DNA of 64,000 nucleotides from Candidatus Latescibacterota bacterium (lineage in GTDB: Bacteria; Latescibacterota; UBA2968; UBA8231): positions 64,001-128,000 of the forward strand of contig OZ241867.1 in assembly GCA_965203175.1 (NCBI GenBank). Direction: 5' to 3'. This document shows, piece after piece, positions 1-64,000 of this stretch. How positions within the stretch are numbered: position 1 is the first letter of the stretch; each line of letters starts with the position of its first letter. A program made the translations under genes and the position numbers. A model generated the notes under the pieces. It saw only the letters and a list, made by a program, of their open reading frames with translations. It had not been told where the DNA came from and searched no databases.

Positions 1-2
1 GC

Positions 3-422
3 GGCATCGTGCCCAACAGGAGCCTGATCAAGGAGAGCCTACACCGCGACGACCCGCTCCGGCACACCTTGCTGTTTAGTAACAAGACGCGCGGCGACGT
101 CATTTACTTCGAGGAATTCGAGGAGTTGCGGGCACAGTACCCCGACAAACTCGAAGTCATCCACTGCATCACCCGCGAAGACCCAAGCGGCATCCGCGGC
201 GCCCGCCAAGGGCGCATCTCTGGGGAACTCTTGTGCGAAGTCGCGCCCGACCCCTCCAAAGTGATGGCCTATAGCTGCGGCCCGGGCATCACGCCTTACG
301 AGCGCCGGGCGGCCCGGGCCAAGGGCGAGACTCCCGAGCCGCGCTTCGTCGAAAACATGGTCGCGCTCTTGCAGGAGCACGGGCTGGACAAGAAGCAAAT
401 CCGGCAGGAAAGCTGGGGGTGA
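3..422 (+). CDS. Ferredoxin-NADP reductase (FNR)-like oxidoreductase, NAD-binding C-terminal part (5'-truncated by window edge)
   Basis: Frame is open from base 3 (GIVPNRSLI...). It carries FNR-family motifs 'LLFSNKT..DVIY.EE', 'ITRE', 'GRI', 'YSCGP' and a terminal 'QESWG'. Confidence 0.75.
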   Translation, partial: GIVPNRSLIKESLHRDDPLRHTLLFSNKTRGDVIYFEEFEELRAQYPDKLEVIHCITREDPSGIRGARQGRISGELLCEVAPDPSKVMAYSCGPGITPYERRAARAKGETPEPRFVENMVALLQEHGLDKKQIRQESWG

Positions 423-1379
423 ATGAAGTTAATCGTGCAGATTCCCTGCTTTGACGAAGAGCAGACCCTGCCCGCTGTAATCCGCGACATCCCGCGCCAA
501 GTGCCCGGCATCGATCAAGTCGAAATTCTGGTCATCGACGACGGCTCCAGCGACCTCACCAGCGCGGTGGCGCGCGAGTGCGGCGCAGATCACGTAATCC
601 GCTTCCCGCACAATCGAGGGCTGGGCCAAGCCTTTAAGGCTGGTTTTGACGAGTGCCTGCGGCTGGGTGCCGATATCATCGTCAACACTGACGGCGACAA
701 CCAGTACTACGGCGGCGACATCGACAAGTTAGTCGCGCCTATCCTCGGCGGTCAGGCCGACATGGTCATTGGCGACCGGCAGACGCAGGCCATTGCCCAC
801 TTCTCCGCCCTCAAGCGCTACCTACAGAGCTTGGGCAGCCGGGTGATTAGTCGCCTCGCCGGCCTACAGGTGCCGGATGTGGCCAGCGGCTTTCGCGCCT
901 TTAGCCGCGAGTGCGCGCTCCAGCTTTCGACCCTTACCAATTTCGACCACACAGCCGAGCACGTGATCGAGGCTGGATACAAGAATTTGGCCGTGATTTC
1001 TGTCGAGGTCCGCACCAATCCCAAGACGCGTGAGTCGCGCCTCTTTTCCAACATCGGCAAGTTCGTCTTCAAATCCGGGGAGATCAGCTTGCGCACCTAT
1101 GCGCGCTACGCCGCGCTCAAGATATTCGCCCTGTGCGGCATCTTGACCTTTGCCGCGGGCTTTGGCCTCGGCGTGCGCTTTCTCTACTTTTTCTTTTTTA
1201 CTGACGAAGGAATGCTGCACGTGCAGTCGCTTATTTTGGCGGCGATTTTGCTGTTGGCCGGGTTTCAGATGTTTCTCACCGGCGTCATAGCCGATCTGAT
1301 CGCCACCAATCGGGATCTGCTCGAAGATACGTTGCAGCGAGTCAAGAAGTTGGAGTTGCGCGATGCGAATAAAAAATAA
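423..1379 (+). CDS. Glycosyltransferase family 2 (DPM1-like) with C-terminal TM helices
   Basis: Motifs 'IPCFDEE', 'VIDDGSSD', 'NRGLG', 'TDGDNQY', 'DVASGFRAF'; two hydrophobic C-terminal segments. Confidence 0.9.
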   Translation: MKLIVQIPCFDEEQTLPAVIRDIPRQVPGIDQVEILVIDDGSSDLTSAVARECGADHVIRFPHNRGLGQAFKAGFDECLRLGADIIVNTDGDNQYYGGDIDKLVAPILGGQADMVIGDRQTQAIAHFSALKRYLQSLGSRVISRLAGLQVPDVASGFRAFSRECALQLSTLTNFDHTAEHVIEAGYKNLAVISVEVRTNPKTRESRLFSNIGKFVFKSGEISLRTYARYAALKIFALCGILTFAAGFGLGVRFLYFFFFTDEGMLHVQSLILAAILLLAGFQMFLTGVIADLIATNRDLLEDTLQRVKKLELRDANKK

Positions 1380-1385
1380 TTCCAC

Positions 1386-2333
1386 ATGAAAAAACCTGTG
1401 GTTTACATAGACGGCCAAGAGGGGACGACCGGGCTGCGCATTCGCCAGATGCTAGCCGGGCGCGAGGATGTGGAGGTGTTGCTCATTCCACCGGAACATC
1501 GCCGGGACCAGCGCGCGCGGGCCGAATTTCTCAACCGCGCGGACTTGTGCGTGCTCTGCCTGCCCGATGATGCGGCAGCCGAGGCTCTCGACCTGCTCGA
1601 AAACCCGCAGACCAAGGTCATCGACACCAGCACGGCGCGCCGGGTCCATTCCGAGTGGGTCTATGGCCTGCCAGAAATTTCACCCGCCCACAAAGAACAG
1701 ATTCGCCACGCGCAGAAAGTCGCCAATTGCGGCTGTTATCCCGTCGGCTTCATCCTCGCCGTGCGGCCCCTCATCTCGCAGGGGCTGCTCCTGCCAACCG
1801 CGCCACTGGCCATCAACGCGGTGTCTGGCTATTCCGGAGGGGGGCGGTCAATGATCGCCGAATACGAAGAAGGGGACGAACACAAGCCTTTCTGCCTGTA
1901 CGGCCTCGACGGCGCGCACAAGCACTTGCCCGAGATCTGGAAATTCAGCGGGTGCGAAAAGCAGCCGCTCTTTGTGCCGTCCGTCGATCGTTCGTTCTGC
2001 GGCATGGTCGTCAGCACGCCGGTACCCACGGAACTTTTCGCCCGCCCCCGCGTCAATCGCGAAGCCGTGTACGAAGTCTGGCGCGCGTACTACGCGGACT
2101 GTCCCTTTGTGAAGGTGGTCGCACCCCAAGCCGCTGTACTGCGCGACGACAAATTCCTCGACCTAACGGGATTGAGCCACACCAACTTCGTCGAGCTATC
2201 GGTCTGGGGCGACCCAGAGCAGGGATTGATTTTGGTAGGGCGGCTCGACAACCTCGGCAAAGGAGCGTCGGGCAATGCCGTGCAGTGCCTCAACTTGATG
2301 CTCGGTTGCGACGAGACCGCAGGACTGGTCTAG
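1386..2333 (+). CDS. argC: N-acetyl-gamma-glutamyl-phosphate reductase (short type 2 form)
   Basis: Motifs 'YIDGQEGTTGLRI', 'IDTSTARR', 'VANCGCYP', 'VSGYSGGG', 'LDNLGKGASGNAVQCLNLMLG'. Confidence 0.95.
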   Translation: MKKPVVYIDGQEGTTGLRIRQMLAGREDVEVLLIPPEHRRDQRARAEFLNRADLCVLCLPDDAAAEALDLLENPQTKVIDTSTARRVHSEWVYGLPEISPAHKEQIRHAQKVANCGCYPVGFILAVRPLISQGLLLPTAPLAINAVSGYSGGGRSMIAEYEEGDEHKPFCLYGLDGAHKHLPEIWKFSGCEKQPLFVPSVDRSFCGMVVSTPVPTELFARPRVNREAVYEVWRAYYADCPFVKVVAPQAAVLRDDKFLDLTGLSHTNFVELSVWGDPEQGLILVGRLDNLGKGASGNAVQCLNLMLGCDETAGLV

Positions 2334-3083
2334 ATGCTCGTCGATAGCCACTGTCATCTCGACCAATTCGCCGATGCCGACGCCGTGCTCGCGGCAGCCG
2401 CCCAAGCCGGGGTGGAACAGGTCGTCGCCGTCAGCGAAAGCGCCGATTCCATGCGCGCGGTGCTCGCGCTCAAGCGTCAGTACCCGAACCAAGTGCTGGC
2501 TGGGCTGGGTTTGCATCCAGCATGGGTCACCCAAGCCACAGACGTCGAGCTCGCAGACGCACTCGCCTATTTGGCCGCGCATCTGCCCGAAGCCGATGTT
2601 CTCGGCGAAGTCGGCCTCGACTACAAATGGGCGACTAGTCCAGAGCAGCAGGCCCAGCAGCAAGACGTCCTCACGCAGCAACTCGACTTAGCGGCTCAGT
2701 GCGGCAAGCCGATCAACCTGCACTCGCGCCGCGCCCAGCGGCAGACCCTGGAACGGGTCGTGGAATTTCGCCGCCATACTAAGCTCAATGCCCAACTTCA
2801 CTGGTTCACCCAGTCCAAAAAACTCGTGCGGATCTGTCGCGCAGAGCGAATCTACGTCTCCGTCGGTCCATCCGTCCTGTGCGATCCGCAGACCCAAGCC
2901 GTGGTCGCAGAAATCGACCGCGAGTTGCTGCTGTTGGAAACGGACGCGCCCGTGCCCATTGGCGGGGCTGCGGGCCATCCAGCGCGGGTGGCAGCAGTCG
3001 CCGCCAAACTAGCCCAACTCATCGGGTTCACCGAGGAGGAGGCCGCAGCCAATTGGGCGCGCTACTTGGGCAGGCCATCGTGA
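2334..3083 (+). CDS. TatD family hydrolase
   Basis: Motifs 'DSHCHLD', 'GLHP', 'GEVGLDY', 'LHSRRA', 'LLETDAP'. Confidence 0.92.
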   Translation: MLVDSHCHLDQFADADAVLAAAAQAGVEQVVAVSESADSMRAVLALKRQYPNQVLAGLGLHPAWVTQATDVELADALAYLAAHLPEADVLGEVGLDYKWATSPEQQAQQQDVLTQQLDLAAQCGKPINLHSRRAQRQTLERVVEFRRHTKLNAQLHWFTQSKKLVRICRAERIYVSVGPSVLCDPQTQAVVAEIDRELLLLETDAPVPIGGAAGHPARVAAVAAKLAQLIGFTEEEAAANWARYLGRPS

Positions 3084-3166
3084 AAACACGGGAGGACATC
3101 AAGGGTGGCGGTTTTATCGATATTATGGGAAATACTATAAGCGCAATTAGGTAAACAGGAGGAACC

Positions 3167-4912
3167 ATGCCAACGAACATTTTTGCCCTTGCTTGTGCCC
3201 TCGTCTTTTGCGGGCTAGCAGGGCCAGCGAGTGCCCAAGGCCTAGGCAGCTTGGAAAGTCTGGTACGGGGCGAAGAGGTCAGACAACAGGCCCTTTCCGC
3301 GTCCGATCTACCGGACCTAAATCAGGATGTGATCTCTGATAAGGCGCGTCTGCCCGGCAGCTTAAGCGCGGATAAGACGCGCATCGGTCAGGATCGCGAT
3401 ATAGACCCAGACGCGTACATCGTCGGCCCTAACGACGTACTTCAGCTTTACATCTGGGGCGAATTTGACCAGCCTTACACCTTGCAGGTCAATCCAGAGG
3501 GCAATGTCCTCATCCCCACCGTCGGCTCGTTTCACATTTCGGGCCTATCGCTAACCGCGGCCAAAGAGCGCCTCTCGACCGCAGTCCAAAACAAATATCC
3601 CAACGTGGACATCAGCATCTCCCTCGTGAGTATGCGCTTCTTCACCGCGTACGTCACCGGCGCAGTGCTGAACGAGGGCAGCTTCACTATCCATCCGACT
3701 ACGCGGGTTTTAGATATAATCAAACAGGCTGGCGGCTTTGAGGGCCGATTGCAACGGGTCGCGTTGCCGGACCAAGATGCCGGTGGAGCCACGAACCGCA
3801 ACACGGGTCGGCGCTCCATCCAACTAATCCACCGCGACGGCACCAGCGAGCGCGTGGATCTCGACATGTTTCTCGCCACCGGCGACCTCGCGCATAATCC
3901 CTACGTGCGCATGGGCGACATGGTTCACGTCTCGTTTCGCAAGCATTCAGTGTCCATCTTCGGCGCGGTCAATAAAGAGGGCGAATACGAGTTCCTACCC
4001 GGGGATACCCTCGGCGACCTCGTGACATTGGCCAAGGGCTTGAACCGCTCCAAGCCGTTGGTCAGCGCCGAACTCTGGCGCTTTCAGGAAGGAACCGAGC
4101 AGGCCGAACTCATTGAGCTAGGCGGCACCAAAGAGACGCTGGAGGAACTGAACTACGAGACCATCCGCCACATTGAGCTGCGCCCCAACGACGCGATCTT
4201 TATCCGCGCGCAATCGCTGTGGCAGTCCACGCACACGGTCGTGATCTCTGGCGAGGTCCGGTTCCAAGGCCGCTACCGCATCGAACCCGGCGTTACCCGC
4301 ATCAAGGACGTAGTGGCCGCGGCCGGCGGCCTAACCGATGAGGCGTCTCTCATCGGTGCCCGAGTAATCCGCACCAAGGTCCGGGCCGAGAAAGACCCGC
4401 AGCTAGAGCAGCTAAAGAGACAGAGCGAGGTGGCGGGCCTCACCGACATGAACATTGAGGATCGGGCTTATCTCAAGACCAAAACCCGCGAAGAAAAGGG
4501 GCGGATCGCAGTCGATTTCGAGCGATTGTTTGTGGATGGCGACGAGGGGCAAAACATCTTGCTCGCCAACGGCGATGTGATCTTTTTCCCCCTGCAGCGG
4601 CACACCATCAACGTCAGTGGCCAAGTGCAGCGAGCCGGACTGATCGACTACGAGCCAGGCCGCAAAGTGCGCTACTACATAACCAAGGCCGGTGGGTACT
4701 TGTACGACGCTGACAGACGCCATGCCCGCCTAGTCCGAGCGCGCACGGGCGTCCGCGAGAAACTCAAAGACAACCTGCTAGTCGAGGTCGGCGACGAAAT
4801 ATGGGTACCCCAGAAGGAGCGCATCGATTACTGGGCACTCACCCGAGAGACTATTCCTACCGTCTTCAATATCCTGACCCTCGCGGCCTTGTTGAGGGGG
4901 GCTTTTTTCTAG
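3167..4912 (+). CDS. Polysaccharide export protein with SLBB repeats (Wza/KpsD-like)
   Basis: AGGAGG RBS and signal peptide; 'YIVGPNDVLQLYIWG' Poly_export motif; repeated 'V.G.V..G.Y...G' SLBB units. Confidence 0.88.
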   Translation: MPTNIFALACALVFCGLAGPASAQGLGSLESLVRGEEVRQQALSASDLPDLNQDVISDKARLPGSLSADKTRIGQDRDIDPDAYIVGPNDVLQLYIWGEFDQPYTLQVNPEGNVLIPTVGSFHISGLSLTAAKERLSTAVQNKYPNVDISISLVSMRFFTAYVTGAVLNEGSFTIHPTTRVLDIIKQAGGFEGRLQRVALPDQDAGGATNRNTGRRSIQLIHRDGTSERVDLDMFLATGDLAHNPYVRMGDMVHVSFRKHSVSIFGAVNKEGEYEFLPGDTLGDLVTLAKGLNRSKPLVSAELWRFQEGTEQAELIELGGTKETLEELNYETIRHIELRPNDAIFIRAQSLWQSTHTVVISGEVRFQGRYRIEPGVTRIKDVVAAAGGLTDEASLIGARVIRTKVRAEKDPQLEQLKRQSEVAGLTDMNIEDRAYLKTKTREEKGRIAVDFERLFVDGDEGQNILLANGDVIFFPLQRHTINVSGQVQRAGLIDYEPGRKVRYYITKAGGYLYDADRRHARLVRARTGVREKLKDNLLVEVGDEIWVPQKERIDYWALTRETIPTVFNILTLAALLRGAFF

Positions 4913-4938
4913 CATAAGAATCCCAGGGAGCACTCTTA

Positions 4939-6141
4939 ATGAATACCCAAAAAAAAGAAATCGACATCATCGATCTGCTAACGGCACTGCACGCGGGCCG
5001 ATGGCTGATCATCGGTGGCACCTTGGCCATCTGCGTCTTGGCCGGTGGCCTCAGCTTTCTCTTGCCAAAGGAATACGAGGCCACCGTGCAAATTCTGCCC
5101 CCCCAAGAGAAGAAGCAGAGTTTTGGTTTTTCCAGCATGCTCGCGTCCTTACCCATACCCGCCTTGCGCCTCGGGGAGAGGGGCACGCCATCTGACATTT
5201 CTCTCGCCACCATCAAGAGCGTGACGACGCGGCGGCGGATGGTCGAGAAATTCGGCTTGATGCAGCGCTACGAGGCTCGCACCCTGACCGACGCAATTGA
5301 GGTCCTCTCCGACAACACCACGGCCGCCATGACCGAAGAGGGCATGCTTGGAGTCTCAGTTCTAGACAAAGACCCGCAAACGGCTGCGGACATGGCCAAT
5401 TACTACATCGTCCTGCTCGATAGTACCAACAAGCGATTCGCGCACAAGACGGCCTCCGACCGCTTGGACTTTATCCGCGGGATTTTGCAAGAAGAAGATA
5501 AAAAGCTCGATGACAAGATGAAGCTGCTGGAGGAGTTCCAGTCCGAGCACAACGCCATCTCGATCGACGACCAAGCCCGCGCCGTGATCCTGACGGCCAC
5601 CTCAATGCAGACCGCCGCAATGGAACTCGAAATGAAGCGCCAACAACTCCTTGACTCGGGGCTCAGTCCCAACCACGATAAGGTCAAAAAGCTCGAGCGC
5701 GAAATCCTAATGCGTCAGGTGACCTTGGCTTTCTTGCGCGATGGCCGCAAGACCGCCGACAACACCATGCTGCAAAACGAATCGCTGCAACTAGAGCTAG
5801 ACGAAAACCTCTTCCTGCCGCTGAAGCAGATCCCGAGCGTGGCCCAAGAGTACGCAAACCTCGAAAAGGATGTACTCGTGCAGACGTCCCTTTTGCTGGT
5901 CCTACTGCAACAGGAGGCCCAAACCCTGATCGAGGCCAAGGACGCCACTTCGACCGTGCAGATACTCGACCCAGCCACACCACCCGAAATCAAGGCCAAG
6001 CCCCAGCGCGTGCTGATCGTATTTCTCGCCGGCTTACTCAGCCTCATCGCCTCCGTCTCCTATGTGCTGGGGGAGGTGTACATGCGGGGCCTTCAACAGC
6101 GCTGGCGCGAGCGGCACGAGACGACGCCTGAAGTTCTATGA
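4939..6141 (+). CDS. Wzz/GumC-type polysaccharide chain-length determinant / co-polymerase
   Basis: N-terminal 'EIDIIDLL..L...RWLII' and TM; '[11 protein letters not shown]'; coiled-coil middle; '[15 protein letters not shown]' before a C-terminal TM. Confidence 0.85.
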
Positions 6142-6578
6142 CTATTCGAGTAAAAGTGATAAACAAGGGGGGTCAACCGCTGCCCACGTATGAGACGGAG
6201 CACAGCGCGGGCCTCGACTTGCGCGCCGCGCTATCAGAGGCAGTGGTCTTAGCGCCCGGCGAGCGCGGCCTCATTCCCACAGGCCTGTTCCTCGAAATCC
6301 CTCCAGGCTACGAAGCACAGGTCAGGCCGCGCAGTGGCTTGGCCCTCAAACGCGGCCTGACGCTGCTCAACGCCCCGGGCACAATCGACGCCGACTACCG
6401 GGGCGAAGTCGGCGTCATCATGATCAACCTTTCGGCCGAGGACCAGCCCATCGGCCCGGGCGAGCGCATCGCCCAGCTCATTTTCGCGCCGGTTACGCTC
6501 GGCGAGTGGGTCGAGGTCGAGACGCTCGCTAAAACGGAGCGCGGCAGCGGTGGCTTTGGCTCGACGGGGAGACGCTGA
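6138..6578 (+). CDS. dut: dUTP diphosphatase
   Basis: All dUTPase motifs present: 'AGLDLRA', 'RPRSGLA', '[10 protein letters not shown]', 'ERIAQL', '[10 protein letters not shown]'. Confidence 0.97.
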
Positions 6579-6595
6579 AATTATTCAAAAGTGAG

Positions 6596-6641
6596 TGAGA
6601 AAAAGAAAGGGCCGGTACTCTTGTTGGAGTACCGGCCCTTT
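6596..6641. terminator. Intrinsic terminator between convergent dut and moaD-like genes (probably bidirectional)
   Basis: Perfect 15-bp stem AAAGGGCCGGTACTC (6606-6620), loop TTGTTG, GAGTACCGGCCCTTT (6627-6641). The A-rich left flank gives a U-tract on the minus strand. Confidence 0.88.
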
Positions 6642-6663
6642 GTGTTGCATCCGTTACGGCTGA

Positions 6664-6933
6664 CTAACTCGCGCCCCCCGATATGGCCGGCAGAAAGTGG
6701 ACCTCGCTTTGCGGCCCCACCTTCGCCCTCAACCCGGCGGCGACCACTTCGCCATCTACTGCCACGGCAATCTCGGTCTTGATGCGATCGCCATCGAGAA
6801 CCCGCTCCTTGAAGCCAGGGTAGCGGGCGTCGAGCGCGGCAACGACCTCGCGCACGGTCGCGCCCTCTACCTCTACTTGCTGCTGGCCAGCAGTCAGCTT
6901 CTGCATCAGCGAGGGAATCCAAGCTACGGGCAT
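6664..6933 (-). CDS. MoaD/ThiS family ubiquitin-like sulfur carrier
   Basis: 89 aa; 'GATVREVVAALDARYPG', 'VAVDGE', 'EVHFLPAISGG' followed by AS. Confidence 0.85.
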   Translation of the reverse strand: MPVAWIPSLMQKLTAGQQQVEVEGATVREVVAALDARYPGFKERVLDGDRIKTEIAVAVDGEVVAAGLRAKVGPQSEVHFLPAISGGAS

Positions 6934-6939
6934 GATGGG

Positions 6940-9222
6940 CTAACCGCCGGCAGCCTGCGCGGCCCGATCCTCGTGCGCCTGCAACGCGGCGACAATGCGG
7001 TCTGGCTTCATGGGCAATTCCTGCGGCCGCACGCCAACGGCAGCCTCAATGGCCGCGGCGATGGCGGCGGGCGGCGGGGCGATGTTGGCCTCGCCAACGC
7101 CGCGTACGCCATAGGGATGGCCCGGGTTGGGAACCTCGACGATGATGGTCTCAATCATCGGCAGGTCGAGGCTGGTCGGGATCCGGTAGTCGAGAAAGCT
7201 GGAGTTGTCGAGGTGGCCGTCTCCACTGTAGAAGTACTCCTCGTTAAGAGCCCAACCAATGCCTTGCACCGAGCCGCCCTGCATCTGACCCTCGACGTAC
7301 GCCGGGTGAATCGCCCGGCCCGCGTCTTGGATGACCGTAAAGCGCAAAACATCCACCTTGCCAGTCTCGGGATCTACCTCGACATCAGCGATATTGGCCG
7401 CAAAGGAGCCGCCGACGCCCGAGTCTGGATCCACGGTGGCACGGCCAATGACCGGACCGCCGGTCTCTTCGAGTCGGCCAGCTAGTTCCTTAAAGGTCAT
7501 CGCGTTATCGCCGGAACGGAAGACGCCATCGTCAAACTCGACTTGGCTTACTTCGACCTCCCACAGTTGAGCCGCGCGCTCGCAGAGCTGGTCTCGCACG
7601 TCGAGGGCGGCCTTGTACGCAGCCCAGCCAGTGGCGTACGTCACGCGGCTGCCGCCGGTTACGTCCGTGTGGCCAATCGAGTCCGTGTCGGCCACTTGGG
7701 GTTTGACGTCTTCGGCCTGTAGGCCCAAAGTCTCGGCAAACTGCATGGCGACCGACGTGCGCGTACCGCCGATGTCGGTCGAACCCTCGACTAAGCTGAC
7801 TGTGCCGTCTGAATTGACGCTAGCCGTGCAGGAGGACTTGAGCCCGACGTTGAACCAATAGCCGACCGAGATGCCGCGCCCTCCATTGGGGCCAGCGGGC
7901 GCTGGACTCTGGTAGTGCTCTGAGTCGCGGATGGCTTCCAACACCTCCTTGCAGCCCATCTTTGGATACACCACGCCGTCAATGCGGCGGGTGCCGGTCG
8001 TCGCGGTGTTTTTGAGCCGGATCTCTAGCGGCTCCATCCCCAGTTCGGCGGCCAGCAAATCAACTACGTGCTCGGTGGCGAAGGCCACCTGCGTCGAACC
8101 TGGGGCGCGATACGCAAAACTCCGCGGCTTGTTGACCACTACGTCATAGCAGTCGATCCGGCCATCGGGTATGTCGTAACACGAAAACACGCACATGGCA
8201 GCCGCGCCGACCAAGCCACCGGGATACGCCCCGGATTCAAAGGCGATATAGGCGTCGGCGGCCACGATCTTGCCGCTTTTGTCAGCACCCATCTTAATCT
8301 TGACGTACGACCCAGGCGTCGGACCGGTGCTCTCAAAGACGGCTGGTCGGGTCATAACCAGCTTGACGGGCTGACCGCTCGCCTTGGAGAGCAGGGCGGC
8401 GACCGGCTCCAAGTAAACCGGAATTTTGCCGCCAAAGCCGCCGCCAATTTCCTGCGGCACGACCTTGATCCTGGAAATTGGCATGTCCAAGACCGCGCCG
8501 AGTTGGGCGCGTGCGGTGAACGAACCCTGGGTGCTGGTCCAGATCGTCAGTTGGCCATCGGCGTTCCAACTCGCCGTGGCGTTGTGTGGCTCAATGTACC
8601 CTTGATGAACAGTGGCGGTCTGAAACTCGCGTTCCACGACCACGTCGGCCTCGGCAAAGGCCTTTTCCGGGTCGCCGAGCCGGTGCTCGAAGTGGGTGGC
8701 GAGGTTGCTTTTGCGGCCGGTGTCTTCCCCAAACTCTTGGGTAGTCATGTCGTCGTGGAGTTGGGGCGCACCCTCCTGCATGGCCTCGCGCACATCGAGC
8801 ACGGCCTCTAGTTCCTCGTACTCGACCTCGATCAGGTCGAGGGCCTCTTCGGCAATGTGGACGCTAGTGGCGGCAACCGCGGCGACGGGATGCCCGCTGT
8901 ACAGGGCCTTATCCGTGGCCAGCACGTTGTCGCGCAGGTATTTGAGCCGGGCTGGACCTTCGCCGAGATCAACCATTTGGTCGCCGGCATCGGGCAGATC
9001 TGCGCCCGTGAGAACGGCCTTGACCCCAGGCAGGGCCGCAGCTTTAGACGTGTCTATGGACTTGATGCGCGCATGGGCGTAGGGCGAGCGCAGGACCTGT
9101 CCGTAGAGCAAGCCGGCCAACCGGGTGTCAGCGCCGTAAATGGCGCGCCCAGTGACCTTGTCAACGCCGTCGTGGCGGATGGGGCGGGTGCCGATGACTT
9201 TGTAGCCGTTGTTGGCAGGCAT
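6940..9222 (-). CDS. Xanthine dehydrogenase family molybdopterin-binding large subunit (CoxL-like, not a CO dehydrogenase)
   Basis: Motifs 'KVTGRAIYGAD', 'RSPYAHARI', 'IGGGFGGK', 'GQMQGGSVQGIG', 'GVRGVGE'; active-site loop AYRAPGS. Confidence 0.93.
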   Translation of the reverse strand: MPANNGYKVIGTRPIRHDGVDKVTGRAIYGADTRLAGLLYGQVLRSPYAHARIKSIDTSKAAALPGVKAVLTGADLPDAGDQMVDLGEGPARLKYLRDNVLATDKALYSGHPVAAVAATSVHIAEEALDLIEVEYEELEAVLDVREAMQEGAPQLHDDMTTQEFGEDTGRKSNLATHFEHRLGDPEKAFAEADVVVEREFQTATVHQGYIEPHNATASWNADGQLTIWTSTQGSFTARAQLGAVLDMPISRIKVVPQEIGGGFGGKIPVYLEPVAALLSKASGQPVKLVMTRPAVFESTGPTPGSYVKIKMGADKSGKIVAADAYIAFESGAYPGGLVGAAAMCVFSCYDIPDGRIDCYDVVVNKPRSFAYRAPGSTQVAFATEHVVDLLAAELGMEPLEIRLKNTATTGTRRIDGVVYPKMGCKEVLEAIRDSEHYQSPAPAGPNGGRGISVGYWFNVGLKSSCTASVNSDGTVSLVEGSTDIGGTRTSVAMQFAETLGLQAEDVKPQVADTDSIGHTDVTGGSRVTYATGWAAYKAALDVRDQLCERAAQLWEVEVSQVEFDDGVFRSGDNAMTFKELAGRLEETGGPVIGRATVDPDSGVGGSFAANIADVEVDPETGKVDVLRFTVIQDAGRAIHPAYVEGQMQGGSVQGIGWALNEEYFYSGDGHLDNSSFLDYRIPTSLDLPMIETIIVEVPNPGHPYGVRGVGEANIAPPPAAIAAAIEAAVGVRPQELPMKPDRIVAALQAHEDRAAQAAGG

Positions 9223-9242
9223 GGCGTTCCTCCTCGTTAGGT

Positions 9243-9722
9243 TCAGGCGCTTTGGCGCACTTCCTCAGCGGCGTCGAGGACAGCGCGAATGATCTTGTCG
9301 TAGCCCGTGCAGCGGCACAAGTTGCCGGCCAACCAGTGCCGCACTTCGTGCTCGGAAGGGTTGGGGTTGTGGTCGAGTAGGGCTTTGGAAGCCACCAAAA
9401 ATCCCGGGGTGCAGATGCCGCATTGCAGCGCGGCGTGTTCGAGGAACTTCTGCTGCACCGGGTGCAGGCTATCCGGGCTAGCAATACCCTCGACCGTGCC
9501 GATCTCCTTGCCCTCGGCCTCGACGGCCAGCATCAAACAAGAATCGACGAGGACGCCGTCAACGGCGATGGAGCACGCGCCGCAGTTGCCGTCGTTGCAG
9601 CCTTCCTTGGTACCGGTGAAGCCGAGCGTCTCGCGCAATACTTCGAGCAGGCTTTGGCGCGGCTCGCAGAGAAATTCGGTCGACTCCCCGTTGATCGTGG
9701 TCTGGACGTGTATTTTGCTCAT
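9243..9722 (-). CDS. (2Fe-2S)-binding small subunit (CoxS-like)
   Basis: Motifs 'GTKEGCNDGNCGACS', 'QCGICTPG', 'GNLCRCTGY'. Confidence 0.95.
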   Translation of the reverse strand: MSKIHVQTTINGESTEFLCEPRQSLLEVLRETLGFTGTKEGCNDGNCGACSIAVDGVLVDSCLMLAVEAEGKEIGTVEGIASPDSLHPVQQKFLEHAALQCGICTPGFLVASKALLDHNPNPSEHEVRHWLAGNLCRCTGYDKIIRAVLDAAEEVRQSA

Positions 9723-9775
9723 GTACCTTAACTCCGAATTTGGGCCGCTTGTTGCGGCTAGTGAGACGTTTCTCT

Positions 9776-9830
9776 CGCCGACCGAATGGTCGGTGCAGAA
9801 TGTTTCCCGCCGACCGAACTGGTCGGTGCA
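9776..9830. repeat. Tandem doublet of REP-like palindromes
   Basis: CGCCGACCGAATGGTCGGTGCA (9776-9797) and CGCCGACCGAACTGGTCGGTGCA (9808-9830). Each forms a CCGACC/GGTCGG hairpin. They lie between the coxM-like and coxS-like genes. Confidence 0.75.
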
Positions 9831-9851
9831 ACTTCTAATACCTTCTATCCG

Positions 9852-10760
9852 CTATCCGGCCGCTTCCTGAACGGCGTTGGCGACGAACTGGCCACGAGCC
9901 CGTGCGATAGCACCCGCGAGGGTGCGCTTGACCAGCACTCCGACGAGGTGGGTGCGGAACTCGGCTGGGCCGCGCATATCGGAAATCGGGCGAGCCGCAC
10001 TCTGGGCCGCGGCCGCCGCGGCGGCGATGGCCTCGTCTGAAACGGCTTGGCCCGCTAGGCTGTCGCCGGACTCGCGGGCGAAAATCGGCGTGGGGCCGAC
10101 CGCGGCGAGCGCAATGCGCGCGGCCTTAAACTCCTTGCCGCGATTGGCCAAGGTGACATGGGAGGACACTCCGACGACGGCGATGTCCATCTCGTTGCGC
10201 GGAATGAAGCGCTGGTAGTGCGAGCCCGTGTTCTTCCTGGCAATCGGAATCTGGAGAGAAACCAAAATCTCCCCAGGCGCGAGCACACTGCGGCCCGGGG
10301 CAGTGCAAAAATCCTCTACCGCGACTTGGCGCTTGCCGTCCGGCCCGGCGATGTGGCACACGGCCGAGTGGGTAATCAGGCTGGGGATCGTGTCCGCGCT
10401 GGGAGAGGCGTTGCACAAATTGCCGCCAAAGGTGGCGCGGCCCTGTATTTGGATGCCGCCGATAATGGCAGCCGAATCGATGAGCCCAGGGTATCGCTCG
10501 ACGATTCCGGGGTCATTGTACATGCGCCAGCAAGACACGCCCGCGCCGATGACCAATCCCCGGCGGGGGCCGTAGGAAAGCTCGTTGGCTTCGGGGACGT
10601 TCTTGATGTCGATGATGCAGTCGGGCGCAAAACGATTCCCGCGCAATTGGACGATCAAGTCAGTGCCGCCAGCGAGGACGCGGGCGGCTTCGCCCTTCTC
10701 GGCCTTGAGGGCCACGGCCTCGCGCAACGTGCTGGGGGCGCAATAGGCAAAATCTTTCAA
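9852..10760 (-). CDS. FAD-binding medium subunit (CoxM-like)
   Basis: Motifs 'LAGGTDL', 'QIQGRATFGGNLCNASPSAD', 'PISDMRGPAEFR'; TTG start with AGGAGG upstream. Confidence 0.93.
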   Translation of the reverse strand: MKDFAYCAPSTLREAVALKAEKGEAARVLAGGTDLIVQLRGNRFAPDCIIDIKNVPEANELSYGPRRGLVIGAGVSCWRMYNDPGIVERYPGLIDSAAIIGGIQIQGRATFGGNLCNASPSADTIPSLITHSAVCHIAGPDGKRQVAVEDFCTAPGRSVLAPGEILVSLQIPIARKNTGSHYQRFIPRNEMDIAVVGVSSHVTLANRGKEFKAARIALAAVGPTPIFARESGDSLAGQAVSDEAIAAAAAAAQSAARPISDMRGPAEFRTHLVGVLVKRTLAGAIARARGQFVANAVQEAAG

Positions 10761-10932
10761 GGAAAAACCTCCTTGCTTGTAAGTAGTGATCGCTGCGTTC
10801 GCGCCTAATTATGGAACGCCCCACCCCCGCTGTCAAGAGCGGCAAAAGAGGCCGAACATCTGGATTTTTCTGGAAAAAACCCTCGGCGCAAGGTGCTCTA
10901 ATCCGCAGGCGACTGCGCCGACGGGATGCGTT

Positions 10933-12753
10933 CTAAGGCAGCTTCATCATCTTCTTGGTTTCCACGCGCCCATCCACCTCGACCCGATAGAGATACACCC
11001 CAGCCGCCACATCCCTGCCCATCTCGTCGCGGCCATTCCAAGTAAAACGATGCGTACCCACCGGTAGTGCCCCCTGCCACACCTGCCGCACCCGACGACC
11101 CAACACGTCGTACACCGTCAGCGACACCCCCGCCGCATCCGTCGTCAAATCGAGAGGAATCACCACAGCCGGATTAAACGGATTGGGATAGCTGTCGCCC
11201 AGCCGATACTGCGTCGGCACAGCAATCGCCGCCGTCAGCACCGCCGTCGGCTGCCCTCCTCCCGAATTCTTGAGTACATGCACGCCGCCCAAGGCCGAAT
11301 CCAACACCACCAAGTCCAAGTCTCCATCGTCATCCACATCGCCAGTCAGCACCTCGATCCCATCGCCAGCCAAACGATGCGTCTCCTCTTCTTGGGTCGG
11401 ATTCAAACCCCCACCCCACTCGACAAACACCCCAAAGCCCGATGCCCGATTGCCGCCGACAAACACCCAATCCTCTACTCCATCGGCATTCAAATCGCGC
11501 ACCACCACCCACGAGCGCAGAAACAAATGCTCATCATACAGTACCTCCAGCACCTCTCCGGATAGCCCCCCTTCTGGAGACAGCCTTTTTACAACGAGTC
11601 CCATGTTTCCTTCAAAAGAATTGCGTTGGAGTTCCACGGGTATCTCCTGCTGTCCATCGCCATCAAAATCCCCTCTCATAGAATCAAACCTGCTGTAGTA
11701 CAAATCCCATAGCGCTTCGCGGTCGTCCGAACTTATGGTGAGTACCTCTTCCTGGAGATCCGCCCCGATAGACCAAACTTCTATTTCGCTGCTCCATGTA
11801 AAAATCGCAATCTCGTCTTGGCCATCGCCATCCACATCGCGGGCGAGTATATGCATAAACCCTCCCCTGTCTTGGGTATCCCCGATGCGCACGCTTTCAA
11901 AGGCCCCGCTACCATCATTGAGGGCCATGACCCAGCCCCGAACGCGATCCCCTTCATAAAGGGTATAATGAATAGAGAAAAGGTCTAAGTCGCCATCGCC
12001 ATCTAAGTCGGTCAAGACGCCACTCCCCAATGGATATCCTAAACCCGGTGCAATCGGATAGAACACCGGCGGCGCAAAAAGACCGGGATCATCAAAGTGA
12101 AAATACTCTACATGAGGCCGGGCTAATTCGCCCTGCGAGCGCTCTTCAGGGCCGGTCAATTCGATCCAGTCGATCTCAAAATGCCCGACCAACTCATCCA
12201 CCGACCGGGGTTCCTCCGCTTCGTTTCGATCCAAGCTAAAACGCAGCCGAATATCCCGTAAAAGCCCCGCCCACACGATCTCATCTTGGCCGGAGAGGGC
12301 AAACTCTACTTCCTGCCATTCGGTCGTGTAAACGAGGTCTATGGAGGGGATCGCAAACCGGCTTTCTGGCGGCTCTGGATCGCGTCCTGGTGTCGCGAGG
12401 TTGAGCTCGTTGGTCCAAGCAAGCCGCACGCGCCCTACCGTGGGGCGATCATGCACGGTACGGAATCGGACCCGCACCCGATCAAACAGGTGCGAATCGT
12501 AGCCGATGAGATAAGAAATCAAGGTCGCATCTGGAGAAGGATTCCTTTTGTCCACCATCGAGGGCGAGACATCGATCCTCCACACGCCGTCTTCGACCTC
12601 CCCTGGAAACAGATAAAATTCATTTGGACCACCCCACTCAAACGCTCTTTTGGCGGACCACCCTTGCGTCGTCCCGTCGTCGAAATCCCACTTGACCGCC
12701 TCGGCGAGGCTACTCCATAACAATAAGCATCCAACAACGGCGAGCTTTAACAT
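10933..12753 (-). CDS. Secreted protein: N-terminal beta-sandwich domain, FG-GAP/VCBS-like repeats and a C-terminal FlgD-Ig / T9SS type A-like domain
   Basis: ATG at 12753 with GGAGG RBS (the ORF-track extension to 12999 overlaps the upstream gene). Signal peptide MLKLAVVGCLLLWSSLAEA; repeats 'DLDGDGDLD', 'DVDGDGQDE', 'DFDGDGQQE', 'DVDDDGDLD'; tail 'SYPNPFNP...YDVLGRRVR...WNGRDEMGRDVAAGVYLY...KKMMKLP'. Confidence 0.8.
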   Translation of the reverse strand: MLKLAVVGCLLLWSSLAEAVKWDFDDGTTQGWSAKRAFEWGGPNEFYLFPGEVEDGVWRIDVSPSMVDKRNPSPDATLISYLIGYDSHLFDRVRVRFRTVHDRPTVGRVRLAWTNELNLATPGRDPEPPESRFAIPSIDLVYTTEWQEVEFALSGQDEIVWAGLLRDIRLRFSLDRNEAEEPRSVDELVGHFEIDWIELTGPEERSQGELARPHVEYFHFDDPGLFAPPVFYPIAPGLGYPLGSGVLTDLDGDGDLDLFSIHYTLYEGDRVRGWVMALNDGSGAFESVRIGDTQDRGGFMHILARDVDGDGQDEIAIFTWSSEIEVWSIGADLQEEVLTISSDDREALWDLYYSRFDSMRGDFDGDGQQEIPVELQRNSFEGNMGLVVKRLSPEGGLSGEVLEVLYDEHLFLRSWVVVRDLNADGVEDWVFVGGNRASGFGVFVEWGGGLNPTQEEETHRLAGDGIEVLTGDVDDDGDLDLVVLDSALGGVHVLKNSGGGQPTAVLTAAIAVPTQYRLGDSYPNPFNPAVVIPLDLTTDAAGVSLTVYDVLGRRVRQVWQGALPVGTHRFTWNGRDEMGRDVAAGVYLYRVEVDGRVETKKMMKLP

Positions 12754-12859
12754 GACAGCACCTCCATAGAAATTTCCACAAGACAGCGTATCGAAAAGAT
12801 GCCAGATTCCATCGAGTACTAACATATAGTCGGCGACAGACCGTATCAACAACTTCTCA

Positions 12860-13735
12860 TCAATCGCTCCCTCCCCCCGCTTCCAAGCTCCAATAGACCG
12901 TTTCGATCCAGCGCTGCGCTGGCACGAAAGACCACTCCCATGACGCCCATTGAGGGTCGAGTCCCTCGGCGCTGATCTGGTCGAGCGACATGCCCGCACT
13001 CCGACGCGTGCGCACGCTATCCGTAGTCTCCACCAACATGCGGTGGTAAGCCTTTAAATCGTCGAGCGTGGCGACCGGACCGTGGCCGGGGATGATTTTC
13101 GCGTCCGCGGAAAGCTGGCCGATGAGTGTGGCAATGTGTTGCGTCAGGGTCTCGACGTCGCCGCCGTACTCTAGATCGACGAAGGGGAAGATGCCGTTGA
13201 AGAACAGGTCTCCGAGATGGGCGATCTGGGCGTTGACAAAGAATACGGCGATGTCCCCATCAGTATGGGCGCGGGGAAAGTGAACGGCGCGGATTTGCTC
13301 ACCGTTGAAGAACACAGACGCCGACTGCTCAAACGCAATCTCTGGCAAGGCAACTGCTGGCTCAGGCTCAATGTGCCGCTTGCCAAATTCACCGCCTGTC
13401 GCCAAGCGTTTGCGGACGTTGACGTGGGCCAAAATCGTCGCGTGCTGGCCAAAGGCACGGTTGCCGCCGATGTGATCGCCGTGGAAATGCGTGTTGAAGA
13501 TGTACTCGGGCTGGCCGTCAAAACGGGCTAGCGCGGCGCGCACCGCATCGGTCTGCGACGCCAATTTATCATCCACCAAAAGAATGCCGTCATCGCCGAC
13601 GCAAACCCCGACATTGCCGCCACCGCCTTGCAACACGTACACCGCGTCACTGAGCTGGTGAAGCGAAAGCTCGGCGGTCGCTGGGCTAGCAGCTAACAGT
13701 GCCGCGATTAATGGACAAACATTTAAGAAGCGCAT
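12860..13735 (-). CDS. Secreted MBL-fold metallo-hydrolase (cyclase-like)
   Basis: Signal peptide; motifs 'NTHFHGDHIGGN', 'AHTDGD', 'HLGDL', 'IPGHG'. Confidence 0.88.
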   Translation of the reverse strand: MRFLNVCPLIAALLAASPATAELSLHQLSDAVYVLQGGGGNVGVCVGDDGILLVDDKLASQTDAVRAALARFDGQPEYIFNTHFHGDHIGGNRAFGQHATILAHVNVRKRLATGGEFGKRHIEPEPAVALPEIAFEQSASVFFNGEQIRAVHFPRAHTDGDIAVFFVNAQIAHLGDLFFNGIFPFVDLEYGGDVETLTQHIATLIGQLSADAKIIPGHGPVATLDDLKAYHRMLVETTDSVRTRRSAGMSLDQISAEGLDPQWASWEWSFVPAQRWIETVYWSLEAGGGSD

Positions 13736-13778
13736 GTTTCTCTATCCCTGTGGTTAGGTCCTGTGTAAATGAAACCAA

Positions 13779-15398
13779 TCACTGATCGCTATTTCTCTCT
13801 TCTATCGTTACGTACCGATTGACCGGCAAGTCGGTAAAAATTTCGCGGTGTTGATCGGGCCAGCGCACTTCGAGCGTATCGACCAACTTGACGCGCCCCA
13901 GCCCGAAGTGGAGGCGACGGTCCTCGCTGGAGAGGAAGCTGCTGCCGCAGATGAGGTCGCGGATCTGCGTCCGCTTGCCAGCGACGAGTCGCGCTCGGGC
14001 GCCAATGCCATCGCGGTTGCCGCGCGTACCAACCAAGCGCAGGCCCAGCCAATTCTGCTGGTTGCCCACATCATTTCGCAACAGCGAGGGCTGATCGTCG
14101 AGATTGGCAACGAAAACGTCCAAGTCCCCATCGTTGTCAAAGTCGAGCACGTTGGCTCCTCGGCTGACGCGAGGCACCTCGGAGCCGAGCGCGACCTGCG
14201 TAAACGTTCCGTTGCCAACATTGGCAAAGAGATGATTGGGCTGGGCGTACGCACTGCCGCTGCCGGCGCGGTCGATCTGCGGATACACGTGGCCATTGGC
14301 CACCAACAGATCGAGATCTCCATCGTGGTCATAGTCGAAAAAACCCGTACCAAAGCCCACGTGTGCCCATCCCACGCGCGCTAAGGCAGCTTCCGCACTG
14401 ACATCCGCAAAGATGCCATCGCCCTCGTTGCGATAGAGGGTGTTGTACTCGTCTGCAAAATGCGTGGCGAGCAAATCGGGGCGACCGTCGCTGTCGTAAT
14501 CGCCCCAAGCTACCCCCATGCTCGCTTGGATTTGTCCGCCGCGGCCATAGGCCAAGCGGGCTGGAAGAGAGCGGTCAGTAAAGCGGCCATCGCCGCGATT
14601 GCGATAAAAAAAGTTCGGGCTGGAGTCATTGGCCACGAATAAGTCGGGCCAGCCGTCGTCATCCGCGTCCGCAAACAGGACGCCCAACCCGTAGCCCGGG
14701 GAAGGGTGGTTGAGGAGCGCCCAAGCAGTGATGTCGGCAAACTCGGTGCCGTCGTTGCGATAAAACACATCCGCAGCCCCCACCAATCCCCTCGGGCCGA
14801 CGAAGACCTCCACCCCCTTCCATTGAGCACCCAAGCGTTCTACCTCAGTCGAATCGAATACCGCATAGCTCGCCACGTACAGGTCGAGATCGCCGTCGCG
14901 GTCGTAGTCGGCCCAAGCCGCGCCCGTGCTCCAATGGGGCGTGGCCACGCCAGCCGCTGCGGCCACATCGACAAAGCGATCGCCGTCGTTGCGGAAAAGC
15001 AGATTCTCCCGCAACTGGGTCGCGTACAGGTCTTGGTCCCCATCGTTGTCAAAATCTGCGCTAGTCGCGCCCATGCCCCAACCAAGGCCCGCGACCCCAA
15101 ACGCCTCGCCCACATCAACAAAGCCGGTCGAGCCGTCGTTGCGGAAAAGCGCGTGGCCGCCGCCTTTGCCATTGACCCAGTAGAGATCCTGATCGCCGTC
15201 GCGGTCAAAATCGAGCGCGGCCGTGCCGCCGCCTTTGGCCTCGGGGATATAGCCCTTTGCCAAGCTGCCGCTCGTGTGGACGCGGGTCAGGCCGAGTTGG
15301 ACGGCCACATCGACGAAGGGCGCAAGCGGCTCGGCGGCAGCACAGCACGCCCACAGGACGCAGAGGCCGCCGGTTATATTTGCGGAAAATGCAGACAC
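13779..15398 (-). CDS. CRTAC1-family protein (FG-GAP/VCBS repeats plus ASPIC/UnbV)
   Basis: Many 'D[FY]DxDGDxDL' repeats; 'NRDGIGAR', 'GSSFLSS', 'LHFGLG', 'EVRWP'. Confidence 0.9.
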   Translation of the reverse strand: MSAFSANITGGLCVLWACCAAAEPLAPFVDVAVQLGLTRVHTSGSLAKGYIPEAKGGGTAALDFDRDGDQDLYWVNGKGGGHALFRNDGSTGFVDVGEAFGVAGLGWGMGATSADFDNDGDQDLYATQLRENLLFRNDGDRFVDVAAAAGVATPHWSTGAAWADYDRDGDLDLYVASYAVFDSTEVERLGAQWKGVEVFVGPRGLVGAADVFYRNDGTEFADITAWALLNHPSPGYGLGVLFADADDDGWPDLFVANDSSPNFFYRNRGDGRFTDRSLPARLAYGRGGQIQASMGVAWGDYDSDGRPDLLATHFADEYNTLYRNEGDGIFADVSAEAALARVGWAHVGFGTGFFDYDHDGDLDLLVANGHVYPQIDRAGSGSAYAQPNHLFANVGNGTFTQVALGSEVPRVSRGANVLDFDNDGDLDVFVANLDDQPSLLRNDVGNQQNWLGLRLVGTRGNRDGIGARARLVAGKRTQIRDLICGSSFLSSEDRRLHFGLGRVKLVDTLEVRWPDQHREIFTDLPVNRYVTIEERNSDQ

Positions 15399-15495
15399 TA
15401 GAAGCTATCTCAGTCGCTAGCATTTAGGTGCAGAGGCACCTCTTGTAACAGTCGATAGGGTATCGGACGGCTACAAGGCATATAAGGATAGCTGC

Positions 15496-17988
15496 CTAGT
15501 ACACGCTAGCGACGAGTTTGGTACTCGTAGTTTGCTCGCCTTCGGCGTCCACTTCCACGCCGACGCGACACACGTACAGTCCCGGCGGCAACAGCCGGCC
15601 CTGTCGATCGCGGCCATCCCAAGTCAGCCGCTGGACCCCTGCGGCGGTTGCGGCCGCCTGCTCGATGCGCTGCACCGACTGGCCGTCCAAGCCATAGACC
15701 TCCAGAACCAACGCCTTGGCTCCCTGCACTTGGAACACCGGAAAGACCAATTCCACCACGTCGTTGATCCCGTCTCCATTGGGCGTAAACGGATTCGACG
15801 ACGCAGCTACCTCACCTAAAACGGCCTTAGTAAAGGGCGTAAACACAGTCAGGCCGCGGCCCGCGTTGACTCCGTTATCCACCCGCTGCCACACTTGGTC
15901 GGCTCCTTGTCCTTGCCCGACCTGCACTTCAAAGGCATTGCTCACCAAGTAGAGCGCGCCGGCAAAGCGCAGCGACACGAGGTCCTGTCCCTGCACAACC
16001 GGCGCAGGCAGCCGCACCCACAGCGAATCTAGGCCGGTCGGCAGTCTCTCTAACTGATCGAGGCCGTACTGCTCTGCACCCACGGCTCCGTCAATCAAGT
16101 CCATCTCCGCGCCCGGCGGCAGCTCCACCAGCACTTGGTCAAATCCACTGTTGCCTTCTTGGAACGCGGGCCGCAAGAGCAAAGTGAACATCTGCGGCTG
16201 CCCGCGCTGGGACGCTCTGTTGGGGGTGATCTCGCCGAGAATTTGACTGGCGAGGGGCGCGTCCAGCGCGAGGCGCAGAGAGCGCAACAGCACGGCCGCG
16301 TCTGGATCGTCTGAGCGCAGGGTAGCCTCTATCATCACGTAGCGGCGCGGACTCGGCGAAGTGATGGGCGCACCCGACACCGAATAAGGCAGACTCCACG
16401 GACTCCAATCTGCACCGGGGATGATGGCAACGGTCGAATCGCCGCGCTGAAAGCTGAGCAATTTGCGGTACTTGGCCTCGGTCACTTCTTGGCCCGTGTT
16501 CGAGAAGTAGCGGATGTTCTGGCCGAGTTGATTTCCGCTGCGGCTGCGGACGCGCACTTGGGTGCCGGTCGGCGCGCTGGCTGTCCAGTGCATAGCCGAC
16601 AGAATGCGAGCGGCACCCCCCAATTCGATCGGCTCAGACGTAAGCGACACCTCGGGGAGAAAGCCGCGTCCGTATAGCTGTATCTCGCGGATGGCCGGAC
16701 GGGCCGACCCCCTGACCAAGGTGTAATTCATCCTGAAGTAACGCGCCTTGGTCAGCGGAAACACATTGTCCTGAAAGAGAATATTGCGATGCGCGGTTCC
16801 CTCTACACCTTCCAAGCCGCGCGCCGTCAATGCGACGTAGCTCAAGCTGCCATCCGGTGCGCGGCTGCCGTCGGAAAGCGCGATCCCGTAATTGGGAAAC
16901 GCCCGGCTGTACCTATCGCCAAAGACGATGGCAGTGCGGTTGACCCAGTACCAGGTTCCCAAGTCGAAATAGATATTGCGATGCGGATCCTGAAATACAA
17001 CCGCCGGATCGTTGCCGCTAAAGCCCACTTCCACGCTCCAGAAGGATCTCCACTCGCCATCTACAGTTAGCTTTTCCGCGCCCAAGTTGCCGTAGCCGAT
17101 AATCTCCCCGCCGCGGTCTAGGGCACCGAGGCTAATGTTGTCACCCATGGTCCACACCTCGACTTCGGTCAGCCGCGGCCTCTCCCGGCGATAGTATTCG
17201 ACCGGGCCTTGCCATTCCTCCTCAATGGCTTCGTATGCCGCTTGGTCGATCGGCCGCAAAACGCCGGAAGACTCGCGGCGGAAGTAGAGCACATCGCCGC
17301 GCTCTTCCTCCGGCAGACTGTTCCAGCGCGCGGCACTGATCTGCCCGGCCTGGCCCAAGTCGCTGGCCGTCGCCACCACCTGGAGAAACTGAATCAGCCG
17401 ACCAGTAAGCCCCGGGTCCACTTGGCGGGTAGGCTGCAACTCGAACTCATAGACGCGCTGCGATTTGTTTAATCCCTCGCTGTGGCCGGCGGGCAGGTAG
17501 CTGAAGGACTCGCTTTGCAAGAAGGCGGGATCGCCGTTGGCAGTGAGCACCTTGAACTGGAGGAATGGATCGCCTTGACCTTCAACGGCAAATTTCACCA
17601 CCACCTTCTGCGCCCACACTAGCCGCCCCAAGTCGATTTCGACCCACCACTTGTCGAGCGGGTCCGCCAAGTCCGGTTCCCAGAAGGTATCCTCCCGGCC
17701 ATCTAGAATGTTGGCAGCCCCCGCGAGGCCGGTTCCAGCACTGCGAATGCCACCTTGCACCCCATCTCCATAGGTGAACGCGCTGGCGTCCAAGGCGGCG
17801 TTGACCTGATCGCGGACAAAGACGGGCCGGACGCCTTCGGCGCTGAAGTCCAAGCTGCCCGGCGGAAAACCCCACTCCGGCCAGTGCTCCGGAGCGACGT
17901 TCAACCCTTCCTCGTCGAGTTGGTACGCTTGACACCACGCCGCCGATGCCGTCAGCAAAACCGTGCCCGCGATCGCAACGCTTTTCAT
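15496..17988 (-). CDS. Secreted long-type discoidin-like/FlgD-Ig protein (830 aa), ends in LVASVY
   Basis: Start reassigned to MKSVAIAG (signal peptide). Two F5/8-type-C-like 'DG...W...DLG' units; 'WSPWS.PY', 'SPSPRRY'; C-terminal 'NPFTPNGDGIND...WDGRD..G...PPGLY'. Close paralog of 27231-29750. Confidence 0.75.
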   Translation of the reverse strand: MKSVAIAGTVLLTASAAWCQAYQLDEEGLNVAPEHWPEWGFPPGSLDFSAEGVRPVFVRDQVNAALDASAFTYGDGVQGGIRSAGTGLAGAANILDGREDTFWEPDLADPLDKWWVEIDLGRLVWAQKVVVKFAVEGQGDPFLQFKVLTANGDPAFLQSESFSYLPAGHSEGLNKSQRVYEFELQPTRQVDPGLTGRLIQFLQVVATASDLGQAGQISAARWNSLPEEERGDVLYFRRESSGVLRPIDQAAYEAIEEEWQGPVEYYRRERPRLTEVEVWTMGDNISLGALDRGGEIIGYGNLGAEKLTVDGEWRSFWSVEVGFSGNDPAVVFQDPHRNIYFDLGTWYWVNRTAIVFGDRYSRAFPNYGIALSDGSRAPDGSLSYVALTARGLEGVEGTAHRNILFQDNVFPLTKARYFRMNYTLVRGSARPAIREIQLYGRGFLPEVSLTSEPIELGGAARILSAMHWTASAPTGTQVRVRSRSGNQLGQNIRYFSNTGQEVTEAKYRKLLSFQRGDSTVAIIPGADWSPWSLPYSVSGAPITSPSPRRYVMIEATLRSDDPDAAVLLRSLRLALDAPLASQILGEITPNRASQRGQPQMFTLLLRPAFQEGNSGFDQVLVELPPGAEMDLIDGAVGAEQYGLDQLERLPTGLDSLWVRLPAPVVQGQDLVSLRFAGALYLVSNAFEVQVGQGQGADQVWQRVDNGVNAGRGLTVFTPFTKAVLGEVAASSNPFTPNGDGINDVVELVFPVFQVQGAKALVLEVYGLDGQSVQRIEQAAATAAGVQRLTWDGRDRQGRLLPPGLYVCRVGVEVDAEGEQTTSTKLVASVY

Positions 17989-17995
17989 AGCTGCT

Positions 17996-19117
17996 TCAGT
18001 GTGGATCGCCCACGCGCCAGCGATGCCTTTCCACCCCATCCATGTCCAACTCAATCCCAAAACCCGGGCCTTCCGGCAACACGATGCAACTGTCCTCCAC
18101 TCGCAACGGCTCGGTGATTATCTCGTCCCGCCACTCAATGCCGGTGACGAACTCCATGGGAGCCACATTCGGTATGGAAGCCATCAAATGCGCGGCCGCT
18201 ATAATGCCGACTGGGCCTTTGGTGTTATGCGGCGATATGGGAACGTGAAAGGTATCGGCAATGGCCGCGATTTTGCGCACCTCGGTAATCCCGCCAGCGT
18301 ACATCAGGTCGGGTTGTGCCACGTCGATGCCGTCTAGATCCAACAATTGGCGGTAGTGGCTCTTGGTGTTCAGCCGCTCGCTGCCCATGACCGGAATGGA
18401 GATTTCCCGCCGCACTTTTGGATAGGCGTTCAGGTCATCCGGCGGCACGGGGTCTTCAAACACGTAGAGGTCGGATGACTCTATGGCGCGGGCCAAGCGG
18501 ATGCACTGGGCCACTGTGAAGCGGCCGTGGCAATCGATCAACAGCTTGACATCCGGCCCCACCGCTTCCCGCACCGCGGCGAAATGCTCTGCCGTCTCGG
18601 TCGGATGGCCATCGTCCGCGTACTGACCGAAGTCGGCCCCACTCCGCGACCGCGCTCCACCCTTGAGCGCAGTGTACCCCTCTTCTACCTTTTCCTGCGC
18701 CATTTTCGCCGAATCCTCGGGCGTGGCACCACCAAAGTGCGTATAGACCTCGACCCGGTCGCGGAACTTGCCGCCCAACAGCTCGACCACCGGCAGATTC
18801 GCCACCTTGCCCTTGATGTCCCACAGGGCTTGGTCAATGCCGCTCATGGCGCTCATCCACACGGGGCCCGCCATGCGCCAGATGCAACTCAGCGAGGAGC
18901 GCAGATAGAGCTTGTGCCACAAGTACTCGATGCGCGCCGGATCTTCGCCGATCAGTTCCTGTTTGAGATGCTCGATGGCAGCGACGACCACTGGCTCCTT
19001 GTTGGAATACGTGGCCTCGCCCAAACCCACTAGGCCCTCGTCTGTAAAGACCCGCACAATCGTCCATTTGCGGCCTGGCGAGTCGATCAGAATGGTATCA
19101 ATATCGCGTATTTTCAT
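17996..19117 (-). CDS. Mandelate racemase/muconate lactonizing enzyme family protein (DgoD-like sugar-acid dehydratase)
   Basis: Motifs 'TDEGLVGLGEA', 'SGIDQALWDIKGK', 'DCHGRF', 'FEDP', 'QPD', 'PHN'. Confidence 0.9.
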   Translation of the reverse strand: MKIRDIDTILIDSPGRKWTIVRVFTDEGLVGLGEATYSNKEPVVVAAIEHLKQELIGEDPARIEYLWHKLYLRSSLSCIWRMAGPVWMSAMSGIDQALWDIKGKVANLPVVELLGGKFRDRVEVYTHFGGATPEDSAKMAQEKVEEGYTALKGGARSRSGADFGQYADDGHPTETAEHFAAVREAVGPDVKLLIDCHGRFTVAQCIRLARAIESSDLYVFEDPVPPDDLNAYPKVRREISIPVMGSERLNTKSHYRQLLDLDGIDVAQPDLMYAGGITEVRKIAAIADTFHVPISPHNTKGPVGIIAAAHLMASIPNVAPMEFVTGIEWRDEIITEPLRVEDSCIVLPEGPGFGIELDMDGVERHRWRVGDPH

Positions 19118-19152
19118 CGCATTACCTTTTGCCCTGCGAAGGGCTTTTCCTA

Positions 19153-20433
19153 TTAGAGGTTGGGTTCGGCTGTTGAAAGCTCCGCGCCATTATACGCCCA
19201 TTGCAAGTGTATATGGCTGGTCGAGTGTCTTTTGCTGATACGCCCCCCCGGCATATCCAGCGTCCGTTCCCAGCAATGGGGCGTCAACACGCCTTGCACT
19301 TCTTGGTAGCGATTGTAAGTAGTGATCCAAGTCGGCGGCAGAAAGTCGGGATTGGCTTGCTTGAACCATTGCTCTTCTTGGGGCGTTAGCTTTTCTCTGG
19401 TCTCGGCCAAGAGCGCCGTGCGACAGTCAAAGAGCGCCTCGAAATAGTGCCCGAATTTCCGGTCATCTACCAGCACGACATCATGGCAAGTCCCGTCCTT
19501 ATGGCGCTCTTGCTCGAGATAATCCAAGGCCACGCCCTCGCCCATAAAGCGGTCGATGAAATGCCAGCGGACCTCTTCGCCCCGGTGGCGCTTGGCGGCC
19601 AAATCAGGAGGCAGGATGCCTCCATATCGCCCCCAGCGATCTTCAAAGAGCGCCTCGAATGTACCCCGCTCCCGGATGGAGGGATTTTTGCTCACATAAG
19701 ATGGGTTGGAGACCGCAGGGTCGAACGAAACCTCTACCTTGTACTTCTCTTTTTTAGCGACCGCTCGATTTCCCCATCCTTCGTAGTGCCAAGTCGCCAC
19801 CGGATACAGATAGGGGGTCACTGGGAGCACCTTTAGGCAAACACCACCTTGGCAAGAAGGCCTTTTCAAATCTCTTACATTGGACTCTAACCACACCATC
19901 GCACTCATTGCTCGTATTTCGAGCAGGCGCTGCCTACCGCCCATGGCCTCAATTGCCCGCTCTACTACCTCCAAGGCCCGGTCGCGGTCTGCACCCATCT
20001 TGGCTAGGGGAAAGCGCACGTAGTCCTCGCGATAGTTCCCCTCGGCGGCCACGAACGCCAAGAGCAAGGAGTCGATATTCACATCGCCAGACCGCTCTAT
20101 CTGTATCCTCTTTTCGAGGTGAGCCATGGCGTCGTGCGCCTCGGGCGGCAATTGCTCCGCAATCTCATCAAGAGGAGTGGATTCAGCGGTTTCCTGTGCA
20201 AGCTGCAGTGGCGCAGCCTCGACGACCAAGCGCTGCATTTGCCGCTCGTGCAAAGCAGGTTTCGTAGGATCGAAGGCCCTCATTTCTAGTCGCGGCGGCT
20301 GACGAAAAACCACTTGGAAAGACGGTTGAGGTTCGGGTATGGAAGGAGTCAACAAGACCACAGTTAAATGCAGGAGGGCCGAAAGGAACAGGCAGACGGC
20401 CACTCTCTTGGTTTCTGTCGAGGACCAGTGCAT
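19153..20433 (-). CDS. Hypothetical membrane-anchored protein, family A copy 1
   Basis: N-terminal TM with TonB-like S-x3-H ('LSALLHL') and a Pro-rich linker, then 'ALEVVERAIEAMGG..RL..I'. Paralog of 21650-22912. Confidence 0.7.
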   Translation of the reverse strand: MHWSSTETKRVAVCLFLSALLHLTVVLLTPSIPEPQPSFQVVFRQPPRLEMRAFDPTKPALHERQMQRLVVEAAPLQLAQETAESTPLDEIAEQLPPEAHDAMAHLEKRIQIERSGDVNIDSLLLAFVAAEGNYREDYVRFPLAKMGADRDRALEVVERAIEAMGGRQRLLEIRAMSAMVWLESNVRDLKRPSCQGGVCLKVLPVTPYLYPVATWHYEGWGNRAVAKKEKYKVEVSFDPAVSNPSYVSKNPSIRERGTFEALFEDRWGRYGGILPPDLAAKRHRGEEVRWHFIDRFMGEGVALDYLEQERHKDGTCHDVVLVDDRKFGHYFEALFDCRTALLAETREKLTPQEEQWFKQANPDFLPPTWITTYNRYQEVQGVLTPHCWERTLDMPGGRISKRHSTSHIHLQWAYNGAELSTAEPNL

Positions 20434-20451
20434 ATCAATCTCCTTTCGCGC

Positions 20452-21528
20452 TCAGCGATGCAGACGACCGTTTTCAAGCAAACAGTCTAATACTTCTTGC
20501 GCCACAGTGCGAGCTACTTCTTGGTAAAACCCTTCGAGCATGGAATTGTCGTCCATCTCAAAGGCCGTATTGACGCCGTGCCACTTTTTCAACACCTCTT
20601 TGTTCTCAGGCATATCCTTCATTACCAACAGCGCGGTGGTGCCTAGCTTGAATTGTTGTTGGTCGCGATCCTTGCCACATGAGTACGAGTCTGCCACGTA
20701 ATCCAAAATATAGCGGGCGTCCTTAGCAGATGCGAGATCCGTGGTCCAATGAACGCGTCTGAACTGTTTGAGTTTGTCCAGGAGGGACGCTCGAATGGAC
20801 TCATGCAGTGCAAGGAGCTTTTCCTTCTGTATATCCTCCTGACGCGAAGCGGTCTTAAATATCTTAGAAAAGGTACTATCATCTATAAAAATTTGAGTGC
20901 GGACCTTCATACTACGGGTGCGGCCTGGCTTGATAACTGTACTGGCCTGTAAGGCATTACTGTTGCTCGTCCTCACCAACACCTTAAAGGTTCCAGTCGG
21001 AGCTTCTACCACACCTTCCTCCTCGATCGGCTCTTCCACCACCGACGACCCCACGAATGAAACCAGCAGAGCCGCTGTATAATCCAACGCTTGAAACTTG
21101 AGCAATTTGCTCTTGCCCGCCGCTTTGGCGATCAGCGGTTCCAGCCCAACATTCTCTTCTTTCTTTAACAGGTCGCCGGCCATATCCACAACCCGCACCA
21201 AATACGCCTTGGCCTCGCGCTCGGAAAAATGCGCTCCGTGCAGCGCAAAAAGCTGTTCGCCAAGTGCCGTGGACTTCTTGCAATGAGTCTTTAGGTCTCG
21301 CAACAGTGAGACCAAAGAATCCCGACTCGCGGCAGCCGACAATCCAGACGCCGTGCTGATATCCGCGACGAACTCGTCCAACGTACCCTTGTCGTCCCGC
21401 TCCATGCGGTCGCGCAACTGTTCCAAGGCCACGAGCACAAAACTCGCCTCTTGCGCAGAAGCGGCAGAGGCACTCGATGCCATGCAGAAAAAGACACAAA
21501 CACCAATGCGGAACCATCTGTTATTCAC
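20452..21528 (-). CDS. Hypothetical secreted protein, family B copy 1
   Basis: Signal peptide; GGAGG RBS before GTG; N-terminal ~190 aa nearly identical to 22953-23996 and 24144-25202. Confidence 0.7.
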   Translation of the reverse strand: MNNRWFRIGVCVFFCMASSASAASAQEASFVLVALEQLRDRMERDDKGTLDEFVADISTASGLSAAASRDSLVSLLRDLKTHCKKSTALGEQLFALHGAHFSEREAKAYLVRVVDMAGDLLKKEENVGLEPLIAKAAGKSKLLKFQALDYTAALLVSFVGSSVVEEPIEEEGVVEAPTGTFKVLVRTSNSNALQASTVIKPGRTRSMKVRTQIFIDDSTFSKIFKTASRQEDIQKEKLLALHESIRASLLDKLKQFRRVHWTTDLASAKDARYILDYVADSYSCGKDRDQQQFKLGTTALLVMKDMPENKEVLKKWHGVNTAFEMDDNSMLEGFYQEVARTVAQEVLDCLLENGRLHR

Positions 21529-21563
21529 GCGTCTGCCTCCTTGCTAAGTACACGACAGGGGCT

Positions 21564-21611
21564 CTACAGATAATGCCGGGGGACGCCGTTCACATTATCG
21601 CGGATTTTCAT
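21564..21611 (-). pseudogene. Remnant of the 5' end of the enolase-family gene (duplication junction)
   Basis: TATCGCGGATTTTCATCGCACTAACC near 21596-21621 matches TATCGCGTATTTTCATCGCATTACC near 19102-19126. It encodes MKIRD, as the dehydratase does, then diverges (NVNGVPRHYL*). Confidence 0.6.
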
Positions 21612-21649
21612 CGCACTAACCTTCCTTTTGCATCGTACAGGAATACTTC

Positions 21650-22912
21650 CTAGCGAACGGGTTCTGCTATTGACGGCTCCTCGCCATTATACGCCCATTG
21701 CAAATATACAGAGATGGCATCCCTCCCCTGTGCCCGCTTCCAGAGATGGGGTGTCAACACGCCCTGCACTTCTTGGTAGCGATCGTAAACCGTGATCCAA
21801 GTCGGCGGATTGACCTTGGGATTGGGATTGGCTTGCCTAAACCATTGCTCTTCTTGGGGCGTCAGCTTCTCTTTGGTCTTGGCCAAGAGCGCCGTGCGAC
21901 AGTCAAAGAGCGCCTCGAAATAGTGCCCGAACTTCCGGTCATCTACCAGCACTACCTCATAACAAGTCCCGTCCCGACTGCGCTCTTGGCCGAGGTAATC
22001 TAAGGCAACGCCCTCGCCCATAAAGCGGTCGATAAAATGCCAACGCACCGCTTCGCCCCGGAGGCGCATGGCGGCCAGATCAGAGGGTAGGTTGCCGCTA
22101 AGCCGCATCCAGCGATGGCCAAACAAATTCTCGAATATTCTCGGCTGTAGCTTGGGATTTTTGCTCACATAAGACGGATTGGGGACCGCCGGGTCGAACG
22201 AAACCTCTACCTTGTATTTTTTTTTGGTAGAGACAGCGTGATTCCCCCATCCTTCGTAGTGCCAAGTCGCCACCGGGTATAGATATGGATTCACTGAAAT
22301 CACCGATAGAGGAAAACCTCCTTGCCAAGAAGGCATTCTTAGCTCCTTTAAGTTGACCTCTATCCACACCATCGCGCTCATTTCTCGTATTGCGAGCAGG
22401 CGCTTCCTACCGCCCATAGTTTCAATCGCCCGCTCTATCACCTCCAAAGCCCGATCGCGGCCTGCGCCCGTATTGGGCAGGGGAAAGCGCACGTAGTCCT
22501 CGCGATAGTCTCCTTCGGCGGCCATGTGCGCCAAGAGCAAGGAGTCGATGTTCACATAGTCAGACCACTCTATCCGCATCCTCTTTGCCAGATGAGCCAC
22601 GTCGTCGCGCGCCTCGGGCGGCAGTTGCTCTGCAACCTCGCCAAAAGGAGCGGATTCGGTGGATTCCTGTGCGAGCTGCGGTAGTGCACTCTTGACAACC
22701 AAGCGCTGCATTTGCCGCTCGCGCAAAGCAGGTTTTGCAGGATCAAATGGCCTCGTTTCTAGTGCGCGTGGCGGCGGACGAAAAACCACCTGGAAGGTCG
22801 GTTGTGGGTCGGGTGTGAGGGGTGGCGTCAACAAGACCACAACCAGATGCAGGAGGGCCGAAAGGAACAGGCAGACAGCCAGTCTCTTGGTTTCGGTCGA
22901 GGACCGTTGCAT
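21650..22912 (-). CDS. Hypothetical membrane-anchored protein, family A copy 2
   Basis: Colinear with 19153-20433, with long identical blocks (YLYPVATWHYEGWGN, RWHFIDRFMGEGVALDYL, VLVDDRKFGHYFEALFDCRTALLA). Confidence 0.7.
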   Translation of the reverse strand: MQRSSTETKRLAVCLFLSALLHLVVVLLTPPLTPDPQPTFQVVFRPPPRALETRPFDPAKPALRERQMQRLVVKSALPQLAQESTESAPFGEVAEQLPPEARDDVAHLAKRMRIEWSDYVNIDSLLLAHMAAEGDYREDYVRFPLPNTGAGRDRALEVIERAIETMGGRKRLLAIREMSAMVWIEVNLKELRMPSWQGGFPLSVISVNPYLYPVATWHYEGWGNHAVSTKKKYKVEVSFDPAVPNPSYVSKNPKLQPRIFENLFGHRWMRLSGNLPSDLAAMRLRGEAVRWHFIDRFMGEGVALDYLGQERSRDGTCYEVVLVDDRKFGHYFEALFDCRTALLAKTKEKLTPQEEQWFRQANPNPKVNPPTWITVYDRYQEVQGVLTPHLWKRAQGRDAISVYLQWAYNGEEPSIAEPVR

Positions 22913-22952
22913 ATCAATCTCTTTTCGTATTCAGCGACAGATATGAACGTTT

Positions 22953-23996
22953 TTAATCAAACAGCGGCGACACTTCTTGTGCCACAGTGCGAGCGGCTTC
23001 TTGATAAAGATCATCGAGAATAGATTCGTCGTCTGGTATGAGGTCCGGTATGAAGTCCTTCTGGATGATGAGTTCTTGCTTCAGCACCGTTTCGTCCTTG
23101 ATCACATCCTTCACTACCAATAGCACGTAGCTCTCTAGCATACGTCGGTCGGTATTGCGGCCATAGGTGCCGACCCAGTACGCGTGTACAATGTAATCCA
23201 AGGTGTAGCGAATGTCCTTGGCCGAGGGACTCGTGGTGACGCGGACGCGGTCGAACCGTTTGATAAGCTCATCCAAGAGGGCTGGTCGCACCGACTCATG
23301 CAGTGCTAGTATTTTTTTTTGCGCCTTCATTTTTGGACGCGCGGAAACCTTAAATACCCTGAAAAAGGTGGCATTGGATGAAGATCCATTCTCAACTAGA
23401 CGATCAACCTGCTCAGACAAGCCCTCACTGTTGCTCGTCTTCACCAACACTTTAAAGGTTCCAGTCGGAGCTTTTACAGTGCCCTCCTCCGCGGATGGTT
23501 CCTCCACCTCCGGCGACCCGACAAACGGAACTAGTAGAGCTTTCGTATAATCCAAGGCTTGAAACTTGAGCAATTTGCTTTTGCCCGCCGCTTTGGCGAT
23601 CAGCGGCTCCAGCCCAACATTCTCTTCTTTTTTTAACAGGTCGCCGACCATATCCACGACCCGCACCAAGTACGCCTTGGCCTCGCGCTCAGAAAAATGC
23701 TCGCCGTGCAGCGCAAAAAGCTGTTCACCAAGTGCCGTGGACTTCTTGCAATGAGTCTTTAGATCCCGCAACAGTGAGACCAAAGAATCCCGACTCGCAG
23801 TAGCGGACAATCCAGACGCCGTGCTGATATCCGCGACGAACTCGTCCAACGTACCCTTGTCGTCCCGCTCCATGCGGTCGCGCAACTGTTCCAAGGCCAC
23901 GAGCACAAAATCCGTTTCTTGCGCAGAAGTGGCAGAGGCACTCGATGCCATGCCGAAAAAGATGCAAACAGCAATGCGATACCATGTGTTACTCAC
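22953..23996 (-). CDS. Hypothetical secreted protein, family B copy 2
   Basis: Constant N-terminal half shared with B1 and B3; divergent C-terminal half. Confidence 0.7.
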   Translation of the reverse strand: MSNTWYRIAVCIFFGMASSASATSAQETDFVLVALEQLRDRMERDDKGTLDEFVADISTASGLSATASRDSLVSLLRDLKTHCKKSTALGEQLFALHGEHFSEREAKAYLVRVVDMVGDLLKKEENVGLEPLIAKAAGKSKLLKFQALDYTKALLVPFVGSPEVEEPSAEEGTVKAPTGTFKVLVKTSNSEGLSEQVDRLVENGSSSNATFFRVFKVSARPKMKAQKKILALHESVRPALLDELIKRFDRVRVTTSPSAKDIRYTLDYIVHAYWVGTYGRNTDRRMLESYVLLVVKDVIKDETVLKQELIIQKDFIPDLIPDDESILDDLYQEAARTVAQEVSPLFD

Positions 23997-24103
23997 GCGT
24001 ATACTCCCTGGTCAAATCTGCCTTGGTAGCGATCATAGATAGTGATCCAAGCTGGCAGCCGATCTTTGGGCGTCATCTTGGTTTCTGTCGCGGACCAGTG
24101 CAT
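23993..24103 (-). pseudogene. Internally deleted third copy of family A (36-codon mini-ORF)
   Basis: Translates MHWSATETK-MTPKD-RLPAWITIYDRYQG-RFDQGVYA*, i.e. the family A N-terminus joined to pieces of the family A C-terminus. It keeps the same upstream RBS (AAAGGAGATTGAT). Confidence 0.75.
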
Positions 24104-24143
24104 ATCAATCTCCTTTCGTACTCAGCGACGCAGGCGGACGTTT

Positions 24144-25202
24144 TCAATCAAACAGCGGCGACACTTCTTGCGCCACAGTGCGAGCTGCTTCTTGGTAAAA
24201 CTCATCGAGAATAGATTCGTCATCCGGTATGAAGTCCGGCATGAAATCCTTTCTGATGATGAGTTCCTGCTCCAGCACCGTCTCGTCCTTGAGCATATCC
24301 TGCACTACCAACTGCACTTGGGAGCCTAACTCCGCTCGTCGGCCAGGGCTATAGAAGCCGACCCTGTACCAGTTCACAATATAATCCAAGGTGTAGCGAA
24401 AGTCCTTGGCTGAAGGATCCGTGGTAAAGCGGACGCGGCTGAACCGTTTGAGCTCGTCCAAAAGCGCCGGTCGAACCGACTCATGTAGGGAAAGAAGCTT
24501 TCTCTTAGCCTTCATTCTTTTTTGCGGGAAGACTTTAAATATCCTAAAAAAGAGGTCCTCATTTGAAAAGATCTCATCATCTGGACCTCCGTATGCCTCA
24601 ACTAGTCCATTAATCTGGTCAGACAAGGCCTCACTGTTGCTCGTCTTCACCAACACTTTAAAGGTTCCAGGCAGGACATTTACCGCGCGCTCCTCTTCGG
24701 CCGACTCTTCCACCACCGGCGACCCCACGAATGGAACCAGCAGCGCCGCTGTATAATCCAAGGCTTGAAACTTGAGCAATTTGCTTTTGCCCGCCGCTTT
24801 GGCGATCAGCAGCTCCAGCCCAACATTCTCTTCTTTCTTTAAAAGGTCGCCAGCCATATCCACGACCCGCACCAGGTACGCCTTGGCCTCGCGCTCAGAA
24901 AAATGCGCTCCGTGCAGCGCAAAGAGCTGTTCACCGAGGGCCGTGGATTTCTTGCAATGCGTCTTTAGATCCCGCAACAGTGAGACCAAAGAATCCCGAC
25001 TCGCGGTAGCAGACAATCCAGACGCCGTACTGACATCCGCGACGAACTCGTCCAACGTACCCTTGTCGTCCTGCTCCATGCGGTCGCGCAACTGTTCCAA
25101 AGCCACGAACACAAAACTCGCCTCTTGTCCAGAAACGGCAGAGGCACTCGATACCATGCCGAAAAAGACGCAAACAACAATGTGATACCACGTGTTACTC
25201 AT
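24144..25202 (-). CDS. Hypothetical secreted protein, family B copy 3
   Basis: GAGGAGG RBS; constant N-terminal half; C-terminal half closer to B2 than to B1. Confidence 0.7.
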   Translation of the reverse strand: MSNTWYHIVVCVFFGMVSSASAVSGQEASFVFVALEQLRDRMEQDDKGTLDEFVADVSTASGLSATASRDSLVSLLRDLKTHCKKSTALGEQLFALHGAHFSEREAKAYLVRVVDMAGDLLKKEENVGLELLIAKAAGKSKLLKFQALDYTAALLVPFVGSPVVEESAEEERAVNVLPGTFKVLVKTSNSEALSDQINGLVEAYGGPDDEIFSNEDLFFRIFKVFPQKRMKAKRKLLSLHESVRPALLDELKRFSRVRFTTDPSAKDFRYTLDYIVNWYRVGFYSPGRRAELGSQVQLVVQDMLKDETVLEQELIIRKDFMPDFIPDDESILDEFYQEAARTVAQEVSPLFD

Positions 25203-25217
25203 CCGTATGCCTCCTCG

Positions 25218-27203
25218 TCAGATCTGCGTCAAAAAGCTACCCATGTGATCGGTGATGTAATCGGCCACCAGCCACGCGCCGGCCGCAACCACTTCTCCGA
25301 GAATCAGCCCCAGAAAGAACGGACGCAGATTCCGGTATAGCCGCGGCCCCCCATACTTGAGAATCACCAGCTTGAGCAGCCAAGCGATGAGCGCACTGGC
25401 AAAAATGTGGCCGGTCTTCCAGTTCGCGCTGATGGCGTAGCCGAGCGGGTTAAGAGGCCACCACAGCAAATGGTGCCGCACCCACATCAGCACGGCCATC
25501 ACCCCGCCACCGATTGACATGAACAGCCAAGCGTCGAGTCGCGGACCAGTCAATTCCGCTGCAATGCGCGGGGCCATGTCCTTGGGGCCGTACGTAGCAG
25601 CTCCCCAGCCAAAAAACAGGCCGTTGAGATTGATGCCGCCGTATTTGTACGCCAACTCCATGGTAACGTACGAAGAGCCGACCAAGCTAACTACAATGGC
25701 GATGACCACCGCCCAGAACAGCCGCCGCTTTCCGCCCTTGATGACCTCGCTCATCTTCAGGCCATTGGCGACCGACGACATTACAAACGAGCGGATCTCC
25801 GAGTGCCAGCCATAGGAAAACCCCAAGGCCACCAAGCCAGAAGCTCCCAAGCTCGAAGCCCCAGCACCGGAAATCACAAAAGTCGAGGTCATAATGGGAG
25901 GGCGCATGGCCGGAATGCCCCCTTCGGCTACCACCCTCGTCAGGCCCAAAAACAGCACCATGGCCCCAAAGATAAACATCGCCACGCCCAACGGCGGTAG
26001 CCCGGCCATCCACAGCCCCAATCCCACCAAGCCGAGCGACCCTAGCAAGCCGAAAGTAGCCTGCCGGTACGACATAATTTCGTCGGTATCGTCCACGGCT
26101 GGATCGTCGTGCCACGCTTTACGCCACACGGCCTGCAAGTGCCCGCGCGACACCCACAGACCGATCAGCACGAAGACGATCATCGCCCCCATGCCTTGGT
26201 GGGCTAGGTACGGCTCCCGCGAGTACAGATCCATCCGCTCCGTGCTTTGCAGGCCGAGGACGTTGAAGACGCCCCGTTGCACCGTGGTCAGGATGTAGAA
26301 TACCCAGATGGACGCGGAAATATCCAAATTGACGAAGTAAAAGAAGCCGATCCAAGGCGGGCTAAACCACAGGTCCAAGCGCACAGTATCGCGGAACAGA
26401 GGGAGCGACGCGGTCCGCGTAATCCCAGGCACCTCCGGGAAATAAGCGTGTAATCCATTGACGCTGAGCAAGACAAATGCGAACGCAAACCCCAGCCACA
26501 TCGCCTTATTGGTAAAAAACGCCCGCCCAATAGCCCGCCCTTGCTCGCGCTGAATCATCTCCATCGGCACCTGCACCAACGGATACGCCAGCTTCTCCCG
26601 ATCTACCCATTGCTTGCGCAAGATGACCATCGTGCAAATCATCGCTGCGCTGAGCGCCAAGAAGAAGCCGTACCAATAGGTCAGCGGCAGCACCCACGCT
26701 GCCCAGGGAATGGCGGCCCCCTCGGGTAGCCCCTCAAAGAAGTAGCGCGCCACGTTTTCGCCGCGCGGGATCATCCACGTGGGGATGTACTGGTTGTATA
26801 AAAAGTCCCAGTTATTCTCCGGCGTCGCGTAGTACGTGGAGCCGACCAGACAGGGAATGATAAATTGGGTAAACCCCATCCCGGGAATGCAGCAGGCGAC
26901 TACCAACATGATGTAGATGGTAATCAGCTCGGATTGGGTCAGGGCCAAAGAACGGCGCAAGCAGTACACGAGGCCGCTGGCAGGCACTAAAAAAAAGAAG
27001 AAGAATAGAGCGGCTGGCGTGCTAAAATTTAAAGTCAGGTACGAGCCGCGAATGATGGTCGTCGCGTACGCGTCTAAACCATTGAGGAGCAAGGCGAGCA
27101 CTGCGCCGATCAGGATGCCCCGCGCGGGGATGCCGGCGGTATCCTGCTGCCCTTCCTCCTCGTTCACCCATTTGAGGTATGCTGGAGGAATCTGTTTTTT
27201 CAA
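25218..27203 (-). CDS. DUF6785/DUF6784-type polytopic membrane protein (putative transporter); start uncertain
   Basis: Many TM segments; motifs 'ELITIYIM', 'YYATPENNW', 'LRKQWVDREKLAYPL', 'WWPLNPLGY', 'YGGPRLYR..RPFFLGLILG'. Paralog of 51720-53660. Confidence 0.75.
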   Translation of the reverse strand: MKKQIPPAYLKWVNEEEGQQDTAGIPARGILIGAVLALLLNGLDAYATTIIRGSYLTLNFSTPAALFFFFFLVPASGLVYCLRRSLALTQSELITIYIMLVVACCIPGMGFTQFIIPCLVGSTYYATPENNWDFLYNQYIPTWMIPRGENVARYFFEGLPEGAAIPWAAWVLPLTYWYGFFLALSAAMICTMVILRKQWVDREKLAYPLVQVPMEMIQREQGRAIGRAFFTNKAMWLGFAFAFVLLSVNGLHAYFPEVPGITRTASLPLFRDTVRLDLWFSPPWIGFFYFVNLDISASIWVFYILTTVQRGVFNVLGLQSTERMDLYSREPYLAHQGMGAMIVFVLIGLWVSRGHLQAVWRKAWHDDPAVDDTDEIMSYRQATFGLLGSLGLVGLGLWMAGLPPLGVAMFIFGAMVLFLGLTRVVAEGGIPAMRPPIMTSTFVISGAGASSLGASGLVALGFSYGWHSEIRSFVMSSVANGLKMSEVIKGGKRRLFWAVVIAIVVSLVGSSYVTMELAYKYGGINLNGLFFGWGAATYGPKDMAPRIAAELTGPRLDAWLFMSIGGGVMAVLMWVRHHLLWWPLNPLGYAISANWKTGHIFASALIAWLLKLVILKYGGPRLYRNLRPFFLGLILGEVVAAGAWLVADYITDHMGSFLTQI

Positions 27204-27230
27204 TTCCTTTAACCTCGGCCATGGTTCAAA

Positions 27231-29750
27231 TTAGTACACGCTAGCGACGAGTTTGGTGATCGTCGTTTGCTCGCCTTCGGCATCGACCTCCACGCCGACC
27301 CGGCACAGGTACAGGCCCGGCGGCGTCAGGCGGCCCTGATCATCCCGTCCATCCCAAGTCAAACGCTGCACTCCAGCGACGTGTGCCACCACTGGAGCCA
27401 TCTGCCGTACGCGCTGGCCGTCTAAGCCATACACCTCTAGCACCAACGCTTTGGCACCCTGTATTGCGAACACCGGAAACACCAATTCCACTACGTCGTT
27501 GATCCCGTCTCCATTGGGCGTAAACGGATTCGACGACGCGGCCACCTCGCCCAACAGCCCGCCGCTAAATGGGGTCAACACCTGCAAACTGCGGCCGGCA
27601 CCGGCATCCACCCGCTGCCACACCCGCTCATCGCCTTCGCCCAACCCCACTTGGACTGTAAAAGCATTGCTCGCAAGGTAGAGCACACCCGAAAATTGCA
27701 GCGCCACGAACCCCTCTCCCTCCGCCACGGGCGCGGGTAGCTGCACCCACAGCGAATCGGTTCCAGTCTTCACCCGCGTCACTTCTTCCGGCCCGTAGCG
27801 CACGCGCTCCGCGCCCACAACCACTTCCTCCAGGTCGACCGCTGCCCCCGACGGCAACACCACTAGTACCTGGTCGAAGCCGCGATTGTCGGCTTGGAAC
27901 TGCGGCTGCAAAGACAGCGTAAAGGTCGTGCGCTCCCCGCGCTGCTGCGTCTGCCGCGGCTGTACCTCGCCTATAACTTGGCTGGCCAAGGGCCAATCCA
28001 ACGCGATGTGCATCCCGCGCAACAGCGTCCCTTGGCCGGGATCGTCCGAGCGCAGCGTGGCCTCTACTATGGCGTAGCGGCGCGGGCTTGGCGAGGAGAT
28101 CGGCGCGCCCGTGGCCGTATAGTACGGACTCCAAGAGCTCCAGTCGGCACCGGGAACCACCGATATAGTCGAATCGCCCCGCTGAAAGCTGAGCAGCTTG
28201 CGATATTTGGCCTCAGTCACCTCTTTCCCGGCCTTGGTGAAGTAGTGGATTTCCTCGTCGAGCTGGTTGCCAGTGCGCGTGCGAAATTGCACTTGAGTGC
28301 CCGGAGGAGTGTCGGCGGCCCAATGGACGGAAGACAAAATGCGCGGATCGCTGCCCAGCTCCATAGGTGCCGATTGGAGCGTTACTTGCGGCAGGAAACC
28401 GCGGCCGTAGAGCTGGAGCTCGCGGATGCCGGAGTTGGCCCAATTCGGGACGATGAGCACGCGGTAATCCATCTTGAAGTAGCGCGCCCTAGTCAGCGGA
28501 AAGGCATTGTCCTGATAAAAAATGTGGGGGAACAGCCCACTGAAGCGGCCCGGCTCTACTTCGGCGGTTTCTCGCGTGGTCAGCGCAACATAGGCCAAGC
28601 TGCCGTCTGGGTTGCGCTGGCCATTCGAGAGGTTGATGACGTAGTTGGGGAACGCGCCAGTAAAGCCGTGGGCGATGTTTTCGCGATCAAAGCCGATGAC
28701 CACTCGGCTGATCCAAAACCAAGTCCCCAAGTCGAAGAGGAGTTCGCGGTCGAACTCCACGTCGATGTGCTCGACGCCGCTGACGCCCACTTGCTCGGTC
28801 CACACGGTCTTGTAGTCGCCGTCAATGGCCAAGCGCTCCGTCCCGGTGTTGCTCGTGCCCCCGATCAACCCGCCCCGGCTCAGCGAGCCCAAACTGATGT
28901 TGTCGCCCTCGGTCCACACCTCCACCTCGGCCAGCCGCGGCCGCTCCCGTCGATAGTACTTAATCGGGCCAGCGCGCGACTCGCTCAGTGCTGCGTGCTG
29001 GTCTTGGTCGATCTGCCGCAAAACGCCCGAGGACTCGCGCAAGAAGTAGATCACATCGCCGCGCTCTTCCTCTGGCAAGCTGTTCCAGCGGGTCTCGCTG
29101 ACTTCGTGCCCCTGGCCGTGCGCGCTGGCCGTGGCCACGATCTGGACGAACTGGAACATGTCGCCGACAAAATCCGCGTCCGCTTCCTGCGAGGGCTTCA
29201 GATCAAACTCAAAGACGCGCTGGGTTTTGTTCAATCCTTCGCTGCGGCCAGCCTGCGCAAAGCGGATCGCCTTGCTCTGGGAGAAAGCCGGGAGGCCGTT
29301 GGATGTGAGAACCTTAAACTGCAAGAAAGGATCGCCCATGCCTTCCGGCGCGAATTTCACCACGATCTTGCGCGCCCACACCAAGCGGCCCAAATCGACC
29401 TCGACCCACCAATCGCGGAGAGGCGCGTCCACGTCCGGCTCCCAGAAGGTATCCTCTTGGCCGTCTATGAGATTCGCGGCCTCAGCCAAGTTAGTGCCCG
29501 CCGCCCGGATTCCGCCCTGTACGCCTTCGCCGGACACAAAGTTCGGGGCGTCTAGCACGGCGTTGATTTGCTCGCGGATGCGGTGCGGTCGCACCCCCTC
29601 CGGGCCTAATTGCACCGTGCCCGCGGCTATCTCCCATTCCGCCCAGTCGCCCTCGTCAACGGCGACCCGGTCCGCTTCGAGGCGGAATCCCTGGGGCCAC
29701 GCCGACTCGGCGACCAGCAGGGTGCAAGCAACGAGCCACAACCGAGTCAC
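27231..29750 (-). CDS. Secreted long-type discoidin-like/FlgD-Ig protein, ends in LVASVY
   Basis: GTG start at 29750 overlaps the upstream stop (GTGA); signal peptide; same architecture as 15496-17988. Confidence 0.75.
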   Translation of the reverse strand: MTRLWLVACTLLVAESAWPQGFRLEADRVAVDEGDWAEWEIAAGTVQLGPEGVRPHRIREQINAVLDAPNFVSGEGVQGGIRAAGTNLAEAANLIDGQEDTFWEPDVDAPLRDWWVEVDLGRLVWARKIVVKFAPEGMGDPFLQFKVLTSNGLPAFSQSKAIRFAQAGRSEGLNKTQRVFEFDLKPSQEADADFVGDMFQFVQIVATASAHGQGHEVSETRWNSLPEEERGDVIYFLRESSGVLRQIDQDQHAALSESRAGPIKYYRRERPRLAEVEVWTEGDNISLGSLSRGGLIGGTSNTGTERLAIDGDYKTVWTEQVGVSGVEHIDVEFDRELLFDLGTWFWISRVVIGFDRENIAHGFTGAFPNYVINLSNGQRNPDGSLAYVALTTRETAEVEPGRFSGLFPHIFYQDNAFPLTRARYFKMDYRVLIVPNWANSGIRELQLYGRGFLPQVTLQSAPMELGSDPRILSSVHWAADTPPGTQVQFRTRTGNQLDEEIHYFTKAGKEVTEAKYRKLLSFQRGDSTISVVPGADWSSWSPYYTATGAPISSPSPRRYAIVEATLRSDDPGQGTLLRGMHIALDWPLASQVIGEVQPRQTQQRGERTTFTLSLQPQFQADNRGFDQVLVVLPSGAAVDLEEVVVGAERVRYGPEEVTRVKTGTDSLWVQLPAPVAEGEGFVALQFSGVLYLASNAFTVQVGLGEGDERVWQRVDAGAGRSLQVLTPFSGGLLGEVAASSNPFTPNGDGINDVVELVFPVFAIQGAKALVLEVYGLDGQRVRQMAPVVAHVAGVQRLTWDGRDDQGRLTPPGLYLCRVGVEVDAEGEQTTITKLVASVY

Positions 29751-30457
29751 GCGACCTTCTCCTCCTCCACCTGCTGACACGCCGCGATAAATTCCTCGGC
29801 CGTGGTGGTATAACCGATCAGATGTTCAAAGTTGCGCAGCGTAATCCGGTTGATCCAACCGCCTTCCGGCAGGCTGTCGTCTAGCGTGTCTGGCATCTCG
29901 ATCGTACCGGGAGCATTTGAACAATCGCGCAACAGAATGACGCGGTAATTCCTCCCCACGGCTTCGGCGCAGGTGTAGTGCAAGCAGGCCCGCCGGCTGT
30001 AGCCAACCACGAACAGCGTCCTAATGCCATAGCTGCGCAAATGCTGGTCCAAAAAGGTGTCGTGAAAGCCGCTCCAGATCCACTTGGGGAAATTGCGCTC
30101 ACCCTCGCGGGGAGCCACGTAATCGAGGTACTCGGGTTTGTGTTCTTGTCGCGCCCAACTGGCAATGCCGTTGCCTCCGCCGCCCTTGGTCTTGCCCCAG
30201 ATCTCGCCTACGATGTTGCCGGGGTCGGCTACTAGGCGCAGGTCGTTGTGGACGTAGTTCACTAGCATCCCGCTGTCGCGCGCGGCTTGCAAAGCCGGCG
30301 CGATGAAGTTCTTAGTCGTTGGATTGGGCGAGCGCCCATCGACATCGACCAAGAGAAAGGCGCACTCGGCGAACTCTAGGGTCAGAGTCTCGTACCCGTA
30401 GTCGTACCCGCCGGGATAATCCTTGTAGTAGCGAATGGGAATTTGAATGTTGGCCAT
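29747..30457 (-). CDS. Isochorismatase-family cysteine hydrolase
   Basis: 'AFLLVDVD' (Asp), 'FPKWIWSGF' (Lys), 'LDQHLRSYGIRTLFVVG...AC..YT..EA..RNYRVILLRDC' (Cys). Confidence 0.82.
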   Translation of the reverse strand: MANIQIPIRYYKDYPGGYDYGYETLTLEFAECAFLLVDVDGRSPNPTTKNFIAPALQAARDSGMLVNYVHNDLRLVADPGNIVGEIWGKTKGGGGNGIASWARQEHKPEYLDYVAPREGERNFPKWIWSGFHDTFLDQHLRSYGIRTLFVVGYSRRACLHYTCAEAVGRNYRVILLRDCSNAPGTIEMPDTLDDSLPEGGWINRITLRNFEHLIGYTTTAEEFIAACQQVEEEKVA

Positions 30458-30470
30458 AGGGCCTCCTTTT

Positions 30471-32372
30471 TTAATAGACCACGGCGACGGTCCCCGCTAG
30501 CTGATCACCGCCTTTTTCCGACTCCACCGATATGCGATAAACGTACAGGCCCGGGGGCACTCGCTCGCCGTTCTCGTCCCGGCCATCCCAAGAAAAGCGC
30601 AGACCGCCGCTGTGCTGTTGCCCGTCGTGGATTACCCGCAGCGAGCGGCCGGACAAATCGAAGACCGCGAGGCGCAAGGGTACCTCTTGGGTTACCTGTA
30701 ACAGCTTGAAAGAGAAGTTAATCTGCTCGTTTATCCCATCGCCATTGGGGGTGACAATTTTCGGCTGCACTTCTATATCGTCCAGTAGGCGGCGGGAAAT
30801 TGAGGTGCGGACCGTGAGCACTTCACTCACTATTTCGCTGGCCGCATCGCCGCGATTGATAGGTTGCGCCAACTCCAAGGGACGCTGCGAGTCGCTCACC
30901 CAGCCGCGGAAAGTCGTGCCGTAGCGCAGCACGGGAGCGCGGAAGAACACCTCGATCACCCCGCCGGAATCCCCGGATGTGCGCGGGGGAAACAAGTCCA
31001 CTGAAAAGCGCAGCGAATCCGGCGCAATGTGCACGGCGAAGCTATCCAAGCCAGTGGCCTGGACCGAATCCACGCTAGCCACGCCAAAGGGCGCGTCGAT
31101 TTCCACTCCGTCAAAACCAGAGTGCTGCGCGCGGATGATGGGCTGAATGGCATACCTAAACGACGCGATCTCGCCCAGAGTAACCTCGGGGGGATATATT
31201 TCGCCCAGCACCTGCTCGGCGAGCGGCGGCTTGGTGGCCGAGAATTCGATGAACTCTAGCTCACCGCCCTCACTACCTACGGGCAAAAAATCGACCCGCA
31301 GTTGCAAGACCGAATTGGGACCGGGCGAGGCTATGGCAGTGCCGCTGCTGTCGGCGAACGCATAGGGCGACGACCAGAAGCTCCAGTTGTCAATGTCGTA
31401 GGTGATTTCGCCGGCCTCACCCGGTTTGAGAAAGAGGTAGTCCGTAGCGTCGAGGGGCTGTCCCTCTTCGTCGAGCGACGTCACCTCATCGCCCCGGCCG
31501 GTGAAGCGCCAATACACATTTGGATCGAGATCCTTCCCGGCCCGCGATTGGATCCAGACGCGGGCGCGAGGATCTTGGTGGCCGCGCCAGCGGATGTCAC
31601 CCCACACGGCCGGCTCGCCGAGGTCGATAAACGGGCTGACGTACGATGCTTGGTGCGCGTAGCCTACGCCATAGACTTCCACTTCGCCGATGTGCAGGGC
31701 CTTGGGCGACGCGCGGAGGAGCAACAGCCCCACGCTGCGGGCGAGAGCCGGGGGAAAGCTCACGTCTATGGTGTCCTGCACGTTTTCGGGTAGCTCAAAG
31801 ACGAGCTGGCCGCCGACGCGGGCAGCACCATACCCCGATACGGTGTCTTTCTTCTGCACGCCTAAGTCGGCGCTCACGTACAACCCATCGGGATACAGGC
31901 CACTCTCGGCGGCGACGACCCGCACCCTGTTCACAAAAAACAGGCCGCCGAGGTCCATGGTAACGCGCCGCGACTCCAGGTAGCGCTGGCCCGTGAACCG
32001 GCTCTGAATGCCTGCCACCCATTCCCAGAACGTCGTCGGATCGGCGTCGATCATGTTCTTGGACAGATCGGTGATGGAGTAGCTCGCTACCCCGCTCACC
32101 CGCACGTAAGGCCCCCCGTTCCGCTCCGGGCTAGTGAGGGCGATGTTGGTCTCCGGCGTCAAAAAGATCGGCCGTAGCATTCCCGCGGCGAGGGCCTCTG
32201 TGTCAAGGCTTTGCTCCTCCTCAAAGTCGCTCCAAGACAATTGATGGAAATTCACTCCGGCCTCACTCGGGCGGGGCAGGTCCTCGCCGCCGATGCGATA
32301 AATCTCCACGGCCCCGCCCCTTCCCAGCGCGAGCGCGGCGAGCGCGAAGGCTAATAGCGTCCTTTTTCTCAT
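30471..32372 (-). CDS. Secreted short-type discoidin-like/FlgD-Ig protein, ends in TVAVVY
   Basis: Signal peptide; 'MIDAD...W...MDLGG.F.VNRVR'; 'WSFWSSPY'; 'VTPNGDGINE...WDGRDENGERVPPGLY'. Confidence 0.75.
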   Translation of the reverse strand: MRKRTLLAFALAALALGRGGAVEIYRIGGEDLPRPSEAGVNFHQLSWSDFEEEQSLDTEALAAGMLRPIFLTPETNIALTSPERNGGPYVRVSGVASYSITDLSKNMIDADPTTFWEWVAGIQSRFTGQRYLESRRVTMDLGGLFFVNRVRVVAAESGLYPDGLYVSADLGVQKKDTVSGYGAARVGGQLVFELPENVQDTIDVSFPPALARSVGLLLLRASPKALHIGEVEVYGVGYAHQASYVSPFIDLGEPAVWGDIRWRGHQDPRARVWIQSRAGKDLDPNVYWRFTGRGDEVTSLDEEGQPLDATDYLFLKPGEAGEITYDIDNWSFWSSPYAFADSSGTAIASPGPNSVLQLRVDFLPVGSEGGELEFIEFSATKPPLAEQVLGEIYPPEVTLGEIASFRYAIQPIIRAQHSGFDGVEIDAPFGVASVDSVQATGLDSFAVHIAPDSLRFSVDLFPPRTSGDSGGVIEVFFRAPVLRYGTTFRGWVSDSQRPLELAQPINRGDAASEIVSEVLTVRTSISRRLLDDIEVQPKIVTPNGDGINEQINFSFKLLQVTQEVPLRLAVFDLSGRSLRVIHDGQQHSGGLRFSWDGRDENGERVPPGLYVYRISVESEKGGDQLAGTVAVVY

Positions 32373-32384
32373 GGCGTCCGCACC

Positions 32385-35081
32385 TTAGTCGAGCCCGGCA
32401 TAGACCGTCACAAATTGGGATGCGCCAGTAAAGGCGTCTTCTCCCTTGCGGTCGATGCGGCTGACTCGCAGGCCCATCTGGGTGGTCAAACTGTACCCGA
32501 GATACGCGCCTGTATTGGAGTACTGGATGGCGAGCACCGTCTCTCGGTAGTCTGGCGACAGACCCAAAGCCCGCACTTTTTCCGCGTCTTCGAGTTGGCT
32601 GAATATGGTGTACTCCAACCCGGCTCTCAGTTCGGAACTATTCAGGATCGCGACCTCGCCGATCAAGAACAAGAGCAGGGCGTTTTCCTTGCGCACGGGA
32701 TCGTTGCTCAGCAGCGGTGCTTCGCGGCGATGTTCGTTCTTGATCTTGGGGGCCAGCAGCACGCGGCCGACCTCGCGCCGGTACTCGGCCTTGTTGATTA
32801 GGCCGAAGAACTGGAAGTTTTCGCGCATGTCCGGCTGCACTTCGTTTTGGTGCCAGATGTCGTATTTCAGCTTGTTGGTGACAGTAAGACCGGGGATGCT
32901 GGTGTAATCGAAACTGGCAAATGCGGAATTGATATAGGTATTGGGCGCGGCCAAGGGGTCTTCTATCCGCTGCAACGCGCCCGGGGCACCGGTCGGCTGT
33001 ACCCACTGGACGACATTGTCGGCGATCTCGTCCTCGACCCGCTTGAACATGTCGAAGACGCGGACCCGACCTACGCCGGCGATGTCCTTGTCCCACGTAA
33101 CAATCCCGTACGCGGTTTGTTCGCGCTTCTTGGCCGAGAGCATGCGCTCCCGTTTGTAGCCGGCGGTCAGTCGCAACTCGGGCGTGAAGTGCATCCCGAC
33201 ATACGCATTGTAGCCGCGGCGATTGCGGTCGTATGGATAATCCGGGTCCTCGTCGTTTTCAAAGCGGTCGATCCAGAAGTTGTTGTTCATGTCCATGCCA
33301 AACAAAAACTCCGGGCGATCTACGTGGTAGCGCAGGAAAGGCTCCTCGTAGTCGGGGACGAAATTCGGCCGGAACTCGTTGTCATTTTGGTTGAAATCAG
33401 AGATGAAGTCGAGGTTTTCGTCCCAGCCGGGAAAAATCCGCAAATCCGGCCCGAACTGGTTGAGGCGCTGCCAGTCGGGGATGCGGTCCTGGTCGTCGTT
33501 GTCGTCAACCCACTCGTAATAATTGGTCGTTGGATCGGTGTAGTCGATGTCGCCCGAGGGCGAGGCAATCAGGCTAGTGGTGCCGTAGTTGTAATCCATG
33601 CTATAGGTCTCGGCAAAGAGGAAATAGGGATAGCTCTTCTTTGACAAATTGACCATATAGGCATTGGCTTGGTCCGCAGCCGTGTGGTGGGTCGAAAACG
33701 CGCGGTTCGGGTATTTGCGATAGTGCCGACTGCGGTCGAATTCCGCGTACAGATCAAAACCCAGCACTTCCTGCACCTCCAAGGTAAACCCGTAGATGTC
33801 GTTGCCCGTAGGCAAGCCGTAGTCGAGGCGCAACAACCCCAAGTTGGAGCCATCCTGGACGTTGCCAGCCGCCCGCTTCACCGTCAGAAAAACGGGCTGG
33901 CCTTCGGGTATGTTGAGCTGGCGATCCGAGCTCATCTCGATGTGGTAGTCGTTGGCCACCACCAACTCGATCTGCGCGCGGCGAATGGTGGAAAGCTCCG
34001 GGCCGGTGTACGACGGAGAGCGGAAGTCGTAGGTCATTTCGATGCGCTCGGCGCCATCGGCCGCGAGGAATCCGAGGCGTTGCAAGCCGCCATCGATGAT
34101 CGGCTCAAAGCCGATTTGGCTGCCCCGCACCGTCTCTTTCTCGACCTCGACGACGCGCTCGCCTGCTTCTGTTTCGCGCGCCACCTCAGTCTCGGATTCA
34201 ATGATAATGTCCCACGAAAAGAGGGCTGCCCCGCCCTCGCGGTCTTCGGGCGAATCATCGCTCAGGCGAATGAAGATCTGCCCGACGTGCTCTAGATTTT
34301 GCCCAACCGTCAACGAGCCGGTCCACGGGTTGCCCTCAAAGCTCTCCAACAGGGTTTGCGAGTTGTGGGCGTTGATATAGAGGCCGCCTACCTCGACAAA
34401 GTCGCCGATCTGCGTCGTGCCGTAGAAGCCCAACAGATTGGTACTATTGGTGGTTTCAACAGATACGTTCCGCGCCAGTCCCGGAGAGCTAATCCGCGAC
34501 ATCAAGACGGTCAGGCTGTACTTGTCGGACTGAAAGTCGGCCTGTATGCCGTCGAAGGCCGGCTTGGAGAACGTCATCGGCGTCAGCGTGGTGCGGATCC
34601 TGCTACCGATCGTCAGGGCCAAGTTGTTTTGCCCCTTTTGGTCGGAAGCAATGACGAGCTGGTTGAACCACGCGCTGAACCTAGAGGTCTTAAAGATCGT
34701 GCTACCAAACTGCTGGGGCTGATTCTGGCTCCAGTCGTAGATGAGCCAGCCGCGATTGATAAAAGACCCATAGAGGTCGTAAAAATAATCGCCCTCTATG
34801 TCGCTGGAGACGTAGCGCTGGTACAGGTCGCGGGCGTAGTTGGTGTATTCCCATTGCTTCCAGCCGTAGAACTGATATAGCTCTTGGGGCGCGTACCAAC
34901 GCCGCACGGCCGGATCTAAGGCGTCGAAAAGCACTCCCGGCCCGATGGGTTCATACGTGACCTCGCCGCCCCGCTGCACGCCCAACCTACTGCCGTAATC
35001 TTCCCTTCCCTGCGCGCCAATATCGCCGCCCGTCGCCGCGACAATCAGGGCTATGAGTAAAAGCAAATTCCGTCTGGCCAC
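32385..35081 (-). CDS. Large (~900 aa) secreted Asp-rich protein, putative outer-membrane beta-barrel (family X copy 1)
   Basis: GTG at 35081 with AAAGGA RBS; signal peptide; amphipathic-strand-like segments; Asp-rich motifs 'VDDNDDQDRIPDW', 'DENLDFISDFNQN', 'GMDMNNNFWIDRFE'. Paralog of 53664-56303. Confidence 0.65.
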   Translation of the reverse strand: MARRNLLLLIALIVAATGGDIGAQGREDYGSRLGVQRGGEVTYEPIGPGVLFDALDPAVRRWYAPQELYQFYGWKQWEYTNYARDLYQRYVSSDIEGDYFYDLYGSFINRGWLIYDWSQNQPQQFGSTIFKTSRFSAWFNQLVIASDQKGQNNLALTIGSRIRTTLTPMTFSKPAFDGIQADFQSDKYSLTVLMSRISSPGLARNVSVETTNSTNLLGFYGTTQIGDFVEVGGLYINAHNSQTLLESFEGNPWTGSLTVGQNLEHVGQIFIRLSDDSPEDREGGAALFSWDIIIESETEVARETEAGERVVEVEKETVRGSQIGFEPIIDGGLQRLGFLAADGAERIEMTYDFRSPSYTGPELSTIRRAQIELVVANDYHIEMSSDRQLNIPEGQPVFLTVKRAAGNVQDGSNLGLLRLDYGLPTGNDIYGFTLEVQEVLGFDLYAEFDRSRHYRKYPNRAFSTHHTAADQANAYMVNLSKKSYPYFLFAETYSMDYNYGTTSLIASPSGDIDYTDPTTNYYEWVDDNDDQDRIPDWQRLNQFGPDLRIFPGWDENLDFISDFNQNDNEFRPNFVPDYEEPFLRYHVDRPEFLFGMDMNNNFWIDRFENDEDPDYPYDRNRRGYNAYVGMHFTPELRLTAGYKRERMLSAKKREQTAYGIVTWDKDIAGVGRVRVFDMFKRVEDEIADNVVQWVQPTGAPGALQRIEDPLAAPNTYINSAFASFDYTSIPGLTVTNKLKYDIWHQNEVQPDMRENFQFFGLINKAEYRREVGRVLLAPKIKNEHRREAPLLSNDPVRKENALLLFLIGEVAILNSSELRAGLEYTIFSQLEDAEKVRALGLSPDYRETVLAIQYSNTGAYLGYSLTTQMGLRVSRIDRKGEDAFTGASQFVTVYAGLD

Positions 35082-35109
35082 TGTGCGTCGTCCTTTGTTT
35101 TTTCCCGCG

Positions 35110-36834
35110 TCAATAGGCAATGGTCACCACGCTGCTACTGCGCTCGGTGCCGTTGTCGGTCTCCACTTCGACTTGCAAGATGTAAACCCCTGGCAGCAAT
35201 AGCCCGCCCTGTGCATCTCGGCCATCCCAAGGGTGCAGGAACCGCCCGCTCCCGCTGCCAGCGGCCGGCAGCTCTGCGATCTGATTGCGCGCCAAGTCGT
35301 AGATCCGCAGCGCAACCGGTGCTTGGCCCGTCAGATAGAGCAAATCGTAGGTAATCGTCGTGTAATCGTTGATTCCGTCGCCGTTGGGCGTGAACACTGC
35401 CGGCATTGCGGACACCTGATACACCAAGCGCTGGCCCTTCAAGGGCACTCGCACGCTCAGGTCGTCCCCCGCAAAGCGGGGAGCTGCGTTGCCGCTCTCG
35501 ATCACTTGGGGTATCGCGCCTTCTCTCGTGGTGTCGAGCAAGCGTCCGGTAAACACGGTCTCATAGCGCAGCACAGCCGTGTCGAAAACCACTTGCAGGG
35601 CGCGATTGCCGGTCTGGCGCGCAAAGCTAACTCGCAGCCCCTTGGCCCCTAACTCCTCGCTGAACTCGATCTCTTGGTCATCTACGCGCAATTCGCGCAG
35701 GGCGCGGACCGGAGCCGGGGTGTCGATTTCCAAGCGGTCGAATCCCTCGGCGTCCGTCACTTCGATGGTATAGACGAAACTCGTATCCACGCCTACGGGA
35801 ACCTCCTGTGGCCATATCTCGCCGACAATCGCCTGCGCCAAGGCCGGGCGAAAGACCTCAAAAGCGAGTGAGTCGACGGCAATGCCATCTTCGAGTCCAT
35901 CGCTCTCAAACGCCATGCTGAACTGGAAATAGCGGCGCGGTGCCGGCGAGAGGATCGGATCGCCGCTGTTCCGATAGGGCGTGGACCAAGGGCTCCAGCT
36001 ATCGGGCTCGTCGTCCGGGGAGGGACTGCTGCCGCTGCGCGTGCGCACGATGAGCCGCGACCGCTGTGGCAAGCCCACTTGCTCGGTGGCCCATTGCAGC
36101 CGGCCCCACAGTGCATCCTGCTCCATGTCGAAGACCTCGGACAGGTAATCCGCCTCGGGCACAAACCCGCTGCCAAAAATTTCCAGTTCGTCGATTTCCC
36201 AGTTGAACCGCTGCGTGGATTCCAAGCGGAGATAGCGCACGTATTGCAGGGGGAATCGCACGTCGATGGTATCGCGGCTATTGCTGCCGTCTTGGGCCAT
36301 GACCGTTACCAAGGTCTTGTCCGGCAGCTTATCGACTGAGGCGGCTATGATGTCTGCGCCGAATGCGCCGTCGTTGATGGAGAGCACATAGCCTTTCATA
36401 AAGTCGCTCTTGAAGGCTTGGCGGGGGAAGAAGCGAATGTGATTGACGCCAAACCGAGCGCCTAAATCGACGACTAGGAGGATTCCGGTGGCCACCACGT
36501 CCTTGGCTTCAAAAGCCGTGTTTGGATCGCCATCCACCATGCTGTGCAGGCGTTCTTTGAGCACATCTGAGGTCAAGCGCAAAACGGCTTGGGCATTGGG
36601 CGAAGTTACCCGGCCGCCGCGCTCGAGAAGCCCTGCGGAAATATTGGTGTTTTCCTCCACGCTGCGGGGTTGAATCCAGCCCGCGCGGGTGCTGAAATCG
36701 ATGACCGGTGCGACTGCGGCTGCCTCCTGCCAAGTTGTGCCGCTGCCGTCGCCTCCGACTACGATGTTTTCCGTCGCCAAGGCTGCCGCAGCGAGCAGCC
36801 CCACTAACGCCAAGGCATTGCACTGTCTGCTCAT
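35110..36834 (-). CDS. Secreted short-type discoidin-like/FlgD-Ig protein, ends in VVTIAY
   Basis: Start reassigned to MSRQCNALAL (GAGG RBS; the ORF-track extension spans a terminator). Motifs 'MVDGD...VDLGARFGVNHIRFFPR', 'WSPWSTPY', 'FTPNGDGIND...WDGRD'. Confidence 0.75.
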   Translation of the reverse strand: MSRQCNALALVGLLAAAALATENIVVGGDGSGTTWQEAAAVAPVIDFSTRAGWIQPRSVEENTNISAGLLERGGRVTSPNAQAVLRLTSDVLKERLHSMVDGDPNTAFEAKDVVATGILLVVDLGARFGVNHIRFFPRQAFKSDFMKGYVLSINDGAFGADIIAASVDKLPDKTLVTVMAQDGSNSRDTIDVRFPLQYVRYLRLESTQRFNWEIDELEIFGSGFVPEADYLSEVFDMEQDALWGRLQWATEQVGLPQRSRLIVRTRSGSSPSPDDEPDSWSPWSTPYRNSGDPILSPAPRRYFQFSMAFESDGLEDGIAVDSLAFEVFRPALAQAIVGEIWPQEVPVGVDTSFVYTIEVTDAEGFDRLEIDTPAPVRALRELRVDDQEIEFSEELGAKGLRVSFARQTGNRALQVVFDTAVLRYETVFTGRLLDTTREGAIPQVIESGNAAPRFAGDDLSVRVPLKGQRLVYQVSAMPAVFTPNGDGINDYTTITYDLLYLTGQAPVALRIYDLARNQIAELPAAGSGSGRFLHPWDGRDAQGGLLLPGVYILQVEVETDNGTERSSSVVTIAY

Positions 36835-36853
36835 ATCGCCTCTTGGGAGATAT

Positions 36854-36893
36854 AAAAAAACCGCCATGCCAGGTCGGAAGCCCGGCATGGCGG
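36854..36893 (-). terminator. Intrinsic terminator/attenuator after the CBM9-like gene
   Basis: Minus strand reads CCGCCATGCCGGG-CTTCCGA-CCTGGCATGGCGG followed by TTTTTTT. Confidence 0.85.
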
Positions 36894-36922
36894 CATTCAA
36901 TCTACGCGCCTAAAGCAACTAA

Positions 36923-37807
36923 CTACTCGGCAAACGTGGATTTGAGTCGGCCCCAGCCCACTGCCTCTACGGCCGTGGGTTCGGCCGTGGCTTGGGAAGC
37001 CCAATCGATATCCGGATCAATGGGAGCCAGCAGAAAGTCGGAGAGCAAATCGCCCTGGAAATAGCTATCCGTGGCCCCGCTTAGAGTCCAGTAGCCCTCA
37101 TAGCCGCCGATCTCCAGATCGTCGTCGTCGATGATCGTGAAGTGGAAGCCCGTGATATTGCCCTCGACCAAGGAGCCGATGGTGCTCTGGTCGATCCCGT
37201 TCCAGTTCAGGTTGTCGAAGGGGGTCAGCATGTACTCGGCCCGGAAGAAGCCCTCTCCACCTTCATCGGCGGTCTGGGAGTTAGCGAACTGCCCATAGGG
37301 CGGCTCAGTAATCCACTGGGCTTTGCCCCAGTGGTTGAGGCCCTGGCCACCTTGGTTGAACCCATAGTTCTGGGCGTGGGCTCCGTGCAGCAGATCCTTC
37401 TGATCTTGGTCTTCCACGTCGGGCCACACGTTGAACATGCCGCCGCTGTGGTCCGCGTCGAAAACCATCTCCATAGGCTCCCAGCCGGTGACGACCCAGA
37501 TGGCGTCGTCGAACCGATCCTCCATGACGTAGAGCTTGTTGGTATTGGGGTTCCAGCCGACGATGGCCCGCAGCGCTAGGTCGGTGGCGTCCCACGCGGT
37601 GCCTACGCCTCTCACGGTCTCGGTTAGCTGCTCGTGGTTGATCCAGTAGGCATCGGGAATGACGTCCCACTCGACGAGGTTGCCGTCAACAGTGGGAATG
37701 TTAGCGTCGGGGAATTGCACGGCTACAAATACCACATCTACGGGCAGGTGTGCCCAGCCGGGGGTGACCCCGAGCGAGACAGCGAAAATCAGAGCAAGTT
37801 TTTTCAT
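36923..37807 (-). CDS. Secreted DOMON/CBM9-like sugar-binding protein with C-terminal 'TAVEAVGWGRLK' motif
   Basis: Signal peptide ending AH; 'PTVDGNLVEW', 'FDADHSGG', 'EYMLTPFD', 'FHFTIIDDD'. Confidence 0.65.
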   Translation of the reverse strand: MKKLALIFAVSLGVTPGWAHLPVDVVFVAVQFPDANIPTVDGNLVEWDVIPDAYWINHEQLTETVRGVGTAWDATDLALRAIVGWNPNTNKLYVMEDRFDDAIWVVTGWEPMEMVFDADHSGGMFNVWPDVEDQDQKDLLHGAHAQNYGFNQGGQGLNHWGKAQWITEPPYGQFANSQTADEGGEGFFRAEYMLTPFDNLNWNGIDQSTIGSLVEGNITGFHFTIIDDDDLEIGGYEGYWTLSGATDSYFQGDLLSDFLLAPIDPDIDWASQATAEPTAVEAVGWGRLKSTFAE

Positions 37808-37877
37808 TGCTTTACTCCATTGGAAAGAGGTTGGAAAACCTATAACTTCTCTGCATGTGCTTTTGCTATGGCCTTAC

Positions 37878-37933
37878 ATTGTACGGAATTTATTTTTCTC
37901 ACTTGTCAAAAAAATAAAAACCTTGCCTGACAA
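37878..37933. promoter_or_regulatory. AT-rich divergent promoter region with TTGTCA-N19-TGACAA inverted repeat
   Basis: Minus-strand TTGACA (37904-37909) and TACAAT (37878-37883) are separated by 20 nt. Inverted hexamers lie at 37903-37908 and 37928-37933. Confidence 0.35.
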
Positions 37934-37939
37934 ATAAAT

Positions 37940-39862
37940 ATGCAAAAATTTGCGTCATTTTTGGACTATCACTCCCGCGTTTTGCCGGTTGCGCCGTTGT
38001 CGTTTCTGCGCTGGCTACTCTGCCCTCTTGTTGTTCTTGCTGCCTGTGAATCGCCAGAGCCAGACGACAGGCCACTGGCCCAAGTCGGCACTGAGCTGAT
38101 TACCGAGCGGGACTATCGCAGTTTTGTCGCCGGCCTGCCCGAGTGGACCAAAAGCGCGGCCGAAGGCAGCGACCAAGTGCGCGACTACCTGCAATCCCTC
38201 GTCGATCGCGCCCTCATCTTGCACGCAGCGCGGGAGCAGAAGGTGGAACAGAGCGCAGGCGTGCAAAAAAACATGGAAGTGGCCCTGCGGCTGAAAGTGG
38301 GCCAAGCGATGGAGCAGCGCTACATCCGACCCGCCGTTTCGGTCAGCGAAGAAGAGCTGCGGCGAGAATTCGCAGCGCAGCGGTGGGAGCGACAACTCAA
38401 GATCGCCCACATTTTCACACGGACGCAGGCGCGGGCTGAAGCAGCCCTAGCCGCTCTGCAAGCGGGTCGAGCCTTTGCAGAAGTGGCGCACGAATTTTCG
38501 CAAAACCGCACCACTGCGGCGCACGGCGGGGAAAAGCCTTACTATTACAGTCGCATCAATGCCATCCCGGCCGTGCGCGACTCTTTGTTTAGCTTGCCCA
38601 AGGGCGCAGTATCCGCGATCCTCCCCGTTCCCAAAGGGTACGAGATTTTCAAAATTCTCGACGAGCGCACGGCTCCCTTTGAGCAAATGCGGCCGCAAGT
38701 CCTCAAAGCCGTTATGAGGGAGCGGTTGCAGGCGCGGCGGCGGGCGTACATCGATTCGCTCGCCGAGCAGTTCCAATGGCAGGAAGTTGCAGAGGGCATG
38801 GACCGGCTCACGCGCATCTTGCACAGCGGCGCGCAAGAAGGCGATAAGAAGGTATTCTACCTCTCGGAGGCAGACGCCGCAGACGCGCTGTATACGTACC
38901 AAGGAGGCGCGATCAGCTTGGGAGAAGCAGTGAGTCGCTCGCAGTTCATCCGCCAAGGCCGGTATGTAGAAGACAGCCTGAAAGTGGCATCCTACTTAGA
39001 GCGCGATGTGAAGGTGCCGCAGCTTCTCCTGCTACAGGGCCGTGCCTTGGGGATCGATCAGGAACCTGCGATCGCCGACTGGCTCGCGCGCAAAAAGGAA
39101 GAAATCCTCATCCGCGAAATGCGGCGTCTCGCCACGGCGAACCAGAAGCCGGTGACCGAGCAAGAGATGCGCGCTCACTACGATGCCCATCCACAGAATT
39201 ACCAGACTTCGTCCATGGTAGAGATCGTGGAAATACAGGTCGAGGAAAAGACCCAAGCGCGGGAACTGCTATCCCAGATACGCGACGACCGGCAGCGGGC
39301 CTCACCGCTAATCGCCCTCCTCGCCGAGATAAAAAAGAACGGGCGCGGGGTGAGCGCGTTGCAGAACCTCAACGATGAACTCGCGGTATATGGCTAGCTC
39401 AAGCAGCGTCTCAGCGACCCGCTGGGCGCGGCACAAGTCGCCGAGGAAATTGCAAACGCAGCCGAGCCGACAGACCTCGCCGAAACCTACATCGCGCGCC
39501 AGCTCGCGGCCGTCCACAGCGTGCGCCACGGCAGCCGCGAGGCCGCGGGCCTCTACCAGCTCTATTGGCACGAGACGCCGCGCTTTGGCCCCCTAGTTAA
39601 AGCGGCCATGGAGGCCGAGGTCGGCGCGCTCATCGGTCCGCTAGAACACCACGGCCTGTACTCGATCGCCAAAGTCGTCGGGCGCGCAGCAGCGGGCCGG
39701 CAGCCCTTTGCGGAAGTGCACAAGCGCATCGAGCACACCTTGCGGCGCAACCGCGAGAACGAATTGTTCGGGCAGTGGCTGCAAGCGCTGCGTGCCGACG
39801 CCGCGGACGAAGTGATCTTCTTCGACGACAACATCGAAGCACTGGGGCGGGACGCGCCGTGA
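37940..39862 (+). pseudogene. SurA/PrsA-like parvulin PPIase lipoprotein interrupted by one in-frame TAG (39395-39397)
   Basis: Lipobox LAAC; 'IAHIF...A..L.AG..FAEVAHEFS....A..GG'. The frame stays open after the TAG to TGA at 39860-39862, and the downstream part aligns with the C-terminus of the intact paralog 60411-62096. Confidence 0.75.
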
Positions 39863-40737
39863 TCCAACGCGAACTTCGCAAGCTGATCGCGCCCCTGCTC
39901 GGGCCGGCGCTCGTGCTGCACATCGCGTTCTTTGTGCTGCCGGTGTGCAACGCCTTCTACTATTCGCTGACTTCTTGGTCGGGCGTATCGCCGGAAAAGG
40001 AGTACATCGGTCTCGCCAATTTTGCGCGCGCCTTTGCCGATCACACCTTTCTCACGGCCCTAGAGAACGTCTTTTTGTTCGGCGTCCTCGGGTTCTTAGT
40101 CGTCTTTCCGTTGAGCCTGCTGTTTGCGGTGATTCTCTCCAAAAAGCCACCCTTTGCAGGCTTTCTAAAATTCGTCGTCTTTGCCCCCACCCTGCTCTCG
40201 GTCGTGGTCACTGCCGTGCTGTGGGGCAGCATCTACAACCCGGTCATCGGCCTGCTCAACGAAACTCTGCGCAGCATCGGGCTAGACTCGCTCACCCGTC
40301 CCTGGTTGGGCAGCCGCCACAACGCCCTGCCGGCCATTGCCGTCGCCATGATCTGGCAGGGGCTGGGCACTTACGTGATCCTATTTTTGGCGGGTTTGCA
40401 AAAGATCCCGCTCAGTTTTTACGAATCCGCCGAGTTGGATGGAGCCAATGCTTGGCAGCAATTTTGGCACGTGACTCTGCCGCTGCTGTGGGACGTCGTG
40501 CAGATTCTGGTGATTTTCTGGATCATCGGTGCCTTTCAGGCTTTTGCCCTCATCTTCGTCATCACGCGCGGCTATCCCAACGTCATCGAAGTGATGGGGA
40601 CCTATATCTATTGGGCCGGTTTTCAGGGGCAGAGCATCGGCTATGCCTCGGCCATGGGGGTCGTCATGTTCTTCTTCGTATTGGCGTTTAGCCTCGTGGT
40701 CAATCGCCTGATGCGTCGCGAGAGCGTGGAATACTAA
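39859..40737 (+). CDS. Carbohydrate ABC transporter permease
   Basis: GTG start overlapping the upstream TGA; 'YIGLANF', EAA loop 'FYESAELDGANAWQQFWHVTLP', 'GYASAMG'. Confidence 0.92.
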   Translation: MIQRELRKLIAPLLGPALVLHIAFFVLPVCNAFYYSLTSWSGVSPEKEYIGLANFARAFADHTFLTALENVFLFGVLGFLVVFPLSLLFAVILSKKPPFAGFLKFVVFAPTLLSVVVTAVLWGSIYNPVIGLLNETLRSIGLDSLTRPWLGSRHNALPAIAVAMIWQGLGTYVILFLAGLQKIPLSFYESAELDGANAWQQFWHVTLPLLWDVVQILVIFWIIGAFQAFALIFVITRGYPNVIEVMGTYIYWAGFQGQSIGYASAMGVVMFFFVLAFSLVVNRLMRRESVEY

Positions 40738-40738
40738 G

Positions 40739-41566
40739 ATGCGCCGTTTGCCCAAACTGCTAGCCATTCTGTTCATGGGGGGCTATTGCCTGAGTTCCCT
40801 AATCGCCCTCTTCTGGGTGGCCTATACCTCCTTTAAGGCCAATCCCGAGTTCTTCGCCAGCACTTGGTCCTTGCCAGCCGAATTGCGCTGGAGCAATTAC
40901 GCGTACGCTTGGGACAACGCCGAAATTGGCCGCTACTTTTTTAACACGGCTTATATCACTGCACTCGCCACCAGCGGCACCCTAGTGGCTTCGGCTATGG
41001 CGGCATATGTCCTATCGCGGGTGACTTTCCGGTTCAGCCGATTCACCTTCTATCTCTTCCTGTCGTCCATGATGGTGCCGCCCATGCTGTACCTCTTCCC
41101 GCTCTTTGTACAGATGCGGCACTTGCACCTGACCAACAGCCACTTTGGGTTGATCGTGCTCTACATTGCCACCGGACTGCCCTTTTCCATCTTTGTCCTG
41201 ACGGGTTTCTTTCGCACCCTGCCGACCGAAATGGAAGAGGCCGCGCTGATCGACGGGGCCTCGCCGTGGCGGACCTTCTGGACGATCGCGCTGCCCCTCG
41301 CCAAGCCCGGGCTAATCGCGGTCTCCATCTTCAACTGTATCAACTACTGGAACGAGTTCTTCTGGTCGCTCATCCTCCTCCGCACTGGCAAGCTCTACAC
41401 GCTGGCCCGAGGCCTGCAAACCCTGTTCTGGAACATGTCAACCGAATCGCGTTGGACCGAGCTATTTGCCGGTCTAGTAATCGTCATGCTGCCCCTGATC
41501 GTGGTGTTCATCCTGTTGCAAAACCGCATAACAGAGGGTCTAACCGTCGGCGCATTAAAGGGCTAA
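40739..41566 (+). CDS. Carbohydrate ABC transporter permease
   Basis: 'EMEEAALIDGASPWRTFWTIALPLAKPG', 'WNEFFW', terminal 'GLTVGALKG'. Confidence 0.92.
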   Translation: MRRLPKLLAILFMGGYCLSSLIALFWVAYTSFKANPEFFASTWSLPAELRWSNYAYAWDNAEIGRYFFNTAYITALATSGTLVASAMAAYVLSRVTFRFSRFTFYLFLSSMMVPPMLYLFPLFVQMRHLHLTNSHFGLIVLYIATGLPFSIFVLTGFFRTLPTEMEEAALIDGASPWRTFWTIALPLAKPGLIAVSIFNCINYWNEFFWSLILLRTGKLYTLARGLQTLFWNMSTESRWTELFAGLVIVMLPLIVVFILLQNRITEGLTVGALKG

Positions 41567-41568
41567 TC

Positions 41569-42879
41569 GTGGAGCGCAGAGACTTTCTCAAATACGTGGC
41601 CGCTTCGGCCCTCGCCAGTGGATGCGGCCGCTACCTGCCCGGGGAAAACGTGCTGGAGATCGCCAACCTCCAGCCGCCCGCCGCCCAAGTGCCAATCAAC
41701 CAACTCATGTGGCGGGCTATAGAGCGCTTCCGCGAGACGCACCCAGAAGTCCAAGTCGAGCCGGCCAGCGGCGGTGGCGGCGGCTACCAAGAATTGATGA
41801 TCCGCGTCATGGAAGGGCACCCGCCGGACATCATGTCCTTTGCCACGGCCGAGACCGGCCTGACCTACGCTTACGTCGAACAGGGGCACGTCCTCGATAT
41901 AACCGAGTATCTCCAGCGGCCCTCTTGGGATACGCCGGGCAAAACTTGGCTGGATACCCTCGACCCGCTCTACCGAGGACCGCTGACGTACAAAGGCCGC
42001 TTTTACGCCATCCCCCAAAACGTGATTTCTCTCCAGGTGTATTGCAACGCCGAGCTGTACCAACGCGCCGGTGCCGATCTCAACCCGCAGACCTGGGACC
42101 AGTTTATCGACAACTGCGAACGCCTCAAACGCGCCGGTATCGTTCCCATCACCCAAGACGGCATCCACTGGTACACGAGCTGGTGGTTCGATCACTTGGC
42201 CCAGCGCATTCTCGGCGCCGACAAGGTGCGCCAAGCCTTCCGCGATCCCCAGCGCCGCACCCGATGGACTGAACCCGGGTTTCTCCAAGCCGCCCGCATG
42301 GTCGAACAGATGCTAGATCGGGAGTATTTCGCAGAAGGATTTGCCGGCCTCAATCACATCGAGTCCGAGCTTTTGTTCTGGCAGGGGCGAGCGGCGAGCG
42401 TCTTTGTCGGCAGTTGGTTTACCAGCGGCCGAACCGCAGTAATCGGAAAGGACTTTCCTTTGTACGCCTTTCGCTTTCCCGCAGTCCAAGGCGGGCGCGG
42501 GAATCCGCACGACTTGATCGGCACGGTCAACACCCAGAGCATCCCCGCCCTAGCCCGCCAGCCCGAGCGGGCGGCGGAATTTCTGCGCTTGGTCAACAGC
42601 CGCTGGTTCCAAGAACAGATGGTGCAACAGGCCCAGATGATTAGCCCGCTTACAGGCATGCCACTGCCCGGTATCCAACAAGGCTTAGGTCAGATCCTCA
42701 CCGAGACCGAGCAGTTCTACTCGTTTTCCTTTGGGCTAGAAGGGGCACACCCGTTCTTGTATCGCCAATATTGGAACGAGTGGAACCAGTTCATGGTGGC
42801 GCGCGAGCTATCGGCCCCCCAACTCGTAGAAAACCTCGAAAATATTTTTACTCGTTATTATGGGCACATTGCGGCCTAG
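41569..42879 (+). CDS. ABC transporter sugar-binding lipoprotein (SBP_bac_1-like), Tat signal
   Basis: GTG start MERRDFLK (twin-Arg) with lipobox ASGC; 'F.ETHPEV.VE', 'PPDI', 'GRFYAIP', 'YCNAELY...G', 'PQTWDQF'. Confidence 0.88.
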   Translation: MERRDFLKYVAASALASGCGRYLPGENVLEIANLQPPAAQVPINQLMWRAIERFRETHPEVQVEPASGGGGGYQELMIRVMEGHPPDIMSFATAETGLTYAYVEQGHVLDITEYLQRPSWDTPGKTWLDTLDPLYRGPLTYKGRFYAIPQNVISLQVYCNAELYQRAGADLNPQTWDQFIDNCERLKRAGIVPITQDGIHWYTSWWFDHLAQRILGADKVRQAFRDPQRRTRWTEPGFLQAARMVEQMLDREYFAEGFAGLNHIESELLFWQGRAASVFVGSWFTSGRTAVIGKDFPLYAFRFPAVQGGRGNPHDLIGTVNTQSIPALARQPERAAEFLRLVNSRWFQEQMVQQAQMISPLTGMPLPGIQQGLGQILTETEQFYSFSFGLEGAHPFLYRQYWNEWNQFMVARELSAPQLVENLENIFTRYYGHIAA

Positions 42880-42885
42880 CAGACC

Positions 42886-43577
42886 ATGCTTCGGCCATCT
42901 ATTGACTATAGTTAGGATAAGTGAGGCGGGATGAACATTAACAAGATTCTTGTTCTAGATGCCATGGGAGTTATATATCAGAGCTGTGACGATGTAGAAG
43001 AATTACTAGTGCCATTTATTCGAGAGAAAGGATCAAATATAGACAAAGAAACCATCGAAGATCTTTATACACGAGCTAGCTTAGGCGAATTTTCTTCCGA
43101 AAAATTTTGGACTAAAGTAGGGGTCGATTGTAACCTTGAGGATGAATACCTTGATAGACATCAACTATCTGTTGGTCTATTAGATTTCTTATCTGTCTTC
43201 AAGAATCAAGTTAAAGCACCTATTTACTGTCTATCTAACGATGTGTCAGAATGGTCAATTAAATTGCGAAAAAAATTTCAGTTAGATCAATATATAGAGC
43301 GATGGTTTATAAGCGGCGATTTAAAAATTAGAAAACCTTCTCCTAACATCTATGATGTCCTGATTAGAGACTCAAATGTAAAACCAACGCAGATGCTATT
43401 TGTTGACGATAGAGAGAAAAATATAGCAGCCGCGAATGAGTTCGGCATACAAACTATACTTTGCAAGATAAATAATAGTACAGAAGAGTATAGTGACGGA
43501 GGTGAGAGTACGGCGATCTATAGCTTCAACGAACTCCTCTATCACTTCAATAAATTCTAGAATCGCTATGCTTCGGC
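42886..43577. repeat. 10-bp direct repeat ATGCTTCGGC flanking the AT-rich HAD gene
   Basis: Copies at 42886-42895 and 43568-43577. Confidence 0.6.
42931..43560 (+). CDS. HAD-superfamily hydrolase (YihX-like), visibly AT-rich
   Basis: Motifs 'LVLDAMGV', 'CLSND', 'RKPSPNIY', 'FVDDREKNI.AA...GI'; base composition differs sharply from the flanks. Confidence 0.85.
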   Translation: MNINKILVLDAMGVIYQSCDDVEELLVPFIREKGSNIDKETIEDLYTRASLGEFSSEKFWTKVGVDCNLEDEYLDRHQLSVGLLDFLSVFKNQVKAPIYCLSNDVSEWSIKLRKKFQLDQYIERWFISGDLKIRKPSPNIYDVLIRDSNVKPTQMLFVDDREKNIAAANEFGIQTILCKINNSTEEYSDGGESTAIYSFNELLYHFNKF

Positions 43578-44396
43578 GCGATCAATCCACTTATAGGCGG
43601 CTTTGGCATTGCGCCAGAAGTATTTCTCCGTCGCCTCTTCGCCGCGCGCGGTAAAATACGTCATCACCAAGCGCTGTATGTCTGCGTACTCGCGGCCACT
43701 GCGGTCGGATACCGGCCAATCGCTGCCGTAAATCAGCCGGTCCTCCCCGAACAAATCCCATAGTGCGTCGAGCACCGGGGCGTAAAAATCCACATCCGTC
43801 GGCGCTGGCTTGACTTGGCTGCGCAAATCCATCAGCCCCGACACCTTGCAATAGACCTGCGGATGGGCCGCGGCCTGGCGCATCAATTCCAGCCGCGCCG
43901 GATCGGGCGGGCTACCGTCGATGGGAATGCCGCCGATGTGGTTTATGACAATGCGCAACTCGGAAAAGCGCTCCGCCAGCGCGGGCACGCCCTCGTGTAA
44001 ACCCGTGTCTAGCTCTAGATCGTTGGCTACTAGCATTTCAGCGGCAGCCAAGCCGTGACTTTCCGCTACATCTACGCGGGCGCGGATGCCGACGAAAACA
44101 GGGTCGGCGGCAAAGCGCTTTAGGTCAGCGGCAAAATTCGGGTCGGCGGGCTCGAGATGGCCGACCAATCCCACGATGAAGGGGTCGGTGGCGGCCAAGT
44201 CGAGAACCCACTGGTTGTCCTCGACCCAAGGACTGCACTCGACCATGACCGTGCCCGTTACGCCCTCGGGCACGGCCAGGGCCTTGTAGTCTTCGGGCAG
44301 CGCGCGCCGATAGAGAATTTCGTCGTCTTTCTCCGGCCAAGGCACACCTTGAGGTCTGAATGGATCGTAGAAATGAGTGTGAGTATCGATGATCAT
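43566..44396 (-). CDS. Amidohydrolase family protein (L-fuconolactonase / L-rhamnono-lactonase-like)
   Basis: Start MIIDTHTHF with AAGGAG RBS; 'VINHIG', 'VYCKVSG', 'DRLIYGSDWPV'. Confidence 0.85.
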   Translation of the reverse strand: MIIDTHTHFYDPFRPQGVPWPEKDDEILYRRALPEDYKALAVPEGVTGTVMVECSPWVEDNQWVLDLAATDPFIVGLVGHLEPADPNFAADLKRFAADPVFVGIRARVDVAESHGLAAAEMLVANDLELDTGLHEGVPALAERFSELRIVINHIGGIPIDGSPPDPARLELMRQAAAHPQVYCKVSGLMDLRSQVKPAPTDVDFYAPVLDALWDLFGEDRLIYGSDWPVSDRSGREYADIQRLVMTYFTARGEEATEKYFWRNAKAAYKWIDRAEA

Positions 44397-44430
44397 CGGA
44401 ATCGCTCCTTTTTTAAGTATGCCACGCAGC

Positions 44431-45375
44431 TCATTTACCGTCCACGGAGGACGGTTGCACCACATCCTGCTCCACAGGCATACGCCAGTTTTGCGCCTCA
44501 TCTAACGTAATAGTGTGAAAATCGGGCATCCGGTCGGCGTTGCGGTCCTGATGCTGATGGCCCCCTAGAATGTACATCGAGTGCTTGCGACCCGACCCCG
44601 ACCGGTCGGCGTCGAGCAGTCGGAATCCCATATGCAGCGTCTGCCCCGGCGCGAAAACGTGCCGCTTGCTCTCCTCCGGGCTCGGTCCCAGCACATCCCA
44701 CAGGGTCGCTTTCCACTCGAAGGTATATTCGACGTGCAAAGTGCCGTTGGCCGCGTCGGGCGGGCGCATCGTCCACGCGATGTCGAAGTGGGGTTTGTGC
44801 ATCGCCCACAGGAACTCCTCTAAGAAAGGGTCGTGGTGCTGGTCGAGAAAGCCAGCCTGGCCGTGAGGGAGGCGCGAGTGCTTCAACGGCAGCACCCGGG
44901 CGTAGTAGCGTTGGCCGTTGACCAGTTCCTCGCGGGTGAACCCGTAGATACTGCCGCCAGAGTGGTCGGAATCCACGGTAATCGACAGCGTATCGTCCCG
45001 CCACCACTTGAGGGGGTCTTCGTTTTCGATTTTGAGGGTATCGTCGCTGATCCGGGCGAAGCAGTACCAGCTATTGTCGGGAGGTGGACTCCAAGCGGTG
45101 TAGATGGTAAAGTCGAAGTCGGCCGCATTGACGTGATCCGATTCGCGGTCGAAGAATCCCTCTCGGTCCAACGCGAGACGGGGGTCGAAAAAGGCCCAGT
45201 CGCCGTCGTCGCCATCTATGGTTATCGACGCGGGATCCGGCACCTCGACAAATGGGACCGTGACGCCTACATGGGCAGACGCGATACTGGTTATGGGAAC
45301 GGTCAGGACTAGGCTTAATAGGAATGCCCTGAATAGACCGCAGCAATGCGCGTACATGTCGCTAGCCATCGTCAT
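44431..45375 (-). CDS. Secreted DOMON/CBM9-like protein (paralog of 56578-57486, lacking the terminal WG motif)
   Basis: 'AHVGVTV...VPDPASITIDGDDGDW', 'DSDHSGG', 'TFEW...LWD..G', 'GRKHSMYI', 'MPDF'. Confidence 0.62.
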   Translation of the reverse strand: MTMASDMYAHCCGLFRAFLLSLVLTVPITSIASAHVGVTVPFVEVPDPASITIDGDDGDWAFFDPRLALDREGFFDRESDHVNAADFDFTIYTAWSPPPDNSWYCFARISDDTLKIENEDPLKWWRDDTLSITVDSDHSGGSIYGFTREELVNGQRYYARVLPLKHSRLPHGQAGFLDQHHDPFLEEFLWAMHKPHFDIAWTMRPPDAANGTLHVEYTFEWKATLWDVLGPSPEESKRHVFAPGQTLHMGFRLLDADRSGSGRKHSMYILGGHQHQDRNADRMPDFHTITLDEAQNWRMPVEQDVVQPSSVDGK

Positions 45376-45472
45376 ATCTTTCCTCGCGTTGGTTCGCCGA
45401 CGTAGGATAAAACTAAAGGTTGTATATTAGCAGCATAATATATAATCGCAATGCTTCTACTTGGAAGAATAC

Positions 45473-47326
45473 ATGAAAGCTATACTTTGTATACAACTGA
45501 TTCTCGCCGCGAGTACAGGAGCTAATGCTATGACCCAGCCGGTGACACTGCAGACGGGGGCGATGATTATCATCGACAACGGGCTGGTGCGTCTGGGGAT
45601 CCGCGAGGACGGCATCCTGCAGGAGCTTTCCCTGCGCGGCGGCCCCAACTTGGCTAGCAGTGGCTACTGGAATTGCAACGGCAACGGATACGACGCGGCG
45701 GGAGCACCGCTGCGCCAGAAATTCTCGGTGCTGGCAGGCCGAGCCAACGTGCTGCGGCAATCCGACGAACTAGTGGAAGTGGCTTTCGTCCGCGAGCCAG
45801 CGGAGCCTCTCTTCTTTCGCACTGCGCTCCACTACGTGCTGCGGCGGGGCGAGCCGGGATTTTACCTCTACATGACAGCGGCCCACGACGCGCAAATGCC
45901 CGCCGGCTCTATCACGCAATACGCCTATACCCTCCGTCTTGCCCCGCAGTACTTCGATTATATCGCCGTTGACGAGATCCGCCGCCACGTAAGCCACACC
46001 TGCGAGGAAGAAGGAGCAGCCAAACAGATCATGGATGCCACATTTGTCCTTGCGGACGGGCGCGTAGTCAGCAAATACGATTACTGTCATGCGATCGAAG
46101 ACGGCGACTTCAATGTATACGGCTGGGCCGGGCCGCAAGCTGGCGTGTGGTGGATCCAAGCTAGTGGGGAATACTATGGCTCGGCACCGTTCCGCGTCTT
46201 ACTGACGAGCCATCAGACGGCGAAGACGCCCGTCATCGTCTGGCAAGCGCACTGCGTGCATCGGGGCGGCTACGAGATCGAGTTCCCGCCCGAGGACGGG
46301 ACGAACTGGCAAAAGATATACGGTCCTGCGTTTATCTATCTCAATAGCGGCGGCAATTACAACAGCCTGTGGAGCGACGCCAAAGCGCGCGTGGCAACCG
46401 TCGCGCAAAAGTGGCCGTTTGCATGGATGGCGCACGAATTGTTTCCGCTTGAGCGCGGCGAAGCGTCCGGCCAGCTCGTTTTCGACGACGGCACTCCGGT
46501 TGTCGATGCGTGGGTAATTCTCACACCGGAAGGGACCCACTGGTCGCAGGAGAACAAAGGATATCACTTCTGGACTCGCACCGATGCGAACGGGCGCTTT
46601 CGCCTGCAACAAGTCCGACCGGGCCGCTACGCGCTCTTCGCGCTAGGTGCCGATCAGTTTTATGAATTCAAACGGGACGGAATCGTGGCCACGGCTGGAG
46701 AGGAGACGGCTGTAGGCCGTCTGACGTGGCAGCGGGTTGTGCGCGGCCGACGCGTTTGGCAGATCGGGACAGCCGATCGGTCGCCGGGGGAATTCGCCAA
46801 TGGCGACGACTTTCACCATTGGGGGCTATGGCGTCGTTATCCGACCGACTTTCCGCAGGACGTCAACTTTGTAATCGGCAAGAGCCAAGAGCGCGAAGAC
46901 TGGAACTTCGCACATTGGAACTGGTATAGCCAAAACAACGCCTGGAATATCGCATTCGATTTGGACGAAAAGCCCACGGGCAAGGCAGTGCTGACTTTTG
47001 GCATCGCTATCTCCAAAGGGCACAATGCACGGGGATTGGGGGATAACAAGGCAGCGACTGAGTTGCAGATCTGGGTCAACGACGCGGAAGTGGGCGTCGT
47101 CAGGGTAGCGAGCACCGGTGGAGACAGCTATCGCAGCGCCAGACAGTCGACGCGCTACAGCGTGGAGGAGATCGTCTTCGACGCCGGACTACTCAGCAGC
47201 GGCGCGAACGCGGTCTCCCTGCGGCATGCTTTGGGCAATCGGTACGTGCAGGGAGAAGAAAAAGGCGAAAGCGGTTCCGGCCCTGGCTGTATCATGTACG
47301 ATGCCATACGACTGGAAATCGAGTAG
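45473..47326 (+). CDS. Rhamnogalacturonan lyase (polysaccharide lyase family 4-like)
   Basis: Signal peptide; 'HYVLRRGEPGFYLY', 'IMDATF.LADG.V.SKYD', 'WQKIYGPAFIYLNSG', 'GYHFWTRTDANGRF....VRPGRY', 'WQIGTADRS..EF', terminal 'IMYDAIRLE'. Confidence 0.85.
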   Translation: MKAILCIQLILAASTGANAMTQPVTLQTGAMIIIDNGLVRLGIREDGILQELSLRGGPNLASSGYWNCNGNGYDAAGAPLRQKFSVLAGRANVLRQSDELVEVAFVREPAEPLFFRTALHYVLRRGEPGFYLYMTAAHDAQMPAGSITQYAYTLRLAPQYFDYIAVDEIRRHVSHTCEEEGAAKQIMDATFVLADGRVVSKYDYCHAIEDGDFNVYGWAGPQAGVWWIQASGEYYGSAPFRVLLTSHQTAKTPVIVWQAHCVHRGGYEIEFPPEDGTNWQKIYGPAFIYLNSGGNYNSLWSDAKARVATVAQKWPFAWMAHELFPLERGEASGQLVFDDGTPVVDAWVILTPEGTHWSQENKGYHFWTRTDANGRFRLQQVRPGRYALFALGADQFYEFKRDGIVATAGEETAVGRLTWQRVVRGRRVWQIGTADRSPGEFANGDDFHHWGLWRRYPTDFPQDVNFVIGKSQEREDWNFAHWNWYSQNNAWNIAFDLDEKPTGKAVLTFGIAISKGHNARGLGDNKAATELQIWVNDAEVGVVRVASTGGDSYRSARQSTRYSVEEIVFDAGLLSSGANAVSLRHALGNRYVQGEEKGESGSGPGCIMYDAIRLEIE

Positions 47327-47332
47327 AAAAAC

Positions 47333-49720
47333 CTAGTAAGCCACGCTGATAATGCGGTGCTGGCTCGCGGCCCCAGCTTGGGCTTCCACCTCCACCCGGC
47401 ACAGGTACGAACCGGGAGGAACTATGCGCTCCTCCTGATCTTGGCCGGCCCAGATGTAGAGGTGGGACTGGTCGGGCTGGTGCTGGCCCTCAAGGGCGCG
47501 GACGAGTCGGCCATCGAGGGTGTAGATCCGCACTTGGGCCGGCGCGTCCGTCTTCAAGATGTGGAAGCGGATTTCCGCCGCGTCGCCGATCCCATCTCCG
47601 TTGGGGCTGACGAACGACTGCACCGAGAGGTTGGCGATCAACTGATCAGTCCCCGGGACGCTGGGCAAATACACGGTCGTGGCGGCGCGACGCACCGGAT
47701 CGACCGGCTGCCACACCTCTAGCTGCCGGTCGTTGCCGACGAAGGCCCGGAAGAGCGTGGCATTGCGCTCTACGACCGTACTAAATGTCAGCGCAACTTC
47801 CTCGCGCCGCACAGCGCGCGGCAGTTCCACAAGTAACGAATCATCTGCGACGCGCACCGCGGCTGGCTCGGCTTCAGCACCGCCTATGGTGAGGACGATC
47901 GCGTCGGGGTCGGCGGGCGACGGGGTTTGCAGCAAAAGGCGATTAAACCCGGGGTTACGCGACGCGAACTCCGGCGTTATGTGGAACGAAAAAAGCTGGG
48001 GCACGCCCGCCTCGGTCGTGCGCGGCAGCACCTCGCCGGTGACCCCAGCGAGGAAGGCGTCGGTAAATTCGATCTCCAAGGCGCGCACAGTCGGCGCAGT
48101 GGTCGGACGGTCTGAACTGAGGAGGAGCTGGACTTGGACGAAACGGCGCGGGCTAGGGGAGAGGAACTGCTCGCCGGAGCGCTGGTAAAAGTTGCTCCAC
48201 TCGCTCCAGTCCTCGCCAATGCCGATTGTGCTCTGGGTCTCACCCCGCAGCTGCTTCGGCATTTGGTCGTACTGCTCGGCTGTTACTTCGTTGCCATCCT
48301 TGCGGAAGTAGCGAAAATTTTCTTGCAACTCGTTGCCCGAGCGAGTGCGTGCCTGAATGCGAGCGCCCGGAGGCAGGTCGGCTTCCCAGAGCAGGGATTT
48401 GATCACCTTCGCCCGGTTGTCGCCGGCGATTCTCCCCAAGTCGATAAAGTCCGAACTCATCTCCACTTGGGCCACGTGGCCCACCGCAAACACGAGCGTC
48501 TCGATCAAAAAGCCGCTCTGGAACTGGAAGCTGGTCTGCGAGCCGCCGCCACCGACCCATTCGGCTGCGATAAAGCGAACGGGGCGCGGCTCAAAAAGAT
48601 AGGTCAATTGGCCGGGGAATTCGGTCGAGGACGCGAGCAAGGCATCTGTATCGCCGACGAAGAGTTGGTCGAAATCGACTTCTCCCGTCAGGGTGCGGCG
48701 ACCGTTGGAAACGCTCAAGCTGTGGGTGCGAATCTGGGGCAAGTTGGAGCCGTACGTCAGAGTGCGGAGGAGAAAATCCGAAGTGCGCATCACGATCCGA
48801 TCCACCCAAAACAACGCGCCCAAGTCCCAGTCCCAAGCGATGGGATCTTGGCCGCGCTCCCGCCGTGCTCCCCAATCGCTATTGGCGTTGCCGTCGGCCA
48901 TCTTGAAGGGAAAGCCCCGACCCGAGCGCTCCTGAATCACGCCGCCGCGCTCTAGGGTCTGCAAGGCGATATTTTCCCCCAGCGTGTACACTTCCACCTC
49001 GGCGAGGGCTGCGTCCGGCGTCTTGGTGTCCACCAAGATCCTTATGAATTGCAGCAGGTCATAAGTAGTGTCCGCAGTACCCTCCTCGCGCGCGCCCCGC
49101 GCGCGCGTCACCTCCCGCACTAGCGGCTTCACATCGTAACTCACCACGGTCTCGTCAATGGGCTTGGTGGTGCCGCCGATCAGGTGAAAAGAGAATATGT
49201 CTTGGCGCGTCACGCGGCGTCCTTCGGAGCCGAAGACGCGGAATTCGCGGAAGGGCCGCGCGCCCTCTTGATCGGGGAAAATGAGGCGAATCTCCGACAC
49301 GAGTACGGCCCTTCCTAGGTTGATCTCGATCCACCAGTCCTCTAAGGAAGCGTCTGGGTCGGGTTGCCAGAAGGTCTGAGCGCGGCCGTCTATAGCCCGG
49401 CCAGCCGTTGAGAGATTGGTGCCGGCCTTCCATGCGCCACCGCGTACCTCTTTGCCACTCACCAACTCGTGAGTGAATTCGTCGGCGTTGACGGCAGCGT
49501 TGTGCTCGCCCTTGAATTCGACGGGGGTCACCGAGCCGTCCGGAGAAAATGCGAGCGTGCCGGCCGGAAAGGTCCACTCCTGCCATTCTGCTTTGCGATC
49601 TACCCGGTACACCTCCATATCGGCGCTCCGAGTCTGGGCGGCGTACGCTGCCAGCGCGAGGGCCGCCAAACTCAAGCCCGCGAATAGGAGGAACGTTTGG
49701 TGCGAGCGAAGGCGCTGCAT
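47333..49720 (-). CDS. Secreted long-type discoidin-like/FlgD-Ig protein, ends in IISVAY
   Basis: Signal peptide; 'AIDGRAQTFWQPD...WWIEINLGR', 'WDWDLGALFWVDR', 'WSEWS', 'SPSPRRF', 'VSPNGDGIGD...PPGSYLCRVEVE'. Confidence 0.75.
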   Translation of the reverse strand: MQRLRSHQTFLLFAGLSLAALALAAYAAQTRSADMEVYRVDRKAEWQEWTFPAGTLAFSPDGSVTPVEFKGEHNAAVNADEFTHELVSGKEVRGGAWKAGTNLSTAGRAIDGRAQTFWQPDPDASLEDWWIEINLGRAVLVSEIRLIFPDQEGARPFREFRVFGSEGRRVTRQDIFSFHLIGGTTKPIDETVVSYDVKPLVREVTRARGAREEGTADTTYDLLQFIRILVDTKTPDAALAEVEVYTLGENIALQTLERGGVIQERSGRGFPFKMADGNANSDWGARRERGQDPIAWDWDLGALFWVDRIVMRTSDFLLRTLTYGSNLPQIRTHSLSVSNGRRTLTGEVDFDQLFVGDTDALLASSTEFPGQLTYLFEPRPVRFIAAEWVGGGGSQTSFQFQSGFLIETLVFAVGHVAQVEMSSDFIDLGRIAGDNRAKVIKSLLWEADLPPGARIQARTRSGNELQENFRYFRKDGNEVTAEQYDQMPKQLRGETQSTIGIGEDWSEWSNFYQRSGEQFLSPSPRRFVQVQLLLSSDRPTTAPTVRALEIEFTDAFLAGVTGEVLPRTTEAGVPQLFSFHITPEFASRNPGFNRLLLQTPSPADPDAIVLTIGGAEAEPAAVRVADDSLLVELPRAVRREEVALTFSTVVERNATLFRAFVGNDRQLEVWQPVDPVRRAATTVYLPSVPGTDQLIANLSVQSFVSPNGDGIGDAAEIRFHILKTDAPAQVRIYTLDGRLVRALEGQHQPDQSHLYIWAGQDQEERIVPPGSYLCRVEVEAQAGAASQHRIISVAY

Positions 49721-49734
49721 AGCCTCTCCTTGTT

Positions 49735-51705
49735 TTAGTAGGCAACGCCCACTGCGCCGAGACGCGTGAAGCGCTCGCGCTCGGCGTCGGCAGTCACCTG
49801 GGCGAGGTAGATCCCCACGGGAACCGGGTTGCCGCTGTCATCAAGGCCATCCCATTCCCAAACAAAAGAGCCGCTGCCGCGCGCGCCCGTAAACAAGGTG
49901 CGCACCCGCTGGCCTCCAAGCGAGAAAATCCGCACGGTCAACTGTATGGGTTGCTGGAGTTGGACCAAGGTACAGGAAATGCGCGCGCGCTCGTTGATTC
50001 TGTCGCCATTGGGCGTCATCACAGCCGGCTGTACCGCAAAAAGCGGGAGCAGGTTGCGCGCCGAAGCGGCCGTGGTCAGCACGCGCAAGTCGTTGGTCAA
50101 GACCGTGGGGTTGGCGTCCCCAGGCAGGACCTGCTGCGGGGCCTCATCGCTTTGGGTGTCGAAGACTCGGGCGCGAAAGAACGTGGATTGGACGAAGACT
50201 TCGGCGTCGAAGACGACGCGCAACGCATTCGGCGATTGATGCGTCAGTCTTTGGCTGGGGAAGAATAGCTTCAGGCTCCTCTCGCCCTCGACGACGCTGT
50301 CAGGCGCGGTGGCGACGGGCGGATCGCCTATGAACATTTCCTTGAACTGCGGCCTAGAGGGCGTGAGGATCTCCAAGGCGTCAAAGCCCACGTCCGTCTC
50401 GCTGATGTCGGCGCGGATGTCATAGGCAAAAGTCGAGAGCGCACCGGCTGGCACTCGGGGCTTGTTGCCCAAGGGGCGAGGGGTTTCCAGCGTGGAGATT
50501 TCCCCTATTAGCTGCTGGGCCAACGGCGGGATGGAGTGCTCAACCGTCAGCGAGTTGACCCGTATGCCGTCGAGGATGGAGTGGCTGGTGAGTGCGATTT
50601 CGAGCTGGAAGAAGCGACGCGGGCTAGGCAGTTCAATCCGCTGGCCGGACTCGACGAAGGGCGGCGACCACTCGCTCCAGTTGATTTGGTCGTCTTCGAT
50701 CGGACCGCGCACGTTCAGGCCCAGCCTGCCGTAGTCGCCTTCTGAAACTTCCTGCACGTCGCCGGTGAAAACATTGACGATTTCGTGGAACACCTGCGGG
50801 GTATCGTCGCGGCCCGTGCGCATGCGAATGGAGACATCCGCATCGGCCGTCGGCTCGACGTCAATGCGGTCCTCTTCCTGGCGCAAAGTCTCGGCGGTCC
50901 ACAGCAGGCGGCTGAAGTTGGCCACTTCGCCCAAGTCGATGATCTTGGACCGATAGCGCCCTCCCGGCGGAAAGCCCGCCCCGTACACCTCGAACTCGGC
51001 TATCTCAAAGGGATTGGTCGAGGTCACGTTGAGTTGGATGTAGCGGACGAATTGCAATGGGAAGGGAATTTGCGCCACGTTTTCCGTGGTAAAATCCACT
51101 TGGGTCAGCAAATTGTACACCGGCAGGTTTTCCGGCGTGAAGCTCACGCCGTCGCTGACCTGAACTTTATAGCCGCGGATGAAGTCGTCGGCAAAGGGCC
51201 GCCCGCGGCTGTCGGCCCCCTCTGGGCGCGGAAAAAACGAGATGCGGTTGACGGGGAAGCGCGTGCCCAAGTCAAAGAAAAAGGTCCGGCCCGCTTGCAG
51301 CACCCCGAATTCCTTGAAGCGATTTTCGCTGGAGGTCTGCGCGTCGCCATCGACGAGCGGAGCATTCGTCTGCTTGAAGGGCACGTTGTCCCACACCCGC
51401 GCCTCGGCCACCTCACTGATGAAGTCCAAAGGGAAGCCCTCGGTCCACCTCAGCTGCCGGACGATATTATCGTTGGGATTAAAACCCACCAACTGAATGG
51501 CTCCGGCTGCATCGAAGCTGATGGCCGTGGAATTTAGCTCGTCGTCCTTCCAAGAGCGTCCCGCACCGCCCAATTCCCACTGCCGCACCTCGCCCGCCGC
51601 GGCCACCGCCAACCACGCGACCCCGACCAGCGCCCTAGAAGTACAAAACAGCGATCTGAACGCGCGCAAAACAATTCCCTCACTATTTGGCGAAATATAG
51701 CCCAT
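49735..51705 (-). CDS. Secreted short-type discoidin-like/FlgD-Ig protein, ends in AVGVAY (start ATG 51705 or TTG 51669)
   Basis: The ORF-track extension to 52038 overlaps the DUF6785 gene. Motifs 'LVDGD...FDLGTRFPVNRISFFPR', 'WSEWSPPF', 'MTPNGDRINE...WDGLDDSG'. Confidence 0.73.
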   Translation of the reverse strand: MGYISPNSEGIVLRAFRSLFCTSRALVGVAWLAVAAAGEVRQWELGGAGRSWKDDELNSTAISFDAAGAIQLVGFNPNDNIVRQLRWTEGFPLDFISEVAEARVWDNVPFKQTNAPLVDGDAQTSSENRFKEFGVLQAGRTFFFDLGTRFPVNRISFFPRPEGADSRGRPFADDFIRGYKVQVSDGVSFTPENLPVYNLLTQVDFTTENVAQIPFPLQFVRYIQLNVTSTNPFEIAEFEVYGAGFPPGGRYRSKIIDLGEVANFSRLLWTAETLRQEEDRIDVEPTADADVSIRMRTGRDDTPQVFHEIVNVFTGDVQEVSEGDYGRLGLNVRGPIEDDQINWSEWSPPFVESGQRIELPSPRRFFQLEIALTSHSILDGIRVNSLTVEHSIPPLAQQLIGEISTLETPRPLGNKPRVPAGALSTFAYDIRADISETDVGFDALEILTPSRPQFKEMFIGDPPVATAPDSVVEGERSLKLFFPSQRLTHQSPNALRVVFDAEVFVQSTFFRARVFDTQSDEAPQQVLPGDANPTVLTNDLRVLTTAASARNLLPLFAVQPAVMTPNGDRINERARISCTLVQLQQPIQLTVRIFSLGGQRVRTLFTGARGSGSFVWEWDGLDDSGNPVPVGIYLAQVTADAERERFTRLGAVGVAY

Positions 51706-51719
51706 TTTCACACAGAACT

Positions 51720-53660
51720 TCAACCCCAGAAAATCACGTTGCCGACCATGCCGGTAAAGTGATCGACGAACAGGAAAAGCCCCCCCGGCACAATGTGCCC
51801 GGCGATCATGCCCATGAAAAAGGGACGCGTCCTGCGGTAGAGTGCCACGCCGCCGTAGCGCAGCACCGACACCTTGATCAGCCACGCCAAGAACATGTCG
51901 AACCAGAGGTGATCCATGATCCCGGTGGGACCGATGGGGTAGCCGAGAGGATGGAGGGGCCACCAGACGTAGTACCAGCGCGCCAGCATCAAGAGCAGCA
52001 TCACGCCCGCCCCAATCCCCGTGTTGATCCAACCCCACAGATGCGGCTCACTCGGCGTGCGAATCAAACTAGCGGCATAGTCGTAAAATCCGTGTTTACC
52101 CCCGGGTATTTTCAGGTTGAGCGCCCCGTACGAATAGCCCAGTTCCATAACCACCCACATCGACGAGACCAGCCCGACGGCCATGGCCAAGAGCATCGTC
52201 CAGAACAGCGGACGTTTCGAACCGCCAAAGCCCTCGCCCAACTTGAGGCTGTTAGCGGCTGACGTCATGGCGAAACTGCGCCCATTCGTCCAGAAAAAGG
52301 TCGTCGCTAGCACGACCATGCCCTGGGCACCGATGGCCGACGAGCCAACGGCGGAGACGACGATGGCCGCCGGGCCGACCGGGACCGAACCGTCCGAAAG
52401 TCCCCCTTCGGCGATTAGGCGAGTAAACCCTACAAAAAGCGCAAAAGCGGTAAATAAAAAGGCTAAGACGACCCAGACGGGCAGGCCCGCCAGCGAGAGC
52501 CACGCGACCATCACCGCGCTACTGGCCAGCAGGACGAGTACAGCCGTCCGGTAGGATAGAATTTCGCCGGAATCATCTACCGTCGGGTCTCCCCACAGGG
52601 CCTTGCGGCAAACCGCCCGCAGGTGCTTGCGGGCCGCGAATAGGCCAAACAGAAACAGGACCAGCATGCCACCCATCGACTGGTGGACGAGAATCGGATC
52701 GATGATCGAGTGCCCACCTCCCAGCATCTCCGAACTAGTGACGCCTAAGACGGCAAAGGTGGTGCGCAGGGCGTTGGCGAAGAGGTTAAAAAACCACAGA
52801 CTGAAGGCGATTTCGGTCTTGAGAAAGTAGAAAAAGCCCAAAATGTTGAAGCGGAATTTGAATTGCAGTTCGGACAGATTGTCGAAGATGGGCAAGATGA
52901 AGTGGATGGGATCTACATTGGTGGCAATGGGCACGGTCTCTGGGAAGTAGTTGTGTAGCCCGTGCAGGGTGCCCCAGACGGCCGGCACGGCAAAGCCGGT
53001 CCACATCACTGGGTTTTTGAAGAATGGAGCAATGCGGTCCCCCCCGGCGTCCTGTTCGGTGAGGGCCATTGGCACCTGGACCAGCGGATAGGTCAGCCGC
53101 TCGTAGTCGTTCCACTGCTTGCGCAGAATCGCCATCACGGCAATCATTGCCAAGAACAAGGCCCAGACCAAAGGCGCCCAGCGCAAGAACATCGGCAGCC
53201 AGCCAGCCCACGGGATGGACTGGCCCTGCTCCAAGCCCTCGTAAAAAGGCCACATGACCGCTAGGTCGCGCGGCTGCAACCAGTCGGCTATGTGGGGTTG
53301 GATGAGCGTGTGCCAGTCGTTTTCTGGTGTGGCATAGTAAAAGGGAGTAAGGATCGTGCCGATGAACCGGCTAGCAAAAAACACCGGCAGGGGCGAGGCC
53401 ATGACCATCATTATGTAGATGAGCAGGAGTTCGCCGCGGTTCAGCCCGGCTCGCGGATGGACTAGCTTGAGCAGTGGGTTGATTAAGCCAGCGAGAAAGA
53501 AGAGCAAGAACAGGGCACCGACCGTGCTGGTCCCGAGCGTCATGTACGAGCCGCGAAGATAGAAAACCCCATACGCGTCGCCCGCAGCCACGAAAAATGT
53601 AAATAGGCAGCCGAGCAGCAGCGCCTTGGGCGTGAAGACTCCGGCCGCTGGGGGTTGCAA
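51720..53660 (-). CDS. DUF6785/DUF6784-type polytopic membrane protein (putative transporter)
   Basis: 'ELLLIYIM', 'YYATPENDW', 'LRKQWNDYERLTYPL', 'WWPLHPLGY', 'YGGVALYRRTRPFFMGMIAG'. Confidence 0.75.
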   Translation of the reverse strand: MQPPAAGVFTPKALLLGCLFTFFVAAGDAYGVFYLRGSYMTLGTSTVGALFLLFFLAGLINPLLKLVHPRAGLNRGELLLIYIMMVMASPLPVFFASRFIGTILTPFYYATPENDWHTLIQPHIADWLQPRDLAVMWPFYEGLEQGQSIPWAGWLPMFLRWAPLVWALFLAMIAVMAILRKQWNDYERLTYPLVQVPMALTEQDAGGDRIAPFFKNPVMWTGFAVPAVWGTLHGLHNYFPETVPIATNVDPIHFILPIFDNLSELQFKFRFNILGFFYFLKTEIAFSLWFFNLFANALRTTFAVLGVTSSEMLGGGHSIIDPILVHQSMGGMLVLFLFGLFAARKHLRAVCRKALWGDPTVDDSGEILSYRTAVLVLLASSAVMVAWLSLAGLPVWVVLAFLFTAFALFVGFTRLIAEGGLSDGSVPVGPAAIVVSAVGSSAIGAQGMVVLATTFFWTNGRSFAMTSAANSLKLGEGFGGSKRPLFWTMLLAMAVGLVSSMWVVMELGYSYGALNLKIPGGKHGFYDYAASLIRTPSEPHLWGWINTGIGAGVMLLLMLARWYYVWWPLHPLGYPIGPTGIMDHLWFDMFLAWLIKVSVLRYGGVALYRRTRPFFMGMIAGHIVPGGLFLFVDHFTGMVGNVIFWG

Positions 53661-53663
53661 GGA

Positions 53664-56303
53664 CTATACCCCGCCTGTGGCAGCAAAGATGCGGACGAAG
53701 ACGATTGATTGCTTCTGGGTTTGCTCCGCGAAGAATTGGCGCTCTAGCAGGAAGCCCGCATTCATGGTCAGCTCGTACCCCTGATAGGACGACACATTGG
53801 TCAGCAGGGCCGAAAACACGAGGCTGCGGAAGTCATCGACATAGCTCGGCAAAGCCTCGGCTGGACGCTCGATTAGGTTCTCGAAAAGGCTGAATTCAAC
53901 GCCGAAATCTAAGAGCGTGTTTGGCAGGAGCGCGTACTGGCCCAAAAAGAAAAAGCTCTCGGTCAGTTCGTTGGCCTCCAACTCGGTCAGCGCAGTAGGC
54001 GTTTCTCGCTGATACATGCTCTTCCACTTGGGATAGAGAGCGAGCCGGTCGCTAGGGCGAATGGCGTAATCGGCCTTGTTAATCAGGCCCAAAAACGAGC
54101 GGTCGCGCTTGAGGCTGGCCTGCTCACCGAGCTGGTTGAAGCGCTCGTACTTCAGCTTGCCTTCGACGTTCAGGTTGCGGATGCGAAAGTATCGGGCCTG
54201 CAAGTACAGCACATTGACAAAGGTATCTTGGTTGTCGAGCGGATCAGCAAAATCCGTCAGGCCGATGGGGTCGCGCCAGACGATGCGGTCTTCGGGCAAG
54301 TTGTCGGCCACTAGTTTGGCGTGTTCAAAAAGGGATATGTCTAGCCCGGGATAGGATTTTTCCAAGGTCAGTAGCCCGTAGAACGAGCGGCTCGCGCGGT
54401 CGCTGCTCAACTGGTGCTCGGCGAGCCGACCGACGGTCAGCCGGGTGCTCTCGGTGATCTTTAACCCCCCGTACGCATTGTACCCGCGATGGTCGCGCTC
54501 ATAGGGATAGTCGGGCAGACGGTCGTCCTCAAAGCGGTCGATGATCGTATTGTTGTTCATGTCCATGCCAAAGAGAAACTCTGGCGGATCGACCTGATAG
54601 CGGAGAAATGGCTCGACGTAATCTGGGCGGCTGTTTTGGTTTTGGTTGAAGTCGGAGATGAAATCGTTGTTTTCGTCTAGCCCGGGAAAAATCTCCGTGT
54701 CGCGGCCCTGCGAACCGCCCTGGCCGCCAAACCCTTGGCTCTGGCGATAGCGCTGCCAATCGGTGTAGCGGTCCTGATCGTCGTTGTCATCGACAAACTC
54801 AAAGAGGTTTTGGGTCTCGCTGGCGTAGTCGATGACTCCGCCCGGGTCGGCGATAAAGGCCGTGGTGCTGTAATCGGGATCTATGGTGAACGCCTCGCCG
54901 TACGCAAAGAAGGGGTAGCGCTGGTACGAGGCCGTGACGTACCCAGCTTCGGCCGTTTCCTTGTAGGCCGGCAGTTTGCGAAAGTTCTGGTTGGGGAAGC
55001 GGCGGAAGCGGCGATTGAGAGCCCATTCGGCCCGCAGGTCGAAGTGGGCGAGATTGATCAGCTCCAGATCCATACCGATCACCTCGTGCCCAGTCGGTAG
55101 GCCATAGGCAAAGCGCACAAAAGTCTGATTGGAGCCATCGGTGATCTCGTCGCGGGCCTGGGCCACCGGCAAGAAGACCTGCTCGCCCCGGGCATTAGTC
55201 TGGAGGTTGGAGGCGATCTCTATGCGGTAGTCGTTGGACACCACCAGCTCGAATTCGAGCTTCTTGGCCTCGCGGAAGGTGCCCACTTTTTCGGTTGGGC
55301 TAAAATCGTTGCGAATGTCGTAGATAAGCTCAATTACGTCCGAGCCGCTCACCTCCAAAATGCCCTCGCGCCGCACGCCGCCGCGCACCAAGGGCACAAT
55401 TTCCGGGTGCAGCTCTCCGTCGATGATCACTTGGTCGACAAAAAACGAAGCCCCGGTTTCCTCGGATTCAGGCGAGTCATCTGCAATGCGGATAATGACC
55501 CGCTCGACATTGCCCGTGTTCTGGGGGCCGGTCAGCAGGCCCTTGAGCGAGTTGTCCCCGAGGCTCAGCTCGCTGCTGGTATTGGACACATTGACCCACG
55601 TCAGACCCAGCTTGGCGAAATCGCCCACTTGGGCCACGCCGCGCGCCCCGAGCAGGCGGGTCGTGTTTTCGATCGCCGAAGCCCCGCCCGCCTCGTTGAG
55701 CGCAGTAAATCCCGGTGCGTTGAGCCGCGATCCGAGGAGGGTTACCGCGTACTTGTCGGCGAGAAAATCCCACTGCAACCCATTGAACGTGGGCTTGGAA
55801 AAGGTCAGGGGGGTGAGCGTCGTGCGGATGGCGTCACCCACCGTCAGGGAGGTGTGGAACTGGCCGTGGCTGGCCGACGAGATAACGAGGCTGCCGAACC
55901 ACCGGCCAAAGCGGGTGCCCTTCAAGAGGGCACTACCCTGGCGCAGGGGGCTGGTTTCGGTCCAGTCGTAAATGACCCAGCCGCGGTTAATGTACTGCCC
56001 GAAGAGGTTGTAGTTGCGGGTACCTTCGAGCAGGATGTTGACGTAGCGTTCGTAGTGGTCGCGTGCGTAGTTGCTGTACTCCCAGCCGCGCCACTGGTAT
56101 TCGTAGTACAGATTCTGCGGCAAGTACCACTTGCGCCGGTTGGGCGCCAAGGCACCGGGATGGATGCGCACTCCGCGAATTCCCGGTTCCTCAACCGGCC
56201 GAAAGCCCGTCGATAGCTGGGCAAAAGCCGTGGACTCCGCGAGTGCGAAAACGCACCACAACAGCAAAATTGGCCCTCTGCTACAAAGGGTTGTCAGCCT
56301 CAT
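53664..56303 (-). CDS. Large secreted Asp-rich putative outer-membrane beta-barrel protein (family X copy 2)
   Basis: AGGAG RBS and signal peptide; shares 'IRTTLTP.TFSKP.F.G.Q.DF', 'VDDNDDQDR..DW', 'IFPG.DEN.DFISDFNQN', 'PEFLFGMDMNNN..IDRFE', 'F.GLINKA.Y' with 32385-35081. Confidence 0.65.
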   Translation of the reverse strand: MRLTTLCSRGPILLLWCVFALAESTAFAQLSTGFRPVEEPGIRGVRIHPGALAPNRRKWYLPQNLYYEYQWRGWEYSNYARDHYERYVNILLEGTRNYNLFGQYINRGWVIYDWTETSPLRQGSALLKGTRFGRWFGSLVISSASHGQFHTSLTVGDAIRTTLTPLTFSKPTFNGLQWDFLADKYAVTLLGSRLNAPGFTALNEAGGASAIENTTRLLGARGVAQVGDFAKLGLTWVNVSNTSSELSLGDNSLKGLLTGPQNTGNVERVIIRIADDSPESEETGASFFVDQVIIDGELHPEIVPLVRGGVRREGILEVSGSDVIELIYDIRNDFSPTEKVGTFREAKKLEFELVVSNDYRIEIASNLQTNARGEQVFLPVAQARDEITDGSNQTFVRFAYGLPTGHEVIGMDLELINLAHFDLRAEWALNRRFRRFPNQNFRKLPAYKETAEAGYVTASYQRYPFFAYGEAFTIDPDYSTTAFIADPGGVIDYASETQNLFEFVDDNDDQDRYTDWQRYRQSQGFGGQGGSQGRDTEIFPGLDENNDFISDFNQNQNSRPDYVEPFLRYQVDPPEFLFGMDMNNNTIIDRFEDDRLPDYPYERDHRGYNAYGGLKITESTRLTVGRLAEHQLSSDRASRSFYGLLTLEKSYPGLDISLFEHAKLVADNLPEDRIVWRDPIGLTDFADPLDNQDTFVNVLYLQARYFRIRNLNVEGKLKYERFNQLGEQASLKRDRSFLGLINKADYAIRPSDRLALYPKWKSMYQRETPTALTELEANELTESFFFLGQYALLPNTLLDFGVEFSLFENLIERPAEALPSYVDDFRSLVFSALLTNVSSYQGYELTMNAGFLLERQFFAEQTQKQSIVFVRIFAATGGV

Positions 56304-56445
56304 GATCCATCTCCTAATTGAGGAAAAGCCCGCCTAGATCAGCGAGCGTCATCGGTTGACAATATACGCCCCGTTCCCACTGCCTACCAAGTCAGAACCG
56401 CGCTGCCGCGCCCGCAAAAAACGAATTTTTTTGCTACAAATTTGC

Positions 56446-56475
56446 TTCGCCTATCTATATCTTTTTGTTTATAAT
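56446..56475 (+). promoter_or_regulatory. Possible sigma70 promoter in the AT-rich divergent intergenic region
   Basis: Perfect TATAAT at 56470-56475; only a weak -35 match upstream. Confidence 0.35.
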
Positions 56476-56577
56476 GTAAAATCATCTCATCCTGAAAGGA
56501 GGTTGCACAGCTTGTTGAAAGACACTTTCCACATCCCTTTTTCTTTTTCCATCTCTTCCAATCAAGGAGCGCATAGA

Positions 56578-57486
56578 ATGAGAAAGTTTGGCTTTTTCGC
56601 CTTGTCTTTTGGGCTGGCGTGCCTGTTGAGCACGGCCGCTTTTGCCCACGTAGGCGTGACCGTGTTCTATCCCCAGGTGCCGGATCCGGCTGCCATCACC
56701 ATCGACGGCAACGACGACGACTGGGGTTGGTACGACCCGGCTCTCGCCCTCAATCAGCCCGATTTCTTCGACCGAGCCAGCGATTTCGTCGAGTTGTCGG
56801 ACTACGATTTCACCATCCTCAATGCTTGGTCGGCGGAGCCAGACAACAAGTGGTACGGCTTTGCGCGCTTTGTCGATGACACCCTCAAGTACGATTCGCC
56901 CGTCAAGGAGTGGTGGAAGGACGACTGCTTGCAGATAACCGTGGACGCCGATCACCTCGGCGGCAACATTCTCGGCTCCGACCTCGAGCAGATTGGCAAT
57001 GGCCAGCGCTGGCATGTGCGCATCTTCCCGCCAGCCGGCGAGTCCCTGTTGCCCAATCAGACCTGCTTCTTCTACAGCCAGCTAGAGTTCATCGACTCTA
57101 CAGAGCTGCTCTGGGGAGTCGAGCCGGAGTTTTTCGAGGCTGCGTGGACCGTCCTGCCAGCGGGTGCCGAGAATCTGACGGTCGGGGTTACGTACACCTA
57201 TGAGTGGCGGGGTGCCCTGTGGGACATCTGGGGCCTGAGCGAGAGCGAGAGCACGCGGCACACGTTCGCTGAGGACGACGTGATTCACCTCGGCTATCGC
57301 CCGCTCGACGCCGACCGCCCCGGCGGTGGACGCAAGCACTCCATGTACATCAACGATGGCAGCCAGTCGCAGGACGTCGACGCTTCGCAGATGCCCGACT
57401 TCTGGGCGCTGGCGGCAACGGAGACTAACGTGGAAAACGACACTTGGGGCCACATCAAAAACAGCATGTCCGAACGCCTCAAGTAG
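56578..57486 (+). CDS. Secreted DOMON/CBM9-like protein with C-terminal 'TNVENDTWGHIK' motif
   Basis: ATG 56578 with AAGGAG RBS; signal peptide ending AFA-H; 'ITIDGNDDDW', 'DADHLGG', 'TYEW'. Confidence 0.65.
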   Translation: MRKFGFFALSFGLACLLSTAAFAHVGVTVFYPQVPDPAAITIDGNDDDWGWYDPALALNQPDFFDRASDFVELSDYDFTILNAWSAEPDNKWYGFARFVDDTLKYDSPVKEWWKDDCLQITVDADHLGGNILGSDLEQIGNGQRWHVRIFPPAGESLLPNQTCFFYSQLEFIDSTELLWGVEPEFFEAAWTVLPAGAENLTVGVTYTYEWRGALWDIWGLSESESTRHTFAEDDVIHLGYRPLDADRPGGGRKHSMYINDGSQSQDVDASQMPDFWALAATETNVENDTWGHIKNSMSERLK

Positions 57487-57508
57487 CAGTTCAGCAGTAT
57501 CTGTTCTG

Positions 57509-57568
57509 AGGGGAAGGGGCACATGCGCCCCTTCCCCTTAATCATTTGCGTCGCCCGTTCGGGCGACG
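57509..57568 (+). terminator. Two tandem hairpins after the CBM9-like gene (weak terminator or mRNA-stabilising structure)
   Basis: AGGGGAAGGGGC-ACATGC-GCCCCTTCCCCT (57509-57538) and CGTCGCCC-GTTC-GGGCGACG (57549-57568); no long U-tract. Confidence 0.6.
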
Positions 57569-57593
57569 GAGAGCATCTTGCGGAGACTGGTTG

Positions 57594-59627
57594 GTGAGAA
57601 GTCGTCTGAAAATTCTTAAAGGGGCAATCTTGGCCTGTGTTGTGCTGGTGGGCGTTTGCAGCCCCGGGGTGGCGCAAGAGTGGTGGCAGTTCGGCGGGCA
57701 GGGTGGCGTTTCGCCGGCGGAAGTGGCGGACTTCAGCCTAATGCTAGACGACGCAGCCGCTTCCCACGCACTCCAGCCCTTTGAACTCGACCCGAGCGAA
57801 AACATCTTGCCTCTGCTCGGCCCCTGGCAGCGCTGGCGCTTTCCCACCGACCCGCAATTCCGCTCCGGCCATCCGCGCTTCTGGACGGACATCAACCACG
57901 ACAGGCTATACCAAGCCACGGAAAGTTTTCTCTTCGTCGATGGGGATCCAACCACATACATAGAGCGGCGGGACTTAGCTGGCATTTTTTATACCATAGA
58001 CTTGGGCACCCAAGTGCCCGTAGAGCGCTTTGTCTTTTTCCCTCCCGAAGGCGTCAGTCCCGAAAGCGACGAGCCTTTCAGGCCCAATTACATCCTCAAG
58101 TCCTATAGTCTGACGGCCGCCAAAGCCGAAACCGGCATTATGGAAGAGGAGCTGGAGCGCGGGTTCGTCTGGCGGGGCGACGGGCCGTGTTGTCCGTTGG
58201 CCATCCCCCTCGGCTACGAGGAGCGCAATGCCGACGCGGTGACCGAAATCGCGTTTCCCACGCAATACCTCCGCTTCTTCCGCCTAATAGCCATCCCCGA
58301 CGGATTTACCCTGTACGGCGACCCCATCGTCACGCGCTCGGCCTTTGCCGAGATGGAAATCTACGGCCGGGGCTTCGCTCCGCAGGCGACCTATGAGTCG
58401 CAGATCATAGATTTGGGACGGGAGGTCAACTTCGGACAGGTGCGCTTGGGGCTGAGCAAATGGCGCAAGGACGGAGAACAACTGCTGCCGTCCGACGGCC
58501 CAACCCGCGCCCAAGTGGAAATCCGCACGGGGCGCGACGACAGCCCAACGGCTTATTTCGGCTTTGACGATCTAGGCGCCCACGTAGAGGTAACCAAGAA
58601 GCAATGGGATCGACTAATACCGCTAGAAACGCGCGGCGCTACCATAGCGGTCGGCTATCGCGGTCCAGTGGCCGCAGACTTGGAAAACTGGAGCTTTTGG
58701 TCGCTACCGTTGGAGGATTCGGGCCAGAATCCGCGCCTGCCGTGGGGTCGCTACTTTCAATTGCGCGTCCGGCTAGAAACAGAAGCGCTGTGGGAATTCG
58801 CCCGCCTCGATTCCCTGCAAATCGAGATCGCGCCCCTGTTGGCCGACCGGGTCGTCGGCGAGGTCGTCCTCGCAGAGGAACCCCACCCCCAAGGCGGGCA
58901 AGTGCGCGTACCCGCGGGTGCGAAAACCCCATTCACGTACGACCTAGGCGTGGAATTTGCCAGCGCGGACCGCATCGGCTGCGACGCCGTGCGCATTTTG
59001 GCACCAGCGGAAGCCACATTTCGCTATCTGGAGATGGGCGACCCGCTCAGCGTCGTAGAGCCGGATAGCCTGCTGCGCGAAGCAAGCGGCTTTGTCGTGT
59101 TCTTGCCTCGCCCCTTGCATCCGAGCGGTGATCGGCGGCTGCGCATCGGCCTCGAAGCCGTGCTGTACGGCGAGGCTGGCGAATTTGGCGGCGAAGTCTT
59201 CAACCGCCACGAGCCGAGCTTGTTACAGCGCATCGAAGGAGGGGACGTCAGCGCAGAGCTAGGTTCCAACCAGTTGCTCGTCGTGGCATCTGCCACCTCC
59301 TCGGGCGGGGTCCTAGGAGACATCAAGGCGGGTAACGGCGCGTTTACCCCTCAAGGCGATGGCGTAAATGACCTGTTGTCCATACAATACACCCTTTTCC
59401 GAGTGCGAGAGTCGTCCCAAGTGCAAGTCGGCCTCTACGCCCTCGACGGGCGGCCGGTATGGCAGGCACCGCCAAGCGTACAGGGCGCAGGACGCCATGC
59501 GGTCCACTGGGACGGCCGGGACGCGGCCGGGCAACTGGTCCGCCCAGGCGTGTACCTAGCGCGTGTGGAAGTGGAAACGGATCAGGGGCGAGCGGTGCGG
59601 TTGCAGCCCGTCGCCGTGATCTATTGA
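57594..59627 (+). CDS. Secreted short-type discoidin-like/FlgD-Ig protein, ends in PVAVIY (start approximate)
   Basis: Signal peptide ...SPGVA-QE; 'FVDGDPTT...IDLGTQVPVERFVFFPP', 'WSFWS.P', 'FTPQGDGVND...WDGRDAAG...PGVY'. Confidence 0.75.
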   Translation: MRSRLKILKGAILACVVLVGVCSPGVAQEWWQFGGQGGVSPAEVADFSLMLDDAAASHALQPFELDPSENILPLLGPWQRWRFPTDPQFRSGHPRFWTDINHDRLYQATESFLFVDGDPTTYIERRDLAGIFYTIDLGTQVPVERFVFFPPEGVSPESDEPFRPNYILKSYSLTAAKAETGIMEEELERGFVWRGDGPCCPLAIPLGYEERNADAVTEIAFPTQYLRFFRLIAIPDGFTLYGDPIVTRSAFAEMEIYGRGFAPQATYESQIIDLGREVNFGQVRLGLSKWRKDGEQLLPSDGPTRAQVEIRTGRDDSPTAYFGFDDLGAHVEVTKKQWDRLIPLETRGATIAVGYRGPVAADLENWSFWSLPLEDSGQNPRLPWGRYFQLRVRLETEALWEFARLDSLQIEIAPLLADRVVGEVVLAEEPHPQGGQVRVPAGAKTPFTYDLGVEFASADRIGCDAVRILAPAEATFRYLEMGDPLSVVEPDSLLREASGFVVFLPRPLHPSGDRRLRIGLEAVLYGEAGEFGGEVFNRHEPSLLQRIEGGDVSAELGSNQLLVVASATSSGGVLGDIKAGNGAFTPQGDGVNDLLSIQYTLFRVRESSQVQVGLYALDGRPVWQAPPSVQGAGRHAVHWDGRDAAGQLVRPGVYLARVEVETDQGRAVRLQPVAVIY

Positions 59628-59646
59628 ATAGAAAGAGTCAAACGCA

Positions 59647-60411
59647 ATGAAAGCATGGATAAGCTGTCTGCTGTGCGCCGCGCTGCTCGTCGCAGGATGC
59701 GGGCACAAATTGGGCTATCGCCACTTTGCCGGCCCCGTATTGCCGGCCACTGATTTGGCAGGAGCGGATTTCGTCGTCCGCGACGACCACAGCATCACCT
59801 TCGTCAAAGATCGCTTGGAGGTGAGTTTGTTGCCGCTGACCGTGGCCATGCTCAACCGGCAGCTAGGCAGCCACTCGCAGCGACCGGAGGGCTTCCACGA
59901 CCCCAACCCCTACCTCGCGCCGGTCAATCCCTACACCTATGGCGACTGGAAGCCAGGCTGGGAAGAGGAGCATCCCACCCGCTTTACGGTCTTTCTGCTC
60001 AAGGTCAAAAACTACGCGTACCCCAAGGTGTGGCTCAATCCCTACTCCATAGAGATTGCCAGCGCCAACGGCCGGCGCTACCAAGCCTTCACCAAGCTGG
60101 CGCTAGACGAGTACTTCGCCCCTTATGCCATAGGCTATGCGGGCAATACCTTCCTCCCCTTCCGCGAGCGGCGCGACCTGCTGCTCCGCACCTTGTATCC
60201 AGAAGACGAGATGATCTTCAGCGGCCAAGAGCTCGAAGGTTTCATCGCCTTTGCCCCACTGGCTAACGATGTCGAAGCGTTTGAAGTGCGAATCCCGGAG
60301 ATGGTACTACGCTTTGACTACCGAGATCAGCCAGTGGAAACCATAGACATCACCTACCCATTCACGCGCGAAGTGTACTTGGCCAAACACCGCCGCGCCG
60401 AGGAGCTCTAA
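59647..60411 (+). CDS. Hypothetical lipoprotein
   Basis: Lipobox LVAGC; beta-rich C-terminus ('FTVFLLKVKN', 'EGFIAF'); translationally coupled to the PPIase gene. Confidence 0.65.
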   Translation: MKAWISCLLCAALLVAGCGHKLGYRHFAGPVLPATDLAGADFVVRDDHSITFVKDRLEVSLLPLTVAMLNRQLGSHSQRPEGFHDPNPYLAPVNPYTYGDWKPGWEEEHPTRFTVFLLKVKNYAYPKVWLNPYSIEIASANGRRYQAFTKLALDEYFAPYAIGYAGNTFLPFRERRDLLLRTLYPEDEMIFSGQELEGFIAFAPLANDVEAFEVRIPEMVLRFDYRDQPVETIDITYPFTREVYLAKHRRAEEL

Positions 60412-62096
60412 TGGTGCTCGCTCGGGCCGTTGTGGGAGTCGCCCTCGCGTCGCTGTGGTGGAGTGGCTGCGGGCCGCAAGTGGATGGCGATGTGGTCGCC
60501 AAGGTAGGCGACGAAGAAATCAAGCTCGCAGACCTGCGCCAGTTCCGCGAAGAGTCCACCGCCAACTACCGCGATCCCGAAGAGGGAATCCAGGCGTGGC
60601 GCTTCTACTTGCAGACGATGATCGACATGAAGTTGATGCTCATCGCCGCACAGGAGCAACGGCTAGATCAGACAGTGGAGTTCGTGCGCCAATGGGATCG
60701 GGAACGACGCAAAAAACTGGTTGATGAGTACGCCGTGCGGACCATCCTCGCGGATGTAGATCTCGCCGTGGACAGTATGCGTCAGGAGTTTGCGACGAAC
60801 AAGTGGAATCGGATGCTGCGCTTGGCCCATATTCGCACCGCCAGCGCGGCAGAAGCCCAAAAGGCCATGCGCGACTTGGAGCAAGGGCAGGATTTTGCCG
60901 AGGTGGCCCGCGAGCGTTCCATCGCACCATCAGCCGACCACGGCGGAGTGATCGATGCCTGGTACGGGCGCGGCAACTTAGAGGAAATGGGCTTGCCCAT
61001 AGAAGTAGGAGAGCAGGTATTCGACCTACAGGTTGGGGATTTGAGCCAACCCTTACTCGTGGGGGAACACTACGAGATTTTTAAGGTGCTGTCCCAAGGC
61101 CCCGCCCCTACGCACTACCGAGCGGCCTTCTTGCGCGAGCAATACTGGAATGAGTTTCGCACTCGCTGGAATGGGCTGATCGTACAGCTCAAAGACCGGC
61201 TAGACGCACAGTTGGATGGCGAGGCGATCCGGTTATTGGTCGATAGAATGGCCGAATCCGACGGCCGGGGAATGCTGTTGGGTCCCGAAGAGCAGGAAGT
61301 GATCCTCTGCCGCTTCAAGGGCGGACAGGTAACGCTGCTGGATTTCGCCGAAACCTATAACGCCTATTGGTTCATCCGCTCGGTTTCCTTCGACAGCAGT
61401 GGGATTGCCGAGTTCGTCCACCGGGATCTCTTACCGCGAGTCCTCGTCTATCAAGCGGCCTTGCAGGAAGGCTTGGACCAAGATTCGACCATAGCGGCCT
61501 GGTTGCAGGACAAGAAAAAATCGCTGCTGCTCGAAGCTCTCCGCAGAGAAGAGGTAGTGCAGCAAACCGAAGTTGACAGCGCCATGGCCCGCCAGTACTA
61601 CGACGACCATCCGCAAATGTTCATGGAACTGGAAGAGATTCAGATGGCGGAAGTGCTGGTGGCGACCCGCGCCGAGGCGGAACAGCTCTTGCAGCGGGTC
61701 CGCGCTGGCGAACGCCTAGAAACGCTAGCCGCCCGCCACACGCTGCGCACGGATGCCGAGGGCGGGCATGGGCAATACCACATCCACAATCACCCCTCCG
61801 AACGGCGAGTTTTCGGTGCCCTCTACGACTCAGTAGTCGCCGCGCCGGTAGGAGTACTCACCGGCCCTGTAGCCCTCGACGAAGGTTATTCGATCTTCGA
61901 AGTGCGGGAGCGCATTCCCCCGCGTCCCACGCCCTTTGAACAGGCGGCCTCGCGGGCGCAGTGGTGGGTGCAAAAGCGGCAAGAAAAGACTCTCTTCGAC
62001 TCCTTGTTCATCCGGCTCAGGAATCAATACGCCGATAGAGTTGTGGTGTTTGAAGAGCAGTTGGGCAGACTAGACGCCAGCCCCGCTAGCCCATGA
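60411..62096 (+). CDS. SurA/PrsA-like parvulin-type PPIase lipoprotein (two PPIase domains)
   Basis: Lipobox WSGC; 'VVAKVGDEEI', 'LRLAHI....A..A...L..G.DFAEVARERS....A..GG', 'GDLSQP', 'GVLTGPV....GYSIFEV'. Confidence 0.82.
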   Translation: MVLARAVVGVALASLWWSGCGPQVDGDVVAKVGDEEIKLADLRQFREESTANYRDPEEGIQAWRFYLQTMIDMKLMLIAAQEQRLDQTVEFVRQWDRERRKKLVDEYAVRTILADVDLAVDSMRQEFATNKWNRMLRLAHIRTASAAEAQKAMRDLEQGQDFAEVARERSIAPSADHGGVIDAWYGRGNLEEMGLPIEVGEQVFDLQVGDLSQPLLVGEHYEIFKVLSQGPAPTHYRAAFLREQYWNEFRTRWNGLIVQLKDRLDAQLDGEAIRLLVDRMAESDGRGMLLGPEEQEVILCRFKGGQVTLLDFAETYNAYWFIRSVSFDSSGIAEFVHRDLLPRVLVYQAALQEGLDQDSTIAAWLQDKKKSLLLEALRREEVVQQTEVDSAMARQYYDDHPQMFMELEEIQMAEVLVATRAEAEQLLQRVRAGERLETLAARHTLRTDAEGGHGQYHIHNHPSERRVFGALYDSVVAAPVGVLTGPVALDEGYSIFEVRERIPPRPTPFEQAASRAQWWVQKRQEKTLFDSLFIRLRNQYADRVVVFEEQLGRLDASPASP

Positions 62097-62152
62097 CATC
62101 ACTCGTCGGGGCAACCCACGCCCACCCCAATTTCTCCGTCTCCTACTAGTCC

Positions 62153-63796
62153 GTGGCCGCGGTTTTGTCTTTGTGGGTGCTGCTCGTCGTGGGCAGCGCA
62201 GGATGCGGGCCAGCAGACCCGGAGATCAAACCGGCATTTGTCGAGGTGGCACAGGAGGCGGGCATTGAATTCCACCATCAGAATGGGGCGAGTGGGCGCT
62301 ACTACTATGTGGAAACCTATGGGTCGGGCGCGGCCTTCCTCGACTACGACAACGACGGAGACCAAGACCTCTATGCAGTCAACAGCGCGCCGCTGCCGGG
62401 TTTTGTCGCCGAGGACCTCCCCACCAACGCGTTCTATCGCAACCGAGGCGACGGAACCTTTGCCGATGTGACGGAGAGCACGAAGACGGGCCATCCGGGC
62501 TATGGCATGGGTGCTTGCGTCGGGGACATCGACAACGACGGGCACGTAGACCTGTACGTGACCAACTTCGGTCCCAACGTCCTGTATCGCAATCAGGGCG
62601 ACGGAACCTTTGCCGATCAGACGGCCGACGCTGGAGTCGGCGATCCCCGCCTGAGTACTAGCGCGGCGTTTGCCGACATCGACAACGACGGCGATCTAGA
62701 CCTCTATGTAGCTAACAACGTCTCCATTGACCTTGCGTACGACGAAGGGTGTCACCAAGGAGCGGTCCCGGTCTATTGCGCCCCCACTCAGTACAAAGGA
62801 GAATCCGGTGCCCTCTTCCGCAACGACCAGAGCGGGAAGTTCGCCGATATTACCCGGCCGGCCGGCGTGTACAGCGAAGCCGGCCGCCAGTTGGGCGTCG
62901 TCTTTGGCGACTACGACGGCGACGGCGACGCGGACCTATATGTGGCCAACGACATGAAGGCCAATTTCCTCTTCCGCAACGACGGTGCAACGCGGTTCGC
63001 CGAAGTGGGTTTGAGCGCGGGGGTAGCCCTCAGCGAGAGCGCTCGCCCCGAGGCCGGCATGGGCACGGACTTTGGCGATTGCGACCGGGACGGCGACTTG
63101 GATATCGTAGTCTGCAACTTCCAATGGGAGAGCTGCCGCTTCTATCGCAACGACAGCGACGGCACATTTGCCGACTTGAGCTTTCCGTCGGGGTTGGGTG
63201 AGCCTACGCTTTCTACCCTGACGTTTGGCACGGATTTTTTCGACTACGACAACGATGGCGACTTAGACCTTTATCTGGCCAATGGCCACGTCCATCCAGA
63301 AGTGCAGGTGTTCGACCAAGCTGCGTCCTATCCGCAGCCGGACCAACTCTTTGCCAACGACGGGGCTGGACGGTTTGCGCTGGTGCCGACTACGGCCTTG
63401 GGCGGAGTCGGCCGGGGCGCGGCGTTTGCCGACGTCGACAACGACGGCGATCTGGATGCTTTTGTCTCCAACAACAATCAACGGGCGTTTTTGCTGCGCA
63501 ACGACAGCGGCCAACGCAACCACTGGATCGCCTTTAAGACCATAGGCCGGGTCAGCAACCGGGATGGGATCGGGGCGGTGATCCAGGTGGTAAGCGGCGA
63601 TTTAGTACAGGTCGAAGAGGTGCGCAGCGGCAGCAGCTATCTCTCGCAAAACGATCTGCGGGTGTACTTCGGCTTGGGCCAGCGCAAACAGGTGGATCGC
63701 GTCCAGATCCGCTGGCCCAGCGGGATTGTGCAGACGCTCGTACAAGTGCCCATCGACCAGATCCACCAAGTAGAAGAACCTCCTTCCTCCGGCTGA
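62153..63796 (+). CDS. CRTAC1-family lipoprotein (FG-GAP repeats plus ASPIC/UnbV)
   Basis: 'SAGC'; 'GSGAAFLDYDNDGDQDLY' and many DxDxDGDxD repeats; 'NRDGIGA', 'SGSSYLSQND', 'YFGLG', 'IRWPSG'. Confidence 0.9.
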   Translation: MAAVLSLWVLLVVGSAGCGPADPEIKPAFVEVAQEAGIEFHHQNGASGRYYYVETYGSGAAFLDYDNDGDQDLYAVNSAPLPGFVAEDLPTNAFYRNRGDGTFADVTESTKTGHPGYGMGACVGDIDNDGHVDLYVTNFGPNVLYRNQGDGTFADQTADAGVGDPRLSTSAAFADIDNDGDLDLYVANNVSIDLAYDEGCHQGAVPVYCAPTQYKGESGALFRNDQSGKFADITRPAGVYSEAGRQLGVVFGDYDGDGDADLYVANDMKANFLFRNDGATRFAEVGLSAGVALSESARPEAGMGTDFGDCDRDGDLDIVVCNFQWESCRFYRNDSDGTFADLSFPSGLGEPTLSTLTFGTDFFDYDNDGDLDLYLANGHVHPEVQVFDQAASYPQPDQLFANDGAGRFALVPTTALGGVGRGAAFADVDNDGDLDAFVSNNNQRAFLLRNDSGQRNHWIAFKTIGRVSNRDGIGAVIQVVSGDLVQVEEVRSGSSYLSQNDLRVYFGLGQRKQVDRVQIRWPSGIVQTLVQVPIDQIHQVEEPPSSG

Positions 63797-63798
63797 GC

Positions 63799-64000
63799 AT
63801 GAGCAACCAGTGGAAAAGATCTCGAGCGCGCTGCTGGGCTGTCGCCTGCCTACTAGCCCTGATCTACGGGTGTACACCCACCGAGGAAAGCCTAGGCGAG
63901 CGGGAGGTCCGCTACCAGCGCCAGATCGCGGAAGACCCGACGGACGCCGAAGCCCATTACGCGCTCGGCCAGGTGTACCACGAACAAGCGCGCTACCCCG
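63799..64000 (+). CDS. TPR-containing lipoprotein (3'-truncated by window edge)
   Basis: Manual translation MSNQWKRSRARCWAVACLLALIYGCTPTEESLGEREVRYQRQIAEDPTDAEAHYALGQVYHEQARYP: lipobox IYGC and TPR motif 'P.DAEAHY.LG.VY'. Confidence 0.75.
   Translation, partial: MSNQWKRSRARCWAVACLLALIYGCTPTEESLGEREVRYQRQIAEDPTDAEAHYALGQVYHEQARYP

What the first reader, a model, noticed from the sequence alone, without database searches (positions are those of the whole stretch)
13779..64000. Candidate undescribed envelope system: repeated OMP-X / DUF6785 / FlgD-Tyr / CBM9-like / PPIase / CRTAC1 module (SusC/D-free PUL analogue)
Seen: the same parts list occurs twice, each time around an AT-rich divergent promoter. 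Module 1: CBM9-like 36923, hairpin, short FlgD 35110, X 32385, short FlgD 30471, long FlgD 27231, DUF6785 25218, then further downstream long FlgD 15496 and CRTAC1 13779, with PPIase 37940 divergent. Module 2: X 53664, DUF6785 51720, short FlgD 49735, long FlgD 47333, with CBM9-like 56578, hairpin, short FlgD 57594, lipoprotein, PPIase 60411, CRTAC1 62153 and TPR divergent. Gene order is shuffled, but the core count is kept (1 X, 1 DUF6785, 2 short FlgD, at least 1 long FlgD, 1 WG-tailed CBM9-like, 1 PPIase, 1 CRTAC1). No TonB-dependent receptor or SusD is present. Sugar-catabolic genes are interspersed. Inference: a trans-envelope machine with surface binding proteins, an outer-membrane channel or anchor, dedicated folding factors and an inner-membrane permease, used for glycan capture or for secreting and displaying the FlgD proteins. 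I know of no described system with this composition but cannot check the literature.
Basis: partly seen in the sequence, partly recalled or inferred. Interest (0 to 1): 0.92.

Follow-up and report, generated by a model that had tools for sequence, protein, structure and literature searches.

The report
Amplified outer-membrane barrel and lectin operons
The window holds two copies of a conserved operon that fills about a seventh of this marine bacterium's genome. It is built around an undescribed giant outer-membrane barrel, secreted sugar-binding proteins and a small abundant protein with a possible copper site, and it looks like an unknown way of handling polymers at the cell surface.

Summary
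X is a family with no Pfam or NCBIfam model, predicted to be an outer-membrane beta-barrel of roughly 30 strands. The 6.58-Mb genome has 62 X genes in 39 clusters covering 14.0% of the DNA.

The usual gene order is B, hairpin, (lipoprotein L), one to three F, one to three X, then a parvulin PPIase.
- F proteins are a CBM32-like lectin head, Ig-like domains and a T9SS-like C-terminal domain. All 169 end in Tyr.
- The genome encodes SprA, PorU and PorV.
- B (the 'CBM9-like' gene) starts with His after its signal peptide in 35 of 44 copies. This His co-varies with a second His. B also ends in a strictly C-terminal WG tag.

X, F and B share one distribution across the phylum sample. DUF6785 does not: it is in all 51 genomes of three families where X, F and B were not found. 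The clusters show no sign of CAZyme enrichment.

Best reading (0.4): a display and capture module related to T9SS, in which F docks on its neighbouring X barrel. It is a variant of the cargo/PorP/PorE arrangement, and uptake through X is possible. I found no paper describing it.

The parts
36923..37807 (-). B1: secreted 294-aa protein, first gene of operon 1. Weakly CBM9/DOMON-like. His is the first mature residue and the protein ends in the WG tag (..AVEAVGWGRLKSTFAE).
   Evidence: ORF. No Pfam or NCBIfam match. Family alignment A5. CBM9_1 matches weakly in 4 of 27 relatives. His1/His120 co-variation. Tail.
36860..36894 (-). Terminator-like hairpin between B1 and the first F gene: 14-bp stem followed by TTTTTTTATAT.
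   Evidence: Genome-wide, 34 of 44 B genes have such a hairpin against 15 of 300 random genes.
35110..36834 (-). F (short), 574 aa from the ATG at 36834: signal peptide, CBM32-like head, two Ig-like domains, C-terminal domain ending ..VTIAY.
   Evidence: Pfam F5_F8_type_C, CHU_C and FlgD_ig. Model with pLDDT 88.2. Foldseek matches to CBM32 (4a44, TMt 0.75) and PorU.
32385..35120 (-). X1: 911-aa predicted outer-membrane beta-barrel of a family with no model. It has a conserved N-terminal region (about residues 40-160) and an acidic insert (about 536-630).
30471..32372 (-). F (short), 633 aa. FlgD_ig 36.2 bits and CHU_C 29.5 bits, both over Pfam's cut-off. Ends ..VAVVY.
29747..30457 (-). Isochorismatase-family gene inside operon 1. 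It is kept in the orthologous loci.
   Evidence: 12 of 80 loci.
27231..29780 (-). F (long), 849 aa: discoidin domain plus C-terminal domain.
25218..27203 (-). D1: DUF6785 plus DUF6784 polytopic membrane protein, about 12 hydrophobic segments.
15496..18060 (-). F (long), 854 aa, 61% identical to 27231-29780.
13779..15398 (-). C1: FG-GAP plus UnbV_ASPIC (CRTAC1-like) protein.
37940..39397 (+). P1: parvulin-type PPIase with a lipobox-like N-terminus, divergent from B1.
53664..56303 (-). X2: 879 aa, 41% identical to X1.
51720..53660 (-). D2: DUF6785 plus DUF6784, 40% identical to D1.
49735..51700 (-). F (short). The listed ORF runs to 52038 and overlaps D2. The true start is probably near 51680, at the signal peptide around residues 130-148 of the ORF.
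   Evidence: The start is my inference.
47333..49720 (-). F (long), 795 aa.
56578..57486 (+). B2: B-family protein with His as first mature residue (..AAFA|HVGV) and tail ..DTWGHIKNSMSERLK.
57510..57568 (+). Two G/C-rich hairpins behind B2.
   Evidence: -63.4 kcal/mol for the 126-nt stretch, z-score -5.7.
57594..59627 (+). F (short). The ORF is listed from 57546.
59647..60411 (+). L: 254-aa lipoprotein (..LVAGCG..) of a 17-member family with no Pfam match.
60411..62096 (+). P2: PPIase with two parvulin domains, SurA-like, with a lipobox.
62153..63796 (+). C2: FG-GAP plus UnbV_ASPIC lipoprotein.
63799..64000 (+). Start of a 508-aa TPR lipoprotein that runs off the window (genome C1:127799-129325).
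   Evidence: (member 1).
44431..45375 (-). B3: third B-family gene, with His1 but without the WG tail. It lies divergent from a PL4 rhamnogalacturonan-lyase-like gene (45461-47326).

Best explanation
The two modules are copies of an amplified operon type that builds a glycan-binding complex on the cell surface. [quoted passage not shown]

Shown:
- The operon order is B, hairpin, (L), F x1-3, X x1-3, P.
- X is predicted as a very large outer-membrane beta-barrel.
- F is a lectin head (CBM32-like) on Ig-like stalk domains, with a T9SS-like C-terminal domain (CTD) of its own subclass that always ends in Tyr.
- The genome encodes SprA, PorU and PorV.
- X, F and B are found in the same genomes.

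Inferred:
- F proteins are exported through SprA. They are then held on the surface by docking their special CTD onto the X barrel encoded beside them. Type-B CTD cargo is held in this way by cognate PorP/SprF-like barrels, which in turn sit next to PorE-like lipoproteins made of TPR and beta-propeller domains.
- The parvulin lipoprotein P escorts or folds X or F in the periplasm. A PPIase is also a subunit of the SprA translocon.
- B is the most abundant product and works on or binds the captured polymer, possibly through a metal site made by its N-terminal His and a second His.
- X may in addition pass fragments inwards.
- DUF6785 permeases and CRTAC1/TPR lipoprotein pairs are frequent but separable neighbours.
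- The 39 diverged copies would give different ligand specificities.
For: Scale and synteny:
- 62 X, 169 F, 44 B and 38 P genes in 5121 ORFs.
- 39 X clusters spanning 921,632 bp, 14.0% of the genome.
- Gene-order strings such as BLFFFXpc and pxxfffb recur.
- 48 of 62 X genes have F as immediate neighbour, and 63 of 63 have F within 10 kb.
- In the 61 related loci with full flanks: F 61 of 61, B 54 of 61, P 54 of 61.

Distribution across 151 sampled genomes of the phylum:
- X 94, F 82, B 91. None of the three was found in 0 of 51 genomes of families f2-f4.
- By my comparison of the row lists, every F-positive genome is X-positive, and 90 of 91 B-positive genomes are X-positive.

X fold:
- About 32 long strands between residues 156 and 909 (my count).
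- All listed structure matches are outer-membrane barrels (Foldseek; VIA Z up to 14.5).

F fold: pLDDT 88.2, with a CBM32-like head, Ig-like domains and a PorU-like CTD.

T9SS components in the genome:
- SprA: 618 bits against a 200-bit cut-off.
- PorU: 632 bits against 420.
- PorV: directly downstream of PorU, Pfam 54 bits against 27.

Two CTD classes: 169 of 169 F proteins end in Tyr. None of the 74 other CTD proteins does, and 55 of them end in K or R.

Known parallels:
- Type-B cargo is anchored by adjacent cognate PorP-like barrels, often beside PorE-like genes encoding TPR and beta-propeller domains (PMC9143113, passages read).
- The SprA translocon includes a PPIase and the TPR lipoprotein SprE (PMC10994853, passages read).
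- In this genome, 34 TPR ORFs lie inside the X clusters, and 28 of 59 CRTAC1 beta-propeller genes have a TPR neighbour.

B abundance:
- A strong hairpin follows 34 of 44 B genes, against 15 of 300 random genes.
- In 3 of 4 RNA libraries (2 of 3 studies), the contig over B has 10 to 20 times the word depth of contigs over the F and X genes downstream. This is a weak hint: the tool warns that contig depth is a poor measure, and the contigs are only 92-99% alike.
Against: - No binding between X and F has been shown.
- X is not homologous to PorP/SprF. X has no Pfam match, it has about 30 strands against 14, and hhalign against the genome's own SprA gives probability 0.2%.
- The CTD matches to CHU_C and FlgD_ig are mostly under Pfam's cut-off. 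Among the seven F proteins, one passes CHU_C and three pass FlgD_ig. TIGR04131 scores 23 bits against a 35-bit cut-off.
- GldM was not found in the genome, although the control genomes were silent too.
- Copies that arise by duplicating a whole operon keep their neighbours whether or not the proteins touch, so synteny within one genome overstates the link. Related genomes are not independent either.
- The X model is only moderate (pLDDT 66.9). Its conserved N-terminal 130 residues and its acidic insert are not modelled.
- The RNA evidence rests on contig depth in relatives of this strain, and one of the three studies does not show it.
Confidence: 0.4

Rival explanations
1. Import machine. X is above all a substrate channel that plays the role of SusC without TonB. 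F and B are the surface binding and lid proteins. DUF6785 is the matching inner-membrane permease. Each cluster imports one class of glycan fragment.
For: - A CBM32-like head on F and weak CBM9 likeness of B.
- 32 of 53 DUF6785 genes lie inside X clusters, and in the window D sits inside both operons.
- Sugar-acid and sugar genes are nearby. In the window: a PL4 lyase, an enolase-superfamily gene, Amidohydro_2 and an ABC sugar transporter.
- Next to D elsewhere in the genome: GFO_IDH_MocA in 5 of 80 neighbours, also ThuA and 3-keto-disaccharide hydrolase.
- The genome has only one SusD-like match, and it carries a stop codon.
- A barrel of about 30 strands would leave room for a wide pore.
Against: - DUF6785 separates from X across families. 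f2-f4: D in 51 of 51, X in 0 of 51. f10: D in 0 of 13, X-like in 12 of 13.
- Only 24 of 56 D genes lie within 10 kb of an X, and 0 of 53 D genes have X as immediate neighbour.
- No glycoside hydrolase family appears in the lists shown for 190 ORFs inside the clusters. Only the 25 most frequent families are printed, so single members could be hidden.
- X shows no Plug or TonB-receptor match.
- The genome has about 27 ordinary TonB-dependent receptors for uptake.
Confidence: 0.3
2. Export or assembly device. X is a dedicated outer-membrane translocon or insertase for its neighbours: for B with its WG tail, or for F independently of SprA. It would resemble a two-partner or usher-like system, with P as its chaperone.
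For: - The parts list matches that of a translocon: a large barrel, a PPIase and a TPR lipoprotein (for SprA; here).
- B and F both carry conserved C-terminal signals.
- The tail of F (hydrophobic, small, then Tyr at the very end) resembles an outer-membrane-protein beta-signal. That likeness is recalled, not tested.
Against: - 52 of the 90 WG-tagged proteins are not B and mostly lie far from X.
- The genome already has SprA, PorU and PorV.
- 62 separate translocons would be without precedent.
- X has no POTRA or usher domains.
Confidence: 0.1
3. Variable surface coat or adhesin repertoire with no role in nutrition. X would be an SlpA-like structural barrel carrying exchangeable lectins, for attachment to hosts or particles or for evading phages and grazers.
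For: - The best Foldseek match of X is Deinococcus SlpA (E 1.4e-8). A weak SlpA_C match appears in 3 of 10 distant relatives.
- Many diverged copies exist.
- Contigs 92-99% like this stretch lie in sponge, marine and coral RNA libraries.
Against: - The TM-score to SlpA is only 0.22, and the Pfam score is 20 bits against a 35-bit cut-off.
- X has no SLH domain.
- Permease and catabolic genes are interspersed in the clusters.
Confidence: 0.15
4. No system at all: only a region rich in paralogues, whose neighbourhood is an accident of duplication.
For: Operon duplication by itself keeps gene order within one genome.
Against: - The same neighbours hold around X copies only 47-55% identical, and in 80 of 80 loci from other genomes.
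- The three families share one distribution across the phylum sample.
Confidence: 0.02

Closest known systems
T9SS type-B cargo with cognate PorP/SprF-like barrel and PorE-like lipoprotein (Bacteroidota; Gorasia et al. 2022, PMC9143113, passages read)
   Same: - CTD-bearing surface proteins are encoded next to a paralogous outer-membrane barrel thought to hold them on the surface.
- Several such pairs occur per genome: F. johnsoniae has 10 PorP-like genes.
- TPR and beta-propeller lipoproteins are encoded nearby.
- The cargo CTD forms a class separate from the PorV-dependent one.
   Different: - X has about 900 residues and roughly 30 strands, and it matches no PorP_SprF model. PorP is a 14-strand FadL-like barrel.
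- There are 62 copies against 10.
- Two or three cargo genes accompany each barrel.
- B, L and a parvulin PPIase are additional fixed members.
- TPR and propeller are separate proteins here.
- Binding has not been shown.
SprA extended translocon of the T9SS (Lauber et al. 2024, PMC10994853, passages read)
   Same: A giant outer-membrane barrel works together with a PPIase subunit, a TPR lipoprotein and CTD-bearing substrates.
   Different: - SprA has 36 strands and more than 2000 residues. It is single-copy here and has no detectable similarity to X (hhalign probability 0.2%).
- Whether the two PPIases are of one type was not compared. P here is a parvulin lipoprotein.
SusC/SusD polysaccharide utilisation loci of Bacteroidota
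   Same: - Many diverged copies per genome.
- An outer-membrane barrel plus surface glycan-binding proteins in one operon.
- The host belongs to the FCB group.
   Different: - No TonB-dependent receptor and no SusD.
- No visible CAZyme enrichment.
- The binding proteins are T9SS-type cargo, not lipoproteins.
- No regulator genes were noted in the family lists shown.
Deinococcus SlpA 30-strand barrel (PDB 8ae1)
   Same: It is the best Foldseek match. Both are very large outer-membrane barrels of similar length.
   Different: - TM-score 0.22 and 10% identity.
- X has no SLH domain or coiled coil.
- Pfam SlpA_C scores only 17-20 bits in distant relatives.
- The profile search of PDB sequences found nothing.
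Histidine-brace copper proteins (LPMOs AA9-AA17, X325, CopC). Features recalled, not taken from a call.
   Same: B has His as its first mature residue in 35 of 44 copies. A second His about 100 residues later is present or absent together with it. B is secreted, small, probably a beta-sandwich, and encoded in loci that carry glycan-binding modules.
   Different: - B matches no LPMO Pfam family. Its only match is weak CBM9_1.
- The fold was not predicted.
- Many invariant Asp residues point equally to calcium sites, as in CBM9.
- No metal or activity data exist.

Membership tests
SusC/SusD-type PUL | SusC-like TonB-dependent receptor (Plug plus TonB_dep_Rec barrel) in the locus | tested here: not met
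   None of the 40 scanned window ORFs has such a Pfam match, and X has no match at all.
SusC/SusD-type PUL | SusD-like lipoprotein next to the barrel | tested here: not met
   There is none in the window. The whole genome gives one SusD_RagB match, 37 bits, with a stop codon inside.
SusC/SusD-type PUL | Co-localised carbohydrate-active enzymes | tested here: inconclusive
   The window holds a PL4-like lyase. No glycoside hydrolase family appears in the 25 most frequent families for 110 and 80 ORFs inside the X clusters. Families with a single member may not have been printed.
T9SS cargo (CTD-bearing protein) | C-terminal Ig-like sorting domain recognised by CTD models | tested here: inconclusive
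   All 7 window F proteins match CHU_C (E 8e-7 to 2e-3) and FlgD_ig (3e-11 to 1e-3). Only one passes the CHU_C cut-off and three pass the FlgD_ig cut-off. The PorU CTD region matches at E 2e-9, and TIGR04131 scores 23 bits against 35. The model shows a terminal beta-sandwich that matches PorU.
T9SS cargo (CTD-bearing protein) | The genome encodes the T9SS core | tested here: met
   SprA 618 bits, PorU 632 bits, and PorV Pfam 54 bits directly downstream of PorU. GldM was not found, but the control genomes were silent too.
PorP/SprF-like cargo anchor | Member of the PorP_SprF (PF11751) 14-strand family | tested here: not met
   X has no Pfam match and about 32 predicted strands. A genome-wide PF11751 search found nothing, but its control was also silent.
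PorP/SprF-like cargo anchor | Encoded beside its cognate CTD cargo | tested here: met
   48 of 62 X genes have F as immediate neighbour, and 80 of 80 related loci have F beside X.
PorP/SprF-like cargo anchor | Physical binding of the cargo CTD | not testable with these tools
   This needs pull-down or cross-linking. See Tried and rejected for the one fold job.
TonB-dependent transporter | Plug domain and TonB box | tested here: not met
   X has no Plug or TonB_dep_Rec match. SusC and BtuB appear only as partial barrel matches.
SlpA-like S-layer barrel | SlpA_C barrel model over its cut-off, plus an SLH domain | tested here: not met
   SlpA_C scores 16.5-19.8 bits against a 35-bit cut-off in 3 of 10 distant relatives, and nothing in X1 or X2. 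X has no SLH match. Foldseek TM-score is 0.22.
CBM9 | CBM9_1 model over its cut-off | tested here: not met
   17.5 bits against 23.4 for 44431-45375. 4 of 27 B relatives match, best E-value 1.4e-4, and B1 has no match.
LPMO / histidine-brace protein | His as first residue of the mature protein | tested here: met
   35 of 44 paralogues have A-x-A|H at the end of a canonical signal peptide, as do 27 of 27 rows of A5. The cleavage site was judged by eye.
LPMO / histidine-brace protein | A second His completing the brace | tested here: inconclusive
   His120 is present in all 35 copies that have His1 and absent in 8 of the 9 that lack it. Whether the two residues lie together in space is unknown because no model was made.
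LPMO / histidine-brace protein | Match to a known LPMO family, and copper-dependent activity | tested here: not met
   No LPMO Pfam family matches at E up to 0.05. Activity cannot be tested here.
DUF6785/DUF6784 | Pfam models over their cut-offs | tested here: met
   429 and 105 bits, and 397 and 97 bits.
Parvulin PPIase (SurA/PrsA-like) | Rotamase domain over its cut-off | tested here: met
   Rotamase_2 scores 59 and 75 bits. The SurA_N_3 match is weak, at 16.6 bits.

The most novel reading that the evidence does not exclude
This may be a third, independent way for FCB-group bacteria to acquire polymers at the outer membrane, beside SusCD and plain TonB receptors. A highly expressed protein with an N-terminal His (B) would be a new copper 'histidine-brace' oxidase family in a CBM9/DOMON-like fold, cutting polysaccharides oxidatively. 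T9SS-delivered lectins (F) would hold the substrate on a new giant barrel (X), which admits the oxidised fragments. Two undescribed C-terminal sorting signals would organise the assembly: the strictly terminal T-A-V-E-x-x-S-W-G-x-I-K tag, and the Tyr-terminated CTD subclass. This would explain why the clusters carry sugar-acid, lactonase and oxidoreductase genes but hardly any glycoside hydrolases.
Probability: 0.15. Interest if true: 0.95.

Novelty: new variant of a known kind. Interest (0 to 1): 0.82.

Why it matters
About 14% of a 6.6-Mb genome is given over to one operon type whose three signature families have no described function. These families are X, the F scaffold with its Tyr-ended CTD, and B with its WG tag. 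The same operons fill related genomes from marine, sponge and coral samples.

If the proposed reading holds, it extends the cargo-anchor logic of the type IX secretion system beyond Bacteroidota. It would do so with a completely different and much larger barrel. It would also give a genomic marker, like susC/susD, for counting and classifying substrate-specific loci in a widespread uncultured lineage.

If B proves to be a copper enzyme, it would be a new family of oxidative polysaccharide-degrading enzymes.

The WG tag marks about 90 secreted proteins per genome and points to a sorting step that has not been described.

Tried and rejected
Complex prediction. The one complex-prediction job folded X (residues 40-911) with the CTD of the upstream F (residues 477-574). 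It scored 0.01 and 0.00 against a mark of 0.32, and the verdict was 'no answer'. It is evidence neither for nor against binding.

Sequence and profile searches of solved structures. F gave only FlgD for its CTD. DUF6785 gave nothing. The X profile gave nothing. The B profile gave nothing meaningful.

X against the genome's own SprA by hhalign: probability 0.2%. The idea that X is a shortened SprA is dropped.

DUF6785 as an OPT-type peptide transporter.
- The Atlas placed 'peptide transporter'/OPT clusters nearest, at 0.77-0.79. That is under the level the tool calls a lead.
- A genome search with PF03169 hit one other ORF at 25.4 bits, just under the cut-off.
- All 120 listed homologues carry only DUF6785 or DUF6784 and are named hypothetical.
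- I kept this as a lead only.

The Atlas for X placed DUF6029 (a TonB-receptor-like barrel) nearest, at 0.89. This is a lead only.

WG-tagged proteins as obligatory partners of CTD proteins. 9 of the 52 non-B tagged ORFs lie next to a CTD ORF, against a mean of 4.5 and a maximum of 11 in random draws. The idea is not supported.

PorP/SprF and GldM searches of the genome found nothing. Their control genomes were silent too, so absence is not shown.

Literature. No paper was found for:
- 'DUF6785';
- Latescibacter + type IX secretion;
- Gemmatimonadota + polysaccharide utilization loci + T9SS;
- the tag strings.
Latescibacter + polysaccharide utilization + outer membrane found only Youssef et al. 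2015 (PMC4454575). I read passages of it; it assumes non-specific porins and does not mention this system. 'Histidine brace' + DOMON gave LPMO papers, for which I saw only the search listing. None was about this family.

Limits of the censuses.
- ORFs come from my own greedy caller, not from an annotation.
- One search scanned 110 of the 118 non-family ORFs inside X clusters outside the window. The 8 longest were dropped for the size limit.
- One search scanned the 72 ORFs that did not cluster with the TPR seed, plus those 8.
- Each Pfam tally prints only the 25 most frequent families.
- Using an 'alignment' of unrelated proteins to obtain such a tally is an off-label use of the tool.

Full report
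**What is in the window.**
Pfam gives the following:
- DUF6785 plus DUF6784 for 25218-27203 and 51720-53660.
- FG-GAP plus UnbV_ASPIC for 13779-15398 and 62153-63796.
- Parvulin PPIase domains for 37940-39397 and 60411-62096.
- Discoidin (F5/8 type C) and C-terminal FlgD_ig/CHU_C matches for the seven 'FlgD' proteins.

The two X proteins (911 and 879 aa) and the 'CBM9-like' proteins match nothing in Pfam or NCBIfam.

All-against-all BLASTP gives these identities:
- X1 to X2: 41%.
- D1 to D2: 40%.
- The two CRTAC1-like proteins: 43%.
- The two PPIases: 30%.
- The seven F proteins to each other: 25-61%, over most of their length and not only the tail.

The rest of the window holds:
- a Wza/Wzz pair;
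- a molybdopterin dehydrogenase;
- an FG-GAP protein with a type-A-like tail (10933-12999);
- an enolase-superfamily gene;
- an ABC sugar transporter;
- an Amidohydro_2 gene;
- a PL4-like lyase.

**X is a large, widespread, unnamed barrel family.**
- The word-indexed search found 886 relatives among the candidates it scored. None of the 120 listed has a Pfam domain, and every name given is 'hypothetical protein'.
- The exhaustive search found 765 clusters (at 50% identity) with E up to 1e-3.
- An AlphaFold2 model built from 28 sequences has pLDDT 66.9 and pTM 0.62. By my count of the DSSP list it has about 32 long strands between residues 156 and 909.
- Two regions are modelled poorly although they hold most of the invariant columns. 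They are the N-terminal region (residues 30-162) and an acidic insert (about 539-630).
- Every Foldseek match up to E 1e-3 is an outer-membrane barrel. SlpA of Deinococcus comes first, then MtrB, LptD, porins and SusC. All have TM-scores near 0.2.
- The Foldseek-independent VIA search also lists only barrels. The best Z is 14.5, aligning 248 residues at rmsd 7.2 Å, and it aligns 200-390 residues in every row.
- Distant relatives touch Pfam SlpA_C well under its cut-off (3 of 10).
- A profile search of PDB sequences found nothing.
- X has no detectable similarity to the genome's own SprA.
- X is therefore a new family with a predicted very large barrel. Its exact strand number, pore and plug are not settled.

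**Scale.**
- The window lies in a single-contig genome of 6,579,469 bp (93% complete, 6.5% contamination by the tool's figures).
- The X profile matches 81 pieces of it.
- My ORF set (5121 ORFs) with BLASTP gives 62 X, 169 F, 59 CRTAC1-like (C), 53 DUF6785 (D), 44 B, 38 PPIase (P) and 17 L.
- Gene-order strings show one recurring grammar: B, (L), one to three F, one to three X, P. Examples are BLFFFXpc, pxfffb and pxxfffb.
- Chaining family genes gives 39 X clusters spanning 921,632 bp, 14.0% of the genome. They contain 62 X, 132 F, 39 C, 37 B, 37 P, 32 D, 16 L and 121 other ORFs.
- 48 of 62 X genes have F as immediate neighbour and 26 have another X. By tblastn, 63 of 63 have F within 10 kb.

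**Other genomes.**
- A scan of species-representative genomes found 479 confirmed X loci, of which the best 80 were kept. They come from MAGs labelled Latescibacterota, Gemmatimonadota, Handelsmanbacteria and, in one case, Planctomycetota. X identity to the window ranges from 47% to 98%.
- Among the 61 loci with full flanks: F in 61, B in 54, P in 54, D in 31, C in 23. Among all 80: F in 80, B in 67, P in 59.
- Many of these loci are orthologues in close relatives, so they are not 80 independent cases.

**Distribution in the phylum sample.**
The counts are for 151 genomes of the phylum, with G000 in the totals only.

| Family | X | F | B | DUF6785 |
|---|---|---|---|---|
| All genomes | 94 | 82 | 91 | 137 |
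| f1 | 63/63 | 63/63 | 63/63 | 63/63 |
| f2 | 0/30 | 0/30 | 0/30 | 30/30 |
| f3 | 0/19 | 0/19 | 0/19 | 19/19 |
| f4 | 0/2 | 0/2 | 0/2 | 2/2 |
| f10 | 12/13 | 1/13 | 13/13 | 0/13 |

- By my comparison of the row lists, every F-positive genome is X-positive, and 90 of 91 B-positive genomes are X-positive.
- The f10 genomes have B (13 of 13) and weaker X-like matches (12 of 13), but F in only 1 of 13.
- DUF6785 behaves differently. It is present, with tens of candidate copies, in all 51 genomes of f2-f4, and was not found in any of the 13 genomes of f10.
- So X, F and B form the core, and D is a separable and more widely used membrane protein.

**The F proteins and type IX secretion.**
- The model of the F gene upstream of X1 is confident (pLDDT 88.2).
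- It is a chain of beta-sandwiches. The N-terminal domain is like CBM32 (4a44, TMt 0.75; 3ggl, 0.64). Ig-like domains follow, and the terminal domain matches the CTD region of PorU. There is no catalytic domain.
- The genome encodes SprA, PorU and a PorV directly downstream of PorU.
- An HMM built from the last 95 residues of the F proteins finds 243 ORFs with such a domain at the C-terminus: the 169 F proteins and 74 others.
- The two groups differ sharply. All 169 F proteins end in Tyr (VAY, VVY, LAY and similar). None of the other 74 does, and 55 of those end in K or R.
- The window's F proteins match the type-B model CHU_C. The unrelated FG-GAP protein at 10933-12999 matches the type-A model Por_Secre_tail instead.
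- The genome thus has two classes of CTD, and the Tyr-terminated class is the one encoded beside X.

**The closest described arrangement.**
- In Bacteroidota, type-B CTD cargo binds cognate PorP/SprF-like barrels, which are encoded beside the cargo. F. johnsoniae has ten such barrels.
- Six of them lie next to genes for PorE-like lipoproteins, which are built of TPR, beta-propeller and OmpA-like domains (PMC9143113, passages).
- The SprA translocon itself contains a PPIase of unknown function and the TPR lipoprotein SprE (PMC10994853, passages).
- The X clusters hold the same kinds of parts. Besides the barrel, the cargo and a parvulin lipoprotein, 36 of 110 'other' ORFs inside the clusters are TPR proteins.
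- 34 TPR ORFs lie inside the clusters, many of them with lipoboxes.
- 28 of 59 CRTAC1-like beta-propeller genes have a TPR gene as neighbour.
- This is why I file the system as a new variant of the cargo-plus-cognate-barrel theme, and not as something wholly new. X is still not a homologue of PorP or of SprA.

**The B protein.**
- B is the first gene of the operon.
- 34 of 44 B genes are followed within 100 nt by a hairpin of -25 kcal/mol or stronger. The same holds for 15 of 300 random genes, 7 of 169 F genes and 4 of 62 X genes.
- A finer scan gives 36 of 44, of which 16 have a T-run behind the stem.
- In the window the hairpins lie at 36894-36860 and about 57510-57568.
- Contigs from four metatranscriptome libraries were laid on 24000-43900. 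In three of them (two of three studies) the contig over B has far higher word depth than the contigs over the F and X genes downstream: 262 against 22-27, 111 against 5-9, and 175 against 10-13.
- In one library the contig spans 36926-37820, almost exactly the B gene, with adaptor sequence at both ends.
- The tool warns that contig depth cannot rank genes, that DNA may be present in RNA libraries, and that these contigs are 92-99% alike and so come from relatives. I take this as a hint that B is the abundant product.
- B has a canonical signal peptide. The residue right after it is His in 35 of 44 paralogues and in 27 of 27 rows of the cross-genome alignment.
- A second His, at position 120 in a D-x-D-H-S-G-G context, is present in all 35 of these. 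It is absent in 8 of the 9 that lack His1.
- An N-terminal His paired with a second His is the mark of copper 'histidine-brace' proteins (recalled knowledge).
- However, B matches no LPMO family and only weakly matches CBM9_1. It also has many invariant Asp residues, which could be calcium sites.

**A C-terminal tag.**
- B ends in T-A-V-E-x-x-S-W-G-x-I-K-x-x-F.
- The pattern [ST]W[GA].[IVL]K occurs in 90 of 5121 ORFs. In all 90 it lies within the last 21 or so residues.
- 38 of the 90 are B. The other 52 are unrelated secreted proteins, several in tandem arrays. Some have PD40-like sequence, and none starts with His.
- No membrane segment follows the tag.
- The tagged proteins are not clearly linked to CTD genes.
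- No paper holds the tag strings.
- It looks like an undescribed sorting or docking signal.

**What the clusters do not contain.**
- The 80 non-TPR ORFs inside the clusters are a mixed set: PhyH 5, FGE-sulfatase-like 4, spermine-synthase-like 4, sulfatase 2, enolase 2, Amidohydro_2 2, aldo-keto reductase 2, SBP_bac_5 2.
- No glycoside hydrolase family appears in the lists shown.
- The immediate neighbours of D are similar: GFO_IDH_MocA 5 of 80, PhyH 4, FtsX 4, and single ThuA, 3-keto-disaccharide hydrolase and glucose/sorbosone dehydrogenase genes.
- This fits carbohydrate and sugar-acid metabolism loosely, but it is not the profile of a classical PUL.
- The genome has about 27 ordinary TonB-dependent receptors and one broken SusD-like match.

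**Mechanism and verdict.**
I commit to the T9SS-coupled display and capture complex described under Best explanation, at confidence 0.4. Three rivals follow: a pure import-channel reading (0.3), a structural coat or adhesin reading (0.15), and a dedicated export device (0.1).

Shown:
- the families and their predicted folds;
- the operon grammar;
- the amplification;
- the shared distribution of X, F and B across the phylum sample;
- the presence of T9SS core genes;
- the two CTD classes;
- the hairpin;
- the His pair;
- the tag.

Inferred:
- that F travels through SprA;
- that X holds F;
- what P, B, L, C and TPR do;
- whether anything passes through X.

Novelty is a new variant of a known kind, with a bolder reading not excluded. 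Interest is 0.82.

Noticed in passing
whole genome G000; in the window 36926-36970 and 57440-57486: The motif [ST]W[GA].[IVL]K (consensus TAVExxSWGxIKxxF) is strictly C-terminal. It occurs in 90 of 5121 ORFs and always within the last 21 or so residues. 52 of the 90 are not B-family. Many of those sit in tandem arrays, for example C1:1361532-1382219 and 4966210-4983946. It is a candidate new sorting or docking tag.
   Followed up: partly
window 19153-25202 (-): Five tandem genes of two families have no Pfam or NCBIfam match. Family A is 19153-20433 and 21650-22912, 72% identical, with an N-terminal membrane segment. Family B' is 20452-21528, 22953-23996 and 24144-25202, 66-77% identical, with a signal peptide. 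G+C is lower here (about 0.54). Only three copies of each family exist in the genome, and they are kept in the orthologous loci L001-L005.
   Followed up: partly
sampled genomes of families f2-f4 (handles G007, G013, G051 and others): DUF6785 has 21-68 first-look candidates per genome in relatives in which X, F and B were not found. It is therefore a large, separately amplified membrane-protein family whose partners there are unknown.
   Followed up: no
X1 residues about 536-630 (window about 33230-33515): This insert is acidic and nearly invariant, with repeated D/N-x-D/N-x-D motifs (DDNDDQD, DENND, DMNNN). It resembles calcium-binding loops, a likeness I recall rather than tested. AlphaFold models it with low confidence.
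   Followed up: no
window 44431-47326: A third B-family gene, with His1 but no WG tail, lies divergent from a PL4 rhamnogalacturonan-lyase-like gene. This is the only clear polysaccharide-cleaving enzyme in the window.
   Followed up: no
window 10933-12999 (-): This FG-GAP protein has a CTD that matches FlgD_ig and the type-A model Por_Secre_tail, not CHU_C. It ends in ..KMMKLP, which places it in the other CTD class of this genome.
   Followed up: partly
genome C1:2958213-2969087 (L122): The gene order here is porU, porV, an FG-GAP/M6-like protein with a type-A tail, and a PD40/peptidase protein. It may be the core of the attachment complex in this lineage.
   Followed up: partly
X clusters genome-wide: Nine of the ORFs inside X clusters carry PMT_2 (ArnT/PMT-like glycosyltransferase) matches. 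Some long TPR-group ORFs (650-930 aa) have hydrophobic N-termini. This hints at envelope glycosylation linked to the clusters.
   Followed up: no
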